Positions 1-60,081 of a stretch of 60,081 bases of DNA are shown here, one piece after another (within the stretch, counting starts at the first letter, position 1; every line of letters begins with the position of its first letter). The stretch covers positions 1 through 60,081 of the forward strand of contig JAZRUF010000107.1 of assembly GCA_045652405.1 (NCBI GenBank), read 5' to 3'. Under the pieces are notes generated by a model. The model was given only the letters and a program-made list of their open reading frames with translations, had not been told where the DNA came from and did no database searches. The translations under genes were made by a program, and so were the position numbers. Source of the DNA: Eubacteriales bacterium (GTDB lineage Bacteria > Bacillota > Clostridia > Oscillospirales > JAAYXM01).

Positions 1-1
1 T

Positions 2-166
2 ATCCTTGATATGGATAGAAACACTGCACCGTACTTCCTGGAAATCGGTATGCACTGCCTGGGTTGTCCTGCATCGCGCGGCGAAACAATTGAACAGGCT
101 TGTGCGGTTCATGGTACGGATGCAGATGCGCTGGTTGCAAAGCTCAACGCTCATTTTGGTGAGTAA
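2..166 (+). CDS. C-terminal fragment of a DUF1858 / hybrid-cluster-protein-associated redox-disulfide domain protein (5' end outside window)
   Basis: Frame 2 reads ILDMDRNTAPYFLEIGMHCLGCPASRGETIEQACAVHGTDADALVAKLNAHFGE*. It carries the GMHCxGCP motif of this small domain. The track ORF 6..188 is in a different frame. A terminator follows. Confidence 0.6.
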   Translation: MLDMDRNTAPYFLEIGMHCLGCPASRGETIEQACAVHGTDADALVAKLNAHFGE

Positions 167-190
167 TCAGATGTCTTTTTGCAAATAAAA

Positions 191-227
191 ATCAGGAGCC
201 GGGTTTTAGCGGCTCCTGATTTTTTTG
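191..227 (+). terminator. intrinsic terminator
   Basis: ATCAGGAGCC-gggttttagc-GGCTCCTGAT followed by TTTTTTT. Confidence 0.85.
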
Positions 228-395
228 GATATTGTTCTTATGGGAGAATTTATATATGCCCGGATTTCTTCTAAGATTAAAATCGTTTACATATGAGTAT
301 GGTATGGGGCGAATGTCAAAGGAGTTTCGTACCTTTGCATATGTGTATTTTGCCCTTGATGCAGCACTTAATATGCAGTTTAGGGGAGTAGAAAA

Positions 396-1076
396 ATGAA
401 AGAAAAAGCACTTACCCCAAGGCTTATGACGGTCGCAACGCTTGTCCCCAAATGTCAAACCTGTGCAGACATCGGCTGCGACCATGCGCAAGTTTCTATA
501 TGGCTTGCGCGTCAGGATAAAGTAAATAGAATAATTGCGTCGGATGTCAACGAAGGACCGCTCAGCCGCGCAAAAAGCGCAGTGCGTGCGGCAGACCTTG
601 AGGGGCGAATAAACTGCGTGCTGACCAACGGTCTTGAGGGTATTGAGCCACAGGATTGCGTGATAATCGCAGGTATGGGCGGTGACCTTATAGCGGATAT
701 TCTGAGGCGTGCTGAATGGACCAAAAGCGGAGAGAGGACACTGATTCTTCAACCCATGACCGCCGCATACCGTCTGCGCGAATTTTTGCTCGAAAATGGG
801 TACAGTATGGTAAAAGAAACCTATGCGGCCGAAAAAGAAAAAATATATGCGATTATATGTGCAAAACCCGGAATGCAAGAATACCGGGATATTTCAGAGC
901 TGTACATTAGCCGGGCGGGAGAGGCGGATGCAGGTGGATGTGAATACGCAAAATGCGTCATAAAAAAACTTGAGTGTGAGCTCCACGGTCTGCTTCAGGC
1001 GGAAGACCCCAGCCAAAAGGATATAGAGCATCGCCGTCTGGCAATAGAGCTTTTACAAAAGCGCTTTAAAATATAA
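396..1076 (+). CDS. trmK: tRNA (adenine22-N1)-methyltransferase TrmK family
   Basis: SAM-MTase motif DIGCDHA, IIAGMGG and LILQP, with the usual helical C-terminal domain. It sits next to a Nif3 gene, as in many Firmicutes. Confidence 0.8.
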   Translation: MKEKALTPRLMTVATLVPKCQTCADIGCDHAQVSIWLARQDKVNRIIASDVNEGPLSRAKSAVRAADLEGRINCVLTNGLEGIEPQDCVIIAGMGGDLIADILRRAEWTKSGERTLILQPMTAAYRLREFLLENGYSMVKETYAAEKEKIYAIICAKPGMQEYRDISELYISRAGEADAGGCEYAKCVIKKLECELHGLLQAEDPSQKDIEHRRLAIELLQKRFKI

Positions 1077-1093
1077 ATGGGAGTGACTAAAAT

Positions 1094-1897
1094 ATGAGCA
1101 TATGCGTTTCGGATATTTACAATGAGCTTAAAAATTACGCACCCCTTGAATACGCGTTGGATTTTGATAACCCCGGTCATTTGGTGGGCGACTTGCGCCA
1201 ACCGGTAGAGCGTGTACTCATCGCGCTTGATGCAACAAGCGCCGTGATAGACGAAGCTTTAAAGAATAATGCACAGCTTATTATTTCCCACCATCCGCTT
1301 ATTTTTAATAAACTCGGCGCAGTGGTAGCTGACGATAGCGTGGCAAGACGCGTAATCCGCCTTATAAAGTCGGATGTTTCGCTCATCTGCATGCATACGA
1401 ATTTAGATGCGGCAGAGGGTGGCGTGAATGACATTCTTGCTGAGAAAATAGGTCTTAGAAACTGCCGTGTGCTGGATGTTCTCGGAACTTGCGAGAACAG
1501 GGAGTACGGCATAGGTCGAGTCGGGGAGCTAAGCCAGGAAGAAGATGTCACGACCTTTTTAAAACGCGTAAAATCCGTTTTAAACGCACCGGGACTGAGA
1601 TATGCGGCATCTGACAGAAAAGTAAAAAAAGTGGCTGTCGGCGGCGGCTCATGCGGTTCATATCTGGAGAAAGTGTATAACATCGGGTGCGATGCGTTTG
1701 TCACCGCGGATGTAAAGCATGATGTTTTCCTTACCGCGCGTGAGCTTGGAGTAACCGTAATTGATGCTGGGCACTTCTCCACGGAAAACCCGGTGTGCAT
1801 GGCGATTGATAAGCGCTTGCGTCAGTGCTTTCCTACGCTTGATGTAAGCATCGCAAAAGCAAACCGCGAACCCGAGGAATTTTATATAGGAGAGTAG
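1094..1897 (+). CDS. Nif3-like dinuclear metal centre protein (YqfO/GTP cyclohydrolase 1 type 2 homologue)
   Basis: Family-typical blocks include DNPGHLVG, ISHHPLIF, MHTNLD and GHFSTE. Confidence 0.85.
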   Translation: MSICVSDIYNELKNYAPLEYALDFDNPGHLVGDLRQPVERVLIALDATSAVIDEALKNNAQLIISHHPLIFNKLGAVVADDSVARRVIRLIKSDVSLICMHTNLDAAEGGVNDILAEKIGLRNCRVLDVLGTCENREYGIGRVGELSQEEDVTTFLKRVKSVLNAPGLRYAASDRKVKKVAVGGGSCGSYLEKVYNIGCDAFVTADVKHDVFLTARELGVTVIDAGHFSTENPVCMAIDKRLRQCFPTLDVSIAKANREPEEFYIGE

Positions 1898-1903
1898 TAA
1901 GCT

Positions 1904-3634
1904 ATGGCATTGGATGCTTTGTTTTTATCCGCGCTTGCACGTGAGCTCGATGAAAAGCTTAAGGGCGTGCGTGTGGATAAAATACATCAACCGGATAAGG
2001 AGGGTGTTCGTTTTGCCCTGCGCACCGGCGAAAAGCTTTTGATAGATGCGGGAAACAATTACCCGCGTATTCATTTAACAAAATCAGCAACCGAAAACCC
2101 GCAAACGCCGCCCATGTTCTGCATGCTTTTGCGGAAGCACCTTTCGGGCGGAAAAATTTCCGAGGTGCGGTGGCAATATCTTGAACGCGCAATAGATATA
2201 GAATTTGAGACTACGGATGAGCTTGGAATGCCTACCCGGAGAACACTCACCGCCGAGCTTATGGGAAGGCATTCAAACCTGATTTTGCGCGATGCGGATG
2301 ACCGTATCATAGATTGCTTAAAGCGTGTGGACCTTGCAATGAGTGAAAAACGCCAGGTTTTACCCGGGCTTTTCTACCAAAAGCCTCCTGCGCAGGATAA
2401 AAAGAATCCGCTTACAATCGGGCGCGCAGAGATGTTTAATGAGCTTCTCTCAGCACCTGACGAGGCACGAGCAGATAAATGGTTGCAGGATACTTTCATG
2501 GGCGTTTCACCCCTTATATGGCGCGAGATTATCTATCGCGCGGCGGGGGATAGCGGATTGCGCTTCTGTGAGATGGATGTTAAGGTAAAAGAGCGCATTG
2601 CATCATGCGCGATAGAACTGTTTGAGCAAGCCCTCGGCGAAAAGTACGTGCCGTGGATAGTCTATGAAAACGATAAGCCCAAGGACTTTAGTTTTTGCCG
2701 CATAAGCCAGTATGACGGAGTGTATGTCGGAAAAGAAATGCAAAGCCTTTCTGAGCTTTTGGATGCCTTTTATTCTGAGCGTGGTCTGCAGGAGCGTATG
2801 CGTCAGAAATCCCAGAATATTACGCGCACCGTCCAAAACGCCTATGAACGCGCTGTCCGGAAACAGGAGGTTCAGAAAGAAGAGCTTTTGCAGGCGCGCG
2901 ACCGTGAGCGGGACCGCGAGCTTGCGGATATAGTAACCGCAAACCTTTATCGCATGGAGCGTGGAATGAACCGTCTTGTCGCGCAGGACTTTTTTAAAGA
3001 GGATGCCCCCGAAATAGAGATTCCGCTTGATATACGCCTTTCCCCTCAGCAGAACGCGGCAAAGCTCTATAAGAGCTATAACCGCAAGAAAAATGCCGAA
3101 CTGTTTCTCACTGAGCAAATAGAAAAAGGTCAGCAAGAAGCTGAGTACCTTGAAAGTGTTTTGGAGAGTATTTCGCAAGCTGAAAGTGAAAAAGAACTCG
3201 AGGCGATACGTGAAGAACTCCATGACGGAGGATATATCTCGCATAGAAAAAATGCGGGAAGGGTACGCAAAAAAGACGAGCTTGCGCCTCGTGAATTCAT
3301 ATCCGAGGATGGATTTAGGATACTCGTCGGTCGCAATAATCGTCAGAACGATATATTGACGCTTAAATACGCCAATAAAAACGATATTTGGATGCATACG
3401 CAGAAAATACCCGGCTCTCACGTTGTCGTCGAATGTAACGGCCGGCAAGCGCCTGACAGAACACTTACTCAGGCGGCAGAGCTCGCCGCATATTACTCAA
3501 GAGCGCGCGAGTCAGGTCAGGTTCCGGTGGATTACACAAAAGTACGCAACGTTAAAAAGCCTGCGGGCGCAAAGCCCGGCAAAGTAATTTATGTTGATTA
3601 TCAGACCGCATATGTTTCGCCTAAGAAAATATAA
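1904..3634 (+). CDS. rqcH: NFACT-family ribosome quality control protein RqcH (fibronectin-binding protein A-like)
   Basis: 576 aa. It has an N-terminal NFACT-N block (LxGxRVDKIHQP), a central coiled coil, and a C-terminal NFACT-R block (GFxILVGRNNxQND, PGSHVV). Confidence 0.85.
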   Translation: MALDALFLSALARELDEKLKGVRVDKIHQPDKEGVRFALRTGEKLLIDAGNNYPRIHLTKSATENPQTPPMFCMLLRKHLSGGKISEVRWQYLERAIDIEFETTDELGMPTRRTLTAELMGRHSNLILRDADDRIIDCLKRVDLAMSEKRQVLPGLFYQKPPAQDKKNPLTIGRAEMFNELLSAPDEARADKWLQDTFMGVSPLIWREIIYRAAGDSGLRFCEMDVKVKERIASCAIELFEQALGEKYVPWIVYENDKPKDFSFCRISQYDGVYVGKEMQSLSELLDAFYSERGLQERMRQKSQNITRTVQNAYERAVRKQEVQKEELLQARDRERDRELADIVTANLYRMERGMNRLVAQDFFKEDAPEIEIPLDIRLSPQQNAAKLYKSYNRKKNAELFLTEQIEKGQQEAEYLESVLESISQAESEKELEAIREELHDGGYISHRKNAGRVRKKDELAPREFISEDGFRILVGRNNRQNDILTLKYANKNDIWMHTQKIPGSHVVVECNGRQAPDRTLTQAAELAAYYSRARESGQVPVDYTKVRNVKKPAGAKPGKVIYVDYQTAYVSPKKI

Positions 3635-3673
3635 GATAAAAGGAACCACAGTTTTAGGTGGTTCCTTTTGCGC

Positions 3674-4738
3674 TTATTTACTGAGAATTTCATCCGATAC
3701 CCGCTCGGCAAGAGCGTAGATACTGTCAAAATCTATGTGCGGATTATATACCGCTTCAAGCTCATCATGTGCTGATTTTGCTTCACTTAATGTTAAACAT
3801 GCCTCATCGATAAGCGCAGAGTACAGTTTTCCGGTAAATGAGAATTTTTGCTTTTTGGGTTTTAATATTTCGGGGCTCAGCATAGCATCTATCCGGCATC
3901 TGCGTGTGTACGGATAAGGATACATTTCTTTTTTGTTGGATGTAACGAATGCCAAAGAAAGTTCGGGAATAATAAGATGTTCAATACGTTGAGGGATAAG
4001 GGGTGAGTAGCAACAAATAGCCTTGTATTTTGAGCTCAGGGCCGCATCTTTTATTGGGCTTAGAACTAATGATGCAAGGCCACAGGTGTCCTCAAGTATG
4101 TACACACGCTCTGCTAAACTCCCAACAGTGTCAAACAGTGTTACATATCCGTCAGGTGAAATGGAGGATAAAAATCTGGGGATTTCAACCGCGCCGTTTC
4201 CTGCCCCCTTTATTTCACGCGAGGCTATTGCGCGAGCTTTTTTGTTAAGCTTTTCAGAATCTGCCGCACTGAGCGCAATATCAAACATTTCATTTGCCAA
4301 TGTTCCCGCACATCCGCAAAGGCGGTAAGCGCGGGTATAAAAACTTTTGTACTTTTTATAAAGGGATATAATTTCATTCTTCTTTTCAGCGATTGCAGAT
4401 GAGTCTGCGTATACAGATAAATCAAGATAGCTCTCAACCGCTATCGGATATTTCGGCTCCACGACATGCGGTGAGGTTCCATCAACCAATGCAACACCCA
4501 ATGCAGGGAAAACAACACCGTCGAGGGAGGATGGGTCTGAAGAGCATTTAATCTCATCTGCATCATAGCCTGCGGATACTACGTTTTTCTCCACGCGCCG
4601 CATAAAAGAAGATTTACCGCATCCCGGGCTTCCCTTTATAATAAACACCTTGCGGGCTAAGTTTTCATCTATCAGAGTATCATATAACGAGAAGAAGCCT
4701 TGTTTTGAGTTGGCTCCGAGGAAAAAACTTGTTTGCAT
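3674..4738 (-). CDS. P-loop NTPase of unknown function
   Basis: Walker A GSPGCGKSS lies near the N-terminus. A GGAGG RBS sits 8 nt upstream of the ATG. I recognise no further family. Confidence 0.7.
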   Translation of the reverse strand: MQTSFFLGANSKQGFFSLYDTLIDENLARKVFIIKGSPGCGKSSFMRRVEKNVVSAGYDADEIKCSSDPSSLDGVVFPALGVALVDGTSPHVVEPKYPIAVESYLDLSVYADSSAIAEKKNEIISLYKKYKSFYTRAYRLCGCAGTLANEMFDIALSAADSEKLNKKARAIASREIKGAGNGAVEIPRFLSSISPDGYVTLFDTVGSLAERVYILEDTCGLASLVLSPIKDAALSSKYKAICCYSPLIPQRIEHLIIPELSLAFVTSNKKEMYPYPYTRRCRIDAMLSPEILKPKKQKFSFTGKLYSALIDEACLTLSEAKSAHDELEAVYNPHIDFDSIYALAERVSDEILSK

Positions 4739-5124
4739 CGAAATTACCTCCGATTATCTTTATCTGTTAACAGATTATGCAAAAGGAGATTATTTCGTCC
4801 GTTATTACTTGGATTTTAACCAAGCTGTGGCTATTGTTGGCAGCGGAACTACCCGGGGTTAAGCCTTCAATTTTTACCGGGAAGGAGTTTTCCAAAGTAG
4901 AGATTTTCTCATACAATGATATATCATTAATGAAAAACACCTTGAAATCAAAATTGTGCTAATAATAAGCAAAAAACAATGGCGTACAGGAAAAATATAT
5001 AATATAATATTATTGTACTTATAGGATTTAAACAGAGAAAGCAATAAAAGAGATTTATTATGCATTTGGGTGTAATGCCACATTAACGGTTTAATGAATT
5101 TTAAAAGGGAAAGGTGAACAGCAC

Positions 5125-5790
5125 ATGAATGAAAGTCTTAAAAAATGCATGCTAAAGCGCGTTGAGCGCACATGCGAGAATTTAAACAAAAATGGGATTG
5201 ACAGTTTTTACGTTGAGAAAAAAGAAGAGGTGGTTGAGCTTCTCAAAAAACTCATCAAACCCGGAGCGACGGTATCCGTAGGCGGTTCGGTAACTCTCGA
5301 TGAATGCAAAGTCACCGAGTTTTTGAAAAACGGAGATTTCAATTATCTTGACAGATATGCCCCCGGTCTCAACCGTGAGCAAATAGAGGAGATTTTTCAC
5401 AAAGCATTTTTTGCAGATGTGTATTTATCAAGCTCCAATGCGGTCACGGAAAAAGGTGAGCTTTATAATGTTGACGGTAATTCAAACCGCGTAGCCGCTA
5501 TTTTATACGGCCCCAAGCAGGTTATCTTAGTCTGTGGTGTAAATAAAATCGTGCCAGATATTCAAGCGGCGGTACAGCGCGTCAAAAGCGTGGCAGCACC
5601 GGCAAATGCCATGCGCTTAAATTGTGATACTTACTGTGCCAAAAGCGGAAATTGCGCAGGTGTAAACGGAGATATGCCGAGCGGCTGTGCTGGCGACGGC
5701 AGAATTTGCTGCAACTATGCAGTAAGTGCGAAACAGCGCAAATCCGGCAGAATTAAAGTGATTTTTGTCGGCGAAGAACTCGGGTATTAA
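5125..5790 (+). CDS. LUD (lactate-utilization, LutC/YkgG-like) domain protein with Cys-rich C-terminus
   Basis: Contains a GGSVTL block, NAVTEKGELYNVDGNSNRVAA, and C-terminal CDTYC..C..C motifs. Confidence 0.75.
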   Translation: MNESLKKCMLKRVERTCENLNKNGIDSFYVEKKEEVVELLKKLIKPGATVSVGGSVTLDECKVTEFLKNGDFNYLDRYAPGLNREQIEEIFHKAFFADVYLSSSNAVTEKGELYNVDGNSNRVAAILYGPKQVILVCGVNKIVPDIQAAVQRVKSVAAPANAMRLNCDTYCAKSGNCAGVNGDMPSGCAGDGRICCNYAVSAKQRKSGRIKVIFVGEELGY

Positions 5791-5812
5791 TACTAAAAAA
5801 CAAGAAATATCA

Positions 5813-5853
5813 ACAGAAGCACAGCGCTTTGCGCCGCCGTGCTTCTGTTTGTA
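5813..5853 (+). terminator. intrinsic terminator
   Basis: ACAGAAGCAC...GTGCTTCTGT stem followed by a T-rich run. Confidence 0.7.
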
Positions 5854-5877
5854 ATTTAAGTATATATGTGGTATAAT
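5849..5877 (+). promoter_or_regulatory. sigmaA-like promoter TTGTAA-17-TATAAT with TGn extension
   Basis: TTGTAA at 5849-5854, a 17 nt spacer ending TGTGG, and TATAAT at 5872-5877. Confidence 0.55.
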
Positions 5878-5880
5878 GAT

Positions 5881-6075
5881 TTCAAGCCTAGCTTGAAATC
5901 GTCGATATGAATTCTTACGAATTCTCGATATGTCATAAATGACTCGATATTTGCTAATGCACTCGATATGTCGCTTGCGCGACGAGAATTCATATCATAT
6001 CGAGTTTGACCGAAGGGAAAACATATCGATTTTACAAAGTAAAAATATCGAGCAAACTTTAGTTTGCATATCGAC
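5881..6075. repeat. symmetric array of 4x TCGATAT plus 4x ATATCGA separated by unrelated mini-palindromes
   Basis: TCGATAT starts at 5902, 5925, 5944 and 5963. ATATCGA starts at 5997, 6023, 6045 and 6068. The apex hairpin GTCGC-ttgc-GCGAC is at 5970-5983. Every spacer is a small palindrome (see findings). Confidence 0.85.
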
Positions 6076-6147
6076 AAAAATGATGTCATCTAAATCGTTT
6101 ACGAATTCTATAATATATTGTATCTGCAGTCAGATGGGAATGATTAA

Positions 6148-7395
6148 ATGGAGAAAACTAAATCATATGGGCTTGCAAAATATGCCTGCTATCTTACGAA
6201 TATATCAATGGCGGTTGTGGCTAGCTTATCACCGCTGTTGTTTGTCACGTTTCGTCAAATGTATGGGATTTCATATACTTTGCTTGGCTTGTTGGTAGTC
6301 GTAAATTTTTCAACTCAGTTGTTTATCGATTTGGTATTTGCTTTTTTTGCAAAAAAATTCGATATACAAAAAACAGTTCGGCTTATGCCATTTATTACTT
6401 TTTTAGGTCTTTTGATTTATGGAATACTTCCGGCGGTGTTTCCGAAAAGGGCATACTTGTGTATTGTGCTGGGAACGGTTGTGTTTTCGGTTTCTTCAGG
6501 CTTAAACGAGGTGTTGTCAAGTCCTGTAATAGCCGCTATTCCGAGCAAAAATCCTGAAAGAGAAATGAGTAAATTGCATTCAATGTATGCGTGGGGCGTA
6601 GTTGGTGTTGTTATAGTAAGCACGACGTTTTTAAGCGTGTTTGGAACTCACAATTGGGGATATCTGGCATTGTTTTGGTCGTTAGTTCCTCTGTCTGCAT
6701 TTATAATGTTCAGAAAAGCTGAACTTCCTGAAATCGGAAATTCAAATGATGAGTGCAAAAAACAAAAAAGTATAGGTATAGGAGTCATTCTTTGCTTTGT
6801 ATGCATATTCCTCGGTGGTGCTGCTGAGTGTACGATGGCGCAGTGGGCATCGGGCTTTATTGAAAACGCGATAGGGATACCGAAGCTTTGGGGTGATATA
6901 CTGGGCGTTGCGCTATTTGCGGCTCTTTTAGGGCTTGGACGAACTGTGTACACCAAATATGGGAAAAATGTACTTAATGTTATGCTCTGGGGAATGGCGG
7001 GTGCTGCAATATGCTATTTTGCTGCGAGCATCTCGCTCAATCACATAATAAGTCTTTGTGCATGTATTTTAACCGGAATTTGTGTTTCAATGTTATGGCC
7101 GGGAACTATAATATGCGTTGGCGAAAAATTCCCTTCAGCGGGAGTTGCAATTTATGCATTGATGGCTGCTGGAGGAGATATGGGAGCTTCGATTGCGCCT
7201 CAGTTGGTAGGTATCGTTTCAGATAAAATAAGCCTTAGCAATTTTGCTCTTGAATTATCGGAACTTCTTAAGATAAGCACGGAACAGATAGCAATGCGAA
7301 TGGGTTTGCTTGTTTCAACGGCATTTCCGATAATGGGTCTGATTGTGGTTATTTGCTTAAAGGCATATTTTTCTACACTGAGAAGTAATGGATAA
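6148..7395 (+). CDS. MFS transporter
   Basis: 415 aa with about 12 hydrophobic segments and a short charged central loop. Confidence 0.8.
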   Translation: MEKTKSYGLAKYACYLTNISMAVVASLSPLLFVTFRQMYGISYTLLGLLVVVNFSTQLFIDLVFAFFAKKFDIQKTVRLMPFITFLGLLIYGILPAVFPKRAYLCIVLGTVVFSVSSGLNEVLSSPVIAAIPSKNPEREMSKLHSMYAWGVVGVVIVSTTFLSVFGTHNWGYLALFWSLVPLSAFIMFRKAELPEIGNSNDECKKQKSIGIGVILCFVCIFLGGAAECTMAQWASGFIENAIGIPKLWGDILGVALFAALLGLGRTVYTKYGKNVLNVMLWGMAGAAICYFAASISLNHIISLCACILTGICVSMLWPGTIICVGEKFPSAGVAIYALMAAGGDMGASIAPQLVGIVSDKISLSNFALELSELLKISTEQIAMRMGLLVSTAFPIMGLIVVICLKAYFSTLRSNG

Positions 7396-7431
7396 AGTGT
7401 TTCTGCTGATGTGATTTTGGAGGAAGAAGCG

Positions 7432-8070
7432 ATGACAAATCTGATTTTAATAAGGCATGGAGAGAGCGAAGCTAACCGCATGGGCGTGTTTGCAGGGCAT
7501 ATAGACCCTGATTTGCAGGGTAGAGGTGTAAAGCAAGCGGAGCTTACAGCGGAATATATAGCCGGAAATTACAGCGTTGATAAAGTTTATTCAAGCGATT
7601 TAAAACGTGCTTATAGAACTGCGAAGAGTCTCGCGGACAAGTTGGGGCTGGAGATTATCCCTGATGTGAGACTGCGTGAGATAGACGGCGGCAAGTGGGA
7701 AAATGTTAAGTTTGAAGATATAGTAAAACTTTATCCGGAAGAGTTTGGAATGTGGATAAACGATATAGGAAATGCAGCTTGTCCGGATGGAGAGAGTGTC
7801 GCCGAGCTTGGTGAGAGAATAATGGAAGTCCTTGAGGAGATTGCCGTGAATAACGTTGGAAAAACCGTTGCAATTGCTACGCATGCTACACCTATAAGAG
7901 TAGCGCAGGGCATTATTCAAACCGGCGGACTGGGTGAAATGAAGGATATACCGTATGTGTCAAATGCGTCTGTGACGCATCTTGAATATGACGGAGACTG
8001 GCGGGTTCTAAAAGCCGGTGAGGATGCGCATTTGGCAGAGCTTAGGACTTCGCTTCCACACAATATTTAA
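7432..8070 (+). CDS. histidine phosphatase family protein (phosphoglycerate mutase-like)
   Basis: Has LIRHGES (RHG motif) at the N-terminus and ATHATPIR later. I moved the start to the ATG at 7432 because a GGAGG lies 8 nt upstream. The track ORF begins at 7411. Confidence 0.85.
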   Translation: MTNLILIRHGESEANRMGVFAGHIDPDLQGRGVKQAELTAEYIAGNYSVDKVYSSDLKRAYRTAKSLADKLGLEIIPDVRLREIDGGKWENVKFEDIVKLYPEEFGMWINDIGNAACPDGESVAELGERIMEVLEEIAVNNVGKTVAIATHATPIRVAQGIIQTGGLGEMKDIPYVSNASVTHLEYDGDWRVLKAGEDAHLAELRTSLPHNI

Positions 8071-8113
8071 GAAAAGATATTATAATATTTGAAAGCATTG
8101 AGGATTTAGAAAG

Positions 8114-10183
8114 ATGGCGTACATTAAGTGGGATGTTGGCAGTTACTGCCCGGATAAAGTGCAGAAGCTCTCTGAGAGCTTGGGGATATCGTCGCTTGCG
8201 GCGCGGGTTTTATGCTCGCGCGGAATATGTGACGAGGCAGCTGCACGCGCTTTTCTGGATACTAAATCTGCGGCATTTCATGACCCGATGCTTCTGCGGG
8301 ATATGGATTTGGCACTCGAGCGCATAGAGATGGCGCTTGAGGGTGGAGAAAAAATTGCGGTTTACGGCGATTATGATGTTGACGGAATAACCGCAACTTA
8401 TATATTGTCCGATTACTTGCAGAGTCTGGGAGCAGACTGTGTTTATTATATACCTGAGCGCGATGGAGAAGGCTACGGAGTAAATATGGAAGCCGTGAAA
8501 AAGCTAAGTTCAGAGGGTGCAAGTCTTATAGTCACGGTTGATACCGGCATAACTGCGGTTGCAGAGGTTGAAGCCGCACGTGAAATGGGAGTTGACTTTA
8601 TAATAACCGACCACCATGAATGCCAAAGTATTTTGCCGGATGCCTGCGCGGTTATAAATCCGCACAGATCTGATTGCGATTATCCGGAGAAAAATCTTGC
8701 AGGTGTCGGTGTCGCGTTCAAGCTCATATGCGCGCTTGAAGAAGGGATAGCCGAGCAATACTTGCCGTTTGTATGTATTGGAACGATTGCGGATGTCATG
8801 CCGCTTGTTGGAGAGAATCGGGTTATTGCGGCTCAGGGACTTTCGCGTATTGAAAACTCCAGAAACCCGGGGCTGTGCGCGCTTGTACGCTTAGCAGGTG
8901 CGGAGGGTAAGGCGATAAACGCGGATACAATAGGCTTCCAGCTTGCCCCGCGCATAAATGCGGCGGGGCGTATGAGCTCGGCTTCGCGCGTGGTTGAGCT
9001 CTTTACGGTTGGTGACTATCAAACCGCAGAAAGTCTCGCTGAGGAGCTTTGTTCGCTTAATGTGCAGAGGCGCGAAATTGAAGCGGATATTTTCAAAGAA
9101 GCTTCCGAGAAGGTTGACAGAGAGTTTGACTTAAACCGCGACTATGCTCTGGTAATACAGGGACGCGGCTGGCATCACGGGGTTCTCGGCATCGTGGCAT
9201 CGCGTATTTGTGAAAAGTATCAGAGACCCGCGGTGCTTATATCGATTGATGAGGGTGAAGGAAAAGGTTCCGGAAGAAGTGTAAAAGGTGTTAATCTTTT
9301 CAGGGCGCTTTCTTCATGCGGTGAGTATTTGCAGAAATTCGGAGGCCATGAGCAAGCCGCAGGCCTTAGCATAGCCGAGGAGAATATAGACGCATTTCGT
9401 AAGGCTCTCAACCGCGAGATTGAGGAAGAAATGAAGATCTATCAGCCGTCCATGCATATCGATTTTGAAGCCCAGCCGGGCGAGCTTACAATTGAGGAAG
9501 TACGCTCACTGCGCGTGCTTGAACCGTACGGTACAGGTAATCCGAGACCGGTTATAAAGCTTAGCAATATGCGCGCTTGTGATATAACACCAATCGGCGC
9601 GGGCAAGCACCTTAGAATGACCTTTGAGCGCCAAGGAAAGTTCCAAAGTGTGTTTTTCGGAAAGACTGAGCGGGATATTGGCTTTGAAAACGGCGCGGTG
9701 GTCGATGTGGCATTTGTGCCTGAGATAAATGATTTCAGGGGCGAGAGTGTTCAGCTTATGCTGCGTGATGTTCGCCCGGTGCAAAGTGAGGAGCCTAAAG
9801 AGCTTAATGCGGTGCAGTGCTACAGAAGCTTTCGAAACGGCGAGGCGCTCAGCGAGGACGAAACGAACGTTTTAAAAGTCCAATATAACGATTTGGGCGC
9901 GGTTTGGAGATATATCGCCAAGTGCGGTAAAATTAAGGATACACCGCTTGAAGAACTGTGCAGTGCGGTAAATTCGGTCTTTAACAGAAATCTTTCGAAG
10001 GTAAAGATAATTATAGCAATGGACATATTCAAAGAGCTCGGGCTTTTGGAATATAAGAGCAGGGCTTCGCGTATAAGTGTTACGGTTTGCGGGCAAATAC
10101 AGAGAGTGGATTTAAGAAATTCACAGACTGCGCGGAGGTTGGGTTGTATCGGAAATCCCGCGCAGGACAGAGAAAGGGCGTAG
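8114..10183 (+). CDS. recJ: single-stranded-DNA-specific exonuclease RecJ
   Basis: DHH motifs (GDYDVDGITA, ITDHH) and a DHHA1 block (GGHxxAAG). Confidence 0.95.
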   Translation: MAYIKWDVGSYCPDKVQKLSESLGISSLAARVLCSRGICDEAAARAFLDTKSAAFHDPMLLRDMDLALERIEMALEGGEKIAVYGDYDVDGITATYILSDYLQSLGADCVYYIPERDGEGYGVNMEAVKKLSSEGASLIVTVDTGITAVAEVEAAREMGVDFIITDHHECQSILPDACAVINPHRSDCDYPEKNLAGVGVAFKLICALEEGIAEQYLPFVCIGTIADVMPLVGENRVIAAQGLSRIENSRNPGLCALVRLAGAEGKAINADTIGFQLAPRINAAGRMSSASRVVELFTVGDYQTAESLAEELCSLNVQRREIEADIFKEASEKVDREFDLNRDYALVIQGRGWHHGVLGIVASRICEKYQRPAVLISIDEGEGKGSGRSVKGVNLFRALSSCGEYLQKFGGHEQAAGLSIAEENIDAFRKALNREIEEEMKIYQPSMHIDFEAQPGELTIEEVRSLRVLEPYGTGNPRPVIKLSNMRACDITPIGAGKHLRMTFERQGKFQSVFFGKTERDIGFENGAVVDVAFVPEINDFRGESVQLMLRDVRPVQSEEPKELNAVQCYRSFRNGEALSEDETNVLKVQYNDLGAVWRYIAKCGKIKDTPLEELCSAVNSVFNRNLSKVKIIIAMDIFKELGLLEYKSRASRISVTVCGQIQRVDLRNSQTARRLGCIGNPAQDRERA

Positions 10184-10189
10184 CAGAGA

Positions 10190-12370
10190 ATGAAAAACCT
10201 TGAAACTCGCTATAAATTGCTTATAGAGAAGGTAAAACAGTATATTCCGAATGCAGATGCGGATAAGATTCATCAGGCTCTTGAGTGTGCAACTGATGCA
10301 CATACCGGGCAGAAAAGGAAGGATGGCACGGATTATGTAACGCATCCGATTGCGGTTGCGGAGATAATTGCGGATATGGGCCTTGACACAGAGAGTGTCA
10401 TCGCAGCTCTCCTGCACGACTGCATTGAGGACACCCGGTTCGTATACGAGGATATAAAGAATAAATTCGGCGAAGATGTGGCGGATATTGTAGAGGGCGT
10501 ATCAAAGCTTACGCGTATGCCGTACACGAGCAAGGAAGAAGAGCAGATAGAAAATTTGCGCAAGATGTTTCTTGCAATGGGCAAGGATATTCGCGTAATT
10601 ATGATAAAAATTGCAGACAGGCTGCACAATATGCGTACAATCCAGTTCCAGCCTCCTGCAAAGCAACGTGAGAAATCTCTTGAAACCATGGAGGTTTACG
10701 CGCCGCTTGCTCACCGCTTGGGAATGCAGAAGATAAAGTGGGAGCTTGAGGACAGGTCGCTTAAGTGCTTAGACCCGGTCGGATACGAGGAAATTACCGA
10801 GGAGCTTGAGCGCCGCAGACCTGAGCGCGAGGAGTTTCTGCATCATATAAAGGACCGCCTGATGGAGCATTTAAACCATGCGGGAATAGAGGCGGTTGTA
10901 GCCGGGCGCGTAAAGCACATATACAGTATTTACCGCAAGATGTATACCCAGCATAAGGACATCAGCGAGGTATACGATTTATATGCAATGCGCGTTATAG
11001 TTGACAGCGTGGCGGACTGTTATAATGTTTTGGGATTTATCCACGATATATACCGCCCGATACCCGGAAGGTTTAAGGATTATATTTCAACGCCGAAGCC
11101 TAACATGTATCAGTCACTTCACACTACGGTTATAGGCCGTGAGGGAATACCATTTGAGGTTCAGATAAGAACGCATGAAATGCATCAGACGGCGGAGTAC
11201 GGTATCGCCGCGCATTGGAAATATAAATCCGGTGTTTCCGGACGTGATAATCTGGAGGAAAAGCTTGCCTGGGTGCGCAGACTGCTTGAAAATCAGCAGG
11301 ACGTTGACGGCGAGGACTTTATCCGCTCGCTCAAGACCGAGATGTTTGCAGACGAGGTGTATGTATTTACACCTAAGGGAGACGTTGTCAGCTTGCCGGC
11401 GGGCTCAACGCCGATTGACTTTGCATATTCCATCCACTCGGCTGTAGGAAACCGGATGATTGGTGCGAAGGCAAATGGGCGCATTGTACAGCTCGATTAT
11501 ATTTTGAAAAACGGTGAGATAGTTGAAGTTTTAACGTCTAATGCCAGCCACGGTCCGAGCCGTGACTGGCTCAAGATAGCCAAGAGCAGCGAGGCTAAAA
11601 ATAAGATTAAGCAATGGTTTAAGAAAGAATGCCGCGAGGAAAATATTCAGCGCGGAAAAGAGGCGCTGGCAGCGGAACTCAAGCGCATGGAAGTGCATAT
11701 GTCGCTTCAGGATTTAAATGAGGTTTTGCAGAGCGTAAGCCGCAGAATATCATTTAATACGCCTGATGATATGCTTGCAAGCCTTGGATTTGGCGGTATA
11801 ACGCTAAATCGTGTAGTAAATCGCATACGCGATGAGATTGCAAGAAGCCATAAAGAACAGACCGGAAAGGATATAATAGATAAGCTTGTCGCGCAGCCTA
11901 AAAAGCAAAAATCCACTTCGGGCGTAATTGTACCGGGTGTGGAAAACTGCATGGTTAAGTTTGCGCGTTGCTGTACTCCTATACCCGGGGACAGGATAAT
12001 AGGATTTATAACTCGCGGTTACGGTGTAAGCGTGCATCGTATGGACTGTAAGAACGTTACGGAAGCTATGAAAAATGCCGATGATTTGAGCCGTTGGATT
12101 CGTGTGGCATGGGCGGATGAAATTAAGGACCGCTTCCAGACATCGCTTCAGATTTCCGCAAAGGACCGAATGGGTATTGTAGCGGATGTGGCTACTGCGC
12201 TCTCCAACCTCAAGATACCTGTGCATCTGATGGATGCCAGAAGCTTTGAGGATGGGTATGCGGTCATGAACGTGGTTATGGATTTAAACGGCGTTGACCA
12301 GCTTGAGTACGTAGTCGGAAAGCTGCGCGGAATTCAGGGCGTAATAGACATAAAGAGAACGTTAAGTTAG
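10190..12370 (+). CDS. relA: bifunctional (p)ppGpp synthetase/hydrolase RelA/SpoT (Rel)
   Basis: Contains an HD hydrolase block (HDxxED), the synthetase block (YxSLHTTV), and TGS and ACT C-terminal domains. Confidence 0.95.
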   Translation: MKNLETRYKLLIEKVKQYIPNADADKIHQALECATDAHTGQKRKDGTDYVTHPIAVAEIIADMGLDTESVIAALLHDCIEDTRFVYEDIKNKFGEDVADIVEGVSKLTRMPYTSKEEEQIENLRKMFLAMGKDIRVIMIKIADRLHNMRTIQFQPPAKQREKSLETMEVYAPLAHRLGMQKIKWELEDRSLKCLDPVGYEEITEELERRRPEREEFLHHIKDRLMEHLNHAGIEAVVAGRVKHIYSIYRKMYTQHKDISEVYDLYAMRVIVDSVADCYNVLGFIHDIYRPIPGRFKDYISTPKPNMYQSLHTTVIGREGIPFEVQIRTHEMHQTAEYGIAAHWKYKSGVSGRDNLEEKLAWVRRLLENQQDVDGEDFIRSLKTEMFADEVYVFTPKGDVVSLPAGSTPIDFAYSIHSAVGNRMIGAKANGRIVQLDYILKNGEIVEVLTSNASHGPSRDWLKIAKSSEAKNKIKQWFKKECREENIQRGKEALAAELKRMEVHMSLQDLNEVLQSVSRRISFNTPDDMLASLGFGGITLNRVVNRIRDEIARSHKEQTGKDIIDKLVAQPKKQKSTSGVIVPGVENCMVKFARCCTPIPGDRIIGFITRGYGVSVHRMDCKNVTEAMKNADDLSRWIRVAWADEIKDRFQTSLQISAKDRMGIVADVATALSNLKIPVHLMDARSFEDGYAVMNVVMDLNGVDQLEYVVGKLRGIQGVIDIKRTLS

Positions 12371-12380
12371 GAGATTTGAT

Positions 12381-12833
12381 ATGCGTGCGGTTGTAACGCG
12401 TGTAAGTCATGCAAGGGTCGAGATAGACGGAAAAGTACATTCGCAGATAGGGGCAGGACTTATGGTGCTTCTTGGTGTACTTGATACGGATGAAAAAGCC
12501 GATGCAGAGTATGTGGCTAAAAAAGTCGGGGATACACGGATTTTCAGTGACAGTGAGGGCAAAATGAATTTATCGTGTGAGCAGATAGGCGGCGAGATAC
12601 TCGTTGTAAGCAATTTTACGCTATACGGCGATACACGCAAAGGAAACCGCCCGAGCTTTGTGCGCGCGGCGCGTCCTGAGCTTGCCGAGCCGATGTACAA
12701 ATATTTTTGCAACATACTGCGTGAGCGCGGGTACACCGTGGGATGCGGGGTATTTGGTGCAGATATGCAGGTTAGCTCTGTAAATGACGGACCGGTGACG
12801 TTGGTTATAAACAGTCCGTCAAAGGAGAATTGA
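12381..12833 (+). CDS. dtd: D-aminoacyl-tRNA deacylase
   Basis: 150 aa with MRAVVTRV..., SNFTLYGD and NDGPVT motifs. Confidence 0.95.
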   Translation: MRAVVTRVSHARVEIDGKVHSQIGAGLMVLLGVLDTDEKADAEYVAKKVGDTRIFSDSEGKMNLSCEQIGGEILVVSNFTLYGDTRKGNRPSFVRAARPELAEPMYKYFCNILRERGYTVGCGVFGADMQVSSVNDGPVTLVINSPSKEN

Positions 12834-12853
12834 TTAAAAGGCAGGTTTTAAAA

Positions 12854-13489
12854 ATGAAAATACGCAGTTTTACCGTCGGGCGCGTGGCGGCACAGTGCTA
12901 TATTGTGTCAGATGAGGCATCGGGTGAAGTATTTATGATAGACCCGGGCGATAACGCGGAGTATCTTCTAAAAAAGCTTGATGAACAGGGTGTAGAGCTT
13001 AAATATGTTATTCTGACGCATGGGCATTTTGACCATGTCATGGCGGCAAATGAGATACTCAAAAAGACCAGGGCAAAGCTTGTCGTATGCGATAATGAAG
13101 TGCCCGCACTTACTGATCCGGAGCTGGGCGGATTTAACAATTTTGGAATAACAAAGTTTGTGCCGCTTAGCGCAGACATTGTGGTATCGGATGGAGAAAC
13201 ACTTGATTTTGCAGGGCATGAGCTTGAATTTATGAATACCCCGGGGCATACTAAAGGCAGCATGTGCATAAAAATGGGGGATGTTATTTTCACCGGGGAT
13301 ACGCTCTTTGCGGGAACCTGCGGCAGATGCGATCTTGCAGGCGGGGATTACCGCGAAATGCTCGACTCGCTTAAACGCTTGGCAGAGCTTTGCGGAGAGT
13401 ATACCGTCTACCCAGGGCACGGTGAGGCGACAAAAATGAGCATAGAGCGGCAGTATAACCCCTATATGCGTGAGGCAGTGAGAAGATGA
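12854..13489 (+). CDS. MBL-fold metallo-hydrolase
   Basis: Has the THGHFDH metal motif. The start may be 12830 (track) or 12854 (MKIRSF...). Confidence 0.85.
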   Translation: MKIRSFTVGRVAAQCYIVSDEASGEVFMIDPGDNAEYLLKKLDEQGVELKYVILTHGHFDHVMAANEILKKTRAKLVVCDNEVPALTDPELGGFNNFGITKFVPLSADIVVSDGETLDFAGHELEFMNTPGHTKGSMCIKMGDVIFTGDTLFAGTCGRCDLAGGDYREMLDSLKRLAELCGEYTVYPGHGEATKMSIERQYNPYMREAVRR

Positions 13490-14958
13490 AGCTTTATCTT
13501 AAAGGACATGATTACCGTTTTGCGGTAGAACAAATACTGGTGGTGCTCTTTCCGGGGGAAAAGCCGGAATATCCGGAAGGTGAGCCGTGCGGCGATTTTG
13601 CCGAAGTAAGTCTTAAAAAGACGAAAAAACAGATTTCGGCATGCACAAAACTTGTAAAAGACGGAAAGCTGTCGAGCTGTACATCTGTGTTGCCGTTGCC
13701 ACAGGACGATGACGTGCAGGAATATGACAGACGTGCGCGCCAGGTGATACGCACATCGTTTTTTAAAGCCAGTAAAAAAGCTTGCGGAATATCTCCGGAA
13801 TGGGGTGCGATGACCGGTATAAGGCCGGGGAAGGTTGCGCAGAAGCTTTTGGAGCAGGGCGAGAGCGATGAGAGTGTTGATAAGATACTCAAAAATGCAT
13901 ACTATGTAAAAAAGAAACGCCGTGATTTATGTCTTCAAGTTGCGCATGCGGGGATAAAAGCCTCGTTGGGTGGCACGGACAAGGATATATCTGTTTACGT
14001 GGGGATACCGTTTTGTGTGTCGAGGTGTAAATATTGCTCCTTTGTAAGCCATTCGATTGACAAGGCGCAGCATTTGGTTGAGCCCTATCTGGATGCACTT
14101 GTTTATGAAATGGAGAATACCGGCAGGGTAGCAAGGGAGCTTGGGCTTAATATTAAATCCGTATATATTGGAGGCGGTACGCCTACGTCACTTTCTGCCG
14201 CTCAGCTTGAGCGCGTGATGAAGGCTTTAAATCAAAACTTTGATTTATCGTCAATAGAGGAATATACGGTGGAAGCCGGGCGGCCGGACACAGTGGATAA
14301 AGAAAAGCTAAAGGTAATATTTGAAAACGGAGCGACGCGCATAAGCGCAAACCCGCAGACAATGGATGACCGTGTGCTGGAGCTCATGGGCCGTCGCCAC
14401 ACCGCGCAGGATATAGTAAAAATGGTGTCTGACATAAGAGCGTGCGGCGATATTGACATCAACATGGATGTTATTGCGGGACTACCGGGTGACAACATTG
14501 ATGGCTTTACAGATACTATTAAGAGAGTAATAAAGCTGGGTCCTGAAAACATAACCGTACATACTCTTGCCATAAAAAAAGGCTCCACACTAAAGGACGA
14601 AGGAGTTGCAATTCCAGACGGTGAGGAGACTCTCGCGATGGTAGAGTATGCGCAAAAGGCATTGAAGCGCGCAGGATATGCGCCGTACTACCTGTATAGG
14701 CAAAAGTATATGTCCGGAAATCTTGAAAACGTCGGATATGCGCGTGACGGAAGAATAGGGCTTTACAATATTTATATTATGGACGAGTTGCATACCATAC
14801 TTTCATTGGGGGCAGGAGGAGTTACAAAACTCGTCAATAAAAAAGAGGTCAAGATAGAGCGCATATTCAATCACAAATATCCGTATGAATATAACAATGC
14901 CCAAAATCGACTCGAGGAGAATGCGGAAAAGATACGTAACTTCTATAGCGAAAAATGA
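13486..14958 (+). CDS. hemZ: radical SAM coproporphyrinogen dehydrogenase-like protein (HemZ/HemN family)
   Basis: Has the CxxxCxYC radical SAM motif (CVSRCKYCSF) and a HemN-like C-terminal part. Its start overlaps the upstream stop by 4 nt. Confidence 0.75.
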   Translation: MKLYLKGHDYRFAVEQILVVLFPGEKPEYPEGEPCGDFAEVSLKKTKKQISACTKLVKDGKLSSCTSVLPLPQDDDVQEYDRRARQVIRTSFFKASKKACGISPEWGAMTGIRPGKVAQKLLEQGESDESVDKILKNAYYVKKKRRDLCLQVAHAGIKASLGGTDKDISVYVGIPFCVSRCKYCSFVSHSIDKAQHLVEPYLDALVYEMENTGRVARELGLNIKSVYIGGGTPTSLSAAQLERVMKALNQNFDLSSIEEYTVEAGRPDTVDKEKLKVIFENGATRISANPQTMDDRVLELMGRRHTAQDIVKMVSDIRACGDIDINMDVIAGLPGDNIDGFTDTIKRVIKLGPENITVHTLAIKKGSTLKDEGVAIPDGEETLAMVEYAQKALKRAGYAPYYLYRQKYMSGNLENVGYARDGRIGLYNIYIMDELHTILSLGAGGVTKLVNKKEVKIERIFNHKYPYEYNNAQNRLEENAEKIRNFYSEK

Positions 14959-14975
14959 CTCAGGAGGGGATAGAT

Positions 14976-15911
14976 ATGCCACTTGATTTAGCGCAAGTAA
15001 ACAGACGAATAGAAGAGGATGCGAACGCTTTTGTAAGCGAATGTGAAGCGGAGTATGCAGCAAAAATCGACAATGCTGCGCGCAAAATTGCAAGCCGCGC
15101 AGAAAACTGCCGAATAGTCTTGCTTTCGGGACCGTCAGGTTCAGGGAAAACAACCAGTGCGCTTAAGCTTCAGCGCGCGCTTGAAAGCTACGGCATAGGT
15201 ACAAAGTCCATTTCGATGGATGATTATTTTAAAACGGTTAATCCGGAAACCGCGCCTAAAAATGACAAAGGGGAGATTGACTATGAATCACCGCTTTGTC
15301 TGGATATTCCGCTTCTTAAAGAGCACATGCGGATGATTGTTCGCGGTGAAGAAATTGAGGTTCCCTCATTTATTTTCGCAAAGCAGTGCCGAAGCGACAT
15401 AAAAAAGCCGATGAAACTTGAAAAAGACCAGGTTGTTATTATAGAGGGGATTCATGCGCTCAATGATATGTTTGACGATGCTGCGGGTGAGCACGAGACC
15501 AAGCTCTATATAAGCGCGAGGAGCAATTTTGAATTAAACGGCGAGACGATTTTTAAAGGTACGTGGACGCGCCTTATGCGACGGATTGTGCGTGATAATA
15601 ATTTCCGTGGCACAAATGCGGATTTTACTCTTAAAATTTGGGATGGCATACGCACGGGTGAGAAAAAGTATATATCACCGTTTAAAAATAAGGCGGATAT
15701 AATAATAGATTCTACGCACCCATATGAAATATGCATGCTCAAAAAGCATATAGCGCAGGCGATGCCACATATACCCGAGCAAATACCGCGCTATAAAGAG
15801 GTATGCTCAATACCGCCCTCCCTTGAGCTTTTTGCGGATATGCCCGATGAGCTTGTGCCTGAGGATTCACTCCTGCGTGAATTTATAGGCGGCGGGAATT
15901 TTAAATATTAA
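14976..15911 (+). CDS. uridine kinase-like nucleoside kinase / P-loop ATPase
   Basis: Walker A is GPSGSGKTT. I chose the ATG at 14976, 6 nt after GGAGGGG. The track start is 14955. Confidence 0.7.
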   Translation: MPLDLAQVNRRIEEDANAFVSECEAEYAAKIDNAARKIASRAENCRIVLLSGPSGSGKTTSALKLQRALESYGIGTKSISMDDYFKTVNPETAPKNDKGEIDYESPLCLDIPLLKEHMRMIVRGEEIEVPSFIFAKQCRSDIKKPMKLEKDQVVIIEGIHALNDMFDDAAGEHETKLYISARSNFELNGETIFKGTWTRLMRRIVRDNNFRGTNADFTLKIWDGIRTGEKKYISPFKNKADIIIDSTHPYEICMLKKHIAQAMPHIPEQIPRYKEVCSIPPSLELFADMPDELVPEDSLLREFIGGGNFKY

Positions 15912-15982
15912 GCTTGAAATATTTTATAATTTATGATAAAACTTTCTTAAGGGAAAGATATAAGTTTAGGAGGTAAGTGATT

Positions 15983-16369
15983 ATGAATTTTAGTGAATTA
16001 ATTAATAAAGTAAAGGCGAGTGCGACTGTTGCGGGAGAATATGCGAGCAAAAAAGCTGCCGAAATCGGTGAAAAAACCAGTGATGCATTTAATACCGGCA
16101 AGCTCAATGTAAAGCTGTTTGACCTTAATACAGATATGGATGTTATTTACAAGGAAATCGGAAAAATTATTTATGCATCCCATTCGGGTGAGGATACCGA
16201 GGCTGAAACGCTTGAGGCAAAACTCAGTCAGGCAGACGAGAAAATGGCGGAGATAAATGAGATTAAAGAGCAGATAGCAAAGCTTTCAGCTTCTAAGAAA
16301 TGTCCGTCATGCGGAAAAGAATGCGAAAGCGATGCGGCGTTCTGCTCTAAGTGCGGGGCAAGCTTCTGA
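15983..16369 (+). CDS. zinc-ribbon domain protein
   Basis: C-terminal CPSCG...C..CG motif. An AGGAGG lies 9 nt before the ATG at 15983. Confidence 0.7.
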   Translation: MNFSELINKVKASATVAGEYASKKAAEIGEKTSDAFNTGKLNVKLFDLNTDMDVIYKEIGKIIYASHSGEDTEAETLEAKLSQADEKMAEINEIKEQIAKLSASKKCPSCGKECESDAAFCSKCGASF

Positions 16370-16441
16370 TATTCGTAAATTGCTAAAAGCAAAGCGGCGA
16401 GGGATACTTCCTCGCCGTTATACTTAGGAGGTATAATAACT

Positions 16442-17260
16442 GTGACTGCAGAAAAATATATGCAAAGTGCAAATGCGGTTAAAGAACGCATAGGCGATAT
16501 AAAGCCTGAGGTCCTTTTAATACTCGGTTCAGGACTTGGCGGGCTCTCGGATGAAGTCGTCAATGCGGTAGAGATACCATACTCGGAGATTCCAAATTTT
16601 GAAGTATCCACCGCGCCCGGGCACAGCGGAAAGCTTGTCTGCGGAAACTTGGGCGGAAAACAGGTTATAGTTATGTCAGGTCGTATGCATTACTATGAGG
16701 GATATAGCTACGATAAGGTTACGCTTCCTGTTCTTGTTGCAAAGCTTTTGGGTGTGGATAAGCTTATAGTTACAAACGCGAGTGGCGGAATAAATGAAAG
16801 TTATAATGTTGGTGACCTGATGCTTATATCAGACCACATAAAGCTTGTTGGAGATTCACCTCTTCGCGGCAAAAATTTAGACGAATTTGGTCCGCGATTC
16901 CCGGATATGACATATGCGTACTCAAAACGCCTGCGCACTCTTGCAAAGGAAGTGGCGGAGGAAATGAATATTGCGCTGCGGGAGGGTGTGTATTACTATG
17001 CTATGGGGCCGCAGTATGAAACACCGGCGGAGATACGCGCAATGCGAGTTCTGGGTGCAGATGTTGTCGGAATGTCTACCGCGCCGGAGGCGATTGTAGC
17101 ATCTCATTGCGGGATAGAGACGCTCGGGATTTCATTGGTTTCAAACATGGCGAGCGGAATTCTTGATAAACCACTTACAAGCGAAGAGGTAATAGAGGCA
17201 GGAGAAAAGGCAAAGGATGTATTCGGGGCACTTGTTGTAAAATGCTTGGAGAGAATGTAA
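16442..17260 (+). CDS. punA: purine nucleoside phosphorylase (trimeric PNP family)
   Basis: Has GSGLG, a GRxHxYEG block and VGMSTxPE. The start is GTG with an AGGAGG upstream. Confidence 0.9.
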   Translation: MTAEKYMQSANAVKERIGDIKPEVLLILGSGLGGLSDEVVNAVEIPYSEIPNFEVSTAPGHSGKLVCGNLGGKQVIVMSGRMHYYEGYSYDKVTLPVLVAKLLGVDKLIVTNASGGINESYNVGDLMLISDHIKLVGDSPLRGKNLDEFGPRFPDMTYAYSKRLRTLAKEVAEEMNIALREGVYYYAMGPQYETPAEIRAMRVLGADVVGMSTAPEAIVASHCGIETLGISLVSNMASGILDKPLTSEEVIEAGEKAKDVFGALVVKCLERM

Positions 17261-17276
17261 AAGGGGGATGTAATTG

Positions 17277-18584
17277 ATGGAGCTTCTTTTTTGCAATATA
17301 TGCGTGGTTACTATGAACGACGCGGGAGTTATAAACAACGCTTATGTAGGCGTAGATGGAGGGAAGATTGTATATATCGGCGAGAGTGAGCCGGAAAATG
17401 CAGATATTAAACGTCGTGTTTCCGGAAAAAACAAAGTGCTGATGCCGGGTATTGTAAATACTCATACCCATATTCCGATGACGCTTTTGCGCGGATATGC
17501 GGATGATTACGCATTGCAGGACTGGCTTAACAATCACATCTTCCCGGCAGAGGACAGGCTGGATATACGCTCTGTAAGCGCGGGTGTTTATGTGGGGCTT
17601 GCAGAGATGATAGCCACGGGAACCACGTCTTTTTCCGACAGTTATTTCTTCTGCGAAGCTATCGCGGATGCAGTAGATAAAAGCGGGATAAAAGCAAATA
17701 TTGCGCGCTCTGTCACCAATTTCGGAAATGAAGTGCGCTTGATGGAGTTTACAGGTACTCGTGAGGAAGTCGAGCTTAAGGAAAAATGGCATATGGCAGA
17801 TTGCGGGCGTATACGAATTGATGCAGCTATACATGCCGAATATACCACATCCGAATCTCTGTGGCGTGAGATTGGCGGATACGCAAAAGAGAATGGCTTA
17901 ATAATGCAGGTACATTTATCTGAAACACAGGCAGAGCATGACGTATGCATCGAGAAGTATAAAAAAACACCGGCGCGCCTTTTTTGCGATGCGGGAGTTT
18001 TTGATGCAAAGACGGTTGCGGCGCATTGCGTTTGGGTAAATGACGAGGATGTGGAGATTTTAAGAGAAAAGGGTGTCAGCGTTGCGCATAATCCGGTTTC
18101 AAACTTAAAGCTTGCATCCGGAATTGCGCGCGTTCCTTATATGATGGACAGAGGCGTAAATATTGGGCTTGGAACCGACGGCGTGGCTTCAAATAACAGC
18201 TTTGATATGTTCGAGGAGATAAAGCTTGCCGCAATTTTACACAAGGGGAATACCCTTGAACCCACGGTTATATCAGCCTGTCAAGCATTGGAACTTGCCA
18301 CGATTAACGGTGCAAAGGCGCAGGGGCGCGAGTCAGAGTGCGGCAAAATCCAATGCGGTATGGATGCAGATTTGATAATGGTTGACTTTGATAAGCCTCA
18401 TCTTACACCGTGCCACAATCCGGTTTCGAATTTGGTTTATGCCACGCGCGGAGGCGATGTGTGCATGACGATGGTGCGTGGAAAGATACTCTATGAAAAC
18501 GGTGAATTTACCACGATTGATTGGGAAAAGGTAAAGAGTGAGCTTTCAGAGTACGGTGTCCCGAAAATCTGCGGAAGACTGTAA
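17277..18584 (+). CDS. mtaD: amidohydrolase, 5'-methylthioadenosine/S-adenosylhomocysteine deaminase-like
   Basis: Has HTHIPM, HLSET and GTDG motifs of the ATZ/TRZ-type deaminases. Confidence 0.8.
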   Translation: MELLFCNICVVTMNDAGVINNAYVGVDGGKIVYIGESEPENADIKRRVSGKNKVLMPGIVNTHTHIPMTLLRGYADDYALQDWLNNHIFPAEDRLDIRSVSAGVYVGLAEMIATGTTSFSDSYFFCEAIADAVDKSGIKANIARSVTNFGNEVRLMEFTGTREEVELKEKWHMADCGRIRIDAAIHAEYTTSESLWREIGGYAKENGLIMQVHLSETQAEHDVCIEKYKKTPARLFCDAGVFDAKTVAAHCVWVNDEDVEILREKGVSVAHNPVSNLKLASGIARVPYMMDRGVNIGLGTDGVASNNSFDMFEEIKLAAILHKGNTLEPTVISACQALELATINGAKAQGRESECGKIQCGMDADLIMVDFDKPHLTPCHNPVSNLVYATRGGDVCMTMVRGKILYENGEFTTIDWEKVKSELSEYGVPKICGRL

Positions 18585-18620
18585 ATTGCATAAAAGAGAA
18601 GTTATCAGCATAAATTCCCA

Positions 18621-20255
18621 GTGACAATTAGTTTTGTTAGACTGAAAGGTTGTGACCGGGAATTGAAACATTCTCAAAAGCAGAGTTTTTTACACGGTGC
18701 AGCGGTGCTTGCAGCGTCCGGAATTGTCGTCAAAGTGCTTGGAGCATGCTTTAAAATCCCGATTGGAGCTATTTTAAAGCCGGAGGGAATGGCAATATTT
18801 TCTATTGCCTATAATATTTACGCTCTTCTTTTTGTTTTGTCAACCGCGGGGGTTCCGGTTGCAGTGTCAAAGATGATAGCGCACACTCAAGCGATAGGAC
18901 GAGGGTGGGAGAGCGAGAGGATATATAAGATAAGTCTTACGTTTTTTGCTGCAATAGGTGCTGTTGCAAGTGCTGTGATGTATGTCGGCGCTTTCCGATT
19001 TGCCCGGATGATGTCCGGACCCGGCAGTGAGGCGGCTATACGTGCAGTTGCACCGGCTGTGTTTTTTGTATCTGTTTCTGCAGTCAGCCGCGGATATTAC
19101 CAAGGATTTTCTGATATGTACCCCACCGCTAAGTCACAAGTGCTTGAGGCATTTGGGAAACTCGCGGTTGGATTTGGTGCGGCGTGGTTTTTAAATAAAA
19201 ACGGTTTTGGACCGTCAATTGTTGCAGCAGGCGCGGTATTCGGTGTGAGTGTCGGAGCTCTTTTTTCGACGGTTTATCTTGCGGCTATAGGGAAACGGCG
19301 AAGAAAAGAGGAAAAGCCTAAATTTGCAGTTCCGAAAGCGGGGAGGAAAATTATATCCGAGCTTATCGGGTTATCAGTACCGATAACATTGGGTGCTGCG
19401 GTTATAAGCCTTACAAATGTTATCGACAGTGCACTGGTAATGAAGCTTTTGCAGAAAATCGGATATGCCGACAGGGAAAGCATGTGGCTTTATGGGGCGT
19501 ACAGCTATGCGTGTAACCTATTTAACCTGCCGTCTGCACTGATAACCACTTTAGGAGTGAGTCTCATTCCTAAAATCAGCGCGGCACATGCGGTGGGAAA
19601 TTCCTCTGAGCTTAATAAAACCTCGCAGTCGGCAGTTGGGCTTGCAATGCTTGCGGCACTGCCGTCAGCGGCAGGACTTTTCGTTTTAGCAGAACCGATT
19701 ATGGATTTACTTTATGGGCATAGTATAGACCGCGATGCAATTGTTCTCTCCGGAAAGCTTTTGGCATATTTGGCTGTGGCTATACCCGCGATGGGAACTG
19801 TAACCGTTACAAATGCAATACATCAGGCGTGCGGAAACGTAAGGCTTCCGGTGGTTTCGATGCTTTTGGGCGCGGCTGTAAAGCTCATAGCAAATTATTT
19901 TTTTGTAAGTATTCCGGAAATTAATATAAAAGGTGCTGCAATCGGGACGATTTTGTGTTATACTGTAATTGCTGTTATAAATTGCGCGGCATTTGTTAGA
20001 AATGGTATACGGATAAGATTTGTAAAAACATTTTTTAAACCCGTTATACTCGCACTTGTTGCGGGTGGTGCAGCTTTTGGTGCATTTTCCTGCTTTACAG
20101 GCGGGAATTTTGCCAGAATTGGCGTTATTGTGTCTGTTTTGGCGGGGGTATGTGCATGCGGAGTATGCGCTATTTTCATCGGCGCAGTGGGCGAAGATGA
20201 GAAAAAAAGCGTTTTTAAGGGCGATAAAATCTCGAAATTTTTAAAAATACATTGA
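18621..20255 (+). CDS. MOP-superfamily polysaccharide/lipid II flippase (YabM/SpoVB/MurJ-like)
   Basis: About 14 TM segments. It sits immediately upstream of mazG, as yabM does in Bacillus. The start codon is uncertain (GTG). Confidence 0.8.
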   Translation: MTISFVRLKGCDRELKHSQKQSFLHGAAVLAASGIVVKVLGACFKIPIGAILKPEGMAIFSIAYNIYALLFVLSTAGVPVAVSKMIAHTQAIGRGWESERIYKISLTFFAAIGAVASAVMYVGAFRFARMMSGPGSEAAIRAVAPAVFFVSVSAVSRGYYQGFSDMYPTAKSQVLEAFGKLAVGFGAAWFLNKNGFGPSIVAAGAVFGVSVGALFSTVYLAAIGKRRRKEEKPKFAVPKAGRKIISELIGLSVPITLGAAVISLTNVIDSALVMKLLQKIGYADRESMWLYGAYSYACNLFNLPSALITTLGVSLIPKISAAHAVGNSSELNKTSQSAVGLAMLAALPSAAGLFVLAEPIMDLLYGHSIDRDAIVLSGKLLAYLAVAIPAMGTVTVTNAIHQACGNVRLPVVSMLLGAAVKLIANYFFVSIPEINIKGAAIGTILCYTVIAVINCAAFVRNGIRIRFVKTFFKPVILALVAGGAAFGAFSCFTGGNFARIGVIVSVLAGVCACGVCAIFIGAVGEDEKKSVFKGDKISKFLKIH

Positions 20256-20300
20256 AAAATTTATTTTTTTCAAAAAAAAGCTTGCAGGATGTGAAAAAAT

Positions 20301-21113
20301 ATGATAAATTTTTTACATAAGCCCAATTATACGTTTGAGGACTTGGTCGAGATAACAAAAATCCTCAGATGTGATGAAGGTTGCCCATGGGATAGGGTGC
20401 AGACGCATGAGTCAGTGCGAATGAACTTTATTGAAGAGGTCTACGAAGCTTGCGAGGCTATAGATAATGGGGATCTTGACCTTTTGAAAGAGGAGCTTGG
20501 CGACGTACTCGCCCAGGTGGTTTTCCATTCTCAGATTGAAGAGGAGAATGGGAACTTTAATGTTGATGATGTGGCAGATGGAGTTTGCAAAAAGTTCATT
20601 GAGCGGCATCCACATATTTTTGGGCAGGTAAAAGCTGAGACTGCGGATGAGGTTTTATCAAATTGGGATGACATCAAACGTAGTCAAAAGGGGCACAGCA
20701 CCCATTTTCAGGCGATGGATTCGGTGGCGAGAAGCTTGCCGGCGCTCATGCGTGCCGAGAAGCTCCAGTCAAAGGCAAGAAAAGCCGGGTTTGACTGGGA
20801 AGACGCGGAGGGCGCGTTTGCAAAGGTTACCGAGGAGCTTGAAGAGCTCAAGGGCGCAATGAAGGATGAAACTAGCGAGCATATCGCAGAGGAAGCAGGG
20901 GATTTGCTTTTCGCGGTTGTCAATGTAGTCAGACTTTTAAAGATAAATCCTGAGCTTGCGCTTGACCGCGCCAATGAGAAGTTTCTGCGCCGCTTTGGCG
21001 AGATGGAAAAGCTTATTGCCGAGGACGGTAAGGAAATGTCAGACATGCAGCTTCCGGAGCTTGATGCGTACTGGGAGCGTGTGAAAAAGTTCGAAGAGGC
21101 GGACGGGAAATAA
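20301..21113 (+). CDS. mazG: nucleoside triphosphate pyrophosphohydrolase MazG
   Basis: Tandem MazG EExxE motifs (EELGDVL and EEAGDLLF). Confidence 0.9.
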   Translation: MINFLHKPNYTFEDLVEITKILRCDEGCPWDRVQTHESVRMNFIEEVYEACEAIDNGDLDLLKEELGDVLAQVVFHSQIEEENGNFNVDDVADGVCKKFIERHPHIFGQVKAETADEVLSNWDDIKRSQKGHSTHFQAMDSVARSLPALMRAEKLQSKARKAGFDWEDAEGAFAKVTEELEELKGAMKDETSEHIAEEAGDLLFAVVNVVRLLKINPELALDRANEKFLRRFGEMEKLIAEDGKEMSDMQLPELDAYWERVKKFEEADGK

Positions 21114-21168
21114 GAATACATCCCTAAGAGCCTTGCGATAATAAAAAAATTTTAGGAGGATATCACAA

Positions 21169-21444
21169 ATGAACAAAACAGAACTCGTAAACGCAGTAGC
21201 AGAGAAGGTTGGAGCTTCCAAGAAGGACTCTGAGAAAATAATCAATGCTACAATCGACGCTATCGCTGACGCTCTTGCAGCAGGCGATAAGGTACAGCTG
21301 GTTGGCTTTGGTGCATTCGAGGTTAAGACCCGTGCAGCAAGAATCGGCCGTAATCCGAAGACCAAGGAAGCTATCAACATTCCTGAGTCAAAGTGCCCGG
21401 TATTCAAGGCTGGCAAGGCTCTGAAGGACGCTGTTTCCAAGTAA
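21169..21444 (+). CDS. hup: HU family DNA-binding protein
   Basis: 91 aa with MNKTELV... and GFGxFE..R.AR.GRNPxT. Confidence 0.95.
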   Translation: MNKTELVNAVAEKVGASKKDSEKIINATIDAIADALAAGDKVQLVGFGAFEVKTRAARIGRNPKTKEAINIPESKCPVFKAGKALKDAVSK

Positions 21445-21521
21445 GGTCAAAAAATAACAAGCAGCCTCGCGGCGGAAACGTCGCGGGGCATATTCTCATT
21501 TAAGGGGAACAGAGACAGGTT

Positions 21522-21761
21522 ATGCGAATTGATAAATATTTAAAAGTTTCACGTCTTATAAAGCGCCGCACGGTAGCAAACGAGGCATGCGATAAGGAAC
21601 GAGTTCTTGTAAACGGCAAGGTGGTGCGCGCCTCATACGATGTAAAAGTCGGCGATGAAATTGAGATTCGCTTCGGTGAGCGCTCGCTTCGCGTGCGCGT
21701 GCTGGAGGTTCTTGAGCATGTAGGCAAAGACCAGGCTCATACCATGTATGAGGAAATCTGA
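21522..21761 (+). CDS. S4-domain RNA-binding protein (YabO-like)
   Basis: MRIDKYLKVSRLIKRR is an S4 signature. The position matches the yabO cluster. Confidence 0.85.
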   Translation: MRIDKYLKVSRLIKRRTVANEACDKERVLVNGKVVRASYDVKVGDEIEIRFGERSLRVRVLEVLEHVGKDQAHTMYEEI

Positions 21762-21842
21762 TAGGACATAAATAAGCATATTTTCTATGCGCCTTAAATA
21801 TATTTTGAATAAAGGCTATATTTTAGGAGGCGTGTAAAAAAT

Positions 21843-22133
21843 ATGCTTGCAGATGACAGAATCAGAGCGTTAAATTCAGATGCCCCGCACAATGTTATCA
21901 TGGAGGGGCGCAGTCGGATGAGTATTTCAGGTGTTGAGGATGTTGAGAGTTTTGATGATATGTCCGTCTCTCTTTTTACGACGCGTGGACTTATGACTGT
22001 GCACGGTGCAGGGCTTCATATTGAAAGACTCAGCCTTGAAACCGGTGAGCTCAATATAGAAGGCACGATTGATGGGGTACAGTATTCGGACGAAGCACCG
22101 CAAGGAAGCTTTTGGTCACGGTTGTTTAAATAA
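21843..22133 (+). CDS. yabP: sporulation protein YabP
   Basis: The size, the GVEDVESFD block and the conserved neighbourhood all match. Confidence 0.8.
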   Translation: MLADDRIRALNSDAPHNVIMEGRSRMSISGVEDVESFDDMSVSLFTTRGLMTVHGAGLHIERLSLETGELNIEGTIDGVQYSDEAPQGSFWSRLFK

Positions 22134-22147
22134 GCGGCGGTGAGCAA

Positions 22148-22603
22148 GTGAATGTATCTGTAACAGGTCAGACGCTTGAGTTTCTCTACTCAGGTGCACT
22201 TGGAATAGGGCTGGGAGTAGCGTATGATATTTTCAGGCTGTTTAGGGTGCATTTGAGAGCAGGAAGGATACTTACCGGCGTTTTTGATGTTATTTACTGG
22301 TTAGTTGCAATTGCCGCACTTTTATTTTTTGTTTTGACGGTTTCGGGTGGGCAGATGCGATGGTACGTATTGCTCGGAGCTTTTTGCGGCGGTTTTATTT
22401 ATATGTGCACCGTAAGCTACTTGTTTTTTAGAGCGTTAGATATTATAATTAAAGTAGTGGTGCGCTTACTGCATGTGGCGGTAAAGCCAATATACTTTAT
22501 TTCAGAAAAGGCTTTGCATGTTGCGAGAAGTGCTGACAAGCGCATAAAAGAGCGTGTTAAAAATAAGGGGCAAAAGGAAGACTCCGCAGTGCAAGATGAG
22601 TAG
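22148..22603 (+). CDS. yabQ: spore cortex biosynthesis protein YabQ
   Basis: A membrane protein directly after yabP, with the typical YDxFR motif. Confidence 0.7.
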   Translation: MNVSVTGQTLEFLYSGALGIGLGVAYDIFRLFRVHLRAGRILTGVFDVIYWLVAIAALLFFVLTVSGGQMRWYVLLGAFCGGFIYMCTVSYLFFRALDIIIKVVVRLLHVAVKPIYFISEKALHVARSADKRIKERVKNKGQKEDSAVQDE

Positions 22604-22620
22604 CAAGGAGGTATGCCATT

Positions 22621-22911
22621 GTGGCAAGCAGGAGAAGAAAGAAGAAAACCGGCTTTTTTCCAAAGCTTATTTTAGTTGCTTTTGTTATTTATTCTGCGGT
22701 TACATTGGTAACCCTTCAGATGAAAATAAACGCACAGAAGGCTGAAAATGAGCTCATAGCAGCCCAGATTGAAGAAGAGAGAATAAAGCAGGCTCAACTT
22801 AAGCAGGAAAATGAAGCTGTAATTGAGGATGAATATATAATAAGTGAAGCACAGAAGCAAGGATACGCAGCTCCAAATGAGCGTGTGTTTATTGATACAT
22901 CCGGCAGTTGA
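22621..22911 (+). CDS. septum formation initiator family protein (DivIC/FtsB-like)
   Basis: Basic N-terminus, one TM segment and a coiled coil. The position matches the cluster. The start is GTG. Confidence 0.7.
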   Translation: MASRRRKKKTGFFPKLILVAFVIYSAVTLVTLQMKINAQKAENELIAAQIEEERIKQAQLKQENEAVIEDEYIISEAQKQGYAAPNERVFIDTSGS

Positions 22912-22951
22912 TAGGTCGGAATAAACTAATGAGAGGACTTTGTGGGAAGGT

Positions 22952-23368
22952 ATGAGTTTGGAAGTCGGTTCAATTTTAGAGGGAAAGGTTACCGGTATAA
23001 CCAAGTTTGGTGCGTTTGTATCATTGCCTGACGGGAAAAATGGGATGGTACATATTTCGGAGGTTGCAAATTCCTATGTCAGTGACATAAACGAGCACTT
23101 GAGCGAGGGGCAGGAGATCAAGGTAAAGGTTCTGTCTGTTGATGGTGGTCGAGTCAGCCTGTCAATAAAAAAAGCGCAGGAAGCGGATAGAAGCCGCAAC
23201 TTTAATGGGCGTAGCGCACCTTCCGGCAGAGGAAGACAACCGGCAGGGGATAGCTCTGCGTCATCTTCGTTTGAGGATAAGCTCAAGCAGTTTATGCAGG
23301 AAAGTGAAAACAGGATGTCCGATCTCAGAGCTCACACGGAAAACCGGCGGGGAAGAGGTCGCCGCTGA
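22952..23368 (+). CDS. S1 RNA-binding domain protein (YabR-like)
   Basis: G.ILEGKVTGITKFGAFV... is an S1 signature, followed by an R/G-rich tail. I prefer the ATG at 22952 over the track start 22940. Confidence 0.85.
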   Translation: MSLEVGSILEGKVTGITKFGAFVSLPDGKNGMVHISEVANSYVSDINEHLSEGQEIKVKVLSVDGGRVSLSIKKAQEADRSRNFNGRSAPSGRGRQPAGDSSASSSFEDKLKQFMQESENRMSDLRAHTENRRGRGRR

Positions 23369-23385
23369 TAGCGTAAATGTGTCAG

Positions 23386-23422
23386 TGCGCACTGCAAAGC
23401 AGGTTTTGCAGTGCGCATTTTT
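23386..23422 (+). terminator. intrinsic terminator
   Basis: TGCGCACTGCAAA-gcagg-TTTGCAGTGCGCA followed by TTTTT. Confidence 0.85.
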
Positions 23423-23670
23423 GCATAAAAAAGGGACGCCCGGAGGAGATATACCTCGGGCGTCAGAAAAGTGGGTTGTGGGGATAAAGATATGAATGGT
23501 GCCACTGTAAAAGTTGCACGCTACCGGGGACACTGCCAAAAGAAAAGTACACTGTTCCCGCCTACACGCAACTTCCAAAAAATGGAAATATCTTACGGTT
23601 GTTAGTATAGCACGTCTTAGGAAACTTGTCAACCAATTTCTGGAAATTTTTAAAAAATCAGGAGGAAAAA

Positions 23671-24819
23671 ATGAAAACCATAATAAACTGCCGTGTGTAC
23701 ACTATGGAGTCAGCTGTTATAGATAATGGATATGTATGCCTTGAGGCAGGTAAAATAACCGCTTTGGGTGATATGCGTGATATGCCCGCGAATATCGAGA
23801 ATGCAGATGTTATTGACGGTAATGGAGGGTATCTGCTTCCGGGACTTATTGATATACACAGTCATATAGGACTCTTCAATGAGGGGTTACGCATTGAAGG
23901 TGAGGACGGAAACGAAGATACTGACCCGGTTACCCCGCAGCTTAGAGCGATTGACGGAATTAATCCGCAGGATCGTGCATTTGGCGATGCGCTTCGTGGC
24001 GGAGTTACTACGGTTTTGACAGGCCCCGGCAGCGCAAACCCGATTGGCGGAAGCTTTGCAGCTATGAAAACCTCCGGTATATGCGTGGATGACATGGTAA
24101 TATCCGAGTGCGCGGCCATGAAGTTTGCATTGGGTGAAAATCCGAAAATGACTTATAACAGCAAGGAACGCTCACCTGTGACGCGTATGGCGACGGCCGC
24201 CGTAATACGTGAAACGCTTCTCAAAACGCGTGAGTATATGGAAAAGATAAATGACCCGGATGAAGATATGGAATTTGATTTTAAATATGAGGCACTTGTT
24301 CCGGTTTTAAACGGTGAAGTACCGGTTCAATTCCATTGCCACCGTGCGGACGATATATTTACCGCCGTGCGTATAGCAAAAGAATTTTCACTTAAATATA
24401 TGCTTGTGCATTGTACTGACGGATATTTGATAGCTTCAAGACTTGCAAAAGAGAATGTGCCGATAATCGTAGGCCCTGTAATGACTACGCGTGGGAAGCC
24501 CGAGCTTAGCGGGATGACGATATCAAACGCCGCATTGCTCAGTGCTGCGGGAAATACCGTTGCACTGTGCACGGACTATCCGGAAACCGCTCAGGAGCAT
24601 CTTATGCTCTCTGCTGCGCTTGCCGCAAAAGAAGGTTTAAGCGATGAGCAGGCATTTTCTATGATAACGATAAATCCTGCGCGAATAGCCGGTCTTGACA
24701 CACGCGTTGGAAGCATAGCCGTCGGAAAAGATGCGGATATGGTTTTGTATGACGGACATCCGTTTGACATGCGCACAGGCGTAAAACAGGTGTTTATAGA
24801 CGGAAATAGTGTACTGTAG
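23671..24819 (+). CDS. amidohydrolase family protein
   Basis: Has a DIHSH metal motif and a GKDAD C-terminal block. The ATG at 23671 follows AGGAGG. The track ORF starts at 23626. Confidence 0.85.
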   Translation: MKTIINCRVYTMESAVIDNGYVCLEAGKITALGDMRDMPANIENADVIDGNGGYLLPGLIDIHSHIGLFNEGLRIEGEDGNEDTDPVTPQLRAIDGINPQDRAFGDALRGGVTTVLTGPGSANPIGGSFAAMKTSGICVDDMVISECAAMKFALGENPKMTYNSKERSPVTRMATAAVIRETLLKTREYMEKINDPDEDMEFDFKYEALVPVLNGEVPVQFHCHRADDIFTAVRIAKEFSLKYMLVHCTDGYLIASRLAKENVPIIVGPVMTTRGKPELSGMTISNAALLSAAGNTVALCTDYPETAQEHLMLSAALAAKEGLSDEQAFSMITINPARIAGLDTRVGSIAVGKDADMVLYDGHPFDMRTGVKQVFIDGNSVL

Positions 24820-24996
24820 AAGTGTCTCCCAAAAAAGAGTATAAAATACACCGGTGAATGAATTGGTTTTACTATGCAAAATGTTTGTAAAAATATGCAA
24901 AATGTGCCATTTTATTTCAATTGTATTGAATATGAAAAAAACATGTGATAGAATTAAAAAACGGAATTTTATGACAGGTTTGAGGAGGCTTTATCT

Positions 24997-26214
24997 ATGT
25001 CTAATACAAACAAAAGTTGGCATGAGAGATTGCATAATACCATGCCAAACGGTTCGAGTACAACGTCTAAGAATCCTACGTTCTTGCCTGAAGAGCCCGA
25101 GGTAATTGCAAGAGGCAAGGGTTGCCGTGTATGGGATGACAAGGGCAGAGAGTTTATTGATTTTAGAAACAGCTTAGGTCCGGTTACCCTCGGATACTGT
25201 TATCCGGAAGTTGATGAAGCAATAAAGGCTCAGATGGAAAACGGCATTATTTTCGGCCATCCGACTGCGCTTGAAGCGGAAGTTAGCGAGATGCTCTGCG
25301 AGCGAATTCCGTGCGCTGAGCAGGCACGCTTCTTAAAGACCGGCGGTGAGGCTTGCTCTGCGACAATTTATATTGCGCGTGCATATACCGGCAAGGACCA
25401 TATCATTCAGATTGGCTACAACGGCTGGCTCAATACCTTGGGAGTAGGCGCACGTATTCTTCCGACTCAGACTTCGATGGCAAAACCCGGTGTTCCTGCT
25501 GCAGTAAGTGCTCTGTACCATCCGGTTGGTTGGAATGACACCGAAGCTGTAGCAAAACTTTTTGAAGAGTATAAGGGAAACATTGCGGCGGTTATCGTTT
25601 CAGCTGATTATGTGGATTTTGAGGCGGGTAAGACTTTCTACCCATGGCTTCGCGAGATTACGAAGAAAAACGATGCTCTTCTTATTTATGATGAAATTGT
25701 TACCGGATTCCGCGTAGCTTTGGGCGGTGTTCAGGAGTACTTCGGTGTTACACCGGACCTGTGCGTATTTGCAAAGGGTATTGCAAACGGTATGCCGCTT
25801 TCAGTTTACGCAGGCTCACGCGAGGTAATGAAAACCTGCGAAACTCCGGGATTTAGCGTTTCTTCCACCTACGGTGGCGAGACACTTTCTCTTGCAGCAT
25901 GCCGTGCAGTAATGCAGGTACATGCAAAGCATGACGTTGTCGGTCACATCTGGAACGAGGGTAACTTCGTATGGGATGGGTTTAATAAAATCATGGATGA
26001 AAAGGGAATTCCGGTACATATGCACGGTGCTGCACCGTGTAAGGCTCTGCGCATGGATGAGGGAGCACCTGCAGATATGACAGAGAGATTTTACAGAGCT
26101 GCATACAGAAACGGCGTATCCCTATACGCAACATCGTATGTAAACTTCAGCCACAAGCATGAGGACTTAGTTGAGGTGCTGCAACGCTTAAGCCGCGCGG
26201 CGGATGAACTATAA
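24997..26214 (+). CDS. class III (PLP) aminotransferase, glutamate-1-semialdehyde aminomutase-like
   Basis: Has the DEIVTGFR block and the AKGIANG lysine block. Confidence 0.85.
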   Translation: MSNTNKSWHERLHNTMPNGSSTTSKNPTFLPEEPEVIARGKGCRVWDDKGREFIDFRNSLGPVTLGYCYPEVDEAIKAQMENGIIFGHPTALEAEVSEMLCERIPCAEQARFLKTGGEACSATIYIARAYTGKDHIIQIGYNGWLNTLGVGARILPTQTSMAKPGVPAAVSALYHPVGWNDTEAVAKLFEEYKGNIAAVIVSADYVDFEAGKTFYPWLREITKKNDALLIYDEIVTGFRVALGGVQEYFGVTPDLCVFAKGIANGMPLSVYAGSREVMKTCETPGFSVSSTYGGETLSLAACRAVMQVHAKHDVVGHIWNEGNFVWDGFNKIMDEKGIPVHMHGAAPCKALRMDEGAPADMTERFYRAAYRNGVSLYATSYVNFSHKHEDLVEVLQRLSRAADEL

Positions 26215-26224
26215 AATAAGATTT

Positions 26225-26260
26225 AACCGGTCATCGCAAGTTTTGCGATGACCGGTTTTT
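26225..26260. terminator. intrinsic terminator (between convergent genes)
   Basis: AACCGGTCATCGCAA-gttt-TTGCGATGACCGGTT followed by TTT. Confidence 0.85.
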
Positions 26261-26280
26261 GCGTGTTGGAAATCACGCGT

Positions 26281-26652
26281 TTAAAATAAATTCTGTTCTG
26301 TGATGTTATGGCCGTGATGCGATACGAGCTTGCTCCTTGTGCGTTTTACGAAATTTGAAGGAACTTCTACTTGAAGACACACATCGTTTGAAACTACATC
26401 TCTGAAAAGGTGCTCATGCGTTGGATTTACACTGCTTGTAAGCAATGGGAGAGGTGCTATACTGTGGCTCATCGGGTCAGCGCGATGAGCGGAATATATA
26501 GGTGCCATATAAAAGATGTCATGCTCATGCTTGTAATTGTCTACCTTGCGTGAGGTGTAATGCAAGATGGGGATATTGTCACGATGCATTGAGATAAGTG
26601 CAAGCTCTGCCGCATCCGGGCTTTCGAAAACTGCGGAAATTGCCTTTTTCAT
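26281..26652 (-). CDS. hypothetical protein
   Basis: A 123 aa ORF between a terminator and an AT-rich promoter region. I recognise no family. Confidence 0.55.
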   Translation of the reverse strand: MKKAISAVFESPDAAELALISMHRDNIPILHYTSRKVDNYKHEHDIFYMAPIYSAHRADPMSHSIAPLPLLTSSVNPTHEHLFRDVVSNDVCLQVEVPSNFVKRTRSKLVSHHGHNITEQNLF

Positions 26653-26835
26653 ATAAAATCATCCTTTGGTTGACTGAGTCTTATTCCGCCAACAATCATA
26701 GCTTGTGTAAAAACGGGGAATATATTTAAGGCAATTATTACTTTAAATTCAAGTAAAAAACGCAATGTTTGCGTTGCAATTTTACGTCAAAAATGGTATA
26801 ATATTTTTTAATAATTACAATGGGGATGAATAGCT

Positions 26836-27027
26836 ATGGATATACAAGTCGGCGACGTTCTCGAAATGAAAAAACAGCATCCCTGCGGAAATAAATGTTG
26901 GGAAGTCTTGCGGACGGGTATGGATTTCAAGCTTAAATGCCAGGGTTGCGGGCATCAGGTTATGCTTGCGCGCCATAAATGCGAAAAAAATATAAAAAAA
27001 ATCATCAGAAACGGGCAGGTGCTGTAA
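26836..27027 (+). CDS. DUF951 family protein
   Basis: 63 aa with HPCG...C.GCG, the four-Cys small protein typical of DUF951. Confidence 0.75.
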
Positions 27028-27028
27028 T

Positions 27029-27805
27029 ATGCTCAGTGAACATAAGCGTCAGTATCATATCGGATGCTTGCCGGGTGATGTGGGAAGATACTGTATTTTA
27101 CCGGGTGACCCGGGGAGATGTGAGCAAATTGCGAAATGTTTTGATAATGCGAAAAAAATTGCTCAAAACCGTGAGTTTGTGACATATACCGGCGAGCTGG
27201 ACGGAGTTTCGGTGTCGGTTACGTCTACCGGGATAGGCGGTCCAAGCGCGGCTATTGCTATGGAGGAGCTTGCTGCAATAGGTGCGGATACCTTCATACG
27301 CGTAGGTACTTGCGGCGGCATAGCGCGTGATGTACGTTCAGGTGATGCGGTTATAGCTACCGGCGCGGTGCGTGCGGAGGGAACGAGTCGGGAATATGCG
27401 CCGATAGAGTTTCCGGCAGTATCGGATTTTGGGATTGCCAATGCGCTTGCTAACGCTGCTGACAGCTTGGGTATAAAGTGGCACGCAGGTGTGGTTCATT
27501 GCAAGGATTCTTTTTATGGGCAGCATTCGCCGGAGCGGATGCCGGTATCATATGAGCTTAAAGAAAAGTGGCAGGCATGGAAACGCTTGGGCGTTTTAGC
27601 AAGTGAGATGGAGTCTGCAGCACTCTTTACGGTGGCGGCTGCGATTAATGTGCGATGCGGTGCGGTTTTTCATACGGTGTGGAACCAGGAAAGATATGCA
27701 GCAGGGTACAGAGAAGAGGAAAACCATGATACGCAAAGTGCGATAAATATAGCAATTGAGGCACTTAGCGAGATAATAAAATGTGATATAAGGAGGCAAA
27801 AATAA
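27029..27805 (+). CDS. udp: uridine phosphorylase / PNP-UDP family nucleoside phosphorylase
   Basis: Has [15 protein letters not shown] and a SEMES block. Confidence 0.85.
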
Positions 27806-28356
27806 TGAAAGACGGTTTAAAAGAAATCGGTGCACGTATCCGTGAACTGCGCGATGTGTGTGGATATACATGTGAGGAGCTTGCACGCGAGCTGGGTCTT
27901 GAGCTTGAGGTCTATTGCGCCTATGAGGAGAGCGGAGAGGATATTCCGATAAGCGTAATATACGAAATTGCAAATAAATTCGGTGTGGATTTTACCGAGA
28001 TTATCACAGGTGTCGGCGGTAAGCTTGATACATACCATGTTGTAAAAAGCGGCGAGGGAAAACCGATTAACCGTGTTCCGGGTTACAGATTCGAGGATTT
28101 GGCATTCAGATACCGCAACAAAATAATGCAGCCGCTTCTGGTTACGCTTGACCCATCTGATAAGCCGGCTGAGTCGATTACCCATAAAGGTCAGGAGTTT
28201 AACATGGTGCTTGAGGGATGCATTGCACTTTGCTTTGACGGAAAAGAGATAATTTTAAATAAGGGTGACTCAATTTATTTTAATCCTGAGCATCCGCACA
28301 GTCAGAAATGCATAGGAAATGAAAAAGCGCAGTTTTTGACTGTGATTGCAGAATGA
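27805..28356 (+). CDS. XRE-family HTH regulator with C-terminal cupin domain
   Basis: An N-terminal HTH_3 pattern plus a cupin block (GDSIYFNPEHPH). Confidence 0.85.
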   Translation: MKDGLKEIGARIRELRDVCGYTCEELARELGLELEVYCAYEESGEDIPISVIYEIANKFGVDFTEIITGVGGKLDTYHVVKSGEGKPINRVPGYRFEDLAFRYRNKIMQPLLVTLDPSDKPAESITHKGQEFNMVLEGCIALCFDGKEIILNKGDSIYFNPEHPHSQKCIGNEKAQFLTVIAE

Positions 28357-30034
28357 AAGGGCGGGGACAGACGTGCTTCTTGACAGATTTCTTCCGAGAA
28401 TAGAATTTGATTCATATGAGGATTTTAAGAAAAATTACAGAGTAAATGTACCGGAAAACTTCAATTTCGGATTTGACATTGTTGATGCGTGGGCAGAGCA
28501 GGAGCCGGAAAAACGCGCGTTGGTTTGGTGCGATGACCACGGCGGTGAAAAGGAGTTTACCTTTACTGATATTAAGCGTCTTTCAAACAAAGCTGCGAAT
28601 TTTTTAAAGGATTTGGGCATTGGTAAGGGCGATGTTGTAATGCTTATCCTACGCCGCAGATGGGAGTATTGGGTATGCGCAACCGCGTTACATAAGCTCG
28701 GCGCAACTCTTATCCCGGGTTCACTTCAGCTTACAAAGAAAGACATAGTCTACCGAGCAAATGCCGCAAATATAAAGGCGATAATATGTGTAAACGATGA
28801 TTTTGTAATAGACCAGGTAGAGAGTGCATGGGATGAAACCCCAAACCTCAAAAACCGTATCATGGTTGTTGACAAGCGCGACGGTTGGCTGTGCTTTGAA
28901 GATGAAATAGAAAAGTATTCGGATGTTTTTGAGCGCCCGACAGGTGAGGATGCTACAAAGATTGATGACATCATGCTCGTCTACTTTACCTCAGGAACTA
29001 CCGGGATGCCCAAAATGGTTCAGCACAACTTCGCATATCCGCTCGGACATATTGTTACAGCCAAGTATTGGCAGCAGGTTCAGGAGAATAAGTTGCATAT
29101 GAGCGTATCTGATTCCGGCTGGGCAAAGTTTGGCTGGGGAAAGATTTACGGTCAGTGGATTTGCGGAGCGGTTATCTTTGCTTATGATATGGACAAGTTT
29201 ATCCCCTTGAAGCTTCTTGAGAAGATAACTGAGCACAAGGTAACCACGTTCTGCGCACCGCCTACCATGTTCCGATTTATGCTGCAGGAGGATGTTACTA
29301 AGTTTGATTTAAGCTGCATAGAGCACTGCTGCATTGCGGGTGAACCGCTTAATCCGGAGGTGTTCAAGAAGTGGTACGAGGTTACCGGTCTTAAGCTGTG
29401 CGAGGGATTTGGTCAGAGTGAGTCATCGGTAATTTTAGCAAACTTCCAGTGGTTTGACCCGATTCCGGGTTCGATGGGTAAGCCATCTCCGCTTTATGAT
29501 ATTCAGCTTGTCGATGCCGATGATAACCCTTGTGAGGACGGTGACGAGGGTTCGGTTGTAGTAATGGATGTTGCTCATAATCCCCCGGTCGGACTGTTTA
29601 CCGGTTATTATAAGGATGAGGACCTGACTTGCGCAAACCTGGGCGGAAAGTATTACGATACCGGCGATATTGCATGGAGAGACAGTAACGGTTACTACTG
29701 GTTCGTCGGAAGAAATGACGATGTTATAAAATGCTCCGGATACCGAATTGGACCGTTTGAGGTTGAAAGTGCATTGATTGAGCATCCTGCGGTTGTAGAA
29801 TGTGCGATTACTGCAGCACCCGACCCGATTCGCGGTCAGGTGGTAAAGGCTACGGTAGTTCTGGCAAACGGATATGAGGGAAGCGATACACTTGTAAAAG
29901 AGCTTCAGGATTATGTTAAAAAAGTAACCGCGCCGTACAAGTACCCGAGAATTATTGAGTTTGTTGATGAACTTCCAAAGACCTTGGGTGGAAAAATTAA
30001 ACGTGCGGAAATCCGCAAGAAAGACCACGAATAA
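28346..30034 (+). CDS. AMP-forming acyl-CoA synthetase (medium-chain type)
   Basis: Has YFTSGTTGMPK, YDTGD and GKIKR motifs. The start is ambiguous: ATG at 28346, or GTG at 28373. Confidence 0.85.
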   Translation: MQNERAGTDVLLDRFLPRIEFDSYEDFKKNYRVNVPENFNFGFDIVDAWAEQEPEKRALVWCDDHGGEKEFTFTDIKRLSNKAANFLKDLGIGKGDVVMLILRRRWEYWVCATALHKLGATLIPGSLQLTKKDIVYRANAANIKAIICVNDDFVIDQVESAWDETPNLKNRIMVVDKRDGWLCFEDEIEKYSDVFERPTGEDATKIDDIMLVYFTSGTTGMPKMVQHNFAYPLGHIVTAKYWQQVQENKLHMSVSDSGWAKFGWGKIYGQWICGAVIFAYDMDKFIPLKLLEKITEHKVTTFCAPPTMFRFMLQEDVTKFDLSCIEHCCIAGEPLNPEVFKKWYEVTGLKLCEGFGQSESSVILANFQWFDPIPGSMGKPSPLYDIQLVDADDNPCEDGDEGSVVVMDVAHNPPVGLFTGYYKDEDLTCANLGGKYYDTGDIAWRDSNGYYWFVGRNDDVIKCSGYRIGPFEVESALIEHPAVVECAITAAPDPIRGQVVKATVVLANGYEGSDTLVKELQDYVKKVTAPYKYPRIIEFVDELPKTLGGKIKRAEIRKKDHE

Positions 30035-30063
30035 TACTTGATACAAAGGGCAAGGTGGTAGAG

Positions 30064-30789
30064 ATGGATAAAAGAGTTGATATTTTCGGGATAGGCTTTG
30101 ACGATGTGACTCTGCCTGAGGCAGTTGGGCGCGCCATGGCGTTAACTGAAGCGGACGGAAATCACATGGTTGTAACGCCGAACTCTGAAATTGCTTATAT
30201 GACCAAGGATGATTCAAAGCTCAAGGATATTATTAATAAGGCTGACCTTGTTGTACCTGACGGAATAGGAATAATCAAAGCCGCAAATATTCTTAAAACA
30301 CCCATGAAGGGCAAAGTTGCGGGAATAGAGCTCGGTGAAGCGCTCATTGAGCGTTTGAGCAAAACCGAAAAGAGAATATTCCTTTTAGGTGCAAAGCCTG
30401 GCGTTGCGCAAACCGCGGCGGATAATCTGGTAGAGAAATATCCGGGACTTGTAATTGCAGGCGTGCACGACGGCTACTTCAAGGACGATGCCGAGGTTGT
30501 TGATGAGATAAACGCAAGCGGTGCCGAGGTCCTGTTTGTATGCTTAGGCGCTCCCAAGCAGGAGTATTGGATGGGCAAGAACTTTTCAGCGCTTAATACA
30601 AAGCTGATGCTCGGTCTTGGCGGCTCATTGGATGTTTTTGCAGGTGAGGTTAAACGTGCACCTGAGTTTTGGATAAAGCTTGGGCTTGAGTGGTTTTACC
30701 GCCTTGCAAAACAGCCGTCAAGAATTGGACGCATGATGGCACTGCCTAAATTTATTTTTGCAGTGAAAAAGTATGCCAAAAAGAAATAA
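30064..30789 (+). CDS. WecB/TagA/CpsF family glycosyltransferase
   Basis: Has a VTPNSE block, PDGIGI and GAPKQE. The ATG at 30064 follows AAGGTGG. Confidence 0.85.
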   Translation: MDKRVDIFGIGFDDVTLPEAVGRAMALTEADGNHMVVTPNSEIAYMTKDDSKLKDIINKADLVVPDGIGIIKAANILKTPMKGKVAGIELGEALIERLSKTEKRIFLLGAKPGVAQTAADNLVEKYPGLVIAGVHDGYFKDDAEVVDEINASGAEVLFVCLGAPKQEYWMGKNFSALNTKLMLGLGGSLDVFAGEVKRAPEFWIKLGLEWFYRLAKQPSRIGRMMALPKFIFAVKKYAKKK

Positions 30790-30810
30790 AAGGGAACGAG
30801 TGAATTAAAA

Positions 30811-31467
30811 ATGCCTGGAAAACTGATTGTTTTAGAGGGAACTGACGCATCAGGGAAATCTACGCAGTTTAAGCTTTTGTGCAATAGGCTGCGTGAGGAA
30901 AAATGCGAGTTTAAAACGGTAACTTTCCCGAGATATAATGAAGAGTCATCTGCGCTTATACGCATGTATTTAAACGGTGATTTCGGCAAAAAGCCGGAGG
31001 ATGTTAATGCTCATACCGCGTCTGTTTTCTTTGCGGTTGACAGATGCGCCTCATACTTAAGCGATTGGCGTGAGTATTATCAGTCGGGAGGATTATTAAT
31101 ACTTGACAGATACACTACATCCAATGCAGTCCATCAGGGAGCTAAGATGAGTGAGGAAAAAAGGGCAGAGTTCTTTAACTGGCTCTTTGATTTGGAGTAC
31201 AATCTTCTGGGACTTCCGGCACCTGACCACGTGTTCTTACTGGATATGCCGATAAGCTGTGCGGCTGAGCTTCTTGCCCAGCGCGAAGGAAAGCAGATTG
31301 ATATACATGAGCATGACATGGGATACCTGCAGCAATGTTATGAGTCGGCAGCTCAGGCGGCGCAAATGTTTTCGTGGCACAGCATAAAATGCACGGAAAA
31401 TAATCATATTAGAACTATTGAGGATATACATTCCGAGTTATATACGCGTGTGCGAGAGGTTTTATAG
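30811..31467 (+). CDS. thymidylate kinase family protein
   Basis: Has an EGTDASGKST P-loop and a DRY motif. It may be a tmk paralogue. Confidence 0.75.
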   Translation: MPGKLIVLEGTDASGKSTQFKLLCNRLREEKCEFKTVTFPRYNEESSALIRMYLNGDFGKKPEDVNAHTASVFFAVDRCASYLSDWREYYQSGGLLILDRYTTSNAVHQGAKMSEEKRAEFFNWLFDLEYNLLGLPAPDHVFLLDMPISCAAELLAQREGKQIDIHEHDMGYLQQCYESAAQAAQMFSWHSIKCTENNHIRTIEDIHSELYTRVREVL

Positions 31468-31486
31468 AAGGTAAGGGACGTTTAAC

Positions 31487-32392
31487 ATGATGCTTGATTT
31501 TGAGCCGGTTGATATTTCACACAGAGAGCGAGCAGGGAAATATCTGTGCTGTGAAAACGCCATACATGCGGAGGGGTCATTCAATGCGTTGTATGCATGG
31601 GCGAAGTTTTTTAATACACAACTGTGTTTTTATGAAGATTTTCTCTTTATACGTTCAGGCAAAAATGGGAATAATTTTTATCAAATGCCGAGGGGCGAGG
31701 GCGACTCTGTCCACGCGATAGAGTTAATATGTAACGACGCAAAAGAGCGTGGCACGAGGCCTACGCTTATTAGTGTTACCGAGTGTATGCGTGAGCGCCT
31801 GGAAGATATTATGCCCGGTGCATTTGATTTTTTTGAGGACCGCGACAGCTTCGATTATGTTTATAACGCAAAAGACTTGATTGAACTTGCGGGAAGAACG
31901 TTCCATCAGAAGAGAAATAACGTTAATAAGTTTAAAAAGCTTCTTGACGGCAGATATGAATATCATGACTTTACCTCGGCTGATTTAGCGGAGGTATATG
32001 AGTTTCAGAAGTACTGGCTTGAAAAAAACATAAACGATGATAACCGTGTCTCTCTTGAAGGCGAAATGACGGTGATAGAGAGAATATTTAAAAATTTTGA
32101 TGAACTGGGTTATGTTGGAGGACTCATCAGAGTCGATGAAAAGATTGCCGCATACAGTATAGGTTCGCGCTTGTGCAGCAATGCGTTTTTGGTATCGGTA
32201 GAAAAAGCGGATATACAGTATCCGGGCATTTATCAGGCGATAAATCAGTTTTTTGCCGCGAGCCATTGCACAGACGTGCGATACATTAACCGTGAGGATG
32301 ATGCGGGCTCTGAGGGATTGCGTAAAGCAAAGCTTTCGTACCACCCTGAAATTTTGCTTACAAAATACAGAGCGGTTTGGAAAAGGGACTGA
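31487..32392 (+). CDS. DUF2156 (lysyl-PG synthase C-terminal-like) domain protein
   Basis: Size and the FHQKRN / GLRKAKLSY blocks are typical of this GNAT-like fold. Confidence 0.6.
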   Translation: MMLDFEPVDISHRERAGKYLCCENAIHAEGSFNALYAWAKFFNTQLCFYEDFLFIRSGKNGNNFYQMPRGEGDSVHAIELICNDAKERGTRPTLISVTECMRERLEDIMPGAFDFFEDRDSFDYVYNAKDLIELAGRTFHQKRNNVNKFKKLLDGRYEYHDFTSADLAEVYEFQKYWLEKNINDDNRVSLEGEMTVIERIFKNFDELGYVGGLIRVDEKIAAYSIGSRLCSNAFLVSVEKADIQYPGIYQAINQFFAASHCTDVRYINREDDAGSEGLRKAKLSYHPEILLTKYRAVWKRD

Positions 32393-32394
32393 AC

Positions 32395-33249
32395 ATGGAA
32401 AAATACTGCGTAAGACACGGCGAAGAGAACGACTTTGAACAATTACGTGAGCTGTGGGAGATATGCTTTCCGGAGGCTCCTGAATTTAACGTTTTTTTCT
32501 TTGAAAGAATGTATAATACCTGTGCGGTAAGGCTCATTTCATGTTCGGGGAAAATTGCCGCAGCGCTGTATGTTTTCCCATACTCGTTTATTAAAAAAGG
32601 ACAAACCGAGCTTAAAGGATATTATCTTTACGGCGTGGGTACGCACCCTGAAATGCGTGGACGCGGACTTGCAGGAATTCTTTTGAATGAAACGCTCAAA
32701 GAAGCGCGTGAGTGCGGCATGGATTTATGTATGCTGGTTCCGCAGAATGAAGGACTTTTCGCATTTTATGAGAAGTTTGGATTTTTACCTGCGTTTGGCA
32801 TGCAAGAAAAGCTTTATCACGCGAGCGCTAGTGGGGAAAAGAATGTGCGCAAAGCATGTGCGACGGATATAGAAAGTATAAACGCTATATATGAAGCGTG
32901 TTTTGGCGATAAGCTTCACGTGAAGAGAACATATGAAGAATGGAAGCTTCTTATTGAAGAGTTTGAGCTCTCGGGTGGCGGTATTTACCTGCTTGAAGAG
33001 TGCGGGAAGCCGGTCTCATACGGAACGTATGCCGAGGAGAATGGGAGAGCAACCGTAAGGGAAATTGCCACAGAGGATGATAAATATGTTGATGCCGTGC
33101 TCGAAGGTATAGCGAGGGTATCGGATAAAAGCGATATTAATATCTTTATGCCGTGCGGTGAGGTGTGTTACGGAAGCGTGTGCCCGCTCAGTCAGGCGGC
33201 AGAAGAGTTTGATTTTAAAGATGCATATATGAATTTAATGCACAGCTGA
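32395..33249 (+). CDS. GNAT family N-acetyltransferase
   Basis: Has an HPEMRGRGLAG acetyl-CoA loop. The ATG lies 2 nt after the upstream stop. Confidence 0.75.
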   Translation: MEKYCVRHGEENDFEQLRELWEICFPEAPEFNVFFFERMYNTCAVRLISCSGKIAAALYVFPYSFIKKGQTELKGYYLYGVGTHPEMRGRGLAGILLNETLKEARECGMDLCMLVPQNEGLFAFYEKFGFLPAFGMQEKLYHASASGEKNVRKACATDIESINAIYEACFGDKLHVKRTYEEWKLLIEEFELSGGGIYLLEECGKPVSYGTYAEENGRATVREIATEDDKYVDAVLEGIARVSDKSDINIFMPCGEVCYGSVCPLSQAAEEFDFKDAYMNLMHS

Positions 33250-33272
33250 TATGGAAAGGTGAGTATTTAAAA

Positions 33273-33818
33273 ATGGTTTACGTTTTGGTTGCTGACGGAT
33301 TTGAGGAAACCGAGCTTATTGTGCCTGTGGATATACTCAGGCGCGGAGGGGCGGACGTAAAGCTCGTCGGTGTGCACGGCAGCGAGGCGCGCAGCACGCG
33401 CGGAATAACTGTAAAGACGGATATTTGTCTTGATGACTTGATAATATATGAAATGGATATGCTTGTACTCCCCGGCGGTCAGCCCGGAGTAGATAACCTG
33501 TGGGCTGATGAGCGCGTCAGATTGCTTGTAAAGCAGGCGGCTGCAGCCGGGAAGATTGTAGGCGCTATTTGTGCCGCACCCATGATTTTGGGAAGGCTTG
33601 GTCTTCTGGATGGCAAAAAGGCGGTGTGTTATCCGGGATGTGAAGGCGATTTAAAAGGTGCGCAGATTTCGGAAAAATCCGGTTGTGTATCTGACGGTAC
33701 GTTTATAACCGCCAAAGGTGCGGGGGCAGCATTCCAATTTGGATTTTCGCTTCTTTCAGCGCTCAAAGGGAAAACAGTTGCCGATGACGTAGCTACGGAA
33801 ATTCAGTATAAGAAATAG
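33273..33818 (+). CDS. DJ-1/PfpI family protein
   Basis: AICAAP nucleophile elbow and a LPGG block. Confidence 0.85.
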   Translation: MVYVLVADGFEETELIVPVDILRRGGADVKLVGVHGSEARSTRGITVKTDICLDDLIIYEMDMLVLPGGQPGVDNLWADERVRLLVKQAAAAGKIVGAICAAPMILGRLGLLDGKKAVCYPGCEGDLKGAQISEKSGCVSDGTFITAKGAGAAFQFGFSLLSALKGKTVADDVATEIQYKK

Positions 33819-33836
33819 AATTTGCGGGTGGTTTAA

Positions 33837-34397
33837 ATGGATAAAAAGCTGCTGCGTAAAATACATATGGAAGAGCTCGTGCGAATGCAGGAGAGTAGGA
33901 TGGTTGAGGCAGATTTTAAAATTTGCAAAAACATACTGCAATCAGAAGAGTACAAAAACGCTAAAAAACTGTTTTTATATGTAAGTGTAGGAAAAGAGGT
34001 CAGTACACGTAAGCTTATATCGCAGGCACTTGGGGACGGTAAAAAGGTATATATTCCCATATGCTACGGTGGCGGTATTATGCATGCGGCACGGCTTAAA
34101 AGCGAAGATGAGTTAGTCGGGGGGCGTTACGGTATTCCAACGGTTTCGGAGGAAAGTGAAAAGGCACTGCCCGATGAGCTTGATTTCATACTCGTACCCG
34201 GTGTATGTTTTGACAGGCGAGGAAACCGTTTGGGGCGTGGTGGCGGATATTATGACCGGTACCTTGCAAATGACATTGGAGCGTCTCTTGTAGGCGTGTG
34301 TCGCAAAGAGCAGCTTCTTGATTATATGAATGTTGATGAGCACGACAGGAAAGTCAATATAATCATAAGCGATGAAGAGATTGTACGCATAAAATAG
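33837..34397 (+). CDS. 5-formyltetrahydrofolate cyclo-ligase
   Basis: Has the RLGRGGGYYDR signature. Confidence 0.85.
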   Translation: MDKKLLRKIHMEELVRMQESRMVEADFKICKNILQSEEYKNAKKLFLYVSVGKEVSTRKLISQALGDGKKVYIPICYGGGIMHAARLKSEDELVGGRYGIPTVSEESEKALPDELDFILVPGVCFDRRGNRLGRGGGYYDRYLANDIGASLVGVCRKEQLLDYMNVDEHDRKVNIIISDEEIVRIK

Positions 34398-34402
34398 ACA
34401 AA

Positions 34403-34423
34403 GGCTCCGGAAAATCCGGAGCC
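34403..34423. terminator. hairpin, probable terminator mainly for the minus-strand micro-ORF
   Basis: GGCTCCGGA-aaa-TCCGGAGCC. The T-rich tail is present only on the minus strand (TTTGTCTATTTT). Confidence 0.5.
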
Positions 34424-34456
34424 CCGTACAAAGGGTATGGACATTTGCGTTAAGGA

Positions 34457-34540
34457 TTAGTTGCAGCAACAGCAGAGAACAACGATGATTACAAGAATCC
34501 AAATCCAGTTGCAGTCGTCAAAAATATTGTTAAAGCACAC
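34457..34540 (-). CDS. 27-aa hydrophobic Cys-rich peptide (not on the ORF track)
   Basis: GAGAGGTG RBS, 7 nt, GTG, then VCFNNIFDDCNWIWILVIIVVLCCCCN*. A hairpin with a T-tract lies downstream. The composition resembles tiny sporulation peptides of Firmicutes. Confidence 0.4.
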   Translation of the reverse strand: MCFNNIFDDCNWIWILVIIVVLCCCCN

Positions 34541-34640
34541 GATATTTCACCTCTCTTTATTGGCTCTGGTTTATACTATGCCAAAGCATGCGAGAGTGTC
34601 ACAGTGTTGGGATAATAATTTGAAAGGCAGGGGATATACA

Positions 34641-35744
34641 GTGGCAGGTTACAGAAACGAGAGAACCCAGAAATTTGATGTTCGGCAGACTTCTGCAGGA
34701 CGCAGGAAATCAAAGAAAAAGAAGATAAATAAAAACGCGCTGATGATGTACTGGGCGTTTGTTCTCGGGGTATCAATGCTTCTTTCGGCGTTTATTATAG
34801 TTGCCGCCAATGAGGTGTTTGCATTTAAAAAGCCGGACTATACTGCGGTTGTAGAAATACCCGAAAATGCGGGCACGTATCAGGTCGCACGCATATTGAA
34901 AAAGGCGGATATTATAAATCATCCGATGCTCTTTAGCTTTTTTGTCGGGCTTACAACCGATGATGTAAAGTTTATCGCCGGAAAACACGAGCCGAATGCG
35001 GCGCTTGATTACAGAGCACTTCTGCGTACGTTAACGCGCAAGTCAACATATAAGGAGACTGTGCGTGTAACAATACCTGAGGGATATAACATTAAGCAAA
35101 TAGTCGACCTTATGGTGGAAAATGGTGTTTGCGAAAAACAAGCGATTGAGGATGTACTCAAGGGGCATGACTTTGAAGAGACGATTCTTGAGAATTTAAA
35201 GACAGGCGAGCTAAATCGTCTTGAGGGCTACTTATTCCCGGATACCTATGAGTTTTATGTGGGCGATGACCCGGTACGCGTAGTAAATAAGCTTATCTCA
35301 AACTTTAAAAATAAATTCACCAACGCTATGGTATCCAGAGCGGGTGAGCTCAACATGACGGTTCATGAAGTCATCACGCTTGCCTCAATTATAGAGAAGG
35401 AAGCTACAGCGGCTGACCGCGAAAAAATTTCGTCTGTGTTCCATAACAGACTTGATAGCAAAAGCTATCCGTACCTTGAATCGTGCGCTACGGTTCAGTA
35501 TGCGCTGGGCACTAATAAGAAGGTGCTGACGATAGAGGATACTAAGGTTAAAAGTCCGTATAACACGTATGAGAACAAGGGATTGCCGCCGGGACCGATA
35601 GCAAGTCCGGGAATAGAGGCTATTGAGGCGGCGTTGTATCCGGCGGACACGGATTACCTGTTCTTTGCTCTGCAGGAAAACGGAACGCACAAATTCTCGA
35701 AAACATACGCAGAGCACCAAAAAGTGCCCAATTTAAATCCGTAA
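34641..35744 (+). CDS. mltG: endolytic murein transglycosylase MltG (YceG-like)
   Basis: Basic N-terminus, one TM segment, and the LEGYLFPDTY and ASIIEKE signatures. I chose the GTG at 34641. The track's N-terminal extension from 34461 is antisense to the micro-ORF and looks non-coding. Confidence 0.85.
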   Translation: MAGYRNERTQKFDVRQTSAGRRKSKKKKINKNALMMYWAFVLGVSMLLSAFIIVAANEVFAFKKPDYTAVVEIPENAGTYQVARILKKADIINHPMLFSFFVGLTTDDVKFIAGKHEPNAALDYRALLRTLTRKSTYKETVRVTIPEGYNIKQIVDLMVENGVCEKQAIEDVLKGHDFEETILENLKTGELNRLEGYLFPDTYEFYVGDDPVRVVNKLISNFKNKFTNAMVSRAGELNMTVHEVITLASIIEKEATAADREKISSVFHNRLDSKSYPYLESCATVQYALGTNKKVLTIEDTKVKSPYNTYENKGLPPGPIASPGIEAIEAALYPADTDYLFFALQENGTHKFSKTYAEHQKVPNLNP

Positions 35745-35772
35745 TTAAGATATGATAAAAGGCGGGAAAGTT

Positions 35773-36993
35773 ATGAAGAGACCGGAGCTTTTGTCACCGG
35801 CAGGGGATAGAGAAAAGCTTGAAACCGCGCTTGCATACGGCGCAGACGCGGTATACCTGGCAGGCGAGGAATTTGGAATGCGCTGTGCATCTGAAAACTT
35901 TTCGGAGGATAGCATCGCAGACGCGATAGCGTATGCCCATAAACGAGGGGCGGCGGTATATGTTACTTTAAATACAATGCCGCGCAACGATGAAGTTGCG
36001 CGGCTACCCGCATTTCTTGAGGTGCTTGAGAGTGCAGGTGCAGATGCGGTCATTGTCGCAGATATAGGTGTTATGACGGCGGTTAAAAAATACGCGCCGA
36101 ATGTTAAAATTCATATAAGCACTCAGGCAAGCATTGTAAATTATCAAAGTGCGAATGCGTGGCATGAGCTGGGCGCAGACCGTATAGTTTTAGCGCGTGA
36201 ACTCAGTCTTGACGAAATTCGCGAGATACGTGCAAAAACTCCTGCCAAGCTTGAGATAGAGACGTTTGTGCACGGAGCAATGTGTATGTCCTACTCCGGG
36301 CGGTGTATGCTCTCAACATATATGACCGGGCGTGACTCTAACCGGGGACGCTGTGCTCAACCTTGCCGGTGGAAATATGCGGTTGTAGAAGAAAAACGTC
36401 CGGGCGAGTATTATGAAATTTGCGAGGATGGAAAAGGTACGTACATATTCAACTCAAAGGATATGTGCATGATTGAGCATATCCCTGAGCTTATTGATGC
36501 GGGGATTGACAGCTTTAAGATAGAAGGCCGCGTCAAATCTGCATTTTACAATGCGACGATAACAAATGCCTACAGAATGGCGATTGACTCATATCTGGAA
36601 TGTCCGGAAAAATGGAATCCCAAGGGTCCGTGGTCAGAGGAGGTTCACAAGGTAAGCCATCGCGAATACTTTACCGGTTTTTATTTTAGAGAAACACCCA
36701 GCGAGTATCACAGGGACTCGATGTATATTCGTGACTGGGATGTTGCAGCGGTTGTTTTGGATTGTGATGTCGATGGAAAAGCGCGCATAAGCGTGCGAAA
36801 TCGCTTTTTTAGCGGGGATGATTTGGAACTTCTTGAGCCCAAAAAGGAAACATGCGCGTTTAAAGCCGAGCTTTTTGATTTGGACGGTGAGCCGCTTGAG
36901 GTTGCGCGCCATGCCAAGATGGAAGCGCATATAACCTTGCCGCGCCAAGCAGTAGCGGGCGCAATGCTCAGAGTAAGACGTGGCGAGGAATGA
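35773..36993 (+). CDS. U32 family peptidase (YrrN/YrrO / TrhP-like)
   Basis: Has PELLSPAG at the N-terminus and the E.F.HGA.C..YSG.C signature. Confidence 0.85.
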   Translation: MKRPELLSPAGDREKLETALAYGADAVYLAGEEFGMRCASENFSEDSIADAIAYAHKRGAAVYVTLNTMPRNDEVARLPAFLEVLESAGADAVIVADIGVMTAVKKYAPNVKIHISTQASIVNYQSANAWHELGADRIVLARELSLDEIREIRAKTPAKLEIETFVHGAMCMSYSGRCMLSTYMTGRDSNRGRCAQPCRWKYAVVEEKRPGEYYEICEDGKGTYIFNSKDMCMIEHIPELIDAGIDSFKIEGRVKSAFYNATITNAYRMAIDSYLECPEKWNPKGPWSEEVHKVSHREYFTGFYFRETPSEYHRDSMYIRDWDVAAVVLDCDVDGKARISVRNRFFSGDDLELLEPKKETCAFKAELFDLDGEPLEVARHAKMEAHITLPRQAVAGAMLRVRRGEE

Positions 36994-37898
36994 ACAGAGT
37001 AATTAAACACTGCGTCACAGCGGCGCAGGATGGCTCTTTTTTGCGCGATTTGCTAAGACGTGAGATTTCTATATCCGCAAAGCTACTTGCGAGGATAAAA
37101 CGCACTGCGGGCGGAATAACATTGAACGGAGAATCTGTACATGTCAATGTGCGGGTAAAACAAGGGGATATTATCAAAGTTGTAATTGAAAACAATGAAA
37201 GCGCATGTGCAAATCTTATCCCTGTGCCCGGAAAGCTTGATATTTACTATGAGGATGAAGATGTCCTTGTAATAAATAAACCGGCTGGGATACCGGTTCA
37301 ACCCGCCATAGGTGCACCTGAAGGTGCGTTGGGGAATATAGTTGTCTGGCACTATGCTCAAAAAGGCGAAAATGTGATTTTCAGACCTGTTAACAGACTT
37401 GATAGCGGTACATCCGGTCTTATGGCTGTGGCAAAGAACAGCCATGTGCATACCGCACTCATAAAGACGCTGCATACTGGGCAGTTTAAGCGTAAGTACC
37501 GCGCGATAGTACACGGTAGATTTAGCCGAGAGTGCGGTAGTGTAGAAGCTCCTATTTGCAGAGTGGAAGGCTCGGTGCTTAAAAGGATGGTTCATCCGGA
37601 TGGGAAGTGGGCTAAAACGAATTATCGCGTTCTCGAAGAAATCGGGGATTGCAGCCTTATTGAGCTTGAACTTATGAGTGGGAGAACTCATCAGATCCGC
37701 GTGCATATGTCACATATAGGTCATCCGCTTGTCGGCGATTTTTTGTACGGAATAGAAGAGGTGGAAGTAATAGGAAGATTTGCGCTTCACTCTGCAGAAA
37801 TGAGGTTTACTCATCCTATTTCGAGCGTAGAGATTATCTTAAAATCCGATTTACCCGAGGATATGTGTGATGCAATGAGAAAAATCAGCAGTATCTGA
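36990..37898 (+). CDS. RluA family pseudouridine synthase
   Basis: S4-like N-terminus, the HRLD-type motif (NRLDSGTSGL), and GRTHQIR. Confidence 0.9.
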   Translation: MNRVIKHCVTAAQDGSFLRDLLRREISISAKLLARIKRTAGGITLNGESVHVNVRVKQGDIIKVVIENNESACANLIPVPGKLDIYYEDEDVLVINKPAGIPVQPAIGAPEGALGNIVVWHYAQKGENVIFRPVNRLDSGTSGLMAVAKNSHVHTALIKTLHTGQFKRKYRAIVHGRFSRECGSVEAPICRVEGSVLKRMVHPDGKWAKTNYRVLEEIGDCSLIELELMSGRTHQIRVHMSHIGHPLVGDFLYGIEEVEVIGRFALHSAEMRFTHPISSVEIILKSDLPEDMCDAMRKISSI

Positions 37899-37938
37899 AA
37901 TAAAAACAAAAAAACTTATAAAAAGTCTGAAATAACTC

Positions 37939-37967
37939 TTGACAATCAGCTCGGAAATCTCTATAAT
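37939..37967 (+). promoter_or_regulatory. consensus sigmaA promoter TTGACA-17-TATAAT
   Basis: An exact hexamer pair lies about 20 nt upstream of tRNA-Pro. Confidence 0.8.
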
Positions 37968-37986
37968 ATAACAAGTGTTGAGACAA

Positions 37987-38063
37987 CGGGTTGTGGCTCA
38001 GTTTGGTAGAGCGCTGCGTTCGGGACGCAGAGGCCGCAGGTTCAAATCCTGTCAACCCGACCA
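37987..38063 (+). tRNA. tRNA-Pro (anticodon CGG), CCA encoded
   Basis: The cloverleaf folds by hand. Acceptor is CGGGTTG/CAACCCG, anticodon arm is CTGCG-ttCGGga-CGCAG, and T-arm is GCAGG-ttcaaat-CCTGT. Confidence 0.95.
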
Positions 38064-38067
38064 AAAT

Positions 38068-38103
38068 AAAGGAATCTCGAAAACCGAGGTTCCTTTGTTT
38101 TTT
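38068..38103 (+). terminator. intrinsic terminator of tRNA-Pro
   Basis: AAAGGAATCTCG-aaaac-CGAGGTTCCTTT followed by GTTTTTT. Confidence 0.85.
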
Positions 38104-38108
38104 GTTTA

Positions 38109-38270
38109 GATTGGGAGGATTTGAACCTTAAGAAGGCATGCGGAGAAAAGCAAAATACTCCGGTGGAGTGTTTTGCCGACGCATGGTGCGAAGACGGGTA
38201 CTGAGCGGTTAAACCGCTCGGTCGTCAAGCAAATAAGACGCGAAGCGGCTGTATCCTGTCAACCCGACCA
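38109..38270 (+). ncRNA. tRNA-3'-end-linked structured element, copy 1 (unclassified candidate ncRNA or miniature element)
   Basis: 5' arm 38116-38128 is the reverse complement of the tRNA-Pro T-arm (13/13). Hairpin A is 38151-38175 and the TGGTGCG box is 38184-38190. The bulged hairpin B GACG-GGT-ACTG...CGGT-CGTC is 38193-38226, and hairpin C (GAA loop) is 38236-38250. The tail 38253-38270 is identical to the last 18 nt of tRNA-Pro. Confidence 0.55.
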
Positions 38271-38274
38271 AAAT

Positions 38275-38310
38275 AAAGGAATCTCGTAAAACGAGGTTCC
38301 TTTGTTTTTT
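38275..38310 (+). terminator. intrinsic terminator (near-duplicate of 38068-38103)
   Basis: It has the same stem as the tRNA-Pro terminator, with 2 substitutions at the loop edge, followed by a T-tract. Confidence 0.8.
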
Positions 38311-38315
38311 GTTTA

Positions 38316-38338
38316 GATTGGGAGGATTTGAACCTTAA
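38316..38338 (+). repeat. truncated second copy of the element 5' arm
   Basis: GATTGGGAGGATTTGAACCTTAA repeats 38109-38131 exactly and then diverges. It belongs to an 86-bp direct repeat (38046-38131 versus 38253-38338). Confidence 0.85.
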
Positions 38339-38345
38339 ACAATAG

Positions 38346-38381
38346 GGAAAAAGAGAAACTCTCGTGAGAGTTTCTCTTTTT
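38346..38381. terminator. bidirectional hairpin terminator (serves the minus-strand CNNM gene)
   Basis: AGAGAAACTCTC/GAGAGTTTCTCT stem flanked by an A-tract and a T-tract. Confidence 0.8.
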
Positions 38382-38384
38382 CGT

Positions 38385-39656
38385 TTAGTCTTTGTTTTTT
38401 TCTTCATCTTCGGTTTGGACAGTGCGGATTACTTTTGCGAAAGCGACACGATGGGAATCGGTTTGCGTTACAATTATATTTAAATTCTCGTAAGTGAAGC
38501 GGTCACCTTTTACAGGTATTTTATCCAATTGCTCCATAATCCAACCACCGAGAGATACGCTATCTGCGTCTTCGTCGTCAATGTCAAAAAACTGGCAGAA
38601 GTCATTGAAATTTACTGTGCAGTCAACCAAGAATACGTTTTCGGATAATTCGCGGAAGGTAACTGTTACTTCATCGTGTTCATCCCATATTTCACCGACC
38701 AACTCTTCGAGTATATCTTCCATTGTGACAATACCTAAAGTGCCGCCGTATTCGTCAATGACGATTGCTATATGAGACTTGCGAGTTTGCAGAAGCTTGA
38801 GTAAGTCATCTATCTTCTCCGACTTATGTATAAACAGCGGAGGAGTGATGATGTCAGTCACTTCTTTTTCGGTTACACCTGAGCCGATATAAAAATCCTT
38901 CTGATGGATTATGCCAACGATATTGTCGATGTTTTCCTTGTATACCAACAAGCGTGAAAATCTTGACTCATTGAAAACGCGTGCTATTTCCTCCTTGGGT
39001 GCTTCAATAGGAACTGCTTCCAAATCTACACGGTGGGTTAAAATATCCTCGGCTTCCAAATCGCCAAACTCTATTGCGTTGCGTAAAAGGACACCTTCAT
39101 CAGTGTCAATGCTTCCTTCTTGCTCAACCTCGTCTACCAGAAGAAGTAACTCTTCCTGAGACATTTTTGAGTCTTCCTCTACGTTAAAAAGCTTAGATAT
39201 AAGCTTTTTCCACATAGAGAATAGGAAATTGATGGGGGTAAGTACCCAAATGAGCAGACGGATAAACGGAGCAGAAAACATTGCAAATTTTTCAGGGAAA
39301 TCCTTTGCTATGCTCTTTGGTGTTATCTCGCCGAAAATGAGGACTGCTATAGTTACTACAACCGTGGATACCGTAGCTCCGATATCGCCATATAAGTGGA
39401 CAAAAAGAACCGTGCCTATAGAGGCGACTGCAATGTTTACAATGTTATTCCCTACCAAGATTGTGGAAATCAGGCGGTCATATTGCTCGGAAAGAGCCAG
39501 TGCGAGTTCTGCCTTTCGGTTCCCTTTCTCCGACAGAGCTTTTAAGCGTGTCTTGTTAAGCGAGGAAAAAGCAGTTTCGGTTGCTGAAAAATACCCTGAG
39601 AATAGTATGCATAATGCCATAGATATAATATAGGGTAATATGTCACTTGCGGTCAT
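38385..39656 (-). CDS. CNNM/CorC-type membrane protein (DUF21 + CBS pair + CorC_HlyC; 'hemolysin family')
   Basis: N-terminal 4-TM DUF21 domain, a CBS pair, and a C-terminal transporter-associated domain. Confidence 0.9.
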   Translation of the reverse strand: MTASDILPYIISMALCILFSGYFSATETAFSSLNKTRLKALSEKGNRKAELALALSEQYDRLISTILVGNNIVNIAVASIGTVLFVHLYGDIGATVSTVVVTIAVLIFGEITPKSIAKDFPEKFAMFSAPFIRLLIWVLTPINFLFSMWKKLISKLFNVEEDSKMSQEELLLLVDEVEQEGSIDTDEGVLLRNAIEFGDLEAEDILTHRVDLEAVPIEAPKEEIARVFNESRFSRLLVYKENIDNIVGIIHQKDFYIGSGVTEKEVTDIITPPLFIHKSEKIDDLLKLLQTRKSHIAIVIDEYGGTLGIVTMEDILEELVGEIWDEHDEVTVTFRELSENVFLVDCTVNFNDFCQFFDIDDEDADSVSLGGWIMEQLDKIPVKGDRFTYENLNIIVTQTDSHRVAFAKVIRTVQTEDEEKNKD

Positions 39657-39883
39657 TGTTTTTTATTCTCTCCTTAAAATTAGTTGTTAAAATAGGTTTA
39701 GTTTTAAAAATCAGAGCCGAAAATAGATTTGCCGATGCATTGAAACGCAAAAAGGCATATCCACGAGGTGTTCTGACCGCGTGGATACGCCAGTATATAC
39801 ATATCTGCAACTGTAATGGTTTCCAGTTTCGTCGTCGCTACTGTCCATTTAAAATACTGTCTCCTAAAATACAAGTTTTTATT
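39657..39883 (-). promoter_or_regulatory. about 227-nt structured 5' leader (candidate riboswitch or attenuator)
   Basis: It lies between promoter 39884-39912 and the start codon. It contains an intrinsic terminator and repeated ACAGT/ACTGG segments that could pair alternatively. Confidence 0.45.
39746..39791 (-). terminator. leader (attenuator) terminator
   Basis: On the minus strand it reads GGCGTATCCACG-14 nt-CGTGGATATGCC followed by TTTTTG. It sits about 95 nt upstream of the start codon. Confidence 0.65.
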
Positions 39884-39912
39884 ATTGTACCAAAAAGGAA
39901 TTAAACTGTCAA
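39884..39912 (-). promoter_or_regulatory. sigmaA promoter TTGACA-17-TACAAT
   Basis: Read on the minus strand, TTGACA is at 39912-39907 and TACAAT at 39889-39884. Confidence 0.7.
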
Positions 39913-40027
39913 CACATGAGAGGGATTTTCTCTGCGATTAAATCAGGGTGTATAAGGATTGTGCGCGATTTTTTGAAAATGTAGATTGAAGTTTTAAAAG
40001 AAAAAATAAAAAAATTTAAATTTAGGG

Positions 40028-40056
40028 TTGATTTTAAAATAAAGATGTGGTATCAT
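40028..40056 (+). promoter_or_regulatory. sigmaA promoter TTGATT-17-TATCAT with TGn extension
   Basis: It lies about 30 nt upstream of tRNA-Arg. Confidence 0.6.
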
Positions 40057-40088
40057 AATAAAGCTGTCAACAAAACAGCGTGAAAAAT

Positions 40089-40165
40089 GCGCTCGTAGCT
40101 CAGCTGGATAGAGTGACTGGCTACGAACCAGTAGGTCAGGGGTTCGAGTCCCTTCGGGCGCGCCA
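40089..40165 (+). tRNA. tRNA-Arg (anticodon ACG), CCA encoded
   Basis: Acceptor is GCGCTCG/CGGGCGC, anticodon arm is ACTGG-ctACGaa-CCAGT, and T-arm is AGGGG-ttcgagt-CCCTT. Confidence 0.95.
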
Positions 40166-40170
40166 GAAAA

Positions 40171-40197
40171 AGCATCGACTATAGTCGGTGCTGTTTT
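40171..40197 (+). terminator. intrinsic terminator of tRNA-Arg
   Basis: AGCATCGAC-tata-GTCGGTGCT followed by GTTTTGTTTTG. Confidence 0.8.
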
Positions 40198-40216
40198 GTT
40201 TTGTTTTGTAAATGTC

Positions 40217-40378
40217 AGGAAAGGGACTCGAACCCTGAGAGGGCACGAACCGTGAAGCAAAACAGTCCGGTGGACTGTTTTGTAGGTGAGTGGTGCGCAG
40301 ACGGGTACTGAAAGGCAAAGCCTTTCGGTCGTCAAGCAGTGCGGTTGCAAAGCAATCGTTGTCCCTTCGGGCGCGCCA
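40217..40378 (+). ncRNA. tRNA-3'-end-linked structured element, copy 2
   Basis: 5' arm 40221-40235 is the reverse complement of the tRNA-Arg T-arm (15/15). Hairpin A is 40258-40282, the TGGTGCG box is 40291-40297 and hairpin B is 40300-40333. Hairpin C (AAA loop) is 40342-40358. The tail 40361-40378 is identical to the last 18 nt of tRNA-Arg. Confidence 0.55.
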
Positions 40379-40384
40379 CAAAAA

Positions 40385-40412
40385 AGCATCGACGATAGTC
40401 GGTGCTTTTTTT
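40385..40412 (+). terminator. intrinsic terminator (near-duplicate of 40171-40197)
   Basis: AGCATCGAC-gata-GTCGGTGCT followed by TTTTTTT. Confidence 0.8.
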
Positions 40413-40452
40413 GTTTTGTTTTGAAAAAACAAAAGTATTAAATATACAATAA

Positions 40453-40481
40453 TTGACGAAAACTTAAAATATTGATATACT
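40453..40481 (+). promoter_or_regulatory. sigmaA promoter TTGACG-17-TATACT
   Basis: It lies upstream of glnA. Confidence 0.55.
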
Positions 40482-40512
40482 TATAACAATAAAAAAACAG
40501 GAGTGAAGTAAT

Positions 40513-41937
40513 ATGTCCAAAAGTGTAAATGATATTATCGCGCTTATTAAAGAAAAAGATATTAAGATGGTTGACTTTAAAATGGTTGACATCAACGGTC
40601 AGTACCGTCACGTCACAATTCCTGCAAAGAACTTTTCAGAGGATACTATGAAAAGCGGTATCGGTTTTGATGCATCAAACTACGGTTACGCGGTTGTTGA
40701 AAAAAGTGACATGGTATTTATCCCTGACCCGGACACTGCCATGATAGATCCGTTTTGTGATGTTCCCACGATTTCGATGACGGGTAATGCAATGATTATA
40801 GATAATCCTGAAAATCGACCGCTTGCCCAGTACCCGAGAAACATTGTTCTGGCTGCAGAACAGTATATGAAGGATAGCGGGATAGCAGACACCATGCTTA
40901 TTCTGCCGGAGTTTGAGTTTTATCTCTTTGACCAGGTTGCATGGGATGTTCAGCCTAACAGCATCGGCATGACGCTTGATGCAAATCAGTCGTACTGGAA
41001 CAGCGCGTCTGACGGAATGGGATGTGTGGTTCCCAAACAGAAAAATTACCATATTGCAAAGCCGTTTGACCCGACGTATGAATGCCGCAGTGAAATGTGC
41101 ATGCTTATGGAAGAGGCGGGAATACCGATAAAGTATCATCATCCTGAGGTGGGTGCTTCCGGTCAGTTTGAAATCGAGCCAAACCTGGGTCAGATGTCCA
41201 AGATGGCGGACGCATCAATGATGATTAAGTATATAATACGCAATACCGCGCTTAAGTACGGAAAGACCGCGACGCTCATGCCCAAACCTGTGTACGGCGA
41301 GGCAGGCAACGGTATGCACGTGCATATTCTGCTTATGAAAGACGGTCAACCTGTATTCTCCGATGACAACGGATATTCAAACTTAAGTGAGACTGCACAT
41401 TATTTCATGGGCGGACTGTTAAAGCATATTGCATCTCTTTGTGCTATAACAAACCCTAGTACAAACTCATTTAAGCGACTGGTTCCAGGCTTCGAGGCTC
41501 CGGTAACTGTCGGATATGCAACATCAAACCGCAGCGCGGTTATAAGAATTCCGGCATACGCAAAGAGCCCGAATATGCGTCGCTTTGAGATTCGGAATCC
41601 CGATGCAACATGTAACCCATATTTCTGCTATGCTGCAATACTCATGGCAGGGCTTGACGGAATTAAGAATAAAATTGATCCTCATGCAAACGGCTGGGGT
41701 CCGTATGACGTAAATCTTTACAATCTGCCGGAAGAGGAAAAGGCGAAATTGAAGAGCCTGCCCACTTCACTTGAAGCGGCTCTTGATGCTCTTGAGGCGG
41801 ATAATGATTACCTGACCGCCGGAGGAGTATTCCCGAAAGAGCTTATAGAAAACTTCATTAAAACAAAGCGTGAGGAATGCCGTCAGCTTGCCGCAATTCC
41901 GCACCCCGCAGAATTCGATAAATATTATAATATGTAA
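40513..41937 (+). CDS. glnA: type I glutamine synthetase
   Basis: 474 aa with KPxxGxxGNGMHVH and NPYF motifs. Confidence 0.95.
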   Translation: MSKSVNDIIALIKEKDIKMVDFKMVDINGQYRHVTIPAKNFSEDTMKSGIGFDASNYGYAVVEKSDMVFIPDPDTAMIDPFCDVPTISMTGNAMIIDNPENRPLAQYPRNIVLAAEQYMKDSGIADTMLILPEFEFYLFDQVAWDVQPNSIGMTLDANQSYWNSASDGMGCVVPKQKNYHIAKPFDPTYECRSEMCMLMEEAGIPIKYHHPEVGASGQFEIEPNLGQMSKMADASMMIKYIIRNTALKYGKTATLMPKPVYGEAGNGMHVHILLMKDGQPVFSDDNGYSNLSETAHYFMGGLLKHIASLCAITNPSTNSFKRLVPGFEAPVTVGYATSNRSAVIRIPAYAKSPNMRRFEIRNPDATCNPYFCYAAILMAGLDGIKNKIDPHANGWGPYDVNLYNLPEEEKAKLKSLPTSLEAALDALEADNDYLTAGGVFPKELIENFIKTKREECRQLAAIPHPAEFDKYYNM

Positions 41938-41945
41938 GATAAAAA

Positions 41946-41981
41946 GGCTGTTGCAAACACAGGGTTGCAACAGCCTTTTTT
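41946..41981. terminator. bidirectional terminator between glnA and the convergent transporter gene
   Basis: GGCTGTTGCAA-8 nt-TTGCAACAGCC flanked by AAAAA and TTTTTT. Confidence 0.85.
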
Positions 41982-43353
41982 AATAATTAACTACGCCCAT
42001 TATTCCAAGTATAAATATAAGTGTTATTGTAATCGGTGCGATGTAGCGAACCATAGTTGTCCACGCTCTATGGAGGGGGAAAGTAAAGCGCCTGTTTTGA
42101 GATATTTCATCCACCGCATGATGCGCACCCCATATCCAGCCTGCAAAAAGGCAAAAGCCCAGGCTGCCCAAAGGAATGAGGAGATTATCGGTTATAAGCT
42201 CGAGCATATGACCTAACGGCGGGAATACTATTCCGTCACGCACGGTATACCATATTCCCTTTAATGGCAGCGCGCCTTGGGAAAGAGAATATAATATACT
42301 GATAGGCAGCATGCCGAGGCATGAGTAAAGCACGGATTTCGACCGCGAAAGCTTTTTTTCCTCACTAAGATATGCAACCGTGCCCTCCAAAAGCGCAATT
42401 GAACTTGTAAGGGCAGCAAAGCTTAAGAGAAGATAGAATAAGAGACCGTAGAACGTGCCGCCGGACATTTGTGAAAATACCTGCGGTAAGGCTACAAAGG
42501 CAAATACACCACCGGTACTAAGCTCAGTACCGGTTGAAAAAACTGCGGGGATTATGGTGAAGGCGGCGATTAATGCGATAAATGTATCAAACACACATAC
42601 GATTATTGAGCTGGTACTTAAGTTTTCATCTTTGCTCAAATATGAACCATATGTGCAAGTGGTGCCCAGACCGATGGATAGGGAGAAAAGAGCTTGCCCG
42701 AGAGCGGAGAGAAAATCCGAAGAAGTCAGGGAAGAAAAGTCGACGTTAACAAGGAATTTAACACCTTCGACTGCTCCGGGCATTCCGAGTGAATGTACCA
42801 TTATTACGATGAGAAGCACTATAAGAGCAGGCATGAGGATTTTGTTTGCCCGCTCGATGCCACCGGATATTCCGCGTAGTACAATGAAACCGGTGATGGC
42901 AAGGAACAAAACTCCCCACAAAATGGGTTCCCATATGCCTGATATGAAGCTATTGAAATATACCGAATAGTCTTTGGAAAAGTTTGCGCCGAAGAGATAT
43001 AAAAATGTGTATTTAAGAACCTGACCGCCAATGATGCTATAATATGCAAGCACAATGAAACCGCATACAATTCCCAAGTAACCGACGAAGGTCCATTTTC
43101 GGTTTAGCTTGCGGAATGCACCTATTGTGTTTAGCTGTGTTGAGCGCCCGACGGTTAATTCTGCGAGCATTACGGATATGCCTATTGTGAATACTATGGC
43201 TGTGTATATAAGTATATAGGCTCCGCCACCCGCAGCGCCTACTTTCCCGGGGAATTTCCATATATTACCCAAGCCGATTGCGCTTCCTGCGGCAGCAAAA
43301 ATAAATCCTATTTTGGATGACCATTGCCCGCGTTTTTCCTTTTCCACCCGCAT
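41980..43353 (-). CDS. sodium-dependent transporter (NSS/SNF family)
   Basis: Has the N-terminal WSSKIGFIFAAAGSAIGLGNIWKFP signature and about 11-12 TM segments. Confidence 0.9.
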   Translation of the reverse strand: MRVEKEKRGQWSSKIGFIFAAAGSAIGLGNIWKFPGKVGAAGGGAYILIYTAIVFTIGISVMLAELTVGRSTQLNTIGAFRKLNRKWTFVGYLGIVCGFIVLAYYSIIGGQVLKYTFLYLFGANFSKDYSVYFNSFISGIWEPILWGVLFLAITGFIVLRGISGGIERANKILMPALIVLLIVIMVHSLGMPGAVEGVKFLVNVDFSSLTSSDFLSALGQALFSLSIGLGTTCTYGSYLSKDENLSTSSIIVCVFDTFIALIAAFTIIPAVFSTGTELSTGGVFAFVALPQVFSQMSGGTFYGLLFYLLLSFAALTSSIALLEGTVAYLSEEKKLSRSKSVLYSCLGMLPISILYSLSQGALPLKGIWYTVRDGIVFPPLGHMLELITDNLLIPLGSLGFCLFAGWIWGAHHAVDEISQNRRFTFPLHRAWTTMVRYIAPITITLIFILGIMGVVNY

Positions 43354-43463
43354 ATTTCCTCCTTTTGTCTATCTTTGAGCATTGCTTAAAGTGTAGTATA
43401 CCCGAAAATGTTAGGATATTTTCAATAAAACGTAAAAATAATATGAATAATTGAGTTTGAGTC

Positions 43464-43492
43464 TTGACGCTTAAAAGCTTATTTTATATAGT
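43464..43492 (+). promoter_or_regulatory. sigmaA promoter TTGACG-17-TATAGT
   Basis: It overlaps the 5' end of track ORF 43464, which argues that the real start is the ATG at 43530. Confidence 0.55.
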
Positions 43493-43529
43493 ACTTATCA
43501 AATACATATATCAGGGGTTGTGTGAAACT

Positions 43530-44279
43530 ATGAACAAAACGAAGAAAAATCGAGGTCTTGCAGCGGTTTACTTTATTCTACGTGCCTTTGTGATAGTGGT
43601 AATGGTGCGTCAGGCGTGGATAGGAAATTATACAAACGTGATGCTTTGTGCACTTACACTTACTCTTTTTATGATACCGTCTTTTGTGGAAAAACGCATT
43701 AAAATTGATATACCCGATACACTTGAGGTAATTATACTTCTTTTTATATTCTCTGCGGAAATACTCGGCGAAATCAGAGAGTATTATATAACTTTCGAGT
43801 ATTGGGATATAATGCTTCATACGATAAATGGTTTCCTTATGGGGGCTATAGGATTTTCGCTTATTGATATTTTAAACCGCAATAAAAAATTTACCATTGA
43901 GATGTCGCCGCTTTTTGTGGCGATGGTCGCGTTTTGCTTTTCCATGACAATAGGGGTGATGTGGGAGTTTTATGAATATAGCATGGATAAATTCTTTATG
44001 ACGGATATGCAAAAGGACACCTATGTTTCACAGGTGTCCTCAGTCGAGCTTAATGAAAACGGTAAAAATTCTCCAAAGGTAGTGGATATTAAAAACGTAA
44101 GAATAAATGGTGAAGAATGGCAGGGGTATTTAGATATAGGCCTTACAGATACCATGCAAGACTTGTTTGTAAATTTTATAGGCGCGGCAGTTTTCTCAAT
44201 TATCGGTTATTTTTATATAAAAAGGCGCGCCAATATAGGAGTCATACGAAGACTTACACTCGTGTACAAAAAGGATTAA
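43530..44279 (+). CDS. integral membrane protein of unknown function
   Basis: About 6 TM segments. I cannot name a family with confidence. Confidence 0.65.
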   Translation: MNKTKKNRGLAAVYFILRAFVIVVMVRQAWIGNYTNVMLCALTLTLFMIPSFVEKRIKIDIPDTLEVIILLFIFSAEILGEIREYYITFEYWDIMLHTINGFLMGAIGFSLIDILNRNKKFTIEMSPLFVAMVAFCFSMTIGVMWEFYEYSMDKFFMTDMQKDTYVSQVSSVELNENGKNSPKVVDIKNVRINGEEWQGYLDIGLTDTMQDLFVNFIGAAVFSIIGYFYIKRRANIGVIRRLTLVYKKD

Positions 44280-44281
44280 TT

Positions 44282-46921
44282 TTATTCTTTTATCCTCTTC
44301 CTCTTTATGCTTAAGAAAATTCCGTTTAAAACAGGAACTGCCGCGCAGTAAGCGCAAATTATTCCAAGTTCATTTAAACTCAGAGGAACTGTGAAGAAAA
44401 TTTTTGCAAAAAACGGAGAATATATTCCCATGAATATCGCGGCAACGGATACTATAACCGATAAAAGAAGCGGGATGTTGTTAAACCAGTTTATTGATAA
44501 AAGTCCGCGTACTTCGCTTTTACATTCAAAAACATGTATAAGCTGAGTCATAACAAGTGTAAGGAGTGCAGCGGTGCGTCCGGTATCTATATTCCCGCTT
44601 CGATGATAGAGGGTGAAGAAAGCACCCAATGTAGTAAGTCCTATAAGGATACCGCGGGTTATTATTGTCGAGGCGAGACCTCTTGAAAAAACCGATTCAT
44701 CGGCATCGCGCGGTTTTAGCTCCATTATATCTTCTTCTGCAGGCTCAAGCCCAAGAGAAATTGCGGGAAGACTGTCGGTTATTAAATTTATAAGCAGTAT
44801 CTGTATCGGAATTAAAGGTACCGGGAGTCCGATAAGCATGGCGAGGAACATAGTCACAACCTCGCCGATATTGCATGAAAGCAGATAACGAATGAATTTG
44901 CGTATGTTTGAGTAAATAACGCGCCCTTCCTCAACTGCGCATACGAGGGTTGCAAAGTTATCATCCAAAAGGATTACGGATGCAGCTTCCTTTGTCACGT
45001 CAGTCCCTGTAACACCCATGGACACTCCGATATCCGCCTCTTTTACGGCGGGAGCATCGTTTACTCCGTCACCGGTCATTGCGACAATATCGCCACGCGA
45101 TTTAAACGCTTGCACTATGCGTAGTTTATGTGCCGGAGTGACTCTTGCAAATACCGAAACGTAGGGAAGTTCGCGGCTTAGAGTCTCATCACTCATCGCA
45201 TCGAGCTCAGCGCCGGTTATTATGCGGTCGCCGTCATTATAAATGCGTAGCTTGCCGGCGATTGCCTGTGCAGTAACTGCGTGGTCGCCGGTAATCATTA
45301 TCGGGCGTATACCTGCGCGTTTACATTTTTTAACCGCGTCATACGCTTCACGGCGAGGCGGGTCGAGAAGTCCGGCAAGACCTGCAAAGATGAGGTTTTC
45401 TTCATTTGCGTCTTCAGCACCTGAAGCCGTGCGATAAGCAAAGGCGAGAACGCGAAGAGCGTTTGAAGCCATGCGATTGTTTTGGGATAAAATCATGTGC
45501 CGAGTTCGTGTATCCATCAGTTTTACACCCGAAGGAGTTAAAACATGCGTACAGCGGCCTAGCAGTAAATCGGGCGCACCCTTTGTCATCATCTCAAATT
45601 TGCCTGAGGATTCGGCTATAACGCTCATGCGTTTGCGAGTCGAGTCAAATGGGATTTCACGGCATACTGACATACCAAGTTTTTCTCTTGTGATTTTTCC
45701 TTTTAGAGCAGCTATTAAAAGGGCAGCTTCTGTGGGTTCACCGGTCACATCTGCATAGGATTTTGAGTTTTTTATAAGCTTGCCGAAGCCACGGCTTCGG
45801 GAGGGTGAGGCGGTTGCGTTGTTACACACTGTTGCAATGGTTAAAAGCTTTTCAAGCTGAGGTGTTTCATTTGTTCTGACCGGAACTTTGCCGCAGGTAA
45901 AGGTGCCTTCCGTTTCAAGACCGGTTCCTAAAACATTGATTTCTCGGTTGGGAATATAAATTTGAGTCACGGTCATTCGGTTCTCGGTTAGGGTTCCGGT
46001 TTTATCTGAGCAAATGATGTTTGCGCATCCGAGCGTTTCTACCGCGTGCAATCGCCGGATTAATGCCTTTCTTTTTACCATGCGTTTTACGGATAAGGCG
46101 AGAGCTATCGTGACGATTGCGGGTAGTCCCTCCGGGACTGCGGCGACGGAAAGTGAAATACCGGTAAGGAGCATATCAAAAACCGGCTCGCCGCGCAGAA
46201 TTCCGGTAAGTGCGACTATGGCACAGATGAAAAGACAGCCAATACCTATGTATTTACTAAGCTGTGCCAGACGGTTTTGCAAAGGTGTGGGTTGAGTATG
46301 TATACTTCCAAGCATTCCCGCAATTTTTCCCATTTCGGTCAAGTCACCTGTTTGGCGAACGCGCAGTAGACCTTTACCGCGGGTGACTAAGGTTCCCATG
46401 TACACCTTGCTTTTTTCTGAGGAGTCGCTTTCGCTTTTTGCAGCGGTCTTTTCGACCCCGCAGGATTCGCCACTCAACATAGATTCATCGCATGTAAGCT
46501 CATTTGATGTGATAAGTATTCCGTCAGCGGGGATACGGTCACCTGCGCGGAGTGAAACCAAATCGCCGGGAACAATAAGGTTTGCCCGGATTTTGATTTC
46601 ATGTCCATCGCGTATTACCGATGCCGTGGGTGCGGCAAGTTCACCGAGCTTTTCCAAGGTTTTTTCGGTTTTAAATTCCTGGATAAAGCCCATAAGAGCG
46701 TTTATGAAAATAATCGCACTTATCGTCATCGCCTCGGTAATTTCTCCCATAAAAAGCGAGAGAAGAGTTGCGGCGAGCAATATCATAATAAGCGCATCCC
46801 GAAACTGGCTTGCAAGTATTTTAAATGCTCCGTTTGACTTGCGCTTGCTTATTGAGTTCTCACCATAGCGGGTGAGAAGTTCATTGGCTGCGCGTGTACT
46901 TAAACCTTGGTATTCTGCCAT
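44282..46921 (-). CDS. P-type ATPase, Ca2+-transporting (P2A/PMCA-SERCA-like)
   Basis: Has DKTGTLT, TGDH, MTGDGVNDAP and 10-TM architecture with the PEGLP motif. Confidence 0.9.
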   Translation of the reverse strand: MAEYQGLSTRAANELLTRYGENSISKRKSNGAFKILASQFRDALIMILLAATLLSLFMGEITEAMTISAIIFINALMGFIQEFKTEKTLEKLGELAAPTASVIRDGHEIKIRANLIVPGDLVSLRAGDRIPADGILITSNELTCDESMLSGESCGVEKTAAKSESDSSEKSKVYMGTLVTRGKGLLRVRQTGDLTEMGKIAGMLGSIHTQPTPLQNRLAQLSKYIGIGCLFICAIVALTGILRGEPVFDMLLTGISLSVAAVPEGLPAIVTIALALSVKRMVKRKALIRRLHAVETLGCANIICSDKTGTLTENRMTVTQIYIPNREINVLGTGLETEGTFTCGKVPVRTNETPQLEKLLTIATVCNNATASPSRSRGFGKLIKNSKSYADVTGEPTEAALLIAALKGKITREKLGMSVCREIPFDSTRKRMSVIAESSGKFEMMTKGAPDLLLGRCTHVLTPSGVKLMDTRTRHMILSQNNRMASNALRVLAFAYRTASGAEDANEENLIFAGLAGLLDPPRREAYDAVKKCKRAGIRPIMITGDHAVTAQAIAGKLRIYNDGDRIITGAELDAMSDETLSRELPYVSVFARVTPAHKLRIVQAFKSRGDIVAMTGDGVNDAPAVKEADIGVSMGVTGTDVTKEAASVILLDDNFATLVCAVEEGRVIYSNIRKFIRYLLSCNIGEVVTMFLAMLIGLPVPLIPIQILLINLITDSLPAISLGLEPAEEDIMELKPRDADESVFSRGLASTIITRGILIGLTTLGAFFTLYHRSGNIDTGRTAALLTLVMTQLIHVFECKSEVRGLLSINWFNNIPLLLSVIVSVAAIFMGIYSPFFAKIFFTVPLSLNELGIICAYCAAVPVLNGIFLSIKRKRIKE

Positions 46922-47043
46922 TTCATAATACCTTCCTTTCAGCGGTTGTCCTTAATACTTATGATAAAAAAGAAGAGTATATGACGTGCCGCCCGAAGCT
47001 GAACGGCGGAATGAAAAAAATTTTATTTTTCTTAAAATAACTC

Positions 47044-47072
47044 TTGTGTTTTTAAAAAATGTGTGATAGAAT
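47044..47072 (+). promoter_or_regulatory. sigmaA promoter TTGTGT-17-TAGAAT with TGn extension
   Basis: It lies about 20 nt upstream of tRNA-Leu(CAG). Confidence 0.6.
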
Positions 47073-47092
47073 ATTAAAGCTGATTATCATTT

Positions 47093-47179
47093 GCGGATAT
47101 GGCGGAATCGGCAGACGCGCTAGATTCAGGTTCTAGTCGGGGCAACTCGGTGGAGGTTCAAGTCCTCTTATCCGCACCA
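47093..47179 (+). tRNA. tRNA-Leu (anticodon CAG), type II, CCA encoded
   Basis: Acceptor is GCGGATA/TATCCGC, anticodon arm is CTAGA-ttCAGgt-TCTAG. It has a long variable arm and the T-arm GGAGG-ttcaagt-CCTCT. Confidence 0.95.
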
Positions 47180-47181
47180 AA

Positions 47182-47214
47182 AGCTACCCATTGAGGGTAG
47201 CTTTTATTTTTTTT
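47182..47214 (+). terminator. intrinsic terminator of tRNA-Leu(CAG)
   Basis: AGCTACCC-attga-GGGTAGCT followed by TTTTATTTTTTTT. Confidence 0.85.
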
Positions 47215-47218
47215 CTTT

Positions 47219-47375
47219 AAAAGAGGACTTGAATCTTAAGAAGGCAACGAGCGTACAAAAAACGATTCATAATCGTTTTTAGCGAAGTTGGTGCGCAGAC
47301 GGGTACTGAAAGGCGCTGCCTTTAGGTCGTCAAGCAAGTAAGACGCGAAGCGACTGTGTCCTCTTATTCGCACCA
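47219..47375 (+). ncRNA. tRNA-3'-end-linked structured element, copy 3
   Basis: 5' arm 47221-47236 is the reverse complement of the tRNA-Leu T-arm (15/16). Hairpin A, at 47258-47280, has a completely different stem sequence from the other copies. The TGGTGCG box is 47289-47295, hairpin B is 47298-47331 and hairpin C (GAA loop) is 47341-47355. The tail 47358-47375 matches 17/18 of the tRNA-Leu(CAG) 3' end. Confidence 0.55.
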
Positions 47376-47380
47376 AAAAC

Positions 47381-47413
47381 GATAAGGTTCTAAAAGAATC
47401 TTGTCTTTTTTTA
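47381..47413 (+). terminator. intrinsic terminator (unrelated in sequence to 47182-47214)
   Basis: GATAAGGTTC-taaaa-GAATCTTGTC (2 G.U pairs) followed by TTTTTTT. Confidence 0.7.
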
Positions 47414-47514
47414 CTTTTTATACACATTTCATTTGATGTTTTGGGTTGTATAAAGGCGGAAAATGCGTTATACTATAAATATGTATGCCGCAGTTTTCTG
47501 CGGCACGGAAGGGA

Positions 47515-47682
47515 TTAGTCAAGCATGTTCTGAAAGTTGTCAATTAAGCTGCCTACGGCTTTAATAGCTTTTCCGGCGCTGCTTTTCATAGCGCGCTTTT
47601 TGCAGGATTTAGGCATTAAAGTTGCGGTGGCAGCAGCTCCGACAACAAGACCGGCAGCCATTCCTTTTACGAAGTTATTCAT
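47515..47682 (-). CDS. small Gly/Ala-rich membrane-associated protein (YtxH-like?)
   Basis: MNNFVKGMAAGLVVGAAATATLMPK... An AAGAGG lies 8 nt upstream of the ATG at 47682. The track ORF starts 18 nt earlier. Confidence 0.55.
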   Translation of the reverse strand: MNNFVKGMAAGLVVGAAATATLMPKSCKKRAMKSSAGKAIKAVGSLIDNFQNMLD

Positions 47683-47784
47683 TCTAAAACCTCTTTTCAA
47701 AATCTGTCATTTGATCGTCAGATATAGTATTTCACGCATGATTGGTATTATTGCAAGGTAGTTTGTGGGAATAGGAGAAATGTT

Positions 47785-48357
47785 ATGAAAAAATTTTTAT
47801 GCGTTACTGTGATTGCATGCATTTTAGCACTTCTTTGCTCGTGTTCAGGGGATGAGGTTCCGGTGTATGACCCAACTGCAGTTGCACCCGAAACACGCGA
47901 GGAGTTGTATTCATACTATGACCAGATAAAGCGCAACATGACGCGCGAGCAGATAGAGGACTTGTTTGGAAAAGGTGAAATCAAGTACGATGAGGACGGT
48001 ATAGAGATGTACCGCAGCTACCGCAACGAGAAGAAGAGTGCTGGCGTAAATATCATATACAAGCCAAATGATACGGTTTACGGCAAAATTCTTTATTACA
48101 ACAAAGCCGCGGACCTTGTACCGTTTTCAAATGAGTATACGGAAGATAGAATTCCTGAAATTAAGGAAGGTCAGCTTCTTGCAAAGGCAGAAGAGGTGTT
48201 TGGAAAGCCTTTGGAAATCGCGTGTACTTACAGTGATGAAACCGTCGGGCAGACATCTCGGATTCATTCTTGGTTTAATGCAGACGGCACCAATTTTCAA
48301 GTGCACACGACCGATAATATTATAACCTCGCGCGTACTCAATAAGCCTGAGAGGTAA
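47785..48357 (+). CDS. lipoprotein of unknown function
   Basis: Signal peptide with a lipobox (ILALLCSC). Confidence 0.7.
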   Translation: MKKFLCVTVIACILALLCSCSGDEVPVYDPTAVAPETREELYSYYDQIKRNMTREQIEDLFGKGEIKYDEDGIEMYRSYRNEKKSAGVNIIYKPNDTVYGKILYYNKAADLVPFSNEYTEDRIPEIKEGQLLAKAEEVFGKPLEIACTYSDETVGQTSRIHSWFNADGTNFQVHTTDNIITSRVLNKPER

Positions 48358-48410
48358 GATTTGTAAAATACAGAAAAATAATATATTAAAAATTTTCGGG
48401 GTGGGTAATT

Positions 48411-49025
48411 ATGCTTACGGTAAATAATACGAGTGTTATGAATTTTGAAAATGCACTGCGCGGAGCGCGAAATCCGATGTGCAGCTGGAACCGTATGGAC
48501 AGTAGCTATGATGCGGATGGGAATTTCTGTATAGGTGATGCGGATTTGGATTTGGCATCACGGCTTTGCCGAGCGGGAAGTGACCACAGAAAATTCCTGC
48601 GTCAGATATTTGTATCTGTGGATATAACCGCGCCGCTGTATTGGTGGAAAGAGTTTGATACATATAAGGTAGGCACAGTTGCAAACTCGACGAGTACCAT
48701 GCATAAAATCCACAGCCAGCCGTTTTCGATAGAGCAGTTTAGCTGCGATAAGATGACCCCTCAAACATATGCTTTTATGGAAAGTGTAATAGATAAACTG
48801 GAAGAAATCCGTCTTAGATATTTGGAGAATAAAGATAAGAAGGATTGGTATGATTTAATTCAGCTCTTGCCGTCGAGTTATCATCAAATGCGAACGGTTA
48901 CTTTAAATTATGAAATCCTCATCAATATCTATAATGCGCGCAAGGAGCATAAGCTAACGGAATGGCACGTATTTTGTGATTGGATAAAGAGCTTGCCTTA
49001 TGCGGATAAGCTTATAACTTTCTAA
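48411..49025 (+). CDS. ThyX-fold (FAD-dependent thymidylate synthase-like) protein lacking the RHR/SxRY motifs
   Basis: It aligns by eye to ThyX. [40 protein letters not shown] matches [72 protein letters not shown] matches [33 protein letters not shown]. Confidence 0.5.
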   Translation: [204 protein letters not shown]

Positions 49026-49107
49026 ACCTGCAGGGGAAAGAAAATGCAGTGGGGAGGAGTTGCGCGAGAGGGCATCTCCTCTTTTTACATGTGTGGGATT
49101 AAGGGAT

Positions 49108-49725
49108 ATGAGCAGAGTGGAGATAGGGAAATTATTCCTGTGCGTGATTTCCATTATAAGCTTGATGGGGTGTAAGGAAGAAAATTACAGCATTTCCATA
49201 AAACATGAAGAAATCTATATGGATGTTAACAGTGTGTGCAATTTACCTGCAATAGTATCTCCGAGCGATGCGGAGGTTACATACCACAGCTCGGATGAAA
49301 GTATAGCTTGGTACAGCAACGATTTACTCATTTCAGGAAAACCCGGAAAATGTGTAGTATACGTGACAGCCGGAGATTCGGCAAGTGAATTGGTTACCGT
49401 GCACGTGCATGATTTTTTAAAAGAAGCAGGCGAGCTTCGTGAAAGGATAGAAAAGCTGTACACAGAAGGGCGAATGAGCGAATTTATCGCCAAGGAACTT
49501 AGCTTAAGATATAACACATTTCCGGATTATGCAAAGTCCGTGGTTGATAATTTTTATATAGTAAGCATGTATAGGGATTACAGCGACGAAAAGCAGGTGT
49601 ATATCACACAGTCCGGCAAGAAATACCACGAGGTAGGATGTGGTAAGCTTAAGGGCCATGTGCGCGCGATACCATATAATCTTGCCCTAATTGAGGGTAT
49701 GACGGCGTGTACGCAGTGCAACTGA
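49108..49725 (+). CDS. lipoprotein with Ig-like (Big_2-type) domain and a C-terminal KYH..C..(n)..CxxC motif
   Basis: Lipobox SLMGC, an Ig-like segment (VTYHSSDESIAWYSN...GKCVVYVTAGD), and a C-terminal GKKYHEVGCGKL...CTQCN. The start is uncertain: 49060 on the track, 49108 preferred. Confidence 0.6.
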   Translation: MSRVEIGKLFLCVISIISLMGCKEENYSISIKHEEIYMDVNSVCNLPAIVSPSDAEVTYHSSDESIAWYSNDLLISGKPGKCVVYVTAGDSASELVTVHVHDFLKEAGELRERIEKLYTEGRMSEFIAKELSLRYNTFPDYAKSVVDNFYIVSMYRDYSDEKQVYITQSGKKYHEVGCGKLKGHVRAIPYNLALIEGMTACTQCN

Positions 49726-49827
49726 GTTATAAGGATAAAATAACCACGAAAAATAAGGGAACTTTATGGGCATGTACTATGTCATAATTATAGAGATATT
49801 AAAAAGAGACCTCCGGAGGATAAAGAG

Positions 49828-52176
49828 ATGAATTTTTTTAGGAAAGTGACCGCGTTGGTGTTTGTTGCGGTGCTTGCAGTACAGATGTTTTCTGCAATGC
49901 CAGCAGCTAAAGCCGCACAAGCTGATATGCGCGCTGTGTGGGTATCAACCATATACGGTTTGGATTACCCGAATAAAGCCACAACAAATCCGCAGGAGCT
50001 GATGGAGCAGGCGGATGTGATAATTGCAAACACTAAGGCTATGGGGATGAATGCGATAATTCTTCAGGTAAGACCATCTGCGGATGCTCTTTATAAGTCG
50101 GATTTATTTCCTTGGAGCAAGTATTTAACCGGAAGTCAGAACATTGCACCGGAGGATGGATTTGACCCGCTTGAGTACTGGGTGGCAAAAGCGCACGAAA
50201 ATGGGCTTGAGCTTCATGCGTGGGTAAATCCGTTTCGCATTGCAGTAAGTGAGGATGAGTATAATTCGCTTTCGGATAAAAATCCAGCGCGTATTAATCC
50301 GCAGTGGGTTGTAGAGCACGGCGGGCAATATTACTTTAATCCGGGGATAGAAGAAGTGCGCGAGCTAATTGTAACCGGAGTAGAAGAAATTATTGCTAAT
50401 TACCCTGTAGACGGAATTCATCTTGATGACTATTTTTATCCTGCATCCTCTTTTGCCGATGAGGATACATACGCAGAATACGGCAGTGGGTTTAAAGAGA
50501 TTGGCGATTGGCGGCGCGATAATATAAATAAGTTGGTCTCATCACTCAGCGAGGTGGCGGACAGAAAGGACCGTGAGGTAAAGTTCGGAATAAGCGTAGC
50601 CGGAATATGGGCTAATGCGAAGAATATGGATGGCGGTTCCGACACCGGCGGAAATCAAAGCTATTTTTCAAGCTATGCAGATTCGCGTGAGTGGGTAAAG
50701 AGAGAGTGGGTGGATTATATTTGCCCGCAGATATACTGGTATATAGGGCATAGCCTGGCAGATTACCAAACACTCGTTAATTGGTGGGCGGATACCGTCA
50801 AAGACAGCGATGTTTCACTCTACATCGGAATGGCAGATTATCAGGCGGGGAATGCCGATACTACAAGCCCTTGGCACGGAATAAAGGAGATAAAACGGCA
50901 GACTGAGCTCAACCGCAGTATTCCGGAGATAACCGGAGAAGTGCATTTCAGATACAAGTTCTTAGCTGAGAACGAGGATTTGTATTTGTTCTACCGTCAG
51001 TTATACGGCGGTGAAGGATACAGTGCATATCAGGAAAAGAAGCTTATAACACATCCGGCATATATGCAAGGCTCGAAAAATAAGTTTAAGCCGGACGGAA
51101 AGCTTACGCGTGCAGAAGCTGCTATTCTTTTTGCAAGGCTTATGACTGATGAGGACGGAAAAGCAATTTTTGATGAGAATTCAAACTATAAGACCTCGTT
51201 TAAGGACGTTTCCAAAAATGCGTGGTATGCCAATGCAGTAGGCTTTATGGAAAAGCATAAGGTGATATCAGGATATTCAGACGGAACATATCTTCCGGAT
51301 AAAACCATAACACGCGCTGAATTTACAGCACTTGTCGCGCGTTTTGAAGGTGATGAGAAGGAGATTACAAGCACAGATTTTCAGGATGTATCGGATGCGC
51401 ACTGGGCAGCTGGGTATATAGCAAGTTCGGTAAAGAAAGGGTATATTTCAGGATATGGTGACGGAAGCTTTAAACCGGAAAATCAGATAACGCGTGCGGA
51501 GACGGTTAAAATAGTAAATCGCATGCTTGGAAGAGCACCGGATAAAGGATATATCGACAGCGCGCCCGGCGTAAATTCCTTTACTGATATTACACCTAAG
51601 CACTGGGCATATTACGAGGTTATGGAAGCGACATATGAGCATAAATGCGCGGTGGAAGCCGGAGTAGAGGAGTGGGACGACAGCGACGGAAAGCCGATGA
51701 TACCTTATATCTCCGATACCTTTAAATTTGTATTGCCTGACCTTATTACCACAGACCCGCTTGTGCCTTTGGATTTGAGTAAAATTGAGGGCCTTGCACT
51801 CCATCACATGGCGCACCCGACTGCGGACTTTAAAACCGTGGAAAAATGGCACTTGAACCAAGGGTGGAGAGCGTTTGGATATAATTTCTGGATTGATTTT
51901 AAAGGGAATGTCTATGTAGGTCGCGGATGGAATGTGGGCGCAGGTGTAGCAAACCGCAACAGTACCCTGATTAGCATTGGATTCCAAGGTGATTATGAAG
52001 ATACTAATAAAAAAATGCCGACTGCGCAGTACAAGGCGGGCGTTGAGCTTATAAAGTGGATAGCTGAGCGTGTTCCGAGTGTTAAAGAGGTGGGTGGGCA
52101 TTGCGATTATAATGCCACACTGTGCCCAGGCAAGTATTTTCCGCTAAAAAAGATGCGGATTGAGGCGGGATTTTAA
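49828..52176 (+). CDS. secreted multidomain wall enzyme: GHL10 (DUF187) glycosyl-hydrolase-like domain + 3 SLH repeats + N-acetylmuramoyl-L-alanine amidase (Amidase_2)
   Basis: Signal peptide, then a MRAVWVST...HAWVNPF block. Three repeats of the F.DV....WA...V......ISGY.DG.F.P...ITRAE type follow. The C-terminus has HH.A....DF..V..WH...GW...GYNF.I...G. Confidence 0.8.
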   Translation: MNFFRKVTALVFVAVLAVQMFSAMPAAKAAQADMRAVWVSTIYGLDYPNKATTNPQELMEQADVIIANTKAMGMNAIILQVRPSADALYKSDLFPWSKYLTGSQNIAPEDGFDPLEYWVAKAHENGLELHAWVNPFRIAVSEDEYNSLSDKNPARINPQWVVEHGGQYYFNPGIEEVRELIVTGVEEIIANYPVDGIHLDDYFYPASSFADEDTYAEYGSGFKEIGDWRRDNINKLVSSLSEVADRKDREVKFGISVAGIWANAKNMDGGSDTGGNQSYFSSYADSREWVKREWVDYICPQIYWYIGHSLADYQTLVNWWADTVKDSDVSLYIGMADYQAGNADTTSPWHGIKEIKRQTELNRSIPEITGEVHFRYKFLAENEDLYLFYRQLYGGEGYSAYQEKKLITHPAYMQGSKNKFKPDGKLTRAEAAILFARLMTDEDGKAIFDENSNYKTSFKDVSKNAWYANAVGFMEKHKVISGYSDGTYLPDKTITRAEFTALVARFEGDEKEITSTDFQDVSDAHWAAGYIASSVKKGYISGYGDGSFKPENQITRAETVKIVNRMLGRAPDKGYIDSAPGVNSFTDITPKHWAYYEVMEATYEHKCAVEAGVEEWDDSDGKPMIPYISDTFKFVLPDLITTDPLVPLDLSKIEGLALHHMAHPTADFKTVEKWHLNQGWRAFGYNFWIDFKGNVYVGRGWNVGAGVANRNSTLISIGFQGDYEDTNKKMPTAQYKAGVELIKWIAERVPSVKEVGGHCDYNATLCPGKYFPLKKMRIEAGF

Positions 52177-52193
52177 GCGTTTGTAAATGGAGT

Positions 52194-52238
52194 AACCGTG
52201 AGGACAATTTACCGTCCTCACGGTTGAAAAAATTTTTT
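52194..52238 (+). terminator. intrinsic terminator
   Basis: AACCGTGAGGAC-8 nt-GTCCTCACGGTT, then a T-run after a short A-run. Confidence 0.7.
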
Positions 52239-52258
52239 GAGTTTTTTTGATTTCAGTA

Positions 52259-52287
52259 TTGACAAATACGATAAAAACAGATATAAT
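52259..52287 (+). promoter_or_regulatory. consensus sigmaA promoter TTGACA-17-TATAAT
   Basis: Exact hexamers lie about 30 nt upstream of tRNA-Leu(GAG). Confidence 0.8.
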
Positions 52288-52318
52288 AGTCCTGCTGCTG
52301 TAAAAATGGCGGCGATGC

Positions 52319-52402
52319 GCGAGTGTGCTGGAACTGGCAGACAGGCACGTTTGAGGGGCGTGTGCTTATGGCGTACGGGTTCAAGTCCCGTCACTCGCAC
52401 CA
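52319..52402 (+). tRNA. tRNA-Leu (anticodon GAG), type II, CCA encoded
   Basis: Acceptor is GCGAGTG/CACTCGC, anticodon arm is CACGT-ttGAGgg-GCGTG. It has a long variable arm and the T-arm ACGGG-ttcaagt-CCCGT. Confidence 0.9.
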
Positions 52403-52405
52403 AAT

Positions 52406-52437
52406 AAAAAAAGAACACCTATGGGTGTTCTTTTTTT
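52406..52437 (+). terminator. intrinsic terminator of tRNA-Leu(GAG)
   Basis: AGAACACC-tatg-GGTGTTCT followed by TTTTTT. Confidence 0.85.
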
Positions 52438-52450
52438 ATTTTATGATATC

Positions 52451-52598
52451 AGAAGGGACTTGAAGCCTAAGAGGGTTTTTGCGTAAAACAAAACAGTCCG
52501 GTGGACTGTTTTGTAGCAAAAAGGTGCGAAGACGGGTACTGCAAAGCGGTCGTCGAGCAAATAGTATGCGAAGCATACGTGTCCCGTCACTCGCACCA
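52451..52598 (+). ncRNA. tRNA-3'-end-linked structured element, copy 4
   Basis: 5' arm 52455-52464 is the reverse complement of the T-loop and T-stem of tRNA-Leu(GAG) (10/10, with partial matches beyond). Hairpin A is 52489-52513 and the GGTGCGA box is 52523-52529. Hairpin B, at 52531-52554, is minimal (ACTGC-aaa-GCGGT). Hairpin C (GAA loop) is 52564-52578. The tail 52581-52598 is identical to the last 18 nt of the tRNA. Confidence 0.55.
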
Positions 52599-52601
52599 AA
52601 T

Positions 52602-52633
52602 AAAAAAAGAACACCTATGGGTGTTCTTTTTTT
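52602..52633 (+). terminator. intrinsic terminator (exact duplicate of 52406-52437)
   Basis: It is part of the 54/54 identical direct repeat 52385-52438 = 52581-52634. Confidence 0.85.
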
Positions 52634-52715
52634 AGCTTATGTGGCAGAATTTTGACATAAAAAGGCGATGCAATTTAAATAGTTGCACCGCCTTTTCGCT
52701 TTATGCGAGGAAACA

Positions 52716-53798
52716 TCAGATATTGGCTATCGAGGTGTATATTCCTTTTTTACCGTCATCCAATAGGCTTTCTTTTGTAAAGATAACAGGGGGCACTAAA
52801 ATCTTATCCGCGAGGTTTTTGCCGGCGGAGAAGTGCTTGTAGAGCATATCTACCGCCATCACGCCTTGGAAAAATGTATTCTGATACAATGTTGCATAAA
52901 TTACACCGTCAGTTATATTTTTTCTACAATCTTCGGATAAGTCAGTTGCAATTATTTTTATCTTACCGCTATTTCCGCTATCATCAACTGCACGACAAAC
53001 ACCGCTTACCGCACCGGTGGCAACATATATTCCGTTTATCTCATTATTTGAGATAACACTTGCGACCATACTGTTGGAGAGGTTATCATCGTCACGCGTT
53101 TCTAGCTCAGCACTCAGGATAAGCTTTCCGCCTTCATTTATTCTATCCGAAAAGCCTTTTATTTTCTCGAGGTGGGGGGTAACTCCTTTACTGCCCACTA
53201 CTACTGCGACGCGGGAATTTTCAGGCAAGCAGTTTTCCAGTAACTCAGCGGCTATTCTTCCGCATTTGTATGCATCTATTTCTATTACCGCGGAAAAATT
53301 TATGCTTTTGTCCAAAAGCCCGATTCCAACGCACACTACGTCTATTCTTTTTTTGGCTGCAAACTCAAGTGCCTTTGCATATGTAGAGTAGTTGTCATGA
53401 CAGAAAATAAGAGCGTTTATGCCATCCTCATGCATACTTTTAAAGCACTCAAGAACCTGCTGCTCAGCATTATCATCTTTGACCGAGTACTTCAAAGTAA
53501 CACCTTCGACTTTCCAATCTATAAGGCGGTCCATCTCATAGGCAATTCCGTCGCAAATATCACTGTAGTAATCTTCCCAATCGACAGGTATAATTATACC
53601 TATTCGTATGGCATTTCTTGCCAGCGACCCTGCAACGTGATTTGTTTTATAATCAAGGCGTTCGACGGTGTCTAAAATTCTCTGTTTTAATTCTTTTGAG
53701 ATACCGTTCTTGCCTGTAAGGGCGCGGTTTACTGTTGAAAGGGAAACACCGGCTTCTCTTGCAACATCTTTAATTGTTGTTCTTCCCAAATATATCAC
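52716..53798 (-). CDS. LacI family transcriptional regulator
   Basis: N-terminal TIKDVAREAGVSLSTVNRAL HTH plus a periplasmic-binding-protein-like sugar domain. The start is GTG. Confidence 0.9.
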   Translation of the reverse strand: MIYLGRTTIKDVAREAGVSLSTVNRALTGKNGISKELKQRILDTVERLDYKTNHVAGSLARNAIRIGIIIPVDWEDYYSDICDGIAYEMDRLIDWKVEGVTLKYSVKDDNAEQQVLECFKSMHEDGINALIFCHDNYSTYAKALEFAAKKRIDVVCVGIGLLDKSINFSAVIEIDAYKCGRIAAELLENCLPENSRVAVVVGSKGVTPHLEKIKGFSDRINEGGKLILSAELETRDDDNLSNSMVASVISNNEINGIYVATGAVSGVCRAVDDSGNSGKIKIIATDLSEDCRKNITDGVIYATLYQNTFFQGVMAVDMLYKHFSAGKNLADKILVPPVIFTKESLLDDGKKGIYTSIANI

Positions 53799-53829
53799 TC
53801 TTTTTTATATTTAGAATAGTATAATGATG

Positions 53830-53858
53830 ATTATACATTCAAAGTGTTTGTTTGTCAA
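53830..53858 (-). promoter_or_regulatory. consensus sigmaA promoter TTGACA-17-TATAAT for the LacI-family gene
   Basis: Read on the minus strand, TTGACA is at 53858-53853 and TATAAT at 53835-53830. Confidence 0.7.
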
Positions 53859-53880
53859 ACAAAAACGTTATGTGACAAGG

Positions 53881-53924
53881 AAATAAAAAGGTGCGACGGG
53901 CGACTGAAGTTTCGCCCATCGCAC
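53881..53924 (-). terminator. intrinsic terminator of the aminotransferase operon
   Basis: On the minus strand it reads GTGCGATGGGCGA-loop-TCGCCCGTCGCAC followed by CTTTTTATTT. Confidence 0.8.
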
Positions 53925-53931
53925 GTTATTA

Positions 53932-55308
53932 TTACAGATTGAATTTTTCCTTTGCTGCAGCAAGAGCCTTGTCAAATGTTGCAAACATCTCATCAATGTT
54001 CTCATAAGTAAAGACAATCGGAGGAGCTACAACAATGAGGTCATCGTTATTTCTCATTATAAGACCGTTGTCATAGCAGAAGTCATTGATAAATGTTCCA
54101 ACGTGATACTCAGGATTGAGCGGGATAAGGTCATCGCCGTCGGTATAGGCAAGCTCGATGCAGAGCATGAGACCCAAGCCTTCATAGCCGGATACAAAGT
54201 TGTATTTCTTCATTAAAACTTCAATTTGCTCTTTTATGTAAGCACTCAGCTCGTTACATCTGTCGACAAGCTTATTCTTTTCAATGTAATCGAGGGTTGC
54301 AATAGCAGCAGCGCATGCAAGGTTGTGAGCACCGAAGGTGTTGCCACTTACAAATTCGTTGCCGGGCTTCTCTCTGAAGCTGTCCATAATTTTCTGCTTC
54401 ATCGCGCAAACACCCATCGGCATGATGCCATTTGTCAGGGATTTTGCGGTTGTCAGAATGTCCGGTGTAACGCCAAAGAGCTCTGAAACGAACATTGCGC
54501 CGCTCTTTACGATACCTACCTGAATCTCATCGAATATTAGAAGGATTCCAAATTCATCACACATATCACGGACAGCCTGCAAATATCCCTCGGGCGGGAC
54601 CGGGTATCCCGAGTTTGAACCCGGCAGCGGATCCATAATAAGGCATGAAATGGTCTCAGGATCGTTATCGATTATGGTCTGTCTGAGAGATTGAATGCAA
54701 TCCATATTGCAGGTCGATTTCTTCTTGCCGAGGTGGCAGTGCTTACAGTTTGCACCGTTTGCTCTTATTACGAAATCGTTTACCATCGGCTCGTAATTTT
54801 TTCTGAAGTAGTCAATACCTGTTGCAGACATTGCAGAAACAGTTGTTCCGTGATACGAACCTTGTCTTGAAATTACTTTATAGCGCTTTGAGTCGCCACG
54901 GTTTAAGTGGTATGAACGTGCCATTTTCATAGCTGCGTCATTTGCCTCGGAACCGCTTGATACAAAGAAGTAGCTTGAGAGACCCTCAGGCATTACTTTG
55001 TCAAGTCTCTTTGCAAGTTCAATTGCGGGTACGCAGTAGTCGTCACCAAAGTTCGGGAAAAAGTCGATTTTTTTAAACTGCTCGTTCATTGCGTCCATAA
55101 TTTCCTGAGTATTGTGTCCGCAAATGGTTGTCAGCAGTGAACCGAAGGTGTCGAGATAACGTTTGCCGTGAATGTCGTAAACGTAAACTCCATCGCTGCG
55201 ATCATAAATTTTGGGATGTTTGTCAATATCTGAATTTACTGCATAATGAGTGCACACGTGTTTGGCGGCATACTCTTTTATTTCTTTAATTTCCTGTTCT
55301 GTATACAT
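53932..55308 (-). CDS. class III (PLP) aminotransferase (omega-transaminase-like)
   Basis: 458 aa with the DEIQVG block, a TTAKSLTNG lysine block and SGSEAND. Confidence 0.85.
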   Translation of the reverse strand: MYTEQEIKEIKEYAAKHVCTHYAVNSDIDKHPKIYDRSDGVYVYDIHGKRYLDTFGSLLTTICGHNTQEIMDAMNEQFKKIDFFPNFGDDYCVPAIELAKRLDKVMPEGLSSYFFVSSGSEANDAAMKMARSYHLNRGDSKRYKVISRQGSYHGTTVSAMSATGIDYFRKNYEPMVNDFVIRANGANCKHCHLGKKKSTCNMDCIQSLRQTIIDNDPETISCLIMDPLPGSNSGYPVPPEGYLQAVRDMCDEFGILLIFDEIQVGIVKSGAMFVSELFGVTPDILTTAKSLTNGIMPMGVCAMKQKIMDSFREKPGNEFVSGNTFGAHNLACAAAIATLDYIEKNKLVDRCNELSAYIKEQIEVLMKKYNFVSGYEGLGLMLCIELAYTDGDDLIPLNPEYHVGTFINDFCYDNGLIMRNNDDLIVVAPPIVFTYENIDEMFATFDKALAAAKEKFNL

Positions 55309-55344
55309 GGTTTTACCTCCGTGATTTAGATTTGTTGCATAGAG

Positions 55345-56370
55345 TTACATGGTCTGCAATTTGCTTTCAATATATGAAATGCTGTCGAGTACCCAGCCAG
55401 AGAAGCATGCAGCATGGTCAACGTAAATGAGAAGGATATCGGGCTCGTCATCATACCAGAAACCGCCGGCATACTTACCGTCTTTATCGGAAATCTTAAC
55501 CTGAGTTTCAACAACGAAGTCGATGAATTTAACCGCAGCTTCCATAGCACGCTCGTCGCCGGTGAAGGAGTAGTACATTGCACAGCCGAGAGCTGCCTTG
55601 CCGCTGCCCCAGTAGCTCCAGGTATCTTCTGCACAGGTGAAGAGGAATTCCATAAAGCGCTTTGCATAGCCGAGGTATTTCTCATCTCTGGTTATCTGAT
55701 ACATTCTGTCCATAAGCATCATTGCAAAACCGCATTCCCAATAGCACTGCTTGGTCTTTTTGGTGTCAATGAATTCGCCGCCCATTTCCTCGGTAGCGAG
55801 CTTTCCGTCCGGAGTGGTCATGAAATAGAAGCGGCCTTCGTCCGGCTGTGCGTCGAGCACGTCGATGCACCACTTTGTGCACTTCTCAGCCATTTCCATA
55901 TCGTTAAAGTAGATTGCGGTTACGCCTACCCATGCGGTTGTCATCATACGTGCGAAGGGCATTCCGTGATGGAGCGGATAGCCACCGCACGGCATCTGGA
56001 GAGTTTTAAGGAAGTTGTAAATCGGGTAAGAAACATCAAATCTACCAAGTCTGTGAGCACCCTGACAAGTCCATGCGTGCTTGTAAACGTCTACGTTGTT
56101 TACGGTGTCATTTACATCCTCGGTCAGGATGAGAGAGCCGTTGGGGCGAAGTCTGTTATCGCGAATCCAGGTTAAAATTCTGTGTGCCTCGTCATTGTTG
56201 CCGACCAGGTTCCAGGAATATGCCTGTTTGTGGAATGCATCGGATACATATCCGTCCCAAATATATCCGCCGTCTTTCTGCAGGAAACCGAGCTGGAAGT
56301 CAACCGCGTTGCGGATGGCCTTTTTACCTGCTTCAAATTTTACCTTTAATTCATTTCTGTCCATAGCCAT
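55345..56370 (-). CDS. hypothetical protein, possibly alpha/alpha-toroid (prenyltransferase/terpene-cyclase-like repeat) fold
   Basis: Has three GG(Y/F) aromatic motifs (KDGGYIW, PCGGYPL, YAGGFWY) reminiscent of QW-type repeats. It is the first gene of the LacI-controlled operon. The function is unknown. Confidence 0.45.
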   Translation of the reverse strand: MAMDRNELKVKFEAGKKAIRNAVDFQLGFLQKDGGYIWDGYVSDAFHKQAYSWNLVGNNDEAHRILTWIRDNRLRPNGSLILTEDVNDTVNNVDVYKHAWTCQGAHRLGRFDVSYPIYNFLKTLQMPCGGYPLHHGMPFARMMTTAWVGVTAIYFNDMEMAEKCTKWCIDVLDAQPDEGRFYFMTTPDGKLATEEMGGEFIDTKKTKQCYWECGFAMMLMDRMYQITRDEKYLGYAKRFMEFLFTCAEDTWSYWGSGKAALGCAMYYSFTGDERAMEAAVKFIDFVVETQVKISDKDGKYAGGFWYDDEPDILLIYVDHAACFSGWVLDSISYIESKLQTM

Positions 56371-56421
56371 TTTCCTTTCTGCCGATAAATCGGGCTTAAA
56401 ATTTTACAAATTCAGCTCGCG

Positions 56422-56437
56422 TTCGAAACGTTTCGAA
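56422..56437. promoter_or_regulatory. LacI-family operator, perfect 16-bp palindrome TTCGAAACGTTTCGAA
   Basis: It has the AACG|CGTT centre typical of LacI/CcpA-type operators. It lies between the promoter and the start of the 56370 operon. Confidence 0.7.
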
Positions 56438-56454
56438 TTAGCTTTAAAAAAATA

Positions 56455-56468
56455 TCGAAACGTTTCGA
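56455..56468. promoter_or_regulatory. second LacI-family operator TCGAAACGTTTCGA
   Basis: It has the same 14-bp core, 32 bp centre-to-centre from the first, and sits just downstream of the -10 box. Confidence 0.7.
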
Positions 56469-56479
56469 ATCACATTTTT

Positions 56480-56508
56480 AATATATCACACCATATTTCT
56501 TTTGTCAA
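56480..56508 (-). promoter_or_regulatory. sigmaA promoter TTGACA-17-TATATT (TGn-extended) of the operon
   Basis: Read on the minus strand, TTGACA is at 56508-56503 and TATATT at 56485-56480. Confidence 0.65.
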
Positions 56509-56604
56509 CAATTTATTCGTGCCTTTTTTAAACTTATTTATATTTAGATAGAAAAGAGATAAGAGTATTTGCACAATTTATTTTGCAAAAATTAAAAATA
56601 TTTG

Positions 56605-56633
56605 TTGAAAAGCTCTTACACGTGTGTTATACT
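56605..56633 (+). promoter_or_regulatory. sigmaA promoter TTGAAA-17-TATACT (TGn-extended) for hpf
   Basis: The hexamers and spacing were read directly from the sequence. Confidence 0.55.
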
Positions 56634-56693
56634 GAAATCAGATAGCAGAGATGCTGTTTAGAACCTTCAAAAGTTAACAGAAAAGGAGTGGCC

Positions 56694-57230
56694 ATGATGA
56701 AGTTCATTTTCACAGAGAGAAAAATCAATCTTTCCGAGGATGTGAAAGCCTATGCGGAGAAGAAGCTTGCAAAGCTTGATAAGTACTTCCGCAACGATGC
56801 GTTAGCATATGTCACCGCCGGGCTTGAAAGGGGACGTCACTGGCTGGAGGTTACCGTCAAGCATGACGGAATGTATTTCCGGGCTACGGAAAAAAGCGAC
56901 GATTTATGTCATGCGATTGACAATGCTGAAACCACGATTGACCGCCAGATACGCAAGAATAAGACGCGTCTTGAAAAACGCCTGAGGGAAGGTGCTTTCG
57001 ATATGGCCTATTCCGCGATGTCTGCTGAGGATGTTGTGGAGGAAGAAAAGGAATTTGATATTGTTAAAACCAAACGCTTCTCGGTTAAACCGATGACCGT
57101 CGAGGAAGCTATTTTGCAGATGAACTTACTCGGGCATAATTTCTTTGTGTTCAAGAGCATGGATGAGGAATTGTTCTCGGTAGTCTATCGTCGCAAGGAC
57201 GGCGGTTACGGTCTTATTGAAGGTGAATAA
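56694..57230 (+). CDS. hpf: ribosome hibernation promoting factor (long HPF)
   Basis: N-terminal YfiA/HPF fold (KINLSEDVKAYAEKKLAKLDKYF) plus a C-terminal dimerisation domain (VKTKRFSVKPMTVEEAILQM...F.VF). The ATG lies 5 nt after AAGGAG. Confidence 0.9.
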   Translation: MMKFIFTERKINLSEDVKAYAEKKLAKLDKYFRNDALAYVTAGLERGRHWLEVTVKHDGMYFRATEKSDDLCHAIDNAETTIDRQIRKNKTRLEKRLREGAFDMAYSAMSAEDVVEEEKEFDIVKTKRFSVKPMTVEEAILQMNLLGHNFFVFKSMDEELFSVVYRRKDGGYGLIEGE

Positions 57231-57237
57231 TAGTTTT

Positions 57238-57270
57238 GCCCCTGCCAAAATACACGGCAGGGGCATTTTC
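57238..57270. terminator. bidirectional terminator
   Basis: GCCCCTGCC-10 nt-GGCAGGGGC followed by ATTTTC. Confidence 0.75.
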
Positions 57271-57422
57271 TATTTACAGGATATATCTTTTTTAAACTCA
57301 AGTATTTTGCAAGTCTCCCGCATGTAAAGCTCCTCGGCGCTTATTTGGGCGCACTTTAGTATCTCAAGTGCATCACTTATTCCTTTAAAGAGGATGTGAT
57401 ACATCGTCTCATAATCCGTCAC
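57270..57422 (-). CDS. 50-aa hypothetical protein (not on the ORF track)
   Basis: GAGGTG RBS, 7 nt, GTG, then VTDYETMYHILFKGISDALEILKCAQISAEELYMRETCKILEFKKDISCK*. A TATAAT-like box lies upstream and a terminator downstream. Confidence 0.45.
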   Translation of the reverse strand: MTDYETMYHILFKGISDALEILKCAQISAEELYMRETCKILEFKKDISCK

Positions 57423-57473
57423 GCAAATCACCTCACGGAATATTGATGTGCAGATGCTGCGAAATTATACCCG

Positions 57474-57501
57474 ATAAAAAAGGCGTGCCATTGGCACGCC
57501 T
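57474..57501 (-). terminator. intrinsic terminator of the SDR gene
   Basis: AGGCGTGCC-loop-GGCACGCCT, with TTTTTTAT on the minus strand. Confidence 0.85.
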
Positions 57502-57517
57502 TAAAATATGCACTTTA

Positions 57518-58372
57518 TTATACGCCTGAGTAAGCCAAGAATCCGCCGTCAACATTAATGGTGCTGCCGGTGATAAATCCTGAGTAGTTTTCATCGCACA
57601 AGAACAGCAGAGTGCCGGTCAAATCCTCCGGAATACCGAAGCGACGCATCGGAGTGTGGGAGATAATCTTTTCTGAACGTGCAGAGAGTGAACCGTCTTC
57701 GTTGTAAAGCAGAGCCTTGTTCTGAGCCGTTGAGAAGAAGCCGGGAGCGATAGCATTTACGCGAAGACCAACATCTGCAAAGTGAACGCTCATCCACTCG
57801 GTGAAGTTCTTTATACCCGCCTTAGCTGCACTGTACGCAGGAATGCGGGTGAGGGGACGGTATGCATTCATGGAGGAGATATTGATTATGCAAGCGCCTT
57901 CTCTTCCAATCATATCTTTAGCAAATGCCTGAGTCGGGATCAGGGTGCCGAGGAAGTTTAAGTTAAATACGAACTCAATGCCCTTGGCTTCCATATCAAA
58001 AAAGGTCTTAATATCGCCGTTTTTGTTTTCGAGGTCAGCCAATTCGAGAGTGTCCTTACTTGTGGTACCCTTCGGGTTATTACCGCCTGCTCCGTTTAAC
58101 AGAATGTCGCACGGACCAAGCTTTTCATTTACAACTGCGCGTGCTGCATCCATGCTCTCGCGCTCGAGAACATTGCAAGCTACTGCGATAGCAGTGCCAC
58201 CCTCTGCAATGATTTCATCGGCTACTGCCTGAGCTGCTTCCTCGCGCAGGTCAAGAACTGCGACCTTAACACCCTGCTTTGCCAGTGTTTTTGCGAATCC
58301 GCTGCACAGTACGCCGCCTGCGCCCGTGATAACTGCTACTTTGCCCTTTAATGAGTCATGTACCATCTTCAT
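57518..58372 (-). CDS. SDR family oxidoreductase
   Basis: Has TGAGGVLC (Rossmann), NGAGGN and YSAAK catalytic motifs. Confidence 0.9.
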   Translation of the reverse strand: MKMVHDSLKGKVAVITGAGGVLCSGFAKTLAKQGVKVAVLDLREEAAQAVADEIIAEGGTAIAVACNVLERESMDAARAVVNEKLGPCDILLNGAGGNNPKGTTSKDTLELADLENKNGDIKTFFDMEAKGIEFVFNLNFLGTLIPTQAFAKDMIGREGACIINISSMNAYRPLTRIPAYSAAKAGIKNFTEWMSVHFADVGLRVNAIAPGFFSTAQNKALLYNEDGSLSARSEKIISHTPMRRFGIPEDLTGTLLFLCDENYSGFITGSTINVDGGFLAYSGV

Positions 58373-58552
58373 AATTTTAAGTCTCTCCTTATCATTAAAA
58401 TTGTTGCTATATAAATTATATAGCGTATTAAAATGAAAAACAAGGATAAAGACATGTGTTTTTTTGATGTATTCTATATTATTTATTGACTTTTTATGGA
58501 AAATTTGGTTTAATTAAGTAGTTGTTAATATTAAGTCGGAGGCGAGAGACAG

Positions 58553-59059
58553 ATGCTTCTAAGTTATAGGGAAGTATCCCCATCAGTTTCGGAGAATGCG
58601 AGGCTTATCGGCATGTGTACCGTTGCCGGTGATGCCGAGATAAAAGACGGTGCAAGCATTTGGCCGGGCGCGGTTGTGCGCGCGGAAAATGCAAAGGCGA
58701 TTATTGGCAAAAATTGCAATATTCAGGATAATGTGACAGTCCATACCGACAAGGGCTTTCCGGTAATACTCGGCGAAGGTGTGAGTGTAGGGCATAATGC
58801 CATACTTCATGGCTGTACAATAGGTGATAATACACTCATCGGAATGGGCGCGGTTATACTAAACGGAGCGATTATAGGCAAAAATTGCGTGATAGGCGCG
58901 GGTGCGGTTGTGCGCGGAGGTATGGAAGTACCGGACGGCTCAATGGTTCTCGGAATTCCGGCCGTCATCAAACGCGAGGTACGAGCTGAGGAAATAGAGA
59001 CTAACAAAAATAACGCCTTGGAATATCTGCATTTATCAAAAGGCTATGAAAGTAATTGA
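58553..59059 (+). CDS. gamma-carbonic anhydrase family (left-handed beta-helix, hexapeptide repeat) protein
   Basis: Hexapeptide repeats with the His residues (VHTD..., ILHGC) typical of the YrdA/PaaY group. Confidence 0.85.
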   Translation: MLLSYREVSPSVSENARLIGMCTVAGDAEIKDGASIWPGAVVRAENAKAIIGKNCNIQDNVTVHTDKGFPVILGEGVSVGHNAILHGCTIGDNTLIGMGAVILNGAIIGKNCVIGAGAVVRGGMEVPDGSMVLGIPAVIKREVRAEEIETNKNNALEYLHLSKGYESN

Positions 59060-59074
59060 AGGTAGGTTTGTAAA

Positions 59075-59731
59075 ATGATTTTTGAAAACTATGACAGAAT
59101 AGTATTCATCGGCGATTCAGTAACCGATGCGTGCAGCGGCGGTTCGGTTACCGAGCGGGGTGACGGCTTGGGTCAGGGATATGTGCGAATGATAGAAAAC
59201 TTGCTGCTCTCTACATATCCGGAACTCAACATCCGCATCACAAACTCAGGCATAAGCGGTCATACAACCCGCCATCTTGTAGAGCGCTGGCAGACTGACC
59301 TTCTGGATTTGAATCCGCAATGGGTGAGCATCTGTATTGGTATAAACGACGTGTGGCGTCAGTTTGACCGTCCGGCATGCCAGGAAGAATGGGTGCTTCC
59401 CGATGAGTATGAGGCAAACCTTGTAAAAATGATTGACTCCATAAACGGTAGGGTAAAGGGCATATTTATAATGTCCCCATTCTTTATGGAGCCGTGTAAG
59501 GAGGACAGAATGCGCGCACGTATGGATGAGTACGGCGCAATCTGCCGCAAGCTCAGTGAGAAATACGGATGCACCTTTATTGACCTTCAGGCGATGTTTA
59601 ACGATTACTTTAAGCATAAAGCAACCACGTTTATTGCATCTGACCGCGTACATCCCAACCAGATTGGTTCAACGCTCATCGCAAAAGCATTTTTGGAAAA
59701 AGTGGGATTTGACTACGCGCACAAAGCATAA
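59075..59731 (+). CDS. SGNH/GDSL hydrolase family protein
   Basis: Has FIGDSVTD (block I), GISG (block II), GINDV (block III) and DRVHP (block V). Confidence 0.85.
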   Translation: MIFENYDRIVFIGDSVTDACSGGSVTERGDGLGQGYVRMIENLLLSTYPELNIRITNSGISGHTTRHLVERWQTDLLDLNPQWVSICIGINDVWRQFDRPACQEEWVLPDEYEANLVKMIDSINGRVKGIFIMSPFFMEPCKEDRMRARMDEYGAICRKLSEKYGCTFIDLQAMFNDYFKHKATTFIASDRVHPNQIGSTLIAKAFLEKVGFDYAHKA

Positions 59732-59743
59732 AAGAAATATAAA

Positions 59744-59777
59744 ATAGGGCAGAACGAAAAAATTCGTTCTGCCCTAT
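59744..59777 (+). terminator. hairpin, probable terminator (weak T-tract)
   Basis: ATAGGGCAGAACGAA-aaaa-TTCGTTCTGCCCTAT. Confidence 0.5.
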
Positions 59778-59851
59778 TGACATATTATGGGAAGGTGTGC
59801 TATATTAACTGTGTTAATACGAGTGATACAGTTGACGGAGGAGGTGTTTAA

Positions 59852-60081
59852 ATGATAAACCTTGACTATAAAAGTGGCCAAACTCTGCATGAACAAATAG
59901 GGGAGGGGATAAAGCAGCTTATAATTAACCGCGCGCTCAAGCCGGATGAGCAGCTTCCGTCGGTGCGTGAACTTTCAATAAGCCTGACGGTAAACCCAAA
60001 CACGGTTCAGCGGGCATATAAGCAGCTTGAACAGGACGGGTTTATTTACAGCATCAAGGGTAAAGGAAATTTCGTGTCTGA
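59852..60081 (+). CDS. GntR family transcriptional regulator (3' end outside window)
   Basis: G.KLPSVRELS....VN.NTV..AY..L...G is the winged-helix pattern. A GGAGGAGG RBS is present. Confidence 0.85.
   Translation, partial: MINLDYKSGQTLHEQIGEGIKQLIINRALKPDEQLPSVRELSISLTVNPNTVQRAYKQLEQDGFIYSIKGKGNFVS

Follow-up and report, generated by a model that had tools for sequence, protein, structure and literature searches.

A folded element after each of four tRNA genes in a gut Clostridia contig, tentatively read as a non-autonomous mobile element of tRNA and tmRNA gene 3' ends

Each of the four tRNA genes in the window, by which we mean the whole 60,081-nucleotide stretch of DNA analysed here, is followed by an uncatalogued folded sequence of about 150 nt. 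We tentatively interpret these sequences as members of a non-autonomous mobile family that settles specifically at the 3' ends of tRNA and tmRNA genes, a reading to which we grant somewhat less than an even chance. The mobile unit of about 200 bp consists of an A-rich trailer with an intrinsic terminator, a short spacer, a 5' arm, and a body of about 125 nt. It inserts directly 3' of a tRNA gene and duplicates about 18 bp of the recipient (positions 59 to ~76), the inner edge of the duplication being fixed in the T-loop, between positions 58 and 59, and the outer edge lying at the 3' end of the gene. Since the tRNA gene is left intact and the unit supplies a terminator, insertion should come at a low cost to the host.

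ARAGORN located exactly four tRNA genes in the window, all on the + strand. The core GGTGCGMAGACGGGTACTG occurs four times on this strand, compared to 0.01 occurrences expected by chance in the window, and a covariance model scored the four elements at 127-146 bits. Together, these results bear out the initial annotation of the window, which had placed an element after each tRNA gene at coordinates within a few bases of those from the covariance model. The features, all on the + strand, are as follows.

37987-38063 (+): tRNA-Pro(CGG), target gene (ARAGORN); positions 59-76 are 38046-38063
38064-38112 (+): A-rich trailer, intrinsic terminator, and spacer of the Pro locus, which travel with the element at related loci
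38113-38252 (+): Pro element without its tail (covariance-model match 38113-38270); in order, arm (inverted T-hairpin, ~38114-38127), P1b hairpin, P2, hairpin A, invariant core (38185-38230), and hairpin C
38253-38270 (+): Pro tail, 18/18 identical to tRNA-Pro positions 59-76, apparent target duplication
38271-38382 (+): second terminator copy and a decaying, 3'-truncated second unit, with a partial arm (~38316-38338) and a hairpin (38347-38382), probably left over from hairpin A
40089-40165 (+): tRNA-Arg(ACG), target gene (ARAGORN)
40166-40219 (+): trailer, terminator (40171-40192 plus T-run), and spacer of the Arg locus
40220-40360 (+): Arg element without its tail (covariance-model match 40220-40378); arm, P1b, P2, hairpin A, core (40292-40338), and hairpin C
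40361-40378 (+): Arg tail, 18/18 identical to tRNA-Arg positions 59-76
40379-40420 (+): repeated terminator 3' of the Arg tail, deleted in the close relative L033
47093-47179 (+): tRNA-Leu(CAG), target gene (ARAGORN)
47180-47220 (+): terminator (47179-47205) and spacer of the Leu-CAG locus
47221-47357 (+): Leu-CAG element without its tail (covariance-model match 47221-47375), of the 'CGATT..AATCG' hairpin A subfamily
47358-47375 (+): Leu-CAG tail, 17/18 identical to tRNA-Leu(CAG) positions 59-76
47376-47412 (+): different terminator (47381-47405) 3' of the Leu-CAG tail, probably the gene's original one
52319-52402 (+): tRNA-Leu(GAG), target gene (ARAGORN)
52403-52451 (+): trailer, terminator, and spacer of the Leu-GAG locus
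52452-52580 (+): Leu-GAG element without its tail (covariance-model match 52452-52598), with a short hairpin B
52581-52598 (+): Leu-GAG tail, 18/18 identical to tRNA-Leu(GAG) positions 59-76
52599-52634 (+): repeated terminator 3' of the Leu-GAG tail

The tail identities and the inverted T-arm copies listed in the initial annotation are both real. An 18-nt tail copy is indeed present in all four elements, but in three of them the direct repeat exceeds 18 nt: that of Pro extends through the terminator into the second, decaying partial copy, with remnants to 38382, and those of Arg and Leu-GAG take in the terminator. The tail, which had been described as the element's own end, instead looks like a duplication of the insertion target. 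Terminator-like hairpins lie on both sides of each window element, and a search for a promoter of the element's own found none. As had been stated, no integrase, transposase, or reverse transcriptase lies nearby, the neighbours in the window being housekeeping genes. The upstream terminator as part of the mobile unit, the tail as a target-site duplication, the tmRNA targets, and the other body types described below were absent from the initial annotation.

The tRNA-sense strand adopts a ten-helix fold with strong covariation support. Paired cells amount to 90.7%, compared to 34-49% in slid (shifted) controls, compensatory changes are seen in 38 of 48 pairs, and none of 500 shuffles reached the observed values. 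Furthermore, the invariant U.G pair of the core fits the + strand only, which supports the structural half of an earlier hypothesis, that of a tRNA-sense structured RNA; presentation or sequestration of a 3'-end mimic would be a further, hypothetical property. The body is composed of P1b, P2, hairpin A, a bulged core helix, hairpin B, and hairpin C. The core contains some 30 invariant nucleotides, and the internal loops are GA-rich. P1b is a small covarying hairpin at a site that had been taken for a conserved arm end, YTRAGARGG. Orthologous copies in close relatives differ by compensatory substitutions, and in a second orthologous pair the element shows no changes within flanks that have diverged by ~5%. 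Such structure-preserving change and strong conservation in place are no less compatible with an RNA useful to the host than with one that is purely selfish.

The family comprises at least 123 covariance-model matches in 100 sources (Clostridia MAG contigs), carried by uncultured gut Clostridia, with subfamilies common to many genomes and tRNAs. At least 25 isoacceptors carry the element, as do tmRNA genes at their 3' ends; in tRNA operons it sits after the last tRNA. An arm-and-tail element of some type is found at ~60-95% of the tRNA operon ends of carrier genomes, several other operon ends having none. Additional body types follow the same arm-and-tail logic. Tabulating the tails against their tRNAs, as the initial annotation had proposed, we compared the 87 elements with a same-strand tRNA at most 400 nt upstream: the tail equals positions 59-76 without a mismatch in 63/87 and with one mismatch in 11/87. 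At tRNA genes without an encoded CCA the tails likewise have none, which makes the gene, and not the mature tRNA, the source of the copied tail. The inner boundary of the repeat lies at position 59 in nearly all copies, and the tail remains perfect even where the repeat spans only 18-24 nt.

The arm repeats, in inverted orientation, the T-hairpin of the adjacent tRNA itself (positions 51-63). The perfect inverted repeat begins and stops sharply, at positions 51 and 63, and in locus L105 it reaches position 76. The arm follows the neighbour's T-arm at position 57 (match 0.98, control 0.46), position 59 (0.95, control 0.36), and position 51 (0.92, control 0.50). Position 57 of the T-loop is tracked by the arm, yet has no pairing partner within the element. 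Taken together, the tRNA 3' end, the terminator, which is itself palindromic and bidirectional, and the arm make up a single extended quasi-palindrome. Body similarity did not correlate with T-arm similarity, so that a choice of target by the arm is hypothetical.

Among the three hypotheses initially put forward, a miniature site-specific or retro-type element targeting the T-loop and 3' end of tRNA genes is the best supported; a cis effect on tRNA maturation or read-through is neither favoured nor contradicted by the data. Two loci of the same genome, Leu-GAG (L092) and Pro-GGG (L098), are identical in trailer and terminator (52/52 nt), share the arm, and are 97-98% identical in the body. Both copies of positions 59-76 are nevertheless of the locus's own type at all three diagnostic positions, and the Pro locus retains a different terminator 3' of the tail. 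Shared trailer, terminator, arm, and body between recipient-specific copies of positions 59-76 therefore define the mobile unit as terminator, spacer, arm, and body. A second case of a shared terminator was observed at Pro-TGG and Leu-TAG loci. As in SINE-like elements, the target-site duplication consists of recipient sequence. The donor terminator moved with the element in two cases. Further support comes from tandem identical units with 3'-decaying distal copies, from an ectopic, 5'-truncated, and permuted copy (L110), and from an identical tRNA-Arg gene that carries no element in a related genome (L118). Classical target-primed insertion predicts many 5'-truncated copies, which counts against this reading: L110 is the only clear case, and most partial copies miss their 3' part, which we attribute to decay of older distal units.

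As intermediate we postulate a transcript that starts at the tRNA promoter and reads through, transcription being assumed to pass the upstream terminator; this would explain why the donor trailer and terminator travel along, as in 5' transduction. The RNA tail (positions 59-76) would pair with the bottom strand of a tRNA gene nicked between positions 58 and 59, and the nicked strand would prime copying of the body by target-primed reverse transcription, while the arm would pair with the displaced top strand (positions 51-66). The 5' junction may then be resolved within the homologous tRNA 3' end, with a putative polymerase and nuclease supplied in trans. The arm may be kept matched to the T-arm by hairpin-templated correction, for which the quasi-palindrome of tRNA 3' end, terminator, and arm would provide the basis, by selection for pairing, or by both.

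A more far-reaching proposal, which we consider rather unlikely, is that of a natural RNA-guided insertion system. One RNA would read both strands, the arm recognising top-strand positions 51-66 and the tail bottom-strand positions 59-76, and would direct nicking and priming to two sites, the T-loop and the 3' end, in whichever tRNA or tmRNA gene is the target. As the guide segments would be rewritten from each new target, the element would reprogram itself. In a variant of this proposal, the body would be a small ribozyme of a new kind, by which the final 18 nt of the cognate tRNA are swapped.

It is also conceivable, although we think it doubtful, that the element is a non-coding RNA of benefit to the host, encoded in the tRNA 3' trailer and acting on the cognate tRNA. 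The arm would serve as an internal guide, with positions 51-58 as 5' exon and 59-66 as 3' exon, paired in the order known for P10 and P1 from the guides of group I introns. The tail would provide a reserve 3' end, and the body, as a small ribozyme or a scaffold for protein, would exchange or mend the final 18 nt or act as a chaperone of 3' processing, copies having arisen at new tRNAs by duplication. Selection in place, as seen in the orthologous pairs, argues for such a role, as do the invariant core with its GA-rich loops, the tails that stay perfect in short repeats, the tracking of unpaired position 57, and the high occupancy of operon ends. However, the identical tRNA-Arg gene of L118 and several operon ends do without the element, which is thus dispensable, and tandem, truncated, and ectopic copies together with terminator co-transfer are hallmarks of a mobile element. 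Where group I introns have a conserved G, the element has a Y before its tail; no known splicing ribozyme is as small as the body, no Rfam ribozyme matches it, and a strong terminator lies upstream of the element.

Direct repeats of a tRNA 3' end around inserted DNA are the classic signature of integrase-dependent elements, and the window copies display them. A miniature integrative element, analogous to a CIME or satellite island and mobilised by a tyrosine integrase encoded elsewhere, would have the repeats as attL and attR and the body as the recombinase-binding part of attP. True integrase-borne islands do occur at the same tRNA genes: in L076, an integrase lies beside a displaced tRNA-Lys half in a separate island, and displaced tRNA halves are also found in L039, L050, L054, L055, L085, and L033. 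Moreover, cargo of 1.5-3 kb lies between tRNA and arm in L027 and L095. The integrases seen in these loci are part of separate islands, and no recombinase adjoins the window copies. We regard this explanation as improbable. An attP copy predicts a donor-type or chimeric flank after the Leu-to-Pro jump, whereas both flanks are of recipient type, and a single family serves at least 25 different tRNAs. The repeat begins at position 59, so only two T-loop bases are included and the full 7-bp overlap region is absent. Conserved stems with G.U pairs indicate a single-stranded form, and no copy was found in 2.9 million viral contigs or in plasmid and phage collections.

The least probable reading is a passive, REP-like, terminator-associated palindrome without dedicated machinery, spread by replication template switching or gene conversion between tRNA loci, which are heavily transcribed, fork-stalling sites, with arm and tail as products of snap-back and microhomology events; the junctions of the L092/L098 transfer fall in 6-nt identities (ACCAAA, GTCCCG), so a template switch could also yield it, and both the quasi-palindrome and the coincidence of elements with rearrangement points (the L067 hybrid; the difference between the window and L118) agree with this, but the invariant ~30-nt core, the ten-helix covariation, the fixed boundary at position 59, and the subfamilies across many genomes and tRNAs would go unexplained.

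Should the mobile-element reading hold, bacteria would possess an equivalent of SINE-like retroelements, or else a new kind of RNA-guided mobile element, that makes use of two universal features of tRNA and tmRNA genes, the T-loop and the 3' end, and leaves the genes unharmed. Such elements would form a new class of structured RNA with some 30 invariant nucleotides, explain many of the 'tRNA fragments' and tandem terminators that stand unannotated in genomes of gut Clostridia, and mark rearrangement hotspots. They would also point to an enzyme that cuts or primes at two landmarks of tRNA genes and could be a programmable tool. Even if it served the host, a trailer RNA specific to its tRNA and equipped with a guide and a reserve 3' end would have no precedent among tRNA-associated RNAs.

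In line with the initial view that the core belongs to no known RNA family, Rfam 15 returned only tRNA matches at gathering score and nothing credible on the elements at E<=10, likewise for a long variant and related loci; membership in any Rfam 15 family was rejected, with no assignment at or near gathering score. A literature sequence search gave no match, no known system matching the element was found, and none of the copies has a linked gene for a reverse transcriptase, nuclease, integrase, or transposase. A T-box leader was rejected on inspection, as the UGGU-like segment stays constant with U73 or C73 tRNAs; there is also no Rfam T-box match and no consistent orientation of downstream genes. 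REP/REPIN and other palindromic repeats are likewise short, structured, and intergenic, often act as terminators, and reach many copies per genome, whereas the element is strictly linked to tRNA and tmRNA genes and has a target-derived arm and tail and a multi-helix core in place of a single hairpin.

Casposons, which use a Cas1-type integrase, insert at the 3' ends of tRNA genes and duplicate 14-15 bp of the gene's end. The element is far smaller and was rejected as a casposon: its unit ends are not inverted repeats, its left end varies, and no Cas1 or polymerase genes lie nearby. In tRNA-integrating islands and CIMEs, direct repeats of the tRNA 3' end also bracket the insert, the gene stays intact, and units accrete in tandem. 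In contrast, the element has a unit of only ~200 bp without an integrase, at least 25 tRNAs used by one family, recipient-type repeats on both sides after a jump between tRNAs, and a body conserved as a single-strand fold.

With guide-bearing RNAs (group I P1/P10, group II EBS/IBS, IS110 bridge RNA, TnpB omega RNA), the element shares a constant scaffold with site-matched segments. Its arm, complementary to positions 51-58 and 59-66, spans both sides of the 58/59 boundary in P10-then-P1 order, like a both-exon internal guide, which is a resemblance only. A group I intron, defined by a P3-P9 catalytic core, a guanosine-binding P7, and a terminal G, was rejected, given no Intron_gpI match at E<=10, a body of ~125 nt, and a T or C before the tail in place of the conserved G of such introns. 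Arm and tail match opposite DNA strands, as the guides of IS110 bridge RNA do; IS110 was rejected, as there is no adjacent DEDD recombinase and the duplication is 18 bp, not a dinucleotide. A scaffold followed by an ~18-nt 3' segment recalls TnpB omega RNA; IS200/IS605 was rejected as no tnpA or tnpB lies nearby and an 18-bp duplication is present. Guide-bearing systems are not known to make such a duplication or to have their guides rewritten for each new target.

SINE/LINE-type target-primed elements, including Dictyostelium TRE and yeast Ty3, resemble the element in being short and non-autonomous, with target-site duplications, apparent carriage of upstream donor sequence (as in 5' transduction), an occasional 5'-truncated ectopic copy, and a link to tRNA genes. 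Unlike them, the element resides in bacteria, has no known partner reverse transcriptase, duplicates a fixed part of the tRNA gene (positions 59-76) instead of a variable site, ends in neither poly-A nor a simple 3' tail, and repeats the T-hairpin of its target in inverted orientation.

All four tRNA genes of the window lie on the + strand (ARAGORN), and each is followed by a terminator-like hairpin and then by one copy of a single repeat family, a folded element of about 150 nt. As delimited by R1, the covariance model of the element, the copies are:

38113-38270, + strand, element copy after tRNA-Pro
40220-40378, + strand, element copy after tRNA-Arg
47221-47375, + strand, element copy after tRNA-Leu-CAG
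52452-52598, + strand, element copy after tRNA-Leu-GAG

The initial annotation had described four tRNA-docked copies, each ending in the 3' end of its own tRNA, and four are found, with tails (copies of tRNA positions 59-76) matching at 18/18, 18/18, 17/18 and 18/18 positions. The 18-nt tail is present as described, but the direct repeat extends further: in the Pro copy it continues past the terminator into a second, partial arm, and in the Arg and Leu-GAG copies it takes in the terminator. The core GGTGCGMAGACGGGTACTG occurs four times in the window, against 0.01 occurrences expected by chance. The flanking genes are of the housekeeping type (peptidase, pseudouridine synthase, CorC-family transporter, glutamine synthetase, transporters and a LacI-type regulator), and none of them encodes a recombinase or reverse transcriptase. 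The convergent CorC-family gene (38385-39656, - strand) ends at a perfect bidirectional terminator-like hairpin of 16 bp (38347-38382), which looks like the hairpin A remnant of a decayed second unit, now reused as a terminator. At L033, the orthologue of window 40379-40420 in a close relative, the post-tail terminator is lost through a 37-nt deletion and the tail abuts the glnA promoter region, indicating that the downstream terminator is dispensable.

A scan of species-representative genomes places the family in at least 117 contigs; among the matches listed, nearly all hosts are uncultured gut Clostridia (Oscillospiraceae, Acutalibacteraceae, Congzhengia and Ruminococcus sp.). The predicted tracking of the neighbouring tRNA by the tail holds across the family: among the matches listed, 87 elements have a same-strand tRNA at most 400 nt upstream, and their tails differ from its positions 59-76 by no mismatch in 63/87 and by one in 11/87. 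The targets comprise at least 25 tRNA isoacceptors as well as tmRNA genes, to which the family is strictly linked; this specificity is demonstrated, as is the common architecture. Within tRNA operons the element sits after the last tRNA. Many apparent exceptions to this linkage are tRNA genes split or pushed away by integrase-borne islands or other cargo, where the displaced tRNA half or 3' end still adjoins the element; others lie at contig ends or have truncated tails. Ordinary integrative islands use these tRNA and tmRNA genes too, entering at the 3' end or in the anticodon loop. At L076 the 3' end of the integrase gene adjoins the displaced tRNA-Lys half, and island-displaced tRNA fragments are also seen at L039, L050, L054, L055, L085, L033, L005, L025, L041 and L090. 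Because the fragment displaced by an island lies immediately upstream of the element, a tRNA 3' end is present three times in some regions.

The arm is, as first proposed, an inverted copy of the neighbour's own T-hairpin, matching it at position 57 with a frequency of 0.98, compared with 0.46 for non-cognate tRNAs, and at position 59 with 0.95, compared with 0.36. Its perfect repeat has sharp limits at tRNA positions 51 and 63, with one copy reaching position 76. Arm position 57 is unpaired within the element, which ties the arm directly to the tRNA or its gene. Selection of similar T-arms by the arm is not supported, body similarity being uncorrelated with T-arm similarity. Arm tracking may arise from hairpin-templated correction, given that tRNA end, palindromic terminator and arm together make a single long quasi-palindrome; it may also arise from selection.

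A conserved fold of the tRNA-sense strand is demonstrated, with the following parts:

P1, arm paired with tail positions 59-66
P1b, small hairpin
P2a and P2b, helices
Hairpin A, helix
Core helix, UGC/GCA, then GACG/CGUC, a GGU bulge, then ACUG/CGGU
Hairpin B, helix
Hairpin C, helix with a G/A-N-A triloop

In 122 distinct sequences aligned to R1, an alignment that is model-fitted and hence biased towards structure, standard pairs occupy 90.7% of cells, as against 34-49% with slid partners; 38/48 pairs show changes on both sides, and none of 500 shuffles matches the observed pairing values. RNAalifold on a MAFFT alignment independently recovers P1, hairpin A, the core helix and hairpin B. An invariant U·G pair and other G·U pairs of the + strand become C·A mismatches on the opposite strand; these pairs fit the + strand only, which excludes a minus-strand tRNA-like gene or a retrovirus-like primer-binding site. 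Single-sequence folding energy does not discriminate between the strands (z = -3.7 and -4.1). A T-box-like UGGN:NCCA pairing was rejected, as the discriminator base shows no covariation. Furthermore, the copies are constrained in place, since the Pro copy is unchanged in a relative with about 5% flank divergence, in which the extra partial arm decays, and the Arg copy and its orthologue differ at 11 sites, among them two pairs with full compensation and several G·U/G-C switches.

Movement between tRNA loci is demonstrated by L092 (tRNA-Leu-GAG) and L098 (tRNA-Pro-GGG), two loci of the same genome. Trailer and terminator are the same in both (52/52 nt), the arm is shared and the bodies are 97-98% identical, and the 18-nt flanks are both Leu-type at L092 and both Pro-type at L098 (all three diagnostic positions). 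The terminator after the L098 tail differs from the shared one. By this comparison the mobile unit extends from trailer and terminator through spacer and arm to the body, and its insertion at about 76|77 duplicates the recipient's positions 59-76, which makes the tail a target duplication. Rolling-circle or attP models, in which the unit brings its own 59-76, are excluded because the left repeat in L098 is recipient-type. In a second, older case the Pro-TGG and Leu-TAG loci have the terminator in common; older related pairs share only the arm-to-body stretch, their arms already fitted to each tRNA. Where the tRNA gene does not encode CCA, the tail lacks it too; the tail source is therefore the gene and not mature tRNA, and priming by the CCA end of the tRNA itself is likewise excluded. 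A snap-back origin of tail and terminator is ruled out, the repeat being direct, not inverted. Tandem identical units occur at L011, L105 and L076, and behind about half of the copies lie a second terminator and a partial unit that fades with distance, which we read as older distal units decaying behind a retained terminator. An ectopic copy at L110 begins inside hairpin A, continues through tail and terminator into a partial arm, and has 97% identity to the unit at L097, in the same genome.

A clean filled-versus-empty orthologous pair was sought via the CorC-family flanking gene; synteny was rearranged, and one locus was informative. This locus, L118, from a related genome (flanking protein 84% identical), has an identical tRNA-Arg gene without the element. 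Compared with L118 3040-3561, window 40166-47375 contains an additional segment of about 7.5 kb bounded by two elements and carrying glnA, an SNF-family transporter, a P-type ATPase and tRNA-Leu-CAG. The element at L067 is a hybrid with a Pro-type arm and a Gln-type body and tail. From this hybrid and the window/L118 difference, elements seem to act as recombination points.

These data bear on what the element is. A trailer RNA useful to the host, offering a guide and a spare 3' end, would fit the selection on copies in place, but is at odds with the dispensability of the element and with its mobile-element hallmarks. A passive palindromic repeat would leave the invariant core and ten covarying helices unexplained. 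Both the recipient-type repeats and the range of targets, at least 25, contradict an integrase-dependent mini-island.

For the mobile structured RNA element, the left end of the unit is not fixed, being whatever sequence follows the donor tRNA, and a search for a promoter of its own found none; a read-through transcript from the strong tRNA promoter would thus be the simplest intermediate. We postulate that such a transcript would bring the donor trailer along, as in 5' transduction. A bottom-strand nick at 58|59 would create a 3' end that forms an 18-nt duplex with the RNA tail, a ready primer for copying of the body. The displaced strand of the T-arm would be the pairing partner of the arm, and the 18-bp duplication would then follow from a break in the top strand where the gene ends. 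The weak points of this mechanism are that few 5'-truncated copies were found and that body similarity shows no link to T-arm similarity. The L092/L098 junctions of recent transfer fall in 6-nt identities, and a template switch during replication could exploit such stretches as well.

In the same genomes, unrelated-looking bodies of 90-180 nt follow the same arm-and-tail logic (inverted T-arm, structured middle, tRNA 3'-end copy), often with a hairpin having a CCGGUGG loop, after Ser-GCT, Tyr, Ala-GGC and Arg-ACG genes:

L111 338-441, + strand, after tRNA-Arg-ACG; the repeat begins at position 54
L020, after tRNA-Tyr 6672-6756
L099, after tRNA-Ala-GGC
L016 and L045, after tRNA-Ser-GCT

Their layout points to a wider superfamily of arm-and-tail elements. 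At L071, a Gut-1 RNA (RF01706) match lies just past an element (1121-1196, +) as part of short-hairpin arrays at 650-900 and 1100-1320, with similar sequence in L038, L095, L027 and L065. These arrays have spacer words like 'GTGAAAT' or 'GCTAAAT', close with CATCTAAACCGTTCGGCTCTTCC and a terminator, and are located between tRNA and arm or after the tail; they look like a second repeat family at the same tRNA-proximal sites. A conserved extra module of about 115 nt, AATCGAGCCTGAGCGCTGCC.GTGGCAGATGAAGCGAAGGCGCAGAG..GTGC.GCGGTCG...CGGGCACCGCAAAC, lies at about 4563-4678 (-) of L022 and recurs in L021 (3' end of the locus), L095 and L027; it is inserted between P1b and hairpin A in some copies, or lies near tRNA ends, and has no Rfam match. 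Near-identical post-tail sequences are shared by L008 and L105 (GTCGAGWGCCTCGACACGCA..CGCGTA) and, as a terminator, by L056 and L109 (CGTCGGAACAAGTT..GCTTGTTCCGATTTT), in each case at different tRNA loci of different genomes, which hints that further terminator-like modules are also mobile.

With respect to known families, the novelty first suggested for the element is borne out by Rfam 15, which gives no match to it (gathering score and E<=10); on the window, ten related loci and a long variant, the only matches are tRNA, rRNA and the one Gut-1 match beside an element. The core pattern has no match among 2.9 million viral contigs, nor does BLAST match the element in plasmid and phage collections. 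Literature searches by topic and core sequence returned no description, and none of the papers searched has the core sequence in a relevant context. The element is real, widespread and uncatalogued and most likely represents a new kind of non-autonomous mobile structured RNA element, aimed at the T-loop and 3' end of tRNA-like genes.

What the first reader, a model, noticed from the sequence alone, without database searches (positions are those of the whole stretch)
38046..38338. Copy 1 (tRNA-Pro): 86-bp direct repeat makes a 1.4-unit tandem (tRNA 3' end - terminator - 5' arm | core | tRNA 3' end - terminator - truncated 5' arm)
38046-38131 and 38253-38338 are 84/86 identical. The two differences are at the edge of the terminator loop. 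The repeat spans the last 18 nt of tRNA-Pro, its terminator and the first 23 nt of the element (GATTGGGAGGATTTGAACCTTAA). The period is 207 bp. After the second 5' arm the sequence breaks off into the terminator of the convergent CNNM gene. This looks like a tandem duplication or slipped recombination of a unit (terminator + element). Alternatively it could be the attL/attR-like flanks of a tiny insertion.
Basis: seen in the sequence. Interest (0 to 1): 0.7.

Follow-up and report, generated by a model that had tools for sequence, protein, structure and literature searches.

The report
tRNA-matched structured element, 1.4 units
The 86-base repeat is real. It is the edge of an apparently undescribed ~160-base folded element that follows tRNA and tmRNA genes in a group of gut Clostridia, and each copy carries an antisense piece and an exact 18-base copy of its own tRNA's 3' end.

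Summary
Confirmed: 38046-38131 and 38253-38338 are 84/86 identical with a 207-nt period. This is not a one-off slip.

All four tRNA genes in the window are followed by the same element. Its parts, in order:
- terminator
- 5' arm, the reverse complement of that tRNA's nt 54-63/66
- conserved five-helix core
- exact copy of that tRNA's last 18 nt (nt 59 to CCA)
- terminator

So the tRNA 3' end, and usually the terminator, are repeated at every copy by design. Copy 1 additionally keeps the spacer plus 23 nt of a second unit that is otherwise missing.

A covariance model finds 83 copies in 74 loci. All are from Oscillospiraceae-type gut and rumen genomes, behind at least 12 tRNA identities and tmRNA. 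Covariation is strong. There is no Rfam, phage, plasmid or literature match.

Orthologous loci show the arrangement is old. The element is 99.4% and 95.6% conserved where flanking genes are 80-88%. The second arm is intact here, decayed in one relative and absent in another. A more distant relative has an empty site.

Best reading (about 0.5): a selected RNA carried in the tRNA's extended trailer, with arrays made and trimmed by repeat recombination. Main rival (about 0.25): a tRNA-targeted mobile DNA. Function is unknown.

The parts
37939..37967 (+). Promoter of tRNA-Pro (TTGACA, 17-nt spacer, TATAAT). It is the only promoter-like site near the array.
37987..38063 (+). tRNA-Pro(cgg) with encoded CCA
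38046..38131 (+). Repeat copy 1: tRNA nt 59-76, terminator A, spacer and the first 23 nt of the element
38063..38101 (+). Intrinsic terminator A. Its stem begins at the last A of CCA.
38109..38270 (+). Element copy 1, full length (arm, core, tail). Covariance-model score 141 bits, E = 2.6e-34.
38110..38125 (+). 5' arm. 38111-38120 pairs with tail nt 59-68 (helix P1). 38121-38125 (TTGAA) is the reverse complement of T-loop nt 54-58.
38126..38136 (+). P2 mini-hairpin CCTT-AAG-AAGG
38137..38185 (+). P3 (CATGCG/CGCATG) enclosing hairpin 1, which has the loop CCGGTGG
38187..38231 (+). Invariant P4/P5 domain TGCGAAGACGGGTACTG-hairpin 2-CGGTCGTCAAGCA, with an invariant U.G pair and a GGT bulge
38236..38252 (+). 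P6 hairpin (GACGC-GAA-GCGGC) plus the GT linker
38253..38270 (+). Tail: exact copy of tRNA-Pro nt 59-76, including CCA
38253..38338 (+). Repeat copy 2: tail, terminator B, spacer and the vestigial second arm
38270..38308 (+). Intrinsic terminator B
38316..38338 (+). Vestigial start of a second unit (arm plus the P2 5' strand). It is identical to 38109-38131, decayed in L049 and absent in L078.
38347..38382 (.). Bidirectional terminator shared with the convergent CNNM gene
40216..40378 (+). Element copy 2, behind tRNA-Arg(acg) at 40089-40165
47217..47375 (+). Element copy 3, behind tRNA-Leu(cag) at 47093-47179
52448..52598 (+). Element copy 4, behind tRNA-Leu(gag) at 52319-52402

Best explanation
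The repeat belongs to a family of ~160-nt structured elements that are hard-wired to the tRNA or tmRNA gene they follow.

Shown:
- Each element is made of a 5' arm (reverse complement of the cognate tRNA's T-loop and T-stem 3' strand, nt 54-63/66), a conserved core of five helices, a sense copy of the tRNA's last 18 nt (nt 59-CCA), and usually an intrinsic terminator.
- Because of this layout, the tRNA 3' end, and in about half of the loci the terminator too, is a direct repeat at every copy.
- Copy 1 also keeps the spacer and 23 nt of a second unit whose remainder is gone. The 1.4-unit pattern is therefore one unit plus a vestige.
- The locus is old and under purifying selection.

Inferred mechanism:
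- The element acts as RNA on the tRNA strand. It has no promoter of its own, so it would be made when RNA polymerase reads through the tRNA's first terminator.
- The arm pairs with the tail to close the fold (helix P1).
- Alternatively the arm can pair with the tRNA's own T-loop and 3' strand. The tail copy then takes over pairing with the acceptor 5' strand. This gives a two-state RNA tied to one tRNA.
- Extra units arise by recombination between the repeated tail-terminator segments and are later lost by deletion, leaving left-hand stumps.
- Gene conversion keeps neighbouring repeats, and the cores within a genome, alike.

What the RNA does for the cell is not known.
For: Family and layout:
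- There are four copies in the window, one per tRNA, and no others.
- The core pattern hits 66 genome loci, all Clostridia genomes assembled from metagenomes. The covariance model finds 83 copies in 74 loci.
- The tRNA lies on the same strand, ending 110-135 nt upstream of the core.
- The tail equals the tRNA's last 18 nt exactly in 36 cases and with one mismatch in 5. One of these follows tmRNA. The median period is 204.5 nt.
- The arm matches the reverse complement of nt 54-63 in about 100% of copies (the copies were selected on that match) and tracks the variable position R57 in 57 of 58.

Structure:
- RNAalifold gives 25 pairs, 12 of them with compensatory changes.
- 97.8% of cells are paired, against 30-51% when partners are slid. 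There are 141 double-change cells against 36.7 +/- 5.5 in shuffles, exceeded in 0 of 500.
- The plus strand folds at -62.5 kcal/mol (z = -4.8), the minus strand at -50.7 (z = -3.0). G.U pairs, including an invariant one, point to the tRNA strand.

Selection and age:
- The element is 99.4% identical to L049 and 95.6% to L078. The neighbouring RluA-family pseudouridine synthase CDS (36990-37898) is 86.8% and 79.9%, and the CNNM CDS is 88.0% and 84.1%.
- Changes between orthologs are compensatory in hairpin 2 (L078), and in hairpin 1 and P3 (L016).
- The element persists although it is flanked by direct repeats that should favour its deletion.

Vestige and turnover:
- The second arm is decayed in L049 and absent in L078.
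- At the tRNA-Gln locus, L028 has a second unit, L012 has only ~17 nt of its arm, and L013 and L070 have nothing.
- Full tandem arrays occur in L003, L037 and L060.

Exchange between copies:
- Core identity averages 0.77 within a genome between different tRNAs, against 0.65 background. The shared stretch is confined to P3-P5.

Transcription logic:
- The only promoter is the tRNA's, and a terminator stands on each side of the element.

Two-state pairing:
- In the minimum-energy fold of the read-through transcript, acceptor nt 1-7 pair with the second tail, and the T-arm plus first tail pair with the arm, in copies 1, 3 and 4. This fold is 1.5-16 kcal/mol better than separate folds.
Against: - No expression data were available, so RNA cannot be told apart from folded single-stranded DNA. 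Many loops are C-GAA-G or C-AAA-G triloops (GCGAAGC), which from general knowledge are unusually stable in DNA.
- A purely host-serving RNA does not explain how one core reached 12 or more tRNA identities plus tmRNA, each time with a cognate arm and tail and a tail boundary fixed at nt 59.
- Presence/absence between species (L079 is empty), arrays, chimeras (L028), stumps that always keep the left part, and several other core types with the same arm/tail logic look like mobile-element behaviour.
- The swapped-3'-end fold is a thermodynamic prediction. It ignores co-transcriptional folding and tRNA tertiary structure, and it fails for copy 2.
- Three loci (L026, L062, L063) have a Met-type element behind a different CAT-anticodon tRNA.
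Confidence: 0.5

Rival explanations
1. A non-autonomous mobile DNA element aimed at the universal T-loop of tRNA and tmRNA genes. It would be moved in trans by a site-specific recombinase, possibly acting on a folded single strand as with integron attC sites or CTX-phage. The circular unit (tail, terminator, arm, core) would integrate at nt 58|59, carrying a replacement 3' end so that the tRNA stays intact. The arm together with the tRNA 3' strand would rebuild a duplex copy of the target site.
For: - Exclusive association with tRNA and tmRNA 3' ends, the classical integration targets.
- The direct repeat starts in the T-loop.
- Tandem arrays and an empty site in L079.
- Several core types share the same flanks.
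- Cores are near-identical at different tRNAs of one genome.
- From T-loop to arm the region forms one long imperfect palindrome centred on the terminator.
- DNA-type GNA triloops.
Against: - There is no recombinase or any ORF in or next to any copy. The window neighbours are housekeeping genes.
- No copies were found in phage or plasmid collections.
- Orthologous copies are more conserved than flanking genes and carry compensatory changes. This is not expected for inert inserted copies.
- Within-genome identity stops before P2, P6, arm and tail, which fits gene conversion better than transposition.
- The second site, in front of tail 2, lacks the T-loop half.
- The terminator inside the unit often equals the host terminator.
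Confidence: 0.25
2. A retro-type element. The nicked tRNA gene, or the tRNA 3' end, would prime copying of a unit-length, possibly circular, template through the 18-nt tail acting as a primer-binding site. Synthesis would start right after CCA and often abort, leaving partial units.
For: - Units begin immediately after a CCA and end in CCA.
- The copied tRNA segment is exactly 18 nt (nt 59-76). From general knowledge this is the length of retroviral primer-binding sites and of tRF-3a.
- Partial units always retain the left part, 7 to about 75 nt.
Against: - No reverse transcriptase gene is nearby.
- The structure and G.U pairs are on the tRNA-sense strand, whereas the template would have to be antisense.
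- The arm copies through position 58, so there is no stop there.
- The tRNA-Gln locus series fits deletion of a former unit.
- The same conservation argument applies as for the mobile-DNA rival.
Confidence: 0.07
3. Remnants (attL/attR scars) of degraded genomic islands or prophages that once integrated into these tRNA genes.
For: tRNA 3' fragments typical of island integration do occur upstream of some elements (L016, L025, L037).
Against: The same 110-nt covarying core lies between the repeats at 12 or more different tRNA identities. Scars of unrelated islands would not share it. In the three loci cited, the fragments lie upstream of an otherwise normal element.
Confidence: 0.03
4. A plain local tandem duplication by slippage with no functional meaning, or an assembly artefact.
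For: There are 86-bp repeats 207 bp apart. Contigs of three other assemblies break at this tRNA.
Against: The same architecture is found in independent assemblies of three species and at about 80 other sites. The unit is conserved and covaries.
Confidence: 0.02

Closest known systems
tRNA/tmRNA-targeting integrative elements (tyrosine-integrase islands and prophages with attL/attR)
   Same: The insert sits at the 3' end of tRNA and tmRNA genes. It is flanked by a direct repeat that begins in the T-loop and restores an intact tRNA. Tandem accretion occurs.
   Different: There is no integrase or cargo, and only ~120-140 nt lie between the repeats. One core serves at least 12 tRNA identities. The repeat often extends through the terminator. 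The insert carries an inverted copy of the T-loop region and evolves as a structured, covarying unit.
sRNAs from tRNA 3' external transcribed spacers (e.g. 3'ETS-leuZ of E. coli; from general knowledge), and large ncRNAs often found next to tRNAs (GOLLD, ROOL; PMC5737381)
   Same: Non-coding and on the tRNA strand, with no promoter of its own and positioned in the trailer of a tRNA operon.
   Different: Those RNAs have no segment antisense to, or copied from, their tRNA. This element lies beyond a full terminator and recurs behind many tRNAs of one genome. No Rfam family matches.
Group I intron / trans-splicing ribozyme layout: internal guide sequence, core, 3' exon (from general knowledge)
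   Same: The order is the same. A 5' guide is complementary to the sequence spanning a junction (nt 54-58 | 59-66), a structured core follows, and then comes the sequence downstream of that junction.
   Different: The core is ~110 nt with no group I features and no Rfam hit. There is no conserved base at the would-be splice site (T, C or others precede the tail). There is no G.U at the junction. No catalysis has been shown.
Primer-binding sites of LTR retroelements and 18-nt tRF-3a fragments (from general knowledge)
   Same: Exactly the last 18 nt of a tRNA, from nt 59 to CCA.
   Different: Here the copy is in the tRNA's sense on the structured strand. There are no LTRs, no reverse transcriptase and no polypurine tract.
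Integron attC sites and CTX-phage attP: folded single-stranded DNA recombination sites (PMC5737381 for attC found as 'RNA motifs')
   Same: An imperfect long palindrome, arrays of units, and a structure detectable by covariation.
   Different: There are no conserved AAC/GTT boxes and no IntI or Xer context. The palindrome arms are tRNA-derived, and a multi-helix core lies between sites.

Membership tests
Integrase-mediated tRNA-gene insertion (attL/attR) | Direct repeat of the tRNA 3' segment on both sides of the insert | tested here: met
   18-nt to 86-nt repeats
Integrase-mediated tRNA-gene insertion (attL/attR) | Integrase or recombinase gene in or next to the insert | tested here: not met
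   121 nt lie between the repeats. There is no conserved ORF, and the neighbours are YceG, peptidase U32, an RluA-family pseudouridine synthase, CNNM and GlnA.
Integrase-mediated tRNA-gene insertion (attL/attR) | One element type targets one tRNA gene, or very few | tested here: not met
   The same core lies behind Pro, Arg, Leu, Ser, Ala, Glu, Gln, Lys, Trp, His, Met, Thr and Val tRNAs and behind tmRNA.
MITE / insertion-sequence derivative | Constant terminal inverted repeats and a short target-site duplication of fixed length | tested here: not met
   The only inverted repeat is arm against tail, and it changes with the tRNA. The duplicated flank varies from 18 to 86 nt or more.
IS200/IS605 relics and TnpB/IscB guide RNAs | Match to the IS605-orfB or HEARO RNA models, or an adjacent tnpA/tnpB/iscB gene | tested here: not met
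   No such Rfam hit even at E <= 10. No such genes are present.
Known self-cleaving or self-splicing ribozymes (group I/II, hammerhead, twister, HDV-like and others) | Match to a family covariance model | tested here: not met
   Rfam 15 at gathering and E-value thresholds gives only tRNA and chance miRNA-like hairpin hits.
Known self-cleaving or self-splicing ribozymes (group I/II, hammerhead, twister, HDV-like and others) | Catalytic activity | not testable with these tools
   Needs in vitro transcription and cleavage or ligation assays.
tRNA-trailer (3'ETS-type) non-coding RNA | Same strand as the tRNA, downstream of it, with no promoter of its own | tested here: met
tRNA-trailer (3'ETS-type) non-coding RNA | Transcript detected and processed from the tRNA precursor | not testable with these tools
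   No transcriptome data were available.
Integron attC-type folded ssDNA site | Conserved R''/R' boxes (RYYYAAC...GTTRRRY) and an integron integrase nearby | tested here: not met
   These boxes are absent from alignment A2, and no integrase is present.
Retron / DRT-type reverse-transcriptase ncRNA | Reverse transcriptase gene adjacent to the ncRNA | tested here: not met
T-box leader | T-box model match, located upstream of an aminoacyl-tRNA synthetase or amino-acid gene | tested here: not met
   No Rfam T-box hit. The element lies downstream of tRNA genes.
Rfam Gut-1 RNA (RF01706) | Model match at gathering score | tested here: not met
   Gut-1 matches a different, neighbouring repeat element in L017 and L032. 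It matches neither this element nor anything in the window.

The most novel reading that the evidence does not exclude
The element is a tRNA-specific 3'-end exchanger. The arm would act as a guide that holds the cognate tRNA's T-loop (nt 54-58) next to the element's own tail (nt 59-76). The invariant core, alone or with a ligase or nuclease such as RtcB, would then replace the last 18 nt of that tRNA, including its CCA end, with the spare copy. In cis, it would do the same on read-through precursors. This would be a per-tRNA repair or quality-control cartridge with the layout of a trans-splicing ribozyme.
Probability: 0.06. Interest if true: 0.95.

Novelty: categorically new. Interest (0 to 1): 0.72.

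Why it matters
If the family is what it appears to be, a whole clade of gut Clostridia attaches to its tRNA and tmRNA genes a conserved folded module that is individually matched to each tRNA. The match has two parts: an antisense segment to the T-loop and a spare copy of the acceptor 3' strand with CCA. No described RNA class or mobile element has this design.

Two broad outcomes are possible, and both would be new:
- A new layer of tRNA biology, such as processing, surveillance or repair of tRNA 3' ends, or control of read-through transcripts.
- A new way for a tiny element to target the universal T-loop without damaging its host gene.

The family also has practical consequences. It explains assembly breaks and mis-joins at tRNA loci in metagenome-assembled genomes. 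It also gives a sequence handle, covariance model R1, for experiments in cultured relatives of carrier genomes such as Congzhengia minquanensis, once a carrier strain is confirmed.

Tried and rejected
- **Chance or artefact.** Rejected.
- **Known RNA family.** Rfam at gathering threshold and at E <= 10 on the locus, and at gathering on 12 related loci, returned only tRNA, 5S rRNA and Gut-1. The Gut-1 hits belong to a different neighbouring repeat.
- **Phage or plasmid origin.** No real hits. The strict pattern gave 0 matches in IMG/VR. The relaxed pattern gave 7 chance matches inside GC-rich phage ORFs. blastn found nothing in phages or plasmids.
- **Minus-strand tRNA-like gene.** Considered because the reverse complement of the arm looks like a T-arm. 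Rejected because ARAGORN finds nothing there, the acceptor cannot pair, the minus strand folds worse, and the G.U pairs lie on the plus strand.
- **Conserved GGTGCG pairing with the NCCA end (T-box or RNase P style).** Rejected because it is invariant irrespective of the acceptor sequence and lies inside P3/P4.
- **Kink-turn or box C/D reading of the GAA/AA loop.** The pairing register does not fit.
- **Group II intron 5' end (GTGTG) in some spacers.** The element is far too small and has no domain V.
- **Protein partner near variant units.** Only an unannotated 118-aa ORF and Hsp33 lie nearby in L003.
- **Strain-level comparison.** Exact-protein look-ups for the two flanking genes found nothing. 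The promoter 27-mer gave 0 metagenome hits. Orthologs were reached through protein homologs instead.
- **Literature.** Six full-text searches, including searches for the core sequence itself, and two targeted readings found no description.
- **Mirror-symmetry test of arm position.** Only suggestive: the right spacer has a median of 12-13 nt against 11 on the left, with an SD of 4.6.
Full report
**1. The observation**

The window contains one strong direct repeat in this region: 38046-38131 and 38253-38338. It is 86 nt long, 84/86 identical, and the starts are 207 nt apart. The mismatches are at 38080/38287 and 38084/38291, the first and last bases of the terminator loop. In copy 2 these two bases can pair with each other.

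ARAGORN and Rfam place tRNA-Pro(cgg) at 37987-38063, so the repeat begins exactly 18 nt before the CCA end, at tRNA nt 59. The 23-mer that ends the repeat occurs only at 38109 and 38316, where none is expected by chance. Downstream lie a bidirectional terminator (38347-38382) and the convergent CNNM/CorC gene.

**2. What the repeat is part of**

All four tRNA genes of the window are followed by the same arrangement. They are Pro at 37987, Arg at 40089, Leu-cag at 47093 and Leu-gag at 52319. The arrangement, in order:
- an intrinsic terminator whose stem starts at the CCA
- a short spacer
- a 5' arm that is the reverse complement of that tRNA's own T-loop and T-stem 3' strand
- a conserved core containing the invariant GGTGCGNAGACGGGTACTG...CGGTCGTCRAGCA
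- an exact or near-exact copy of that tRNA's last 18 nt
- a second terminator

A covariance model built later finds exactly these four copies in the window, at 138-148 bits; the next best hit scores 11 bits. The duplication of the tRNA 3' end is therefore a built-in feature of the element, not an accident of copy 1. In copies 1, 2 and 4 the terminator is duplicated as well. In copy 3 the two terminators differ. What is special to copy 1 is only that the repeat runs on through the spacer into 23 nt of a second arm (38316-38338).

**3. The family**

The core pattern has no true match in IMG/VR and no blastn match in phage or plasmid collections. It hits 66 loci in the species-representative genome collection and 4 metagenome contigs. 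All 66 genome-collection loci are labelled Clostridia, Oscillospiraceae, Acutalibacteraceae, Congzhengia or Eubacteriales and come from gut or rumen metagenome-assembled genomes; the 4 metagenome contigs carry no organism label. The model finds 83 copies in 74 loci.

Where sequence is available upstream, a tRNA on the same strand ends 110-135 nt before the core. The identities are Pro, Ser, Arg, Ala, Glu, Gln, Lys, Trp, Leu, His, Met, Thr and Val, and in L033 the upstream gene is tmRNA.

The tail equals the last 18 nt of that tRNA or tmRNA exactly in 36 cases and with one mismatch in 5. The period has a median of 204.5 nt and ranges from 189 to 224. The arm equals the reverse complement of nt 54-63 in essentially all copies, though they were selected on that match. 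It follows the variable T-loop base R57 in 57 of 58. Agreement falls to 55-60% at nt 64-66 and to background beyond nt 67.

**4. It is a structured unit on the tRNA strand**

An alignment of 52 distinct elements gives a consensus with these helices:
- P1: arm paired with the tail
- P2: a 4-bp hairpin
- P3: enclosing a long hairpin, often with the loop CCGGTGG or GATA
- P4/P5: an invariant domain with a GAA/AA internal loop, a GGU bulge and an invariant U.G pair
- P6: a hairpin, often GCGAAGC

Of all cells, 97.8% form standard pairs, against 30-51% when partners are slid by 1-3 columns. Double-sided changes number 141, against 36.7 +/- 5.5 in shuffles, a value reached in 0 of 500 shuffles. One caveat applies: covariation in P1 and P2 could partly be inherited from the self-complementary T-arm. 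P3, the hairpins and P6 are independent of the tRNA.

Copy 1 folds at -62.5 kcal/mol (z = -4.8) on the plus strand and at -50.7 (z = -3.0) on the minus strand. No Rfam 15 family matches the core even at E <= 10. Full-text searches, including searches for the core sequence, found no description.

**5. History of this locus**

L049, from another species, is orthologous across the whole region, about 89% identical over 2.8 kb. L078 is a third species. L079 is a more distant relative with the same YceG, peptidase U32, pseudouridine synthase, tRNA-Pro synteny.
- L049 has the same tRNA, terminator A, element, tail and terminator B. Its second arm has decayed, with 6 G/C-to-A/T changes in 25 nt.
- L078 has one unit with a diverged terminator B and no second arm.
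- L079 has only the tRNA and its own terminator: an empty site, with no model hit.

The element itself is 99.4% identical to L049 and 95.6% to L078. The flanking coding sequences are 86.8% and 79.9% (pseudouridine synthase) and 88.0% and 84.1% (CNNM). The few changes in L078 are compensatory in hairpin 2. The ortholog of copy 2 (L016) shows compensatory changes in hairpin 1 and P3.

Both repeat copies of the window share states that differ from both copies of L049 (TTTG against TTTA, GGGAGG against GGAAG), which indicates gene conversion between the two copies.

Taken together, the arrangement predates these species, the element is under purifying selection, the second arm is a vestige, and its perfect identity in the window is secondary.

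**6. Arrays, stumps and relatives of the element**

Full tandem units exist in L003, L037 and L060, and a degenerate second unit in L024. Partial units occur after the last terminator in at least a dozen loci. They always keep the left part, 7 to about 75 nt.

At the tRNA-Gln locus there is a series. L028 has a second, variant unit. L012 has only ~17 nt of its arm. L013 and L070 have nothing. This fits loss of former units.

Other core types use the same arm/tail logic: L054 at 208-440 with the tail starting at nt 54, the second units of L031 and L006/L061, and units in L022, L017 and L057.

Cores at different tRNAs of one genome can be up to 93% identical, while arm, P2, P6 and tail differ. 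Mean core identity is 0.77 within a genome, against 0.65 background and 0.74 for the same tRNA in different genomes. Copies therefore exchange sequence.

Exceptions:
- L028 is an arm(Pro)/tail(Gln) chimera joining two loci.
- In L026, L062 and L063 a Met-type element follows another CAT-anticodon tRNA.
- In L016, L025 and L037 the upstream tRNA is only an island-type 3' fragment.

**7. How it most likely works**

*Shown:* the layout, the cognate matching, the structure, the strand, the conservation, the lack of a promoter of its own (the only promoter-like site is the tRNA's perfect TTGACA-17-TATAAT at 37939-37967), and a terminator on each side.

*Inferred:* the element is RNA made by read-through of terminator A. 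Its fold is closed by the arm pairing with the tail.

In energy models of the whole read-through transcript, the arm prefers to pair with the tRNA's own T-loop and first 3' strand. The acceptor 5' strand (nt 1-7) then pairs with the second tail. This holds in copies 1, 3 and 4 but not in copy 2. The comparison of whole-transcript fold against separate folds:

| Copy | Whole transcript (kcal/mol) | Separate folds (kcal/mol) |
|---|---|---|
| 1 | -152 | -136 |
| 3 | -115 | -103 |
| 4 | -136 | -134 |

This suggests a two-state RNA in which the spare 3' end can stand in for the tRNA's own. The models ignore co-transcriptional folding and tRNA tertiary structure, and the biological output is unknown.

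Repeat recombination, deletion and gene conversion account for the arrays, stumps and identical repeats. I put this reading at about 0.5.

**8. Rivals**

A mobile DNA aimed at the universal T-loop (about 0.25) explains better:
- the spread to many tRNAs
- the empty site
- the arrays
- the several core families
- the DNA-like GNA triloops
- the long palindrome running from T-loop to arm

It lacks any recombinase. It is also hard to square with locus-specific purifying selection and with identity tracts that stop inside the element.

A retro-type mechanism (about 0.07) fits the start right after CCA, the 18-nt length and the left-retaining stumps. It has no reverse transcriptase, and the structure is on the wrong strand.

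Island scars, plain slippage and assembly artefact are contradicted by the shared covarying core and by independent assemblies.

**9. Comparison with known systems and novelty**

The element shares single traits with several known systems:
- integrase att duplications: the repeat starts in the T-loop, and the targets are tRNA and tmRNA
- 3'ETS-type trailer RNAs: position and strand
- trans-splicing ribozymes: the order guide, core, 3' exon
- retroviral primer-binding sites: the 18 nt
- attC sites: folded palindromes in arrays

Each membership test fails on a defining feature (see the membership table). I found no described class that combines a tRNA-specific antisense arm, a tRNA-specific sense tail and a common core. 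I therefore rate the family as categorically new, with the caveat that its function, and even whether it acts as RNA or DNA, remains open.

The specific 1.4-unit repeat is a secondary and fairly ordinary consequence: a vestigial second unit homogenised by gene conversion. Its value is as the entry point to the family.

Noticed in passing
window 40216-40378, 47217-47375, 52448-52598: Three further full copies of the element lie behind tRNA-Arg(acg), tRNA-Leu(cag) and tRNA-Leu(gag). Every tRNA gene in the 60-kb window carries one. Cores within the window are only 53-68% alike and are mosaic: copies 2 and 4 share hairpin 1, and copies 1 and 3 share P6.
   Followed up: yes
window 52319-52402: The Rfam gathering-score scan lists only three tRNAs and misses tRNA-Leu(gag), which ARAGORN finds.
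   Followed up: no
L017 111-185; L032 1121-1196; also L004, L018, L020, L045, L063: A second, iteron-rich repeat element of about 250 nt also sits behind tRNA terminators or behind the tails of the first element. It consists of GTGAAAT units alternating with mini-hairpins, first direct and then inverted, and ends in ...TTGCCA followed by a terminator. Part of it matches Rfam Gut-1 RNA (RF01706), an orphan motif known only from human gut metagenomes.
   Followed up: partly
L033 4394-4947: The element also follows a tmRNA gene, with the arm and 18-nt tail matched to the tmRNA's tRNA-like 3' end.
   Followed up: partly
L054 208-440; L031 1450-1560; L006 6270-6390; L022 (minus strand); L017; L057; L003 5880-6050; L028 1600-1740; L056: Other core types use the same arm/tail design. 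One is a 157-nt-period variant whose tail starts at T54 and pairs with the whole arm. Others are GC-rich variants. Many share a hairpin with the loop CCGGTGG (CCACCGG in one type).
   Followed up: partly
L028 1269-1750: A chimeric element has a tRNA-Pro arm and a tRNA-Gln tail, joining the tRNA-Pro locus to the downstream flank of the tRNA-Gln locus. This is either a real rearrangement by recombination between cores or a mis-join in the metagenome assembly at the repeat.
   Followed up: partly
L026, L062, L063 (and L045): An element with a tRNA-Met-type arm and tail (GTCCCCGAAGATCCACCA) sits behind a different CAT-anticodon tRNA (initiator or Ile2-like), or behind the Gut-1-type element. This is conserved in three genomes. 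In L045 its cognate tRNA-Met lies 3 kb upstream, and the element's P2 carries a 60-nt insertion.
   Followed up: partly
L016, L025, L037, L019, L048: Upstream of some elements there is only a 3' fragment of the tRNA, running from the anticodon loop or covering the last ~12 nt, as left by genomic-island integration. The element stays with the displaced fragment.
   Followed up: no
L080, L081, L082: Three independent assemblies of close relatives break at or just upstream of the tRNA-Pro gene of this locus (L081 and L082 inside it, L080 in its promoter). The break may be caused by the repeats.
   Followed up: no
window 38063-38125 and all copies: From the T-loop to the arm, the sequence forms one long imperfect palindrome centred on the terminator loop (29-nt arms, 79% complementary in copy 1). 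The spacer between terminator and arm has a median of 12-13 nt, roughly mirroring the 11 nt between T-stem and terminator.
   Followed up: partly
L016 (ortholog of window copy 2): The terminator B hairpin behind the tail is deleted, so the element abuts the glnA promoter region directly.
   Followed up: no

Follow-up and report, generated by a model that had tools for sequence, protein, structure and literature searches.

All four tRNA genes of the window (the whole analysed stretch of 60,081 nucleotides, from a Eubacteriales bacterium) are followed by a structured RNA element of about 160 bases, which ends in a copy of the 3' end of that same tRNA. The copy, here called the tail, comprises the last 18 nucleotides, tRNA positions 59-76, and its start at position 59, next to A58, is real and general, as it is found at 73 loci and also behind tmRNA genes. 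This tail forms the 3' arm of the element, whose structured RNA is on the plus strand, and it is copied from DNA, or kept identical to DNA, and not taken from mature tRNA. We tentatively read these elements as mobile ones, which multiply at tRNA gene ends, and weigh this reading below against a host small-RNA family and several weaker explanations.

Elements and tails in the window

The coordinates are collected in Table 1. The four tail positions given in an earlier note on this DNA all proved right, and the reverse complement that it had quoted, TGGTGCGAATAAGAGGAC, matches the tail of copy 3. The tails are exact in copies 1, 2 and 4, and the tail behind tRNA-Leu(CAG) carries a single C-to-T change (tattcgc vs. 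tatccgc). The recurrence of four 18-mers, each about 190-210 nt downstream of its own tRNA, is far beyond chance (estimated at about 4^-18 per site), and the shared core motif GGTGCGMAGACGGGTACTG occurs four times in the window against 0.01 expected occurrences. As had been claimed, the identity extends beyond CCA in copies 1, 2 and 4, over 68 nt, about 46 nt (a few of them mismatched) and 43 nt, respectively; in copy 3 it reaches only through AAA. Behind tail 1, terminator T2 and the partial second antisense T-arm look like the remnant of a second unit, or like a duplication into one. The idea that the partial second antisense arm has a mechanistic end point was rejected, since its ends lie scattered between -12 and +24 relative to the T-loop complement.

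Table 1. Positions of the tRNA genes, elements, tails and associated features in the window
Feature	Positions	Strand	Remarks
TrmK gene	396-1076		m1A22 methyltransferase
Promoter of tRNA-Pro(CGG)	37939-37967		perfect sigma-70 consensus, upstream of the gene
tRNA-Pro(CGG)	37987-38063	+	source of positions 59-76 in tail 1
Terminator T1 of tRNA-Pro	38063-38101	+	between the tRNA-Pro gene and element 1
Element 1 body	38114-38252	+	antisense T-arm ggagg-atttgaa-cctt (38114-38129), then hairpins P1-P5, conserved GGTGCGAAGACGGGTACTG...CGGTCGTCAAGCA
Tail 1	38253-38270	+	exact tRNA-Pro positions 59-76
Terminator T2 and partial second antisense T-arm	38270-38337	+	T2 is a near-copy of T1; partial arm at 38320-38337
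tRNA-Arg(ACG)	40089-40165	+	source of tail 2; T1 at 40171-40192
Element 2 body	40221-40360	+	antisense T-arm aaggg-actcgaa-ccct (40221-40236), then core
Tail 2	40361-40378	+	exact tRNA-Arg positions 59-76; then T2 (40380-40411), similar to T1 (40171-40192)
tRNA-Leu(CAG)	47093-47179	+	source of tail 3; T1 at 47179-47205
Element 3 body	47222-47357	+	antisense T-arm agagg-acttgaa-tctt (47222-47237), then 'type A' core
Tail 3	47358-47375	+	tRNA-Leu(CAG) positions 59-76, one mismatch; next terminator (47381-47405) unlike T1
Promoter of tRNA-Leu(GAG)	52259-52287		perfect consensus, upstream of the gene
tRNA-Leu(GAG)	52319-52402	+	source of tail 4
Element 4 body	52453-52580	+	antisense T-arm aaggg-acttgaa-gcct (52453-52468); core with short P4 hairpin
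Tail 4	52581-52598	+	exact tRNA-Leu(GAG) positions 59-76; then 43-nt copy of T1

Structure of the RNA

The elements are 160-210 nt long, contain no ORF and follow one two-arm plan in several core families. In its 5' arm each element is antisense to its own neighbouring tRNA, over the T-loop and some of the T-stem (about positions 52-65), and its 3' arm repeats the neighbouring gene in sense from position 59 to the 3' end, so that pairing of the two arms over positions 59-65 leaves the acceptor strand and CCA as an 11-nt single-stranded end. Standard pairs occupy 91.9% of cells; in shuffles the figure is 79.2%, and sliding the partners lowers it to 33-49%. P1, P2 and P4 show compensatory changes, in L066 and L094 GACG/CGTC becomes GTCG/CGAC, and one U.G pair is invariant; because the tRNA-sense strand carries this pair, that strand is the folded one, and the strand complementary to the tRNA 3' end is the non-folding strand.

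The 5' arm is closer in its changes to the tRNA than to the tail. Its complement of N59-N60 matches the neighbouring tRNA in 96% of loci, compared with 36% for other tRNAs. Regarded as inverted repeats, the arms measure 7 bp (25 bp in L105a) and derive from the target, not from the element. P4 is the most conserved domain, and it can be missing with the arms kept (at the tRNA-Thr of L092 and in L024).

Three other structural interpretations were rejected. ARAGORN finds no tRNA-like gene on the minus strand, and the U.G pairs place the structure on the plus strand; a T-box-like UGGN/NCCA pairing shows no covariation with the discriminator base in the alignment as inspected by eye; and the geometry of P2 and P4 is unsuitable for a kink-turn. 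Rfam 15 gave no match to the element at gathering or E-value thresholds in the window, nor at gathering thresholds in 14 loci, the matches obtained there being tRNA, rRNA, riboswitch and Gut-1 only, none of them on an element. A literature search found no description of such tRNA-tail elements.

The boundary at positions 58/59

For the larger sample, 117 loci were retrieved by a pattern built from the element core, giving 127 pattern matches including the window. A same-strand tRNA lies at most 450 nt upstream in 88 of the 127, mostly about 120-130 nt from the core. Loci L029 and L059 (Puia) and L035 (Arthrobacter) are chance pattern matches inside coding DNA.

In 73 loci from other gut Clostridia genomes, the identity between element and tRNA is 0.10-0.41 at positions 51-58 (0.11-0.27 at 54-58), and it rises from 0.11 at position 58 to 0.89 at 59, 0.97 at 60 and 0.99-1.0 at 61-76. 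The earlier note had proposed to collect homologues and see whether the start of identity is scattered; it can be seen that it is fixed at 58/59. The commonest identity length is 18 nt (57 loci); lengths of 16, 17 and 19 result from chance matching or from a first base that is mismatched, and a length of 15 from tRNA genes without encoded CCA. The fixed boundary spans at least 12 amino-acid identities in these 73 loci, and tmRNA genes have the identical boundary. In other core families it lies anywhere in positions 54 to 59. The base equivalent to A58, which the note had described as T in every element, is indeed T in the four window copies (TGT/AT, GTT/GT, TGT/GT and CGT/GT, with the slash at the boundary), but not in the larger sample, where it is T in 31 loci, C in 30, A in 8 and G in 4. 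A separate cut at 55/56 for the subclass with 21-nt identity was rejected, as those elements merely end in a T-loop-like CGA or CAA.

At 0.89, position 59 is the least conserved of the tail, as might be seen if the boundary were passed on by homology, and equally if an enzyme made the cut. The 58/59 boundary may be a recombination or insertion junction, or it may reflect a functional requirement.

Genomic setting

In gut Oscillospirales the elements share the orientation of the tRNA and come after the tRNA or tmRNA gene that closes a transcription unit. Of 97 terminal tRNA genes, 90 have a tail copy behind them; of 36 internal genes, none has one. Perfect consensus promoters stand upstream of tRNA-Pro(CGG) and tRNA-Leu(GAG) (Table 1), and no promoter was found inside the window elements. 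The element is located behind a terminator, and after its closing stem come another terminator and unrelated genes. Mostly there is one element per locus. In 39 of 74 loci the terminator is part of the identity, and in the other 35 the duplication is just 18 nt; the tail has diverged by 1.0%, compared with 4.2% for the neighbouring duplicated terminator.

No reverse transcriptase, transposase or recombinase is present among the 25 most-matched of 77 Pfam families obtained with the 49 window proteins, which are housekeeping families only. All-against-all clustering of 669 ORFs from the 117 loci gave no recurrent mobility protein near the elements, the recurring clusters being AraC-like regulators, transporters and housekeeping genes only. 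A pattern scan of IMG/VR returned 0 matches, and BLAST against phages and plasmids found no element.

Spread and variation

One subfamily of cores occurs at many tRNAs, and one tRNA bears different core subfamilies in different genomes. The 'type A' core is found at 88-94% identity beside Ser, Lys, Gln, Arg, Glu, Trp, Pro and Leu tRNAs of different genomes, and L069 and L097, from one genome, have cores that are 91% identical and arms that match their own tRNAs. Most informative is a pair from one MAG: L092 (tRNA-Leu) and L098 (tRNA-Pro) have in common a 99%-identical unit that starts directly after CCA and is flanked on both sides, in each locus, by tails of the locus's own tRNA type; in L098 the terminator between the recipient-type tails is of donor type. 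We infer the putative insertion junction and the 18-bp duplication mainly from this pair, which could also be explained by gene conversion between elements already present at both loci.

Tandem arrays and shortened remnants exist, and within-genome bursts of near-identical copies are rare. In the orthologous loci L028 and L030 the tail follows a substitution in the tRNA. The orthologous tRNA-Arg locus of L119 is empty, and so are other terminal tRNAs. Empty tRNA-Arg(ACG) and tRNA-Leu(TAG) loci were reached through CorC and GlnA homologues (an exact look-up of the window's CorC-like protein had given no match), and since their downstream flanks differ, none of these homologue loci forms a filled/empty pair with matching flanks, from which the exact insertion junction could be read. 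In some loci islands of 0.4-3 kb and a prophage separate the tRNA from the element, a large serine recombinase adjoins the element in L005 (which we count as an unrelated island), and attR remnants of the classical kind, starting at the anticodon loop, are found at the same tRNAs.

Mobile element or host RNA

The explanation that we prefer, although we would put it somewhat short of even, is a non-autonomous, site-specific selfish element at tRNA gene ends, which duplicates positions 59-76 on insertion. The fixed boundary at many tRNA types speaks for it, together with the L092/L098 and L069/L097 pairs, the spread of the 'type A' core, the tandem arrays, the two-arm plan common to several core families and the patchy presence. 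The RNA structure on the plus strand, a 5' arm that tracks the neighbouring tRNA and a tail copied from the gene would also be expected of it. The restriction to terminal genes and the contrast between perfect tRNA promoters and elements with none of their own point the same way.

In such a scheme, the element would be transcribed by read-through from the strong tRNA promoter, and its 5' end would be released by tRNA 3' processing. Pairing of the arms over 59-65 would close a multi-helix scaffold and leave UYGAA (Y = U or C) and the acceptor strand with CCA single-stranded; these two stretches would be complementary to opposite strands of the tRNA gene. With the aid of a factor assumed to be encoded elsewhere, the element would then be inserted or copied directly 3' of the gene, duplicating 59-76. 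The 58/59 boundary would be a junction set by the insertion mechanism, and not a stop of reverse transcription, and would also be the place where the tail ceases to overlap the antisense arm. A bolder form of this idea, which we consider rather unlikely as it stands, is a guide-like RNA that reads both target strands: the antisense arm would base-pair with the T-arm's sense strand, the sense tail would do so with the antisense strand over 59-76, and an enzyme encoded in trans would insert or copy the element precisely at tRNA or tmRNA gene ends, both arms being rewritten to fit every new target. If true, this would be an RNA-guided self-retargeting mobile system, distinct from TnpB, IscB, CRISPR-associated transposons and IS110.

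Several observations sit less well with a mobile element. No transposase, reverse transcriptase or recombinase is linked to it in the 117 loci or among the 25 most-matched Pfam families of the window, so its partner is assumed; bursts of near-identical copies are rare; the boundaries of the other core families range from 54 to 59; and the conservation of the core across genomes, as well as that of the tail over the terminator, fits selection for a host function equally.

Such a host function is possible too, though we hold it with more doubt than the mobile element: the elements would be host small-RNA genes, each dedicated to its cognate tRNA or tmRNA, the family having spread by duplication and gene conversion, with selection maintaining the fit of both arms, the antisense T-loop one and the sense 3' one, to the tRNA. 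Processing, quality control, a decoy or feedback on read-through transcripts are among the possible roles. The high occupancy (4 of 4 tRNA genes in the window, and the 90 of 97 terminal ones), the strongly conserved core that covaries across genera, the tail that is better conserved than the duplicated terminator beside it and follows the tRNA substitution in L028/L030, and the 5' arm, which is truer to the tRNA than to the tail, all agree with it, as do the lack of a nearby mobility gene and the mostly single copy per locus. Against these stand the patchy presence at the same tRNA in related genomes, the swapping of subfamilies among tRNAs and genomes, the tandem arrays and remnants, the dispensability of the conserved P4 while the arms stay, and the position of the element behind a terminator without a promoter of its own; additionally, a host RNA offers no mechanism for matched copies at more than 20 different tRNA genes.

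Integrative elements, retroelements and duplication

Direct repeats of the 3' part of a tRNA around an insert, which reportedly were described by Williams in 2002 as the hallmark of tRNA-gene integration, also flank the elements, and one could regard these as miniature or decayed integrative elements whose integrase acts in trans, comparable to cis-mobilisable elements that keep att sites and have lost the integrase; the tail would be attR and the boundary a crossover in the T-loop. The islands, the prophage, the serine recombinase of L005 and the anticodon-loop attR remnants at the same tRNAs belong to this picture. We find it quite unlikely all the same. A tyrosine integrase would need identity in its overlap, and identity at T-loop positions 54-58 is only 0.11-0.27; a single reciprocal crossover cannot yield L098, because both of its tails are of recipient type and the terminator between them is of donor type; one integrase would have to serve more than 20 tRNA sequences; no integrase was found in or near the 117 loci except in unrelated islands; and covariation that includes G.U pairs indicates RNA, not arms bound by a protein.

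The earlier note had likened the tail to the primer-binding site of an LTR retroelement, with its 18 nt arising from a reverse transcriptase halted at modified A58, and had added that the identity looks genomic. The sharp, structure-defined boundary and this caveat stood, and the analogy did not. Retroelement relics, whether by way of a primer-binding site or of Mauriceville-type template switching with a halt at m1A58, would account for a window of exactly 18 nt (59 to 76) and for an opposite-strand tail that reads TGG and then the sequence complementary to the acceptor and T-stem strand; moreover, TGGTGCGAAGACGGGTAC, the best conserved motif of the core, is the reverse complement of a tRNA-Leu-like tail (15/18 against tRNA-Leu(GAG)). 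But where the tRNA gene has no encoded CCA, the tail lacks it too in five of six cases (L034, L036, L037, L045 and L049), as do the type-2 tails of CCA-less tRNA-Ser genes, so that the tail is a copy of the gene and not of the finished tRNA. By this we judge the relic reading largely refuted, and hence very improbable; the exception, L087, has CCA in the tail and not in the gene. The identity through the terminator in about half of the loci, the same boundary at tmRNA genes and a structured strand that is the sense strand argue against it as well. A reverse transcriptase, which the note had suggested looking for, is seen neither among the 25 most-matched window families nor among the ORF clusters of the 117 loci, and there were no phage or plasmid matches; of m1A methyltransferases, only TrmK, specific for m1A22, is seen in the 60 kb of the window (Table 1).

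Chance similarity, or a generic local segmental duplication of the tRNA 3' flank, which the note had named as a possible refutation and which the terminator copied in about half of the loci might suggest, can be dismissed almost entirely, because 35 loci share only the 18 nt and the left boundary is identical in 73, and a conserved, covarying core lies between the repeats.

Significance

If the elements are mobile, they would represent a new way for a tiny non-coding element to choose a safe, conserved target, renewing at each move its two arms copied from the target gene, and an enzyme able to read RNAs of this kind would attract interest for programmable DNA insertion. If they are host RNAs, they would be the first small-RNA family with one member per tRNA gene, matched to the T-loop and the acceptor end, and would hint that abundant gut Clostridia survey or control their tRNAs at a level not recognised so far. 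Either way, they would account for a large class of partial tRNA repeats, which island-finding tools could misread as att sites, and they give a clear rule that is testable in culture, namely the last tRNA of an operon and a boundary at position 59.

Comparison with known systems

In LTR retroelements, whose plus-strand copying of the primer stops at m1A58, the 18 nt of the primer-binding site are complementary to a tRNA 3' end; they cover the same tRNA window of 59-76, and on the opposite strand the tails are formally complementary to the tRNA 3' end. Unlike such a site, the elements have a sense copy on the folded strand with CCA as in the gene, use tmRNA, always lie beside the gene that is copied and have neither LTRs nor a reverse transcriptase found with them. 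A closing stem recalls retron ncRNA, in which an a1/a2 stem lies beside the branching G, but no reverse transcriptase follows downstream in the window. Set beside MITEs, which have terminal inverted repeats of their own and a short target duplication of constant length, the elements have inverted-repeat arms that derive from the target, and a duplication of 18 nt in 35 loci and more in 39.

Islands and prophages in tRNA and tmRNA genes likewise insert between an intact gene and a direct repeat of its 3' part that starts in the T-loop, and their integration sites are hot spots that accumulate several elements. The present insert is about 160-210 nt, without integrase or identity in the T-loop overlap; it contains covarying RNA helices and an extra antisense T-arm, and L098 is not one reciprocal crossover. 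Cas1 spacer integration at a leader-proximal site, and casposons at tRNA 3' ends with their 14-15-bp duplication, are comparable in the long duplication (18 bp here), in the tRNA 3' target and in arrays that seem to grow beside the tRNA, with older, shortened units further off; the elements have no target-independent terminal inverted repeats and no Cas1, and their unit is a folded RNA gene. The free 3' acceptor strand with NCCA resembles RNase P external guide sequences, and this is a resemblance only; no target is apparent beyond the tRNA's own 5' strand.

TnpB omega RNAs of IS200/IS605 and ORF-less PATEs also join a scaffold of about 130-150 nt to a 3' segment of 16-20 nt dictated by the target, and in the elements the conserved T-loop sequence TTCRA directly precedes the matched target on its 5' side, at the place expected of a target-adjacent motif. 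They differ in that there is no TnpA or TnpB near the 117 loci and no Rfam or sequence similarity, the target gene is intact with a second copy of the segment (59-76 twice), a 5' antisense arm is present and a terminator follows the 'guide'. The bridge RNA (seekRNA) of IS110/IS1111 carries its guides in internal loops, with a second loop for the donor and an adjacent DEDD recombinase, whereas the target-matched segments of the elements are terminal arms with no recombinase adjacent; in both, two short segments match opposite target strands around a common centre, which in the elements are the antisense arm at about 52-65 and the sense arm at 59-76, with 59-65 in common.

Tail copies in the window and the 58/59 boundary

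The four copies in the window belong to a new family: plus-strand structured elements associated with the 3' ends of terminal tRNA and tmRNA genes, each with two arms that are specified by the neighbouring gene. All four tRNA genes of the window lie on the plus strand (ARAGORN), and each is followed, in this order, by a terminator, a shared sequence and the tail, i.e., the copy of tRNA positions 59-76. Within the shared sequence GGTGCGMAGACGGGTACTG is the most conserved part; the window contains it exactly four times, with an expectation of 0.01. The promoter of each window tRNA is strong, two being perfect TTGACA-17-TATAAT, and since no promoter was found directly upstream of the element in the window copies, the element can be made only by read-through of the first terminator.

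Coordinates of features in the window and at homologous loci (L-numbers, loci from other genomes)
Feature	Position	Strand	Remark
TrmK (tRNA m1A22 methyltransferase)	396-1076		sole tRNA methyltransferase seen in window
Promoter, tRNA-Pro	37939-37967		sigma-70 consensus, 12/12
tRNA-Pro(CGG)	37987-38063	+	ARAGORN
Core motif TGGTGCGAAGACGGGTAC	38185-38202		equivalents at 40292, 47290, 52523
Tail, copy 1	38253-38270		exact repeat
Partial second antisense arm, Pro element	38320-38337		after second terminator
tRNA-Arg(ACG)	40089-40165	+	ARAGORN
Tail, copy 2	40361-40378		exact repeat
tRNA-Leu(CAG)	47093-47179	+	ARAGORN
Tail, copy 3	47358-47375		one C-to-T change
Promoter, tRNA-Leu(GAG)	52259-52287		sigma-70 consensus, 12/12
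tRNA-Leu(GAG)	52319-52402	+	ARAGORN
Tail, copy 4	52581-52598		exact repeat
Second-arm remnant, relative of Pro element	L118:3815-3845
L105 copy a	L105:1684-1855	-	perfect 25-nt antisense arm
5'-truncated element	L110:1560-1780		starts within P3
Gut-1 RNA motif (RF01706)	L071:1121-1196

The earlier note had described each tail as identical to the final 18 nt of the upstream tRNA; this is correct for copies 1, 2 and 4, while copy 3 repeats the same stretch inexactly. Its other readings of the window stand: the tail starts at tRNA position 59, two bases 5' of the T-stem 3' strand, a T lies directly 5' of it in all four copies, and in copies 1, 2 and 4, unlike copy 3, identity extends beyond the tail to the terminator. 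The sharp boundary also holds in a larger sample, where per-position identity to the tRNA over 73 listed loci is 0.10-0.41 at positions 51-58 (0.11 at position 58), 0.89 at position 59, 0.97 at position 60 and 0.99-1.0 at positions 61-76, with perfect tails in 61 of the 73. tmRNA tails start at the base equivalent to tRNA position 59 as well; the boundary is thus fixed and not scattered. In other core families it varies from position 54 to 59.

Six tRNA genes among the listed loci have no encoded CCA, and in five of these (L034, L036, L037, L045, L049; the exception is L087) the tail likewise lacks CCA and continues like the flank of the gene. In two of the five, L034 and L049, the terminator after the gene differs from that after the tail, which speaks against a single long duplication as the whole account. 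Type-2 elements behind CCA-less tRNA-Ser genes behave in the same way. The tail therefore derives from the gene, as a copy of it or of its primary transcript, and not from the finished tRNA.

Homologous loci and genomic context

Homologues were collected with a pattern based on the core of the four window copies (AGACGGGTACTG, then GGTCGTCRAGC after a gap of 3-30), using one genome per species, which yielded at least 117 loci biased towards conserved cores. Almost all listed loci come from MAGs of animal and human guts labelled Oscillospiraceae, Acutalibacteraceae, Eubacteriales or "Clostridia"; the pattern had no match in IMG/VR, and three matches in coding DNA of other phyla were set aside as chance. 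A same-strand tRNA lies at most 450 nt upstream in 88 of the 127 pattern matches listed (window included), at ~120-130 nt from the core in most of the 88, and the tRNAs upstream of listed elements are Thr, Arg, Ala, Ser, Pro, Leu, Glu, Gln, Lys, Trp, His and Met. The remaining listed matches are at contig ends, lie behind tmRNA genes (L047, L072) or behind tRNA fragments that stem from the integration of other elements, or have an island between them and the tRNA. Among terminal tRNAs of the at least 117 loci and the window, 81 have a type-1 element (the family of the window's copies), 9 have another family with a tail copy and 7 have neither, and none of the 36 operon-internal tRNAs in the listed loci and the window has a tail copy.

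At the listed loci the elements have no coding partner in cis. ORF clustering over the listed loci found no recurrent mobility gene near them, and the window protein families shown (best 25 of 77) are ordinary housekeeping ones, including TrmK, GlnA, RelA/SpoT, NFACT and YceG.

Structure of the element and agreement with the neighbouring gene

The element begins with an antisense T-arm copy, S3c-N60'N59'-TYGAA-S5c, in which TYGAA complements T-loop positions 54-58, and S3c and S5c complement the 3' and 5' strands of the T-stem, respectively. S5c and a T-stem 5'-strand copy together form hairpin P1. P2, with a tandem G.A motif, encloses P3, an AAAAC...GTTTT hairpin whose usual loop is CCGGUGG or UGAUA; after P3, UGC pairs with GCA, and a GACG:CGUC pairing, a GGU bulge and an ACUG:CGGU pairing run on into P4. 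P5 is a variable hairpin whose loop is frequently GAA; between it and the tail lie two to four bases. A helix between the beginning of the antisense arm and tail bases 1-7 (N59, N60 and the T-stem 3' strand) closes the structure as a whole. Two stretches stay single-stranded: UYGAA in the antisense arm, and the acceptor 3' strand with NCCA (11 nt).

In the alignment of 70 elements used for the structure tests (A2), standard pairing is found in 91.9% of cells over 30 pairs, compared with 79.2% when shuffled and 33-49% when partners are slid, with both-sided changes in 18 pairs; diverged copies have GTCG/CGAC in place of GACG/CGTC. The pyrimidine opposite R57 covaries with the P1-loop purine (C-G in 40 sequences, U-A in 25). 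The U.G pair in ACUG:CGGU is invariant (70/70), and since the opposite strand would have a C-A mismatch there, it is the plus strand that folds, in the same sense as the tRNA. On the opposite strand the most conserved core motif reads GTACCCGTCTTCGCACCA, which in our reading resembles an 18-nt tRNA tail (15/18 against tRNA-Leu(GAG), with statistics that are not secure), and from this likeness the core may have been built from an older antisense tail.

The 5'-arm complement of N59-N60 agrees with the neighbour tRNA in 96% of listed loci, compared with 36% for other tRNAs, and the arm also agrees at R57 and the first three T-stem bases. In the acceptor part there is no such agreement except in L105a, where the arm is complementary to the tRNA-Pro 3' end over 25 nt without a mismatch, TGG included, so that tRNA end, terminator and arm form one long palindrome. 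In L012, L017, L060 and L107 the first tail base mismatches the tRNA, yet the 5' arm agrees with the tRNA, and in the orthologous Gln loci L028/L030 the tail reproduces a substitution at tRNA position 72.

Signs of spread, variants and remnants

L092 (tRNA-Leu GAG) and L098 (tRNA-Pro GGG), two contigs of one MAG, share a 99% identical unit of terminator, spacer, antisense arm and core that begins immediately 3' of CCA. In L098 the gene 3' end and the tail are both Pro-type, with three differences from Leu, and are followed by unrelated native flank, which rules out a single reciprocal crossover. The pair fits an insertion behind position 76 that duplicated 59-76, and is also compatible with gene conversion between elements resident at the two loci, for which the tails would supply the homology. 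L069 (Leu) and L097 (Arg), which come from one genome, have cores 91% identical from TTGAA onward; their terminators, outer antisense-arm halves and tails differ, each agreeing with its own tRNA. The "type A" core, a subfamily that includes window copy 3, keeps 88-94% identity beside eight tRNA identities in different genomes, and the subfamily at one tRNA varies between genomes.

Tandem arrays are present at L011, L076, L091, L105 and L109. Several other core families are laid out likewise, from antisense arm to tail, usually with the CCGGUGG hairpin loop in common. A second, longer family (..GCCGCCGGTGGCGG..GATGAAGG..GGGCACCGC..), without a match in Rfam, also follows this plan, after or replacing the type-1 unit (L011, L016, L021, L022, L036, L037, L045); at L037 its antisense part spans tRNA-Lys positions 9-68, nearly the whole tRNA. 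Miniatures of 80-140 nt (L024, L111, L092 at tRNA-Thr, second unit of L069) keep the antisense arm, the CCGGUGG hairpin, the last hairpin and the tail, and lack the GACGGGTACTG domain.

The Pro element of the window and its close relative L118 retain a partial second antisense arm, a few bases longer in L118. Across the listed loci such remnants end between -12 and +24 nt relative to the T-loop complement and none ends just past +24 nt; seven listed loci that extend further than 30 nt were scored as tandem units. The truncated element of L110 has an Arg(CCG)-type tail and terminator, no tRNA, and an adjoining ORF which we take to be TnpV-like. In the same MAG the intact tRNA-Arg(CCG) locus L097 breaks off 14 nt into the second terminator, and a transposon probably disrupted an array here.

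At L119 an orthologous, sequence-identical tRNA-Arg(ACG) adjoins a CorC homologue (84% amino-acid identity) and the element is absent; further terminal tRNAs are also empty, and no filled/empty pair with matching flanks was found. The two terminators flanking the element core are alike in 39 listed loci and unrelated in 35, and where alike they diverge by 4.2%, compared with 1.0% between tail and tRNA.

Interpretation

The reading that we rank first, still tentatively, is a non-autonomous element targeting tRNA ends. Its RNA would arise by read-through, be released by tRNA 3' processing and present two unpaired stretches complementary to opposite strands of the gene. Given these stretches and a 7-bp closing helix equal to the gene's 59-65 duplex sequence, the RNA could invade both gene strands, and if a hypothetical enzyme cut where the tail-DNA hybrid ends, at 58/59 on the bottom and 76/77 on the top strand, the 18-bp duplication would result.

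The main rival, which we consider possible but rather doubtful, is a host RNA, one per tRNA, whose match selection and gene conversion would uphold. In its favour are the high occupancy, the strongly conserved core and the additional conservation seen in the tail; patchy presence, subfamily turnover, and arrays and remnants agree with it less well. That the elements are remnants of integrase att sites is improbable in our judgement. The headline of the earlier note, a tail resembling a retroelement primer-binding site with its boundary set by a reverse-transcription stop at m1A58, is not supported: the CCA-less tails, the tmRNA boundary, the sense-strand structure and the lack of any reverse transcriptase in the window protein families shown (best 25 of 77 Pfam) or in ORFs near the listed loci make such an origin very unlikely. 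TrmK (m1A22) differs from the m1A58 enzyme that the earlier note asked about. Simple duplication hardly deserves credence.

Other elements at tRNA ends

Since the Gut-1 RNA motif (function unknown), made of runs of "short hairpin + GTGAAAT/GCTAAAT" units, lies directly behind tRNA or element terminators (in L071, in L038 on the upstream side of the element, and following tRNA-Tyr in L066 and L092), it shares tRNA-end neighbourhoods with the elements. L008 and L105, which come from different genomes and have different tRNA-Pro genes, share a module GTCGAGnGCCTCGACACGCA...GCGTA... that abuts the last tail at its CCA; it may be another element inserting at tRNA ends. Islands of 0.4-3 kb, ending in a conserved GCATCTAAAYYGTTCKGCTYTKCCA and then a terminator, separate tRNA and terminator from the element in L027, L095, L071, L065 and L038. 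The L005 element has the ORF of a large serine recombinase (530 aa) running straight into it. In L033, L039, L050, L054, L055 and L076 the upstream tRNA is a 3' part only, from the anticodon loop, which is the attR side of a classical island in the same tRNA.
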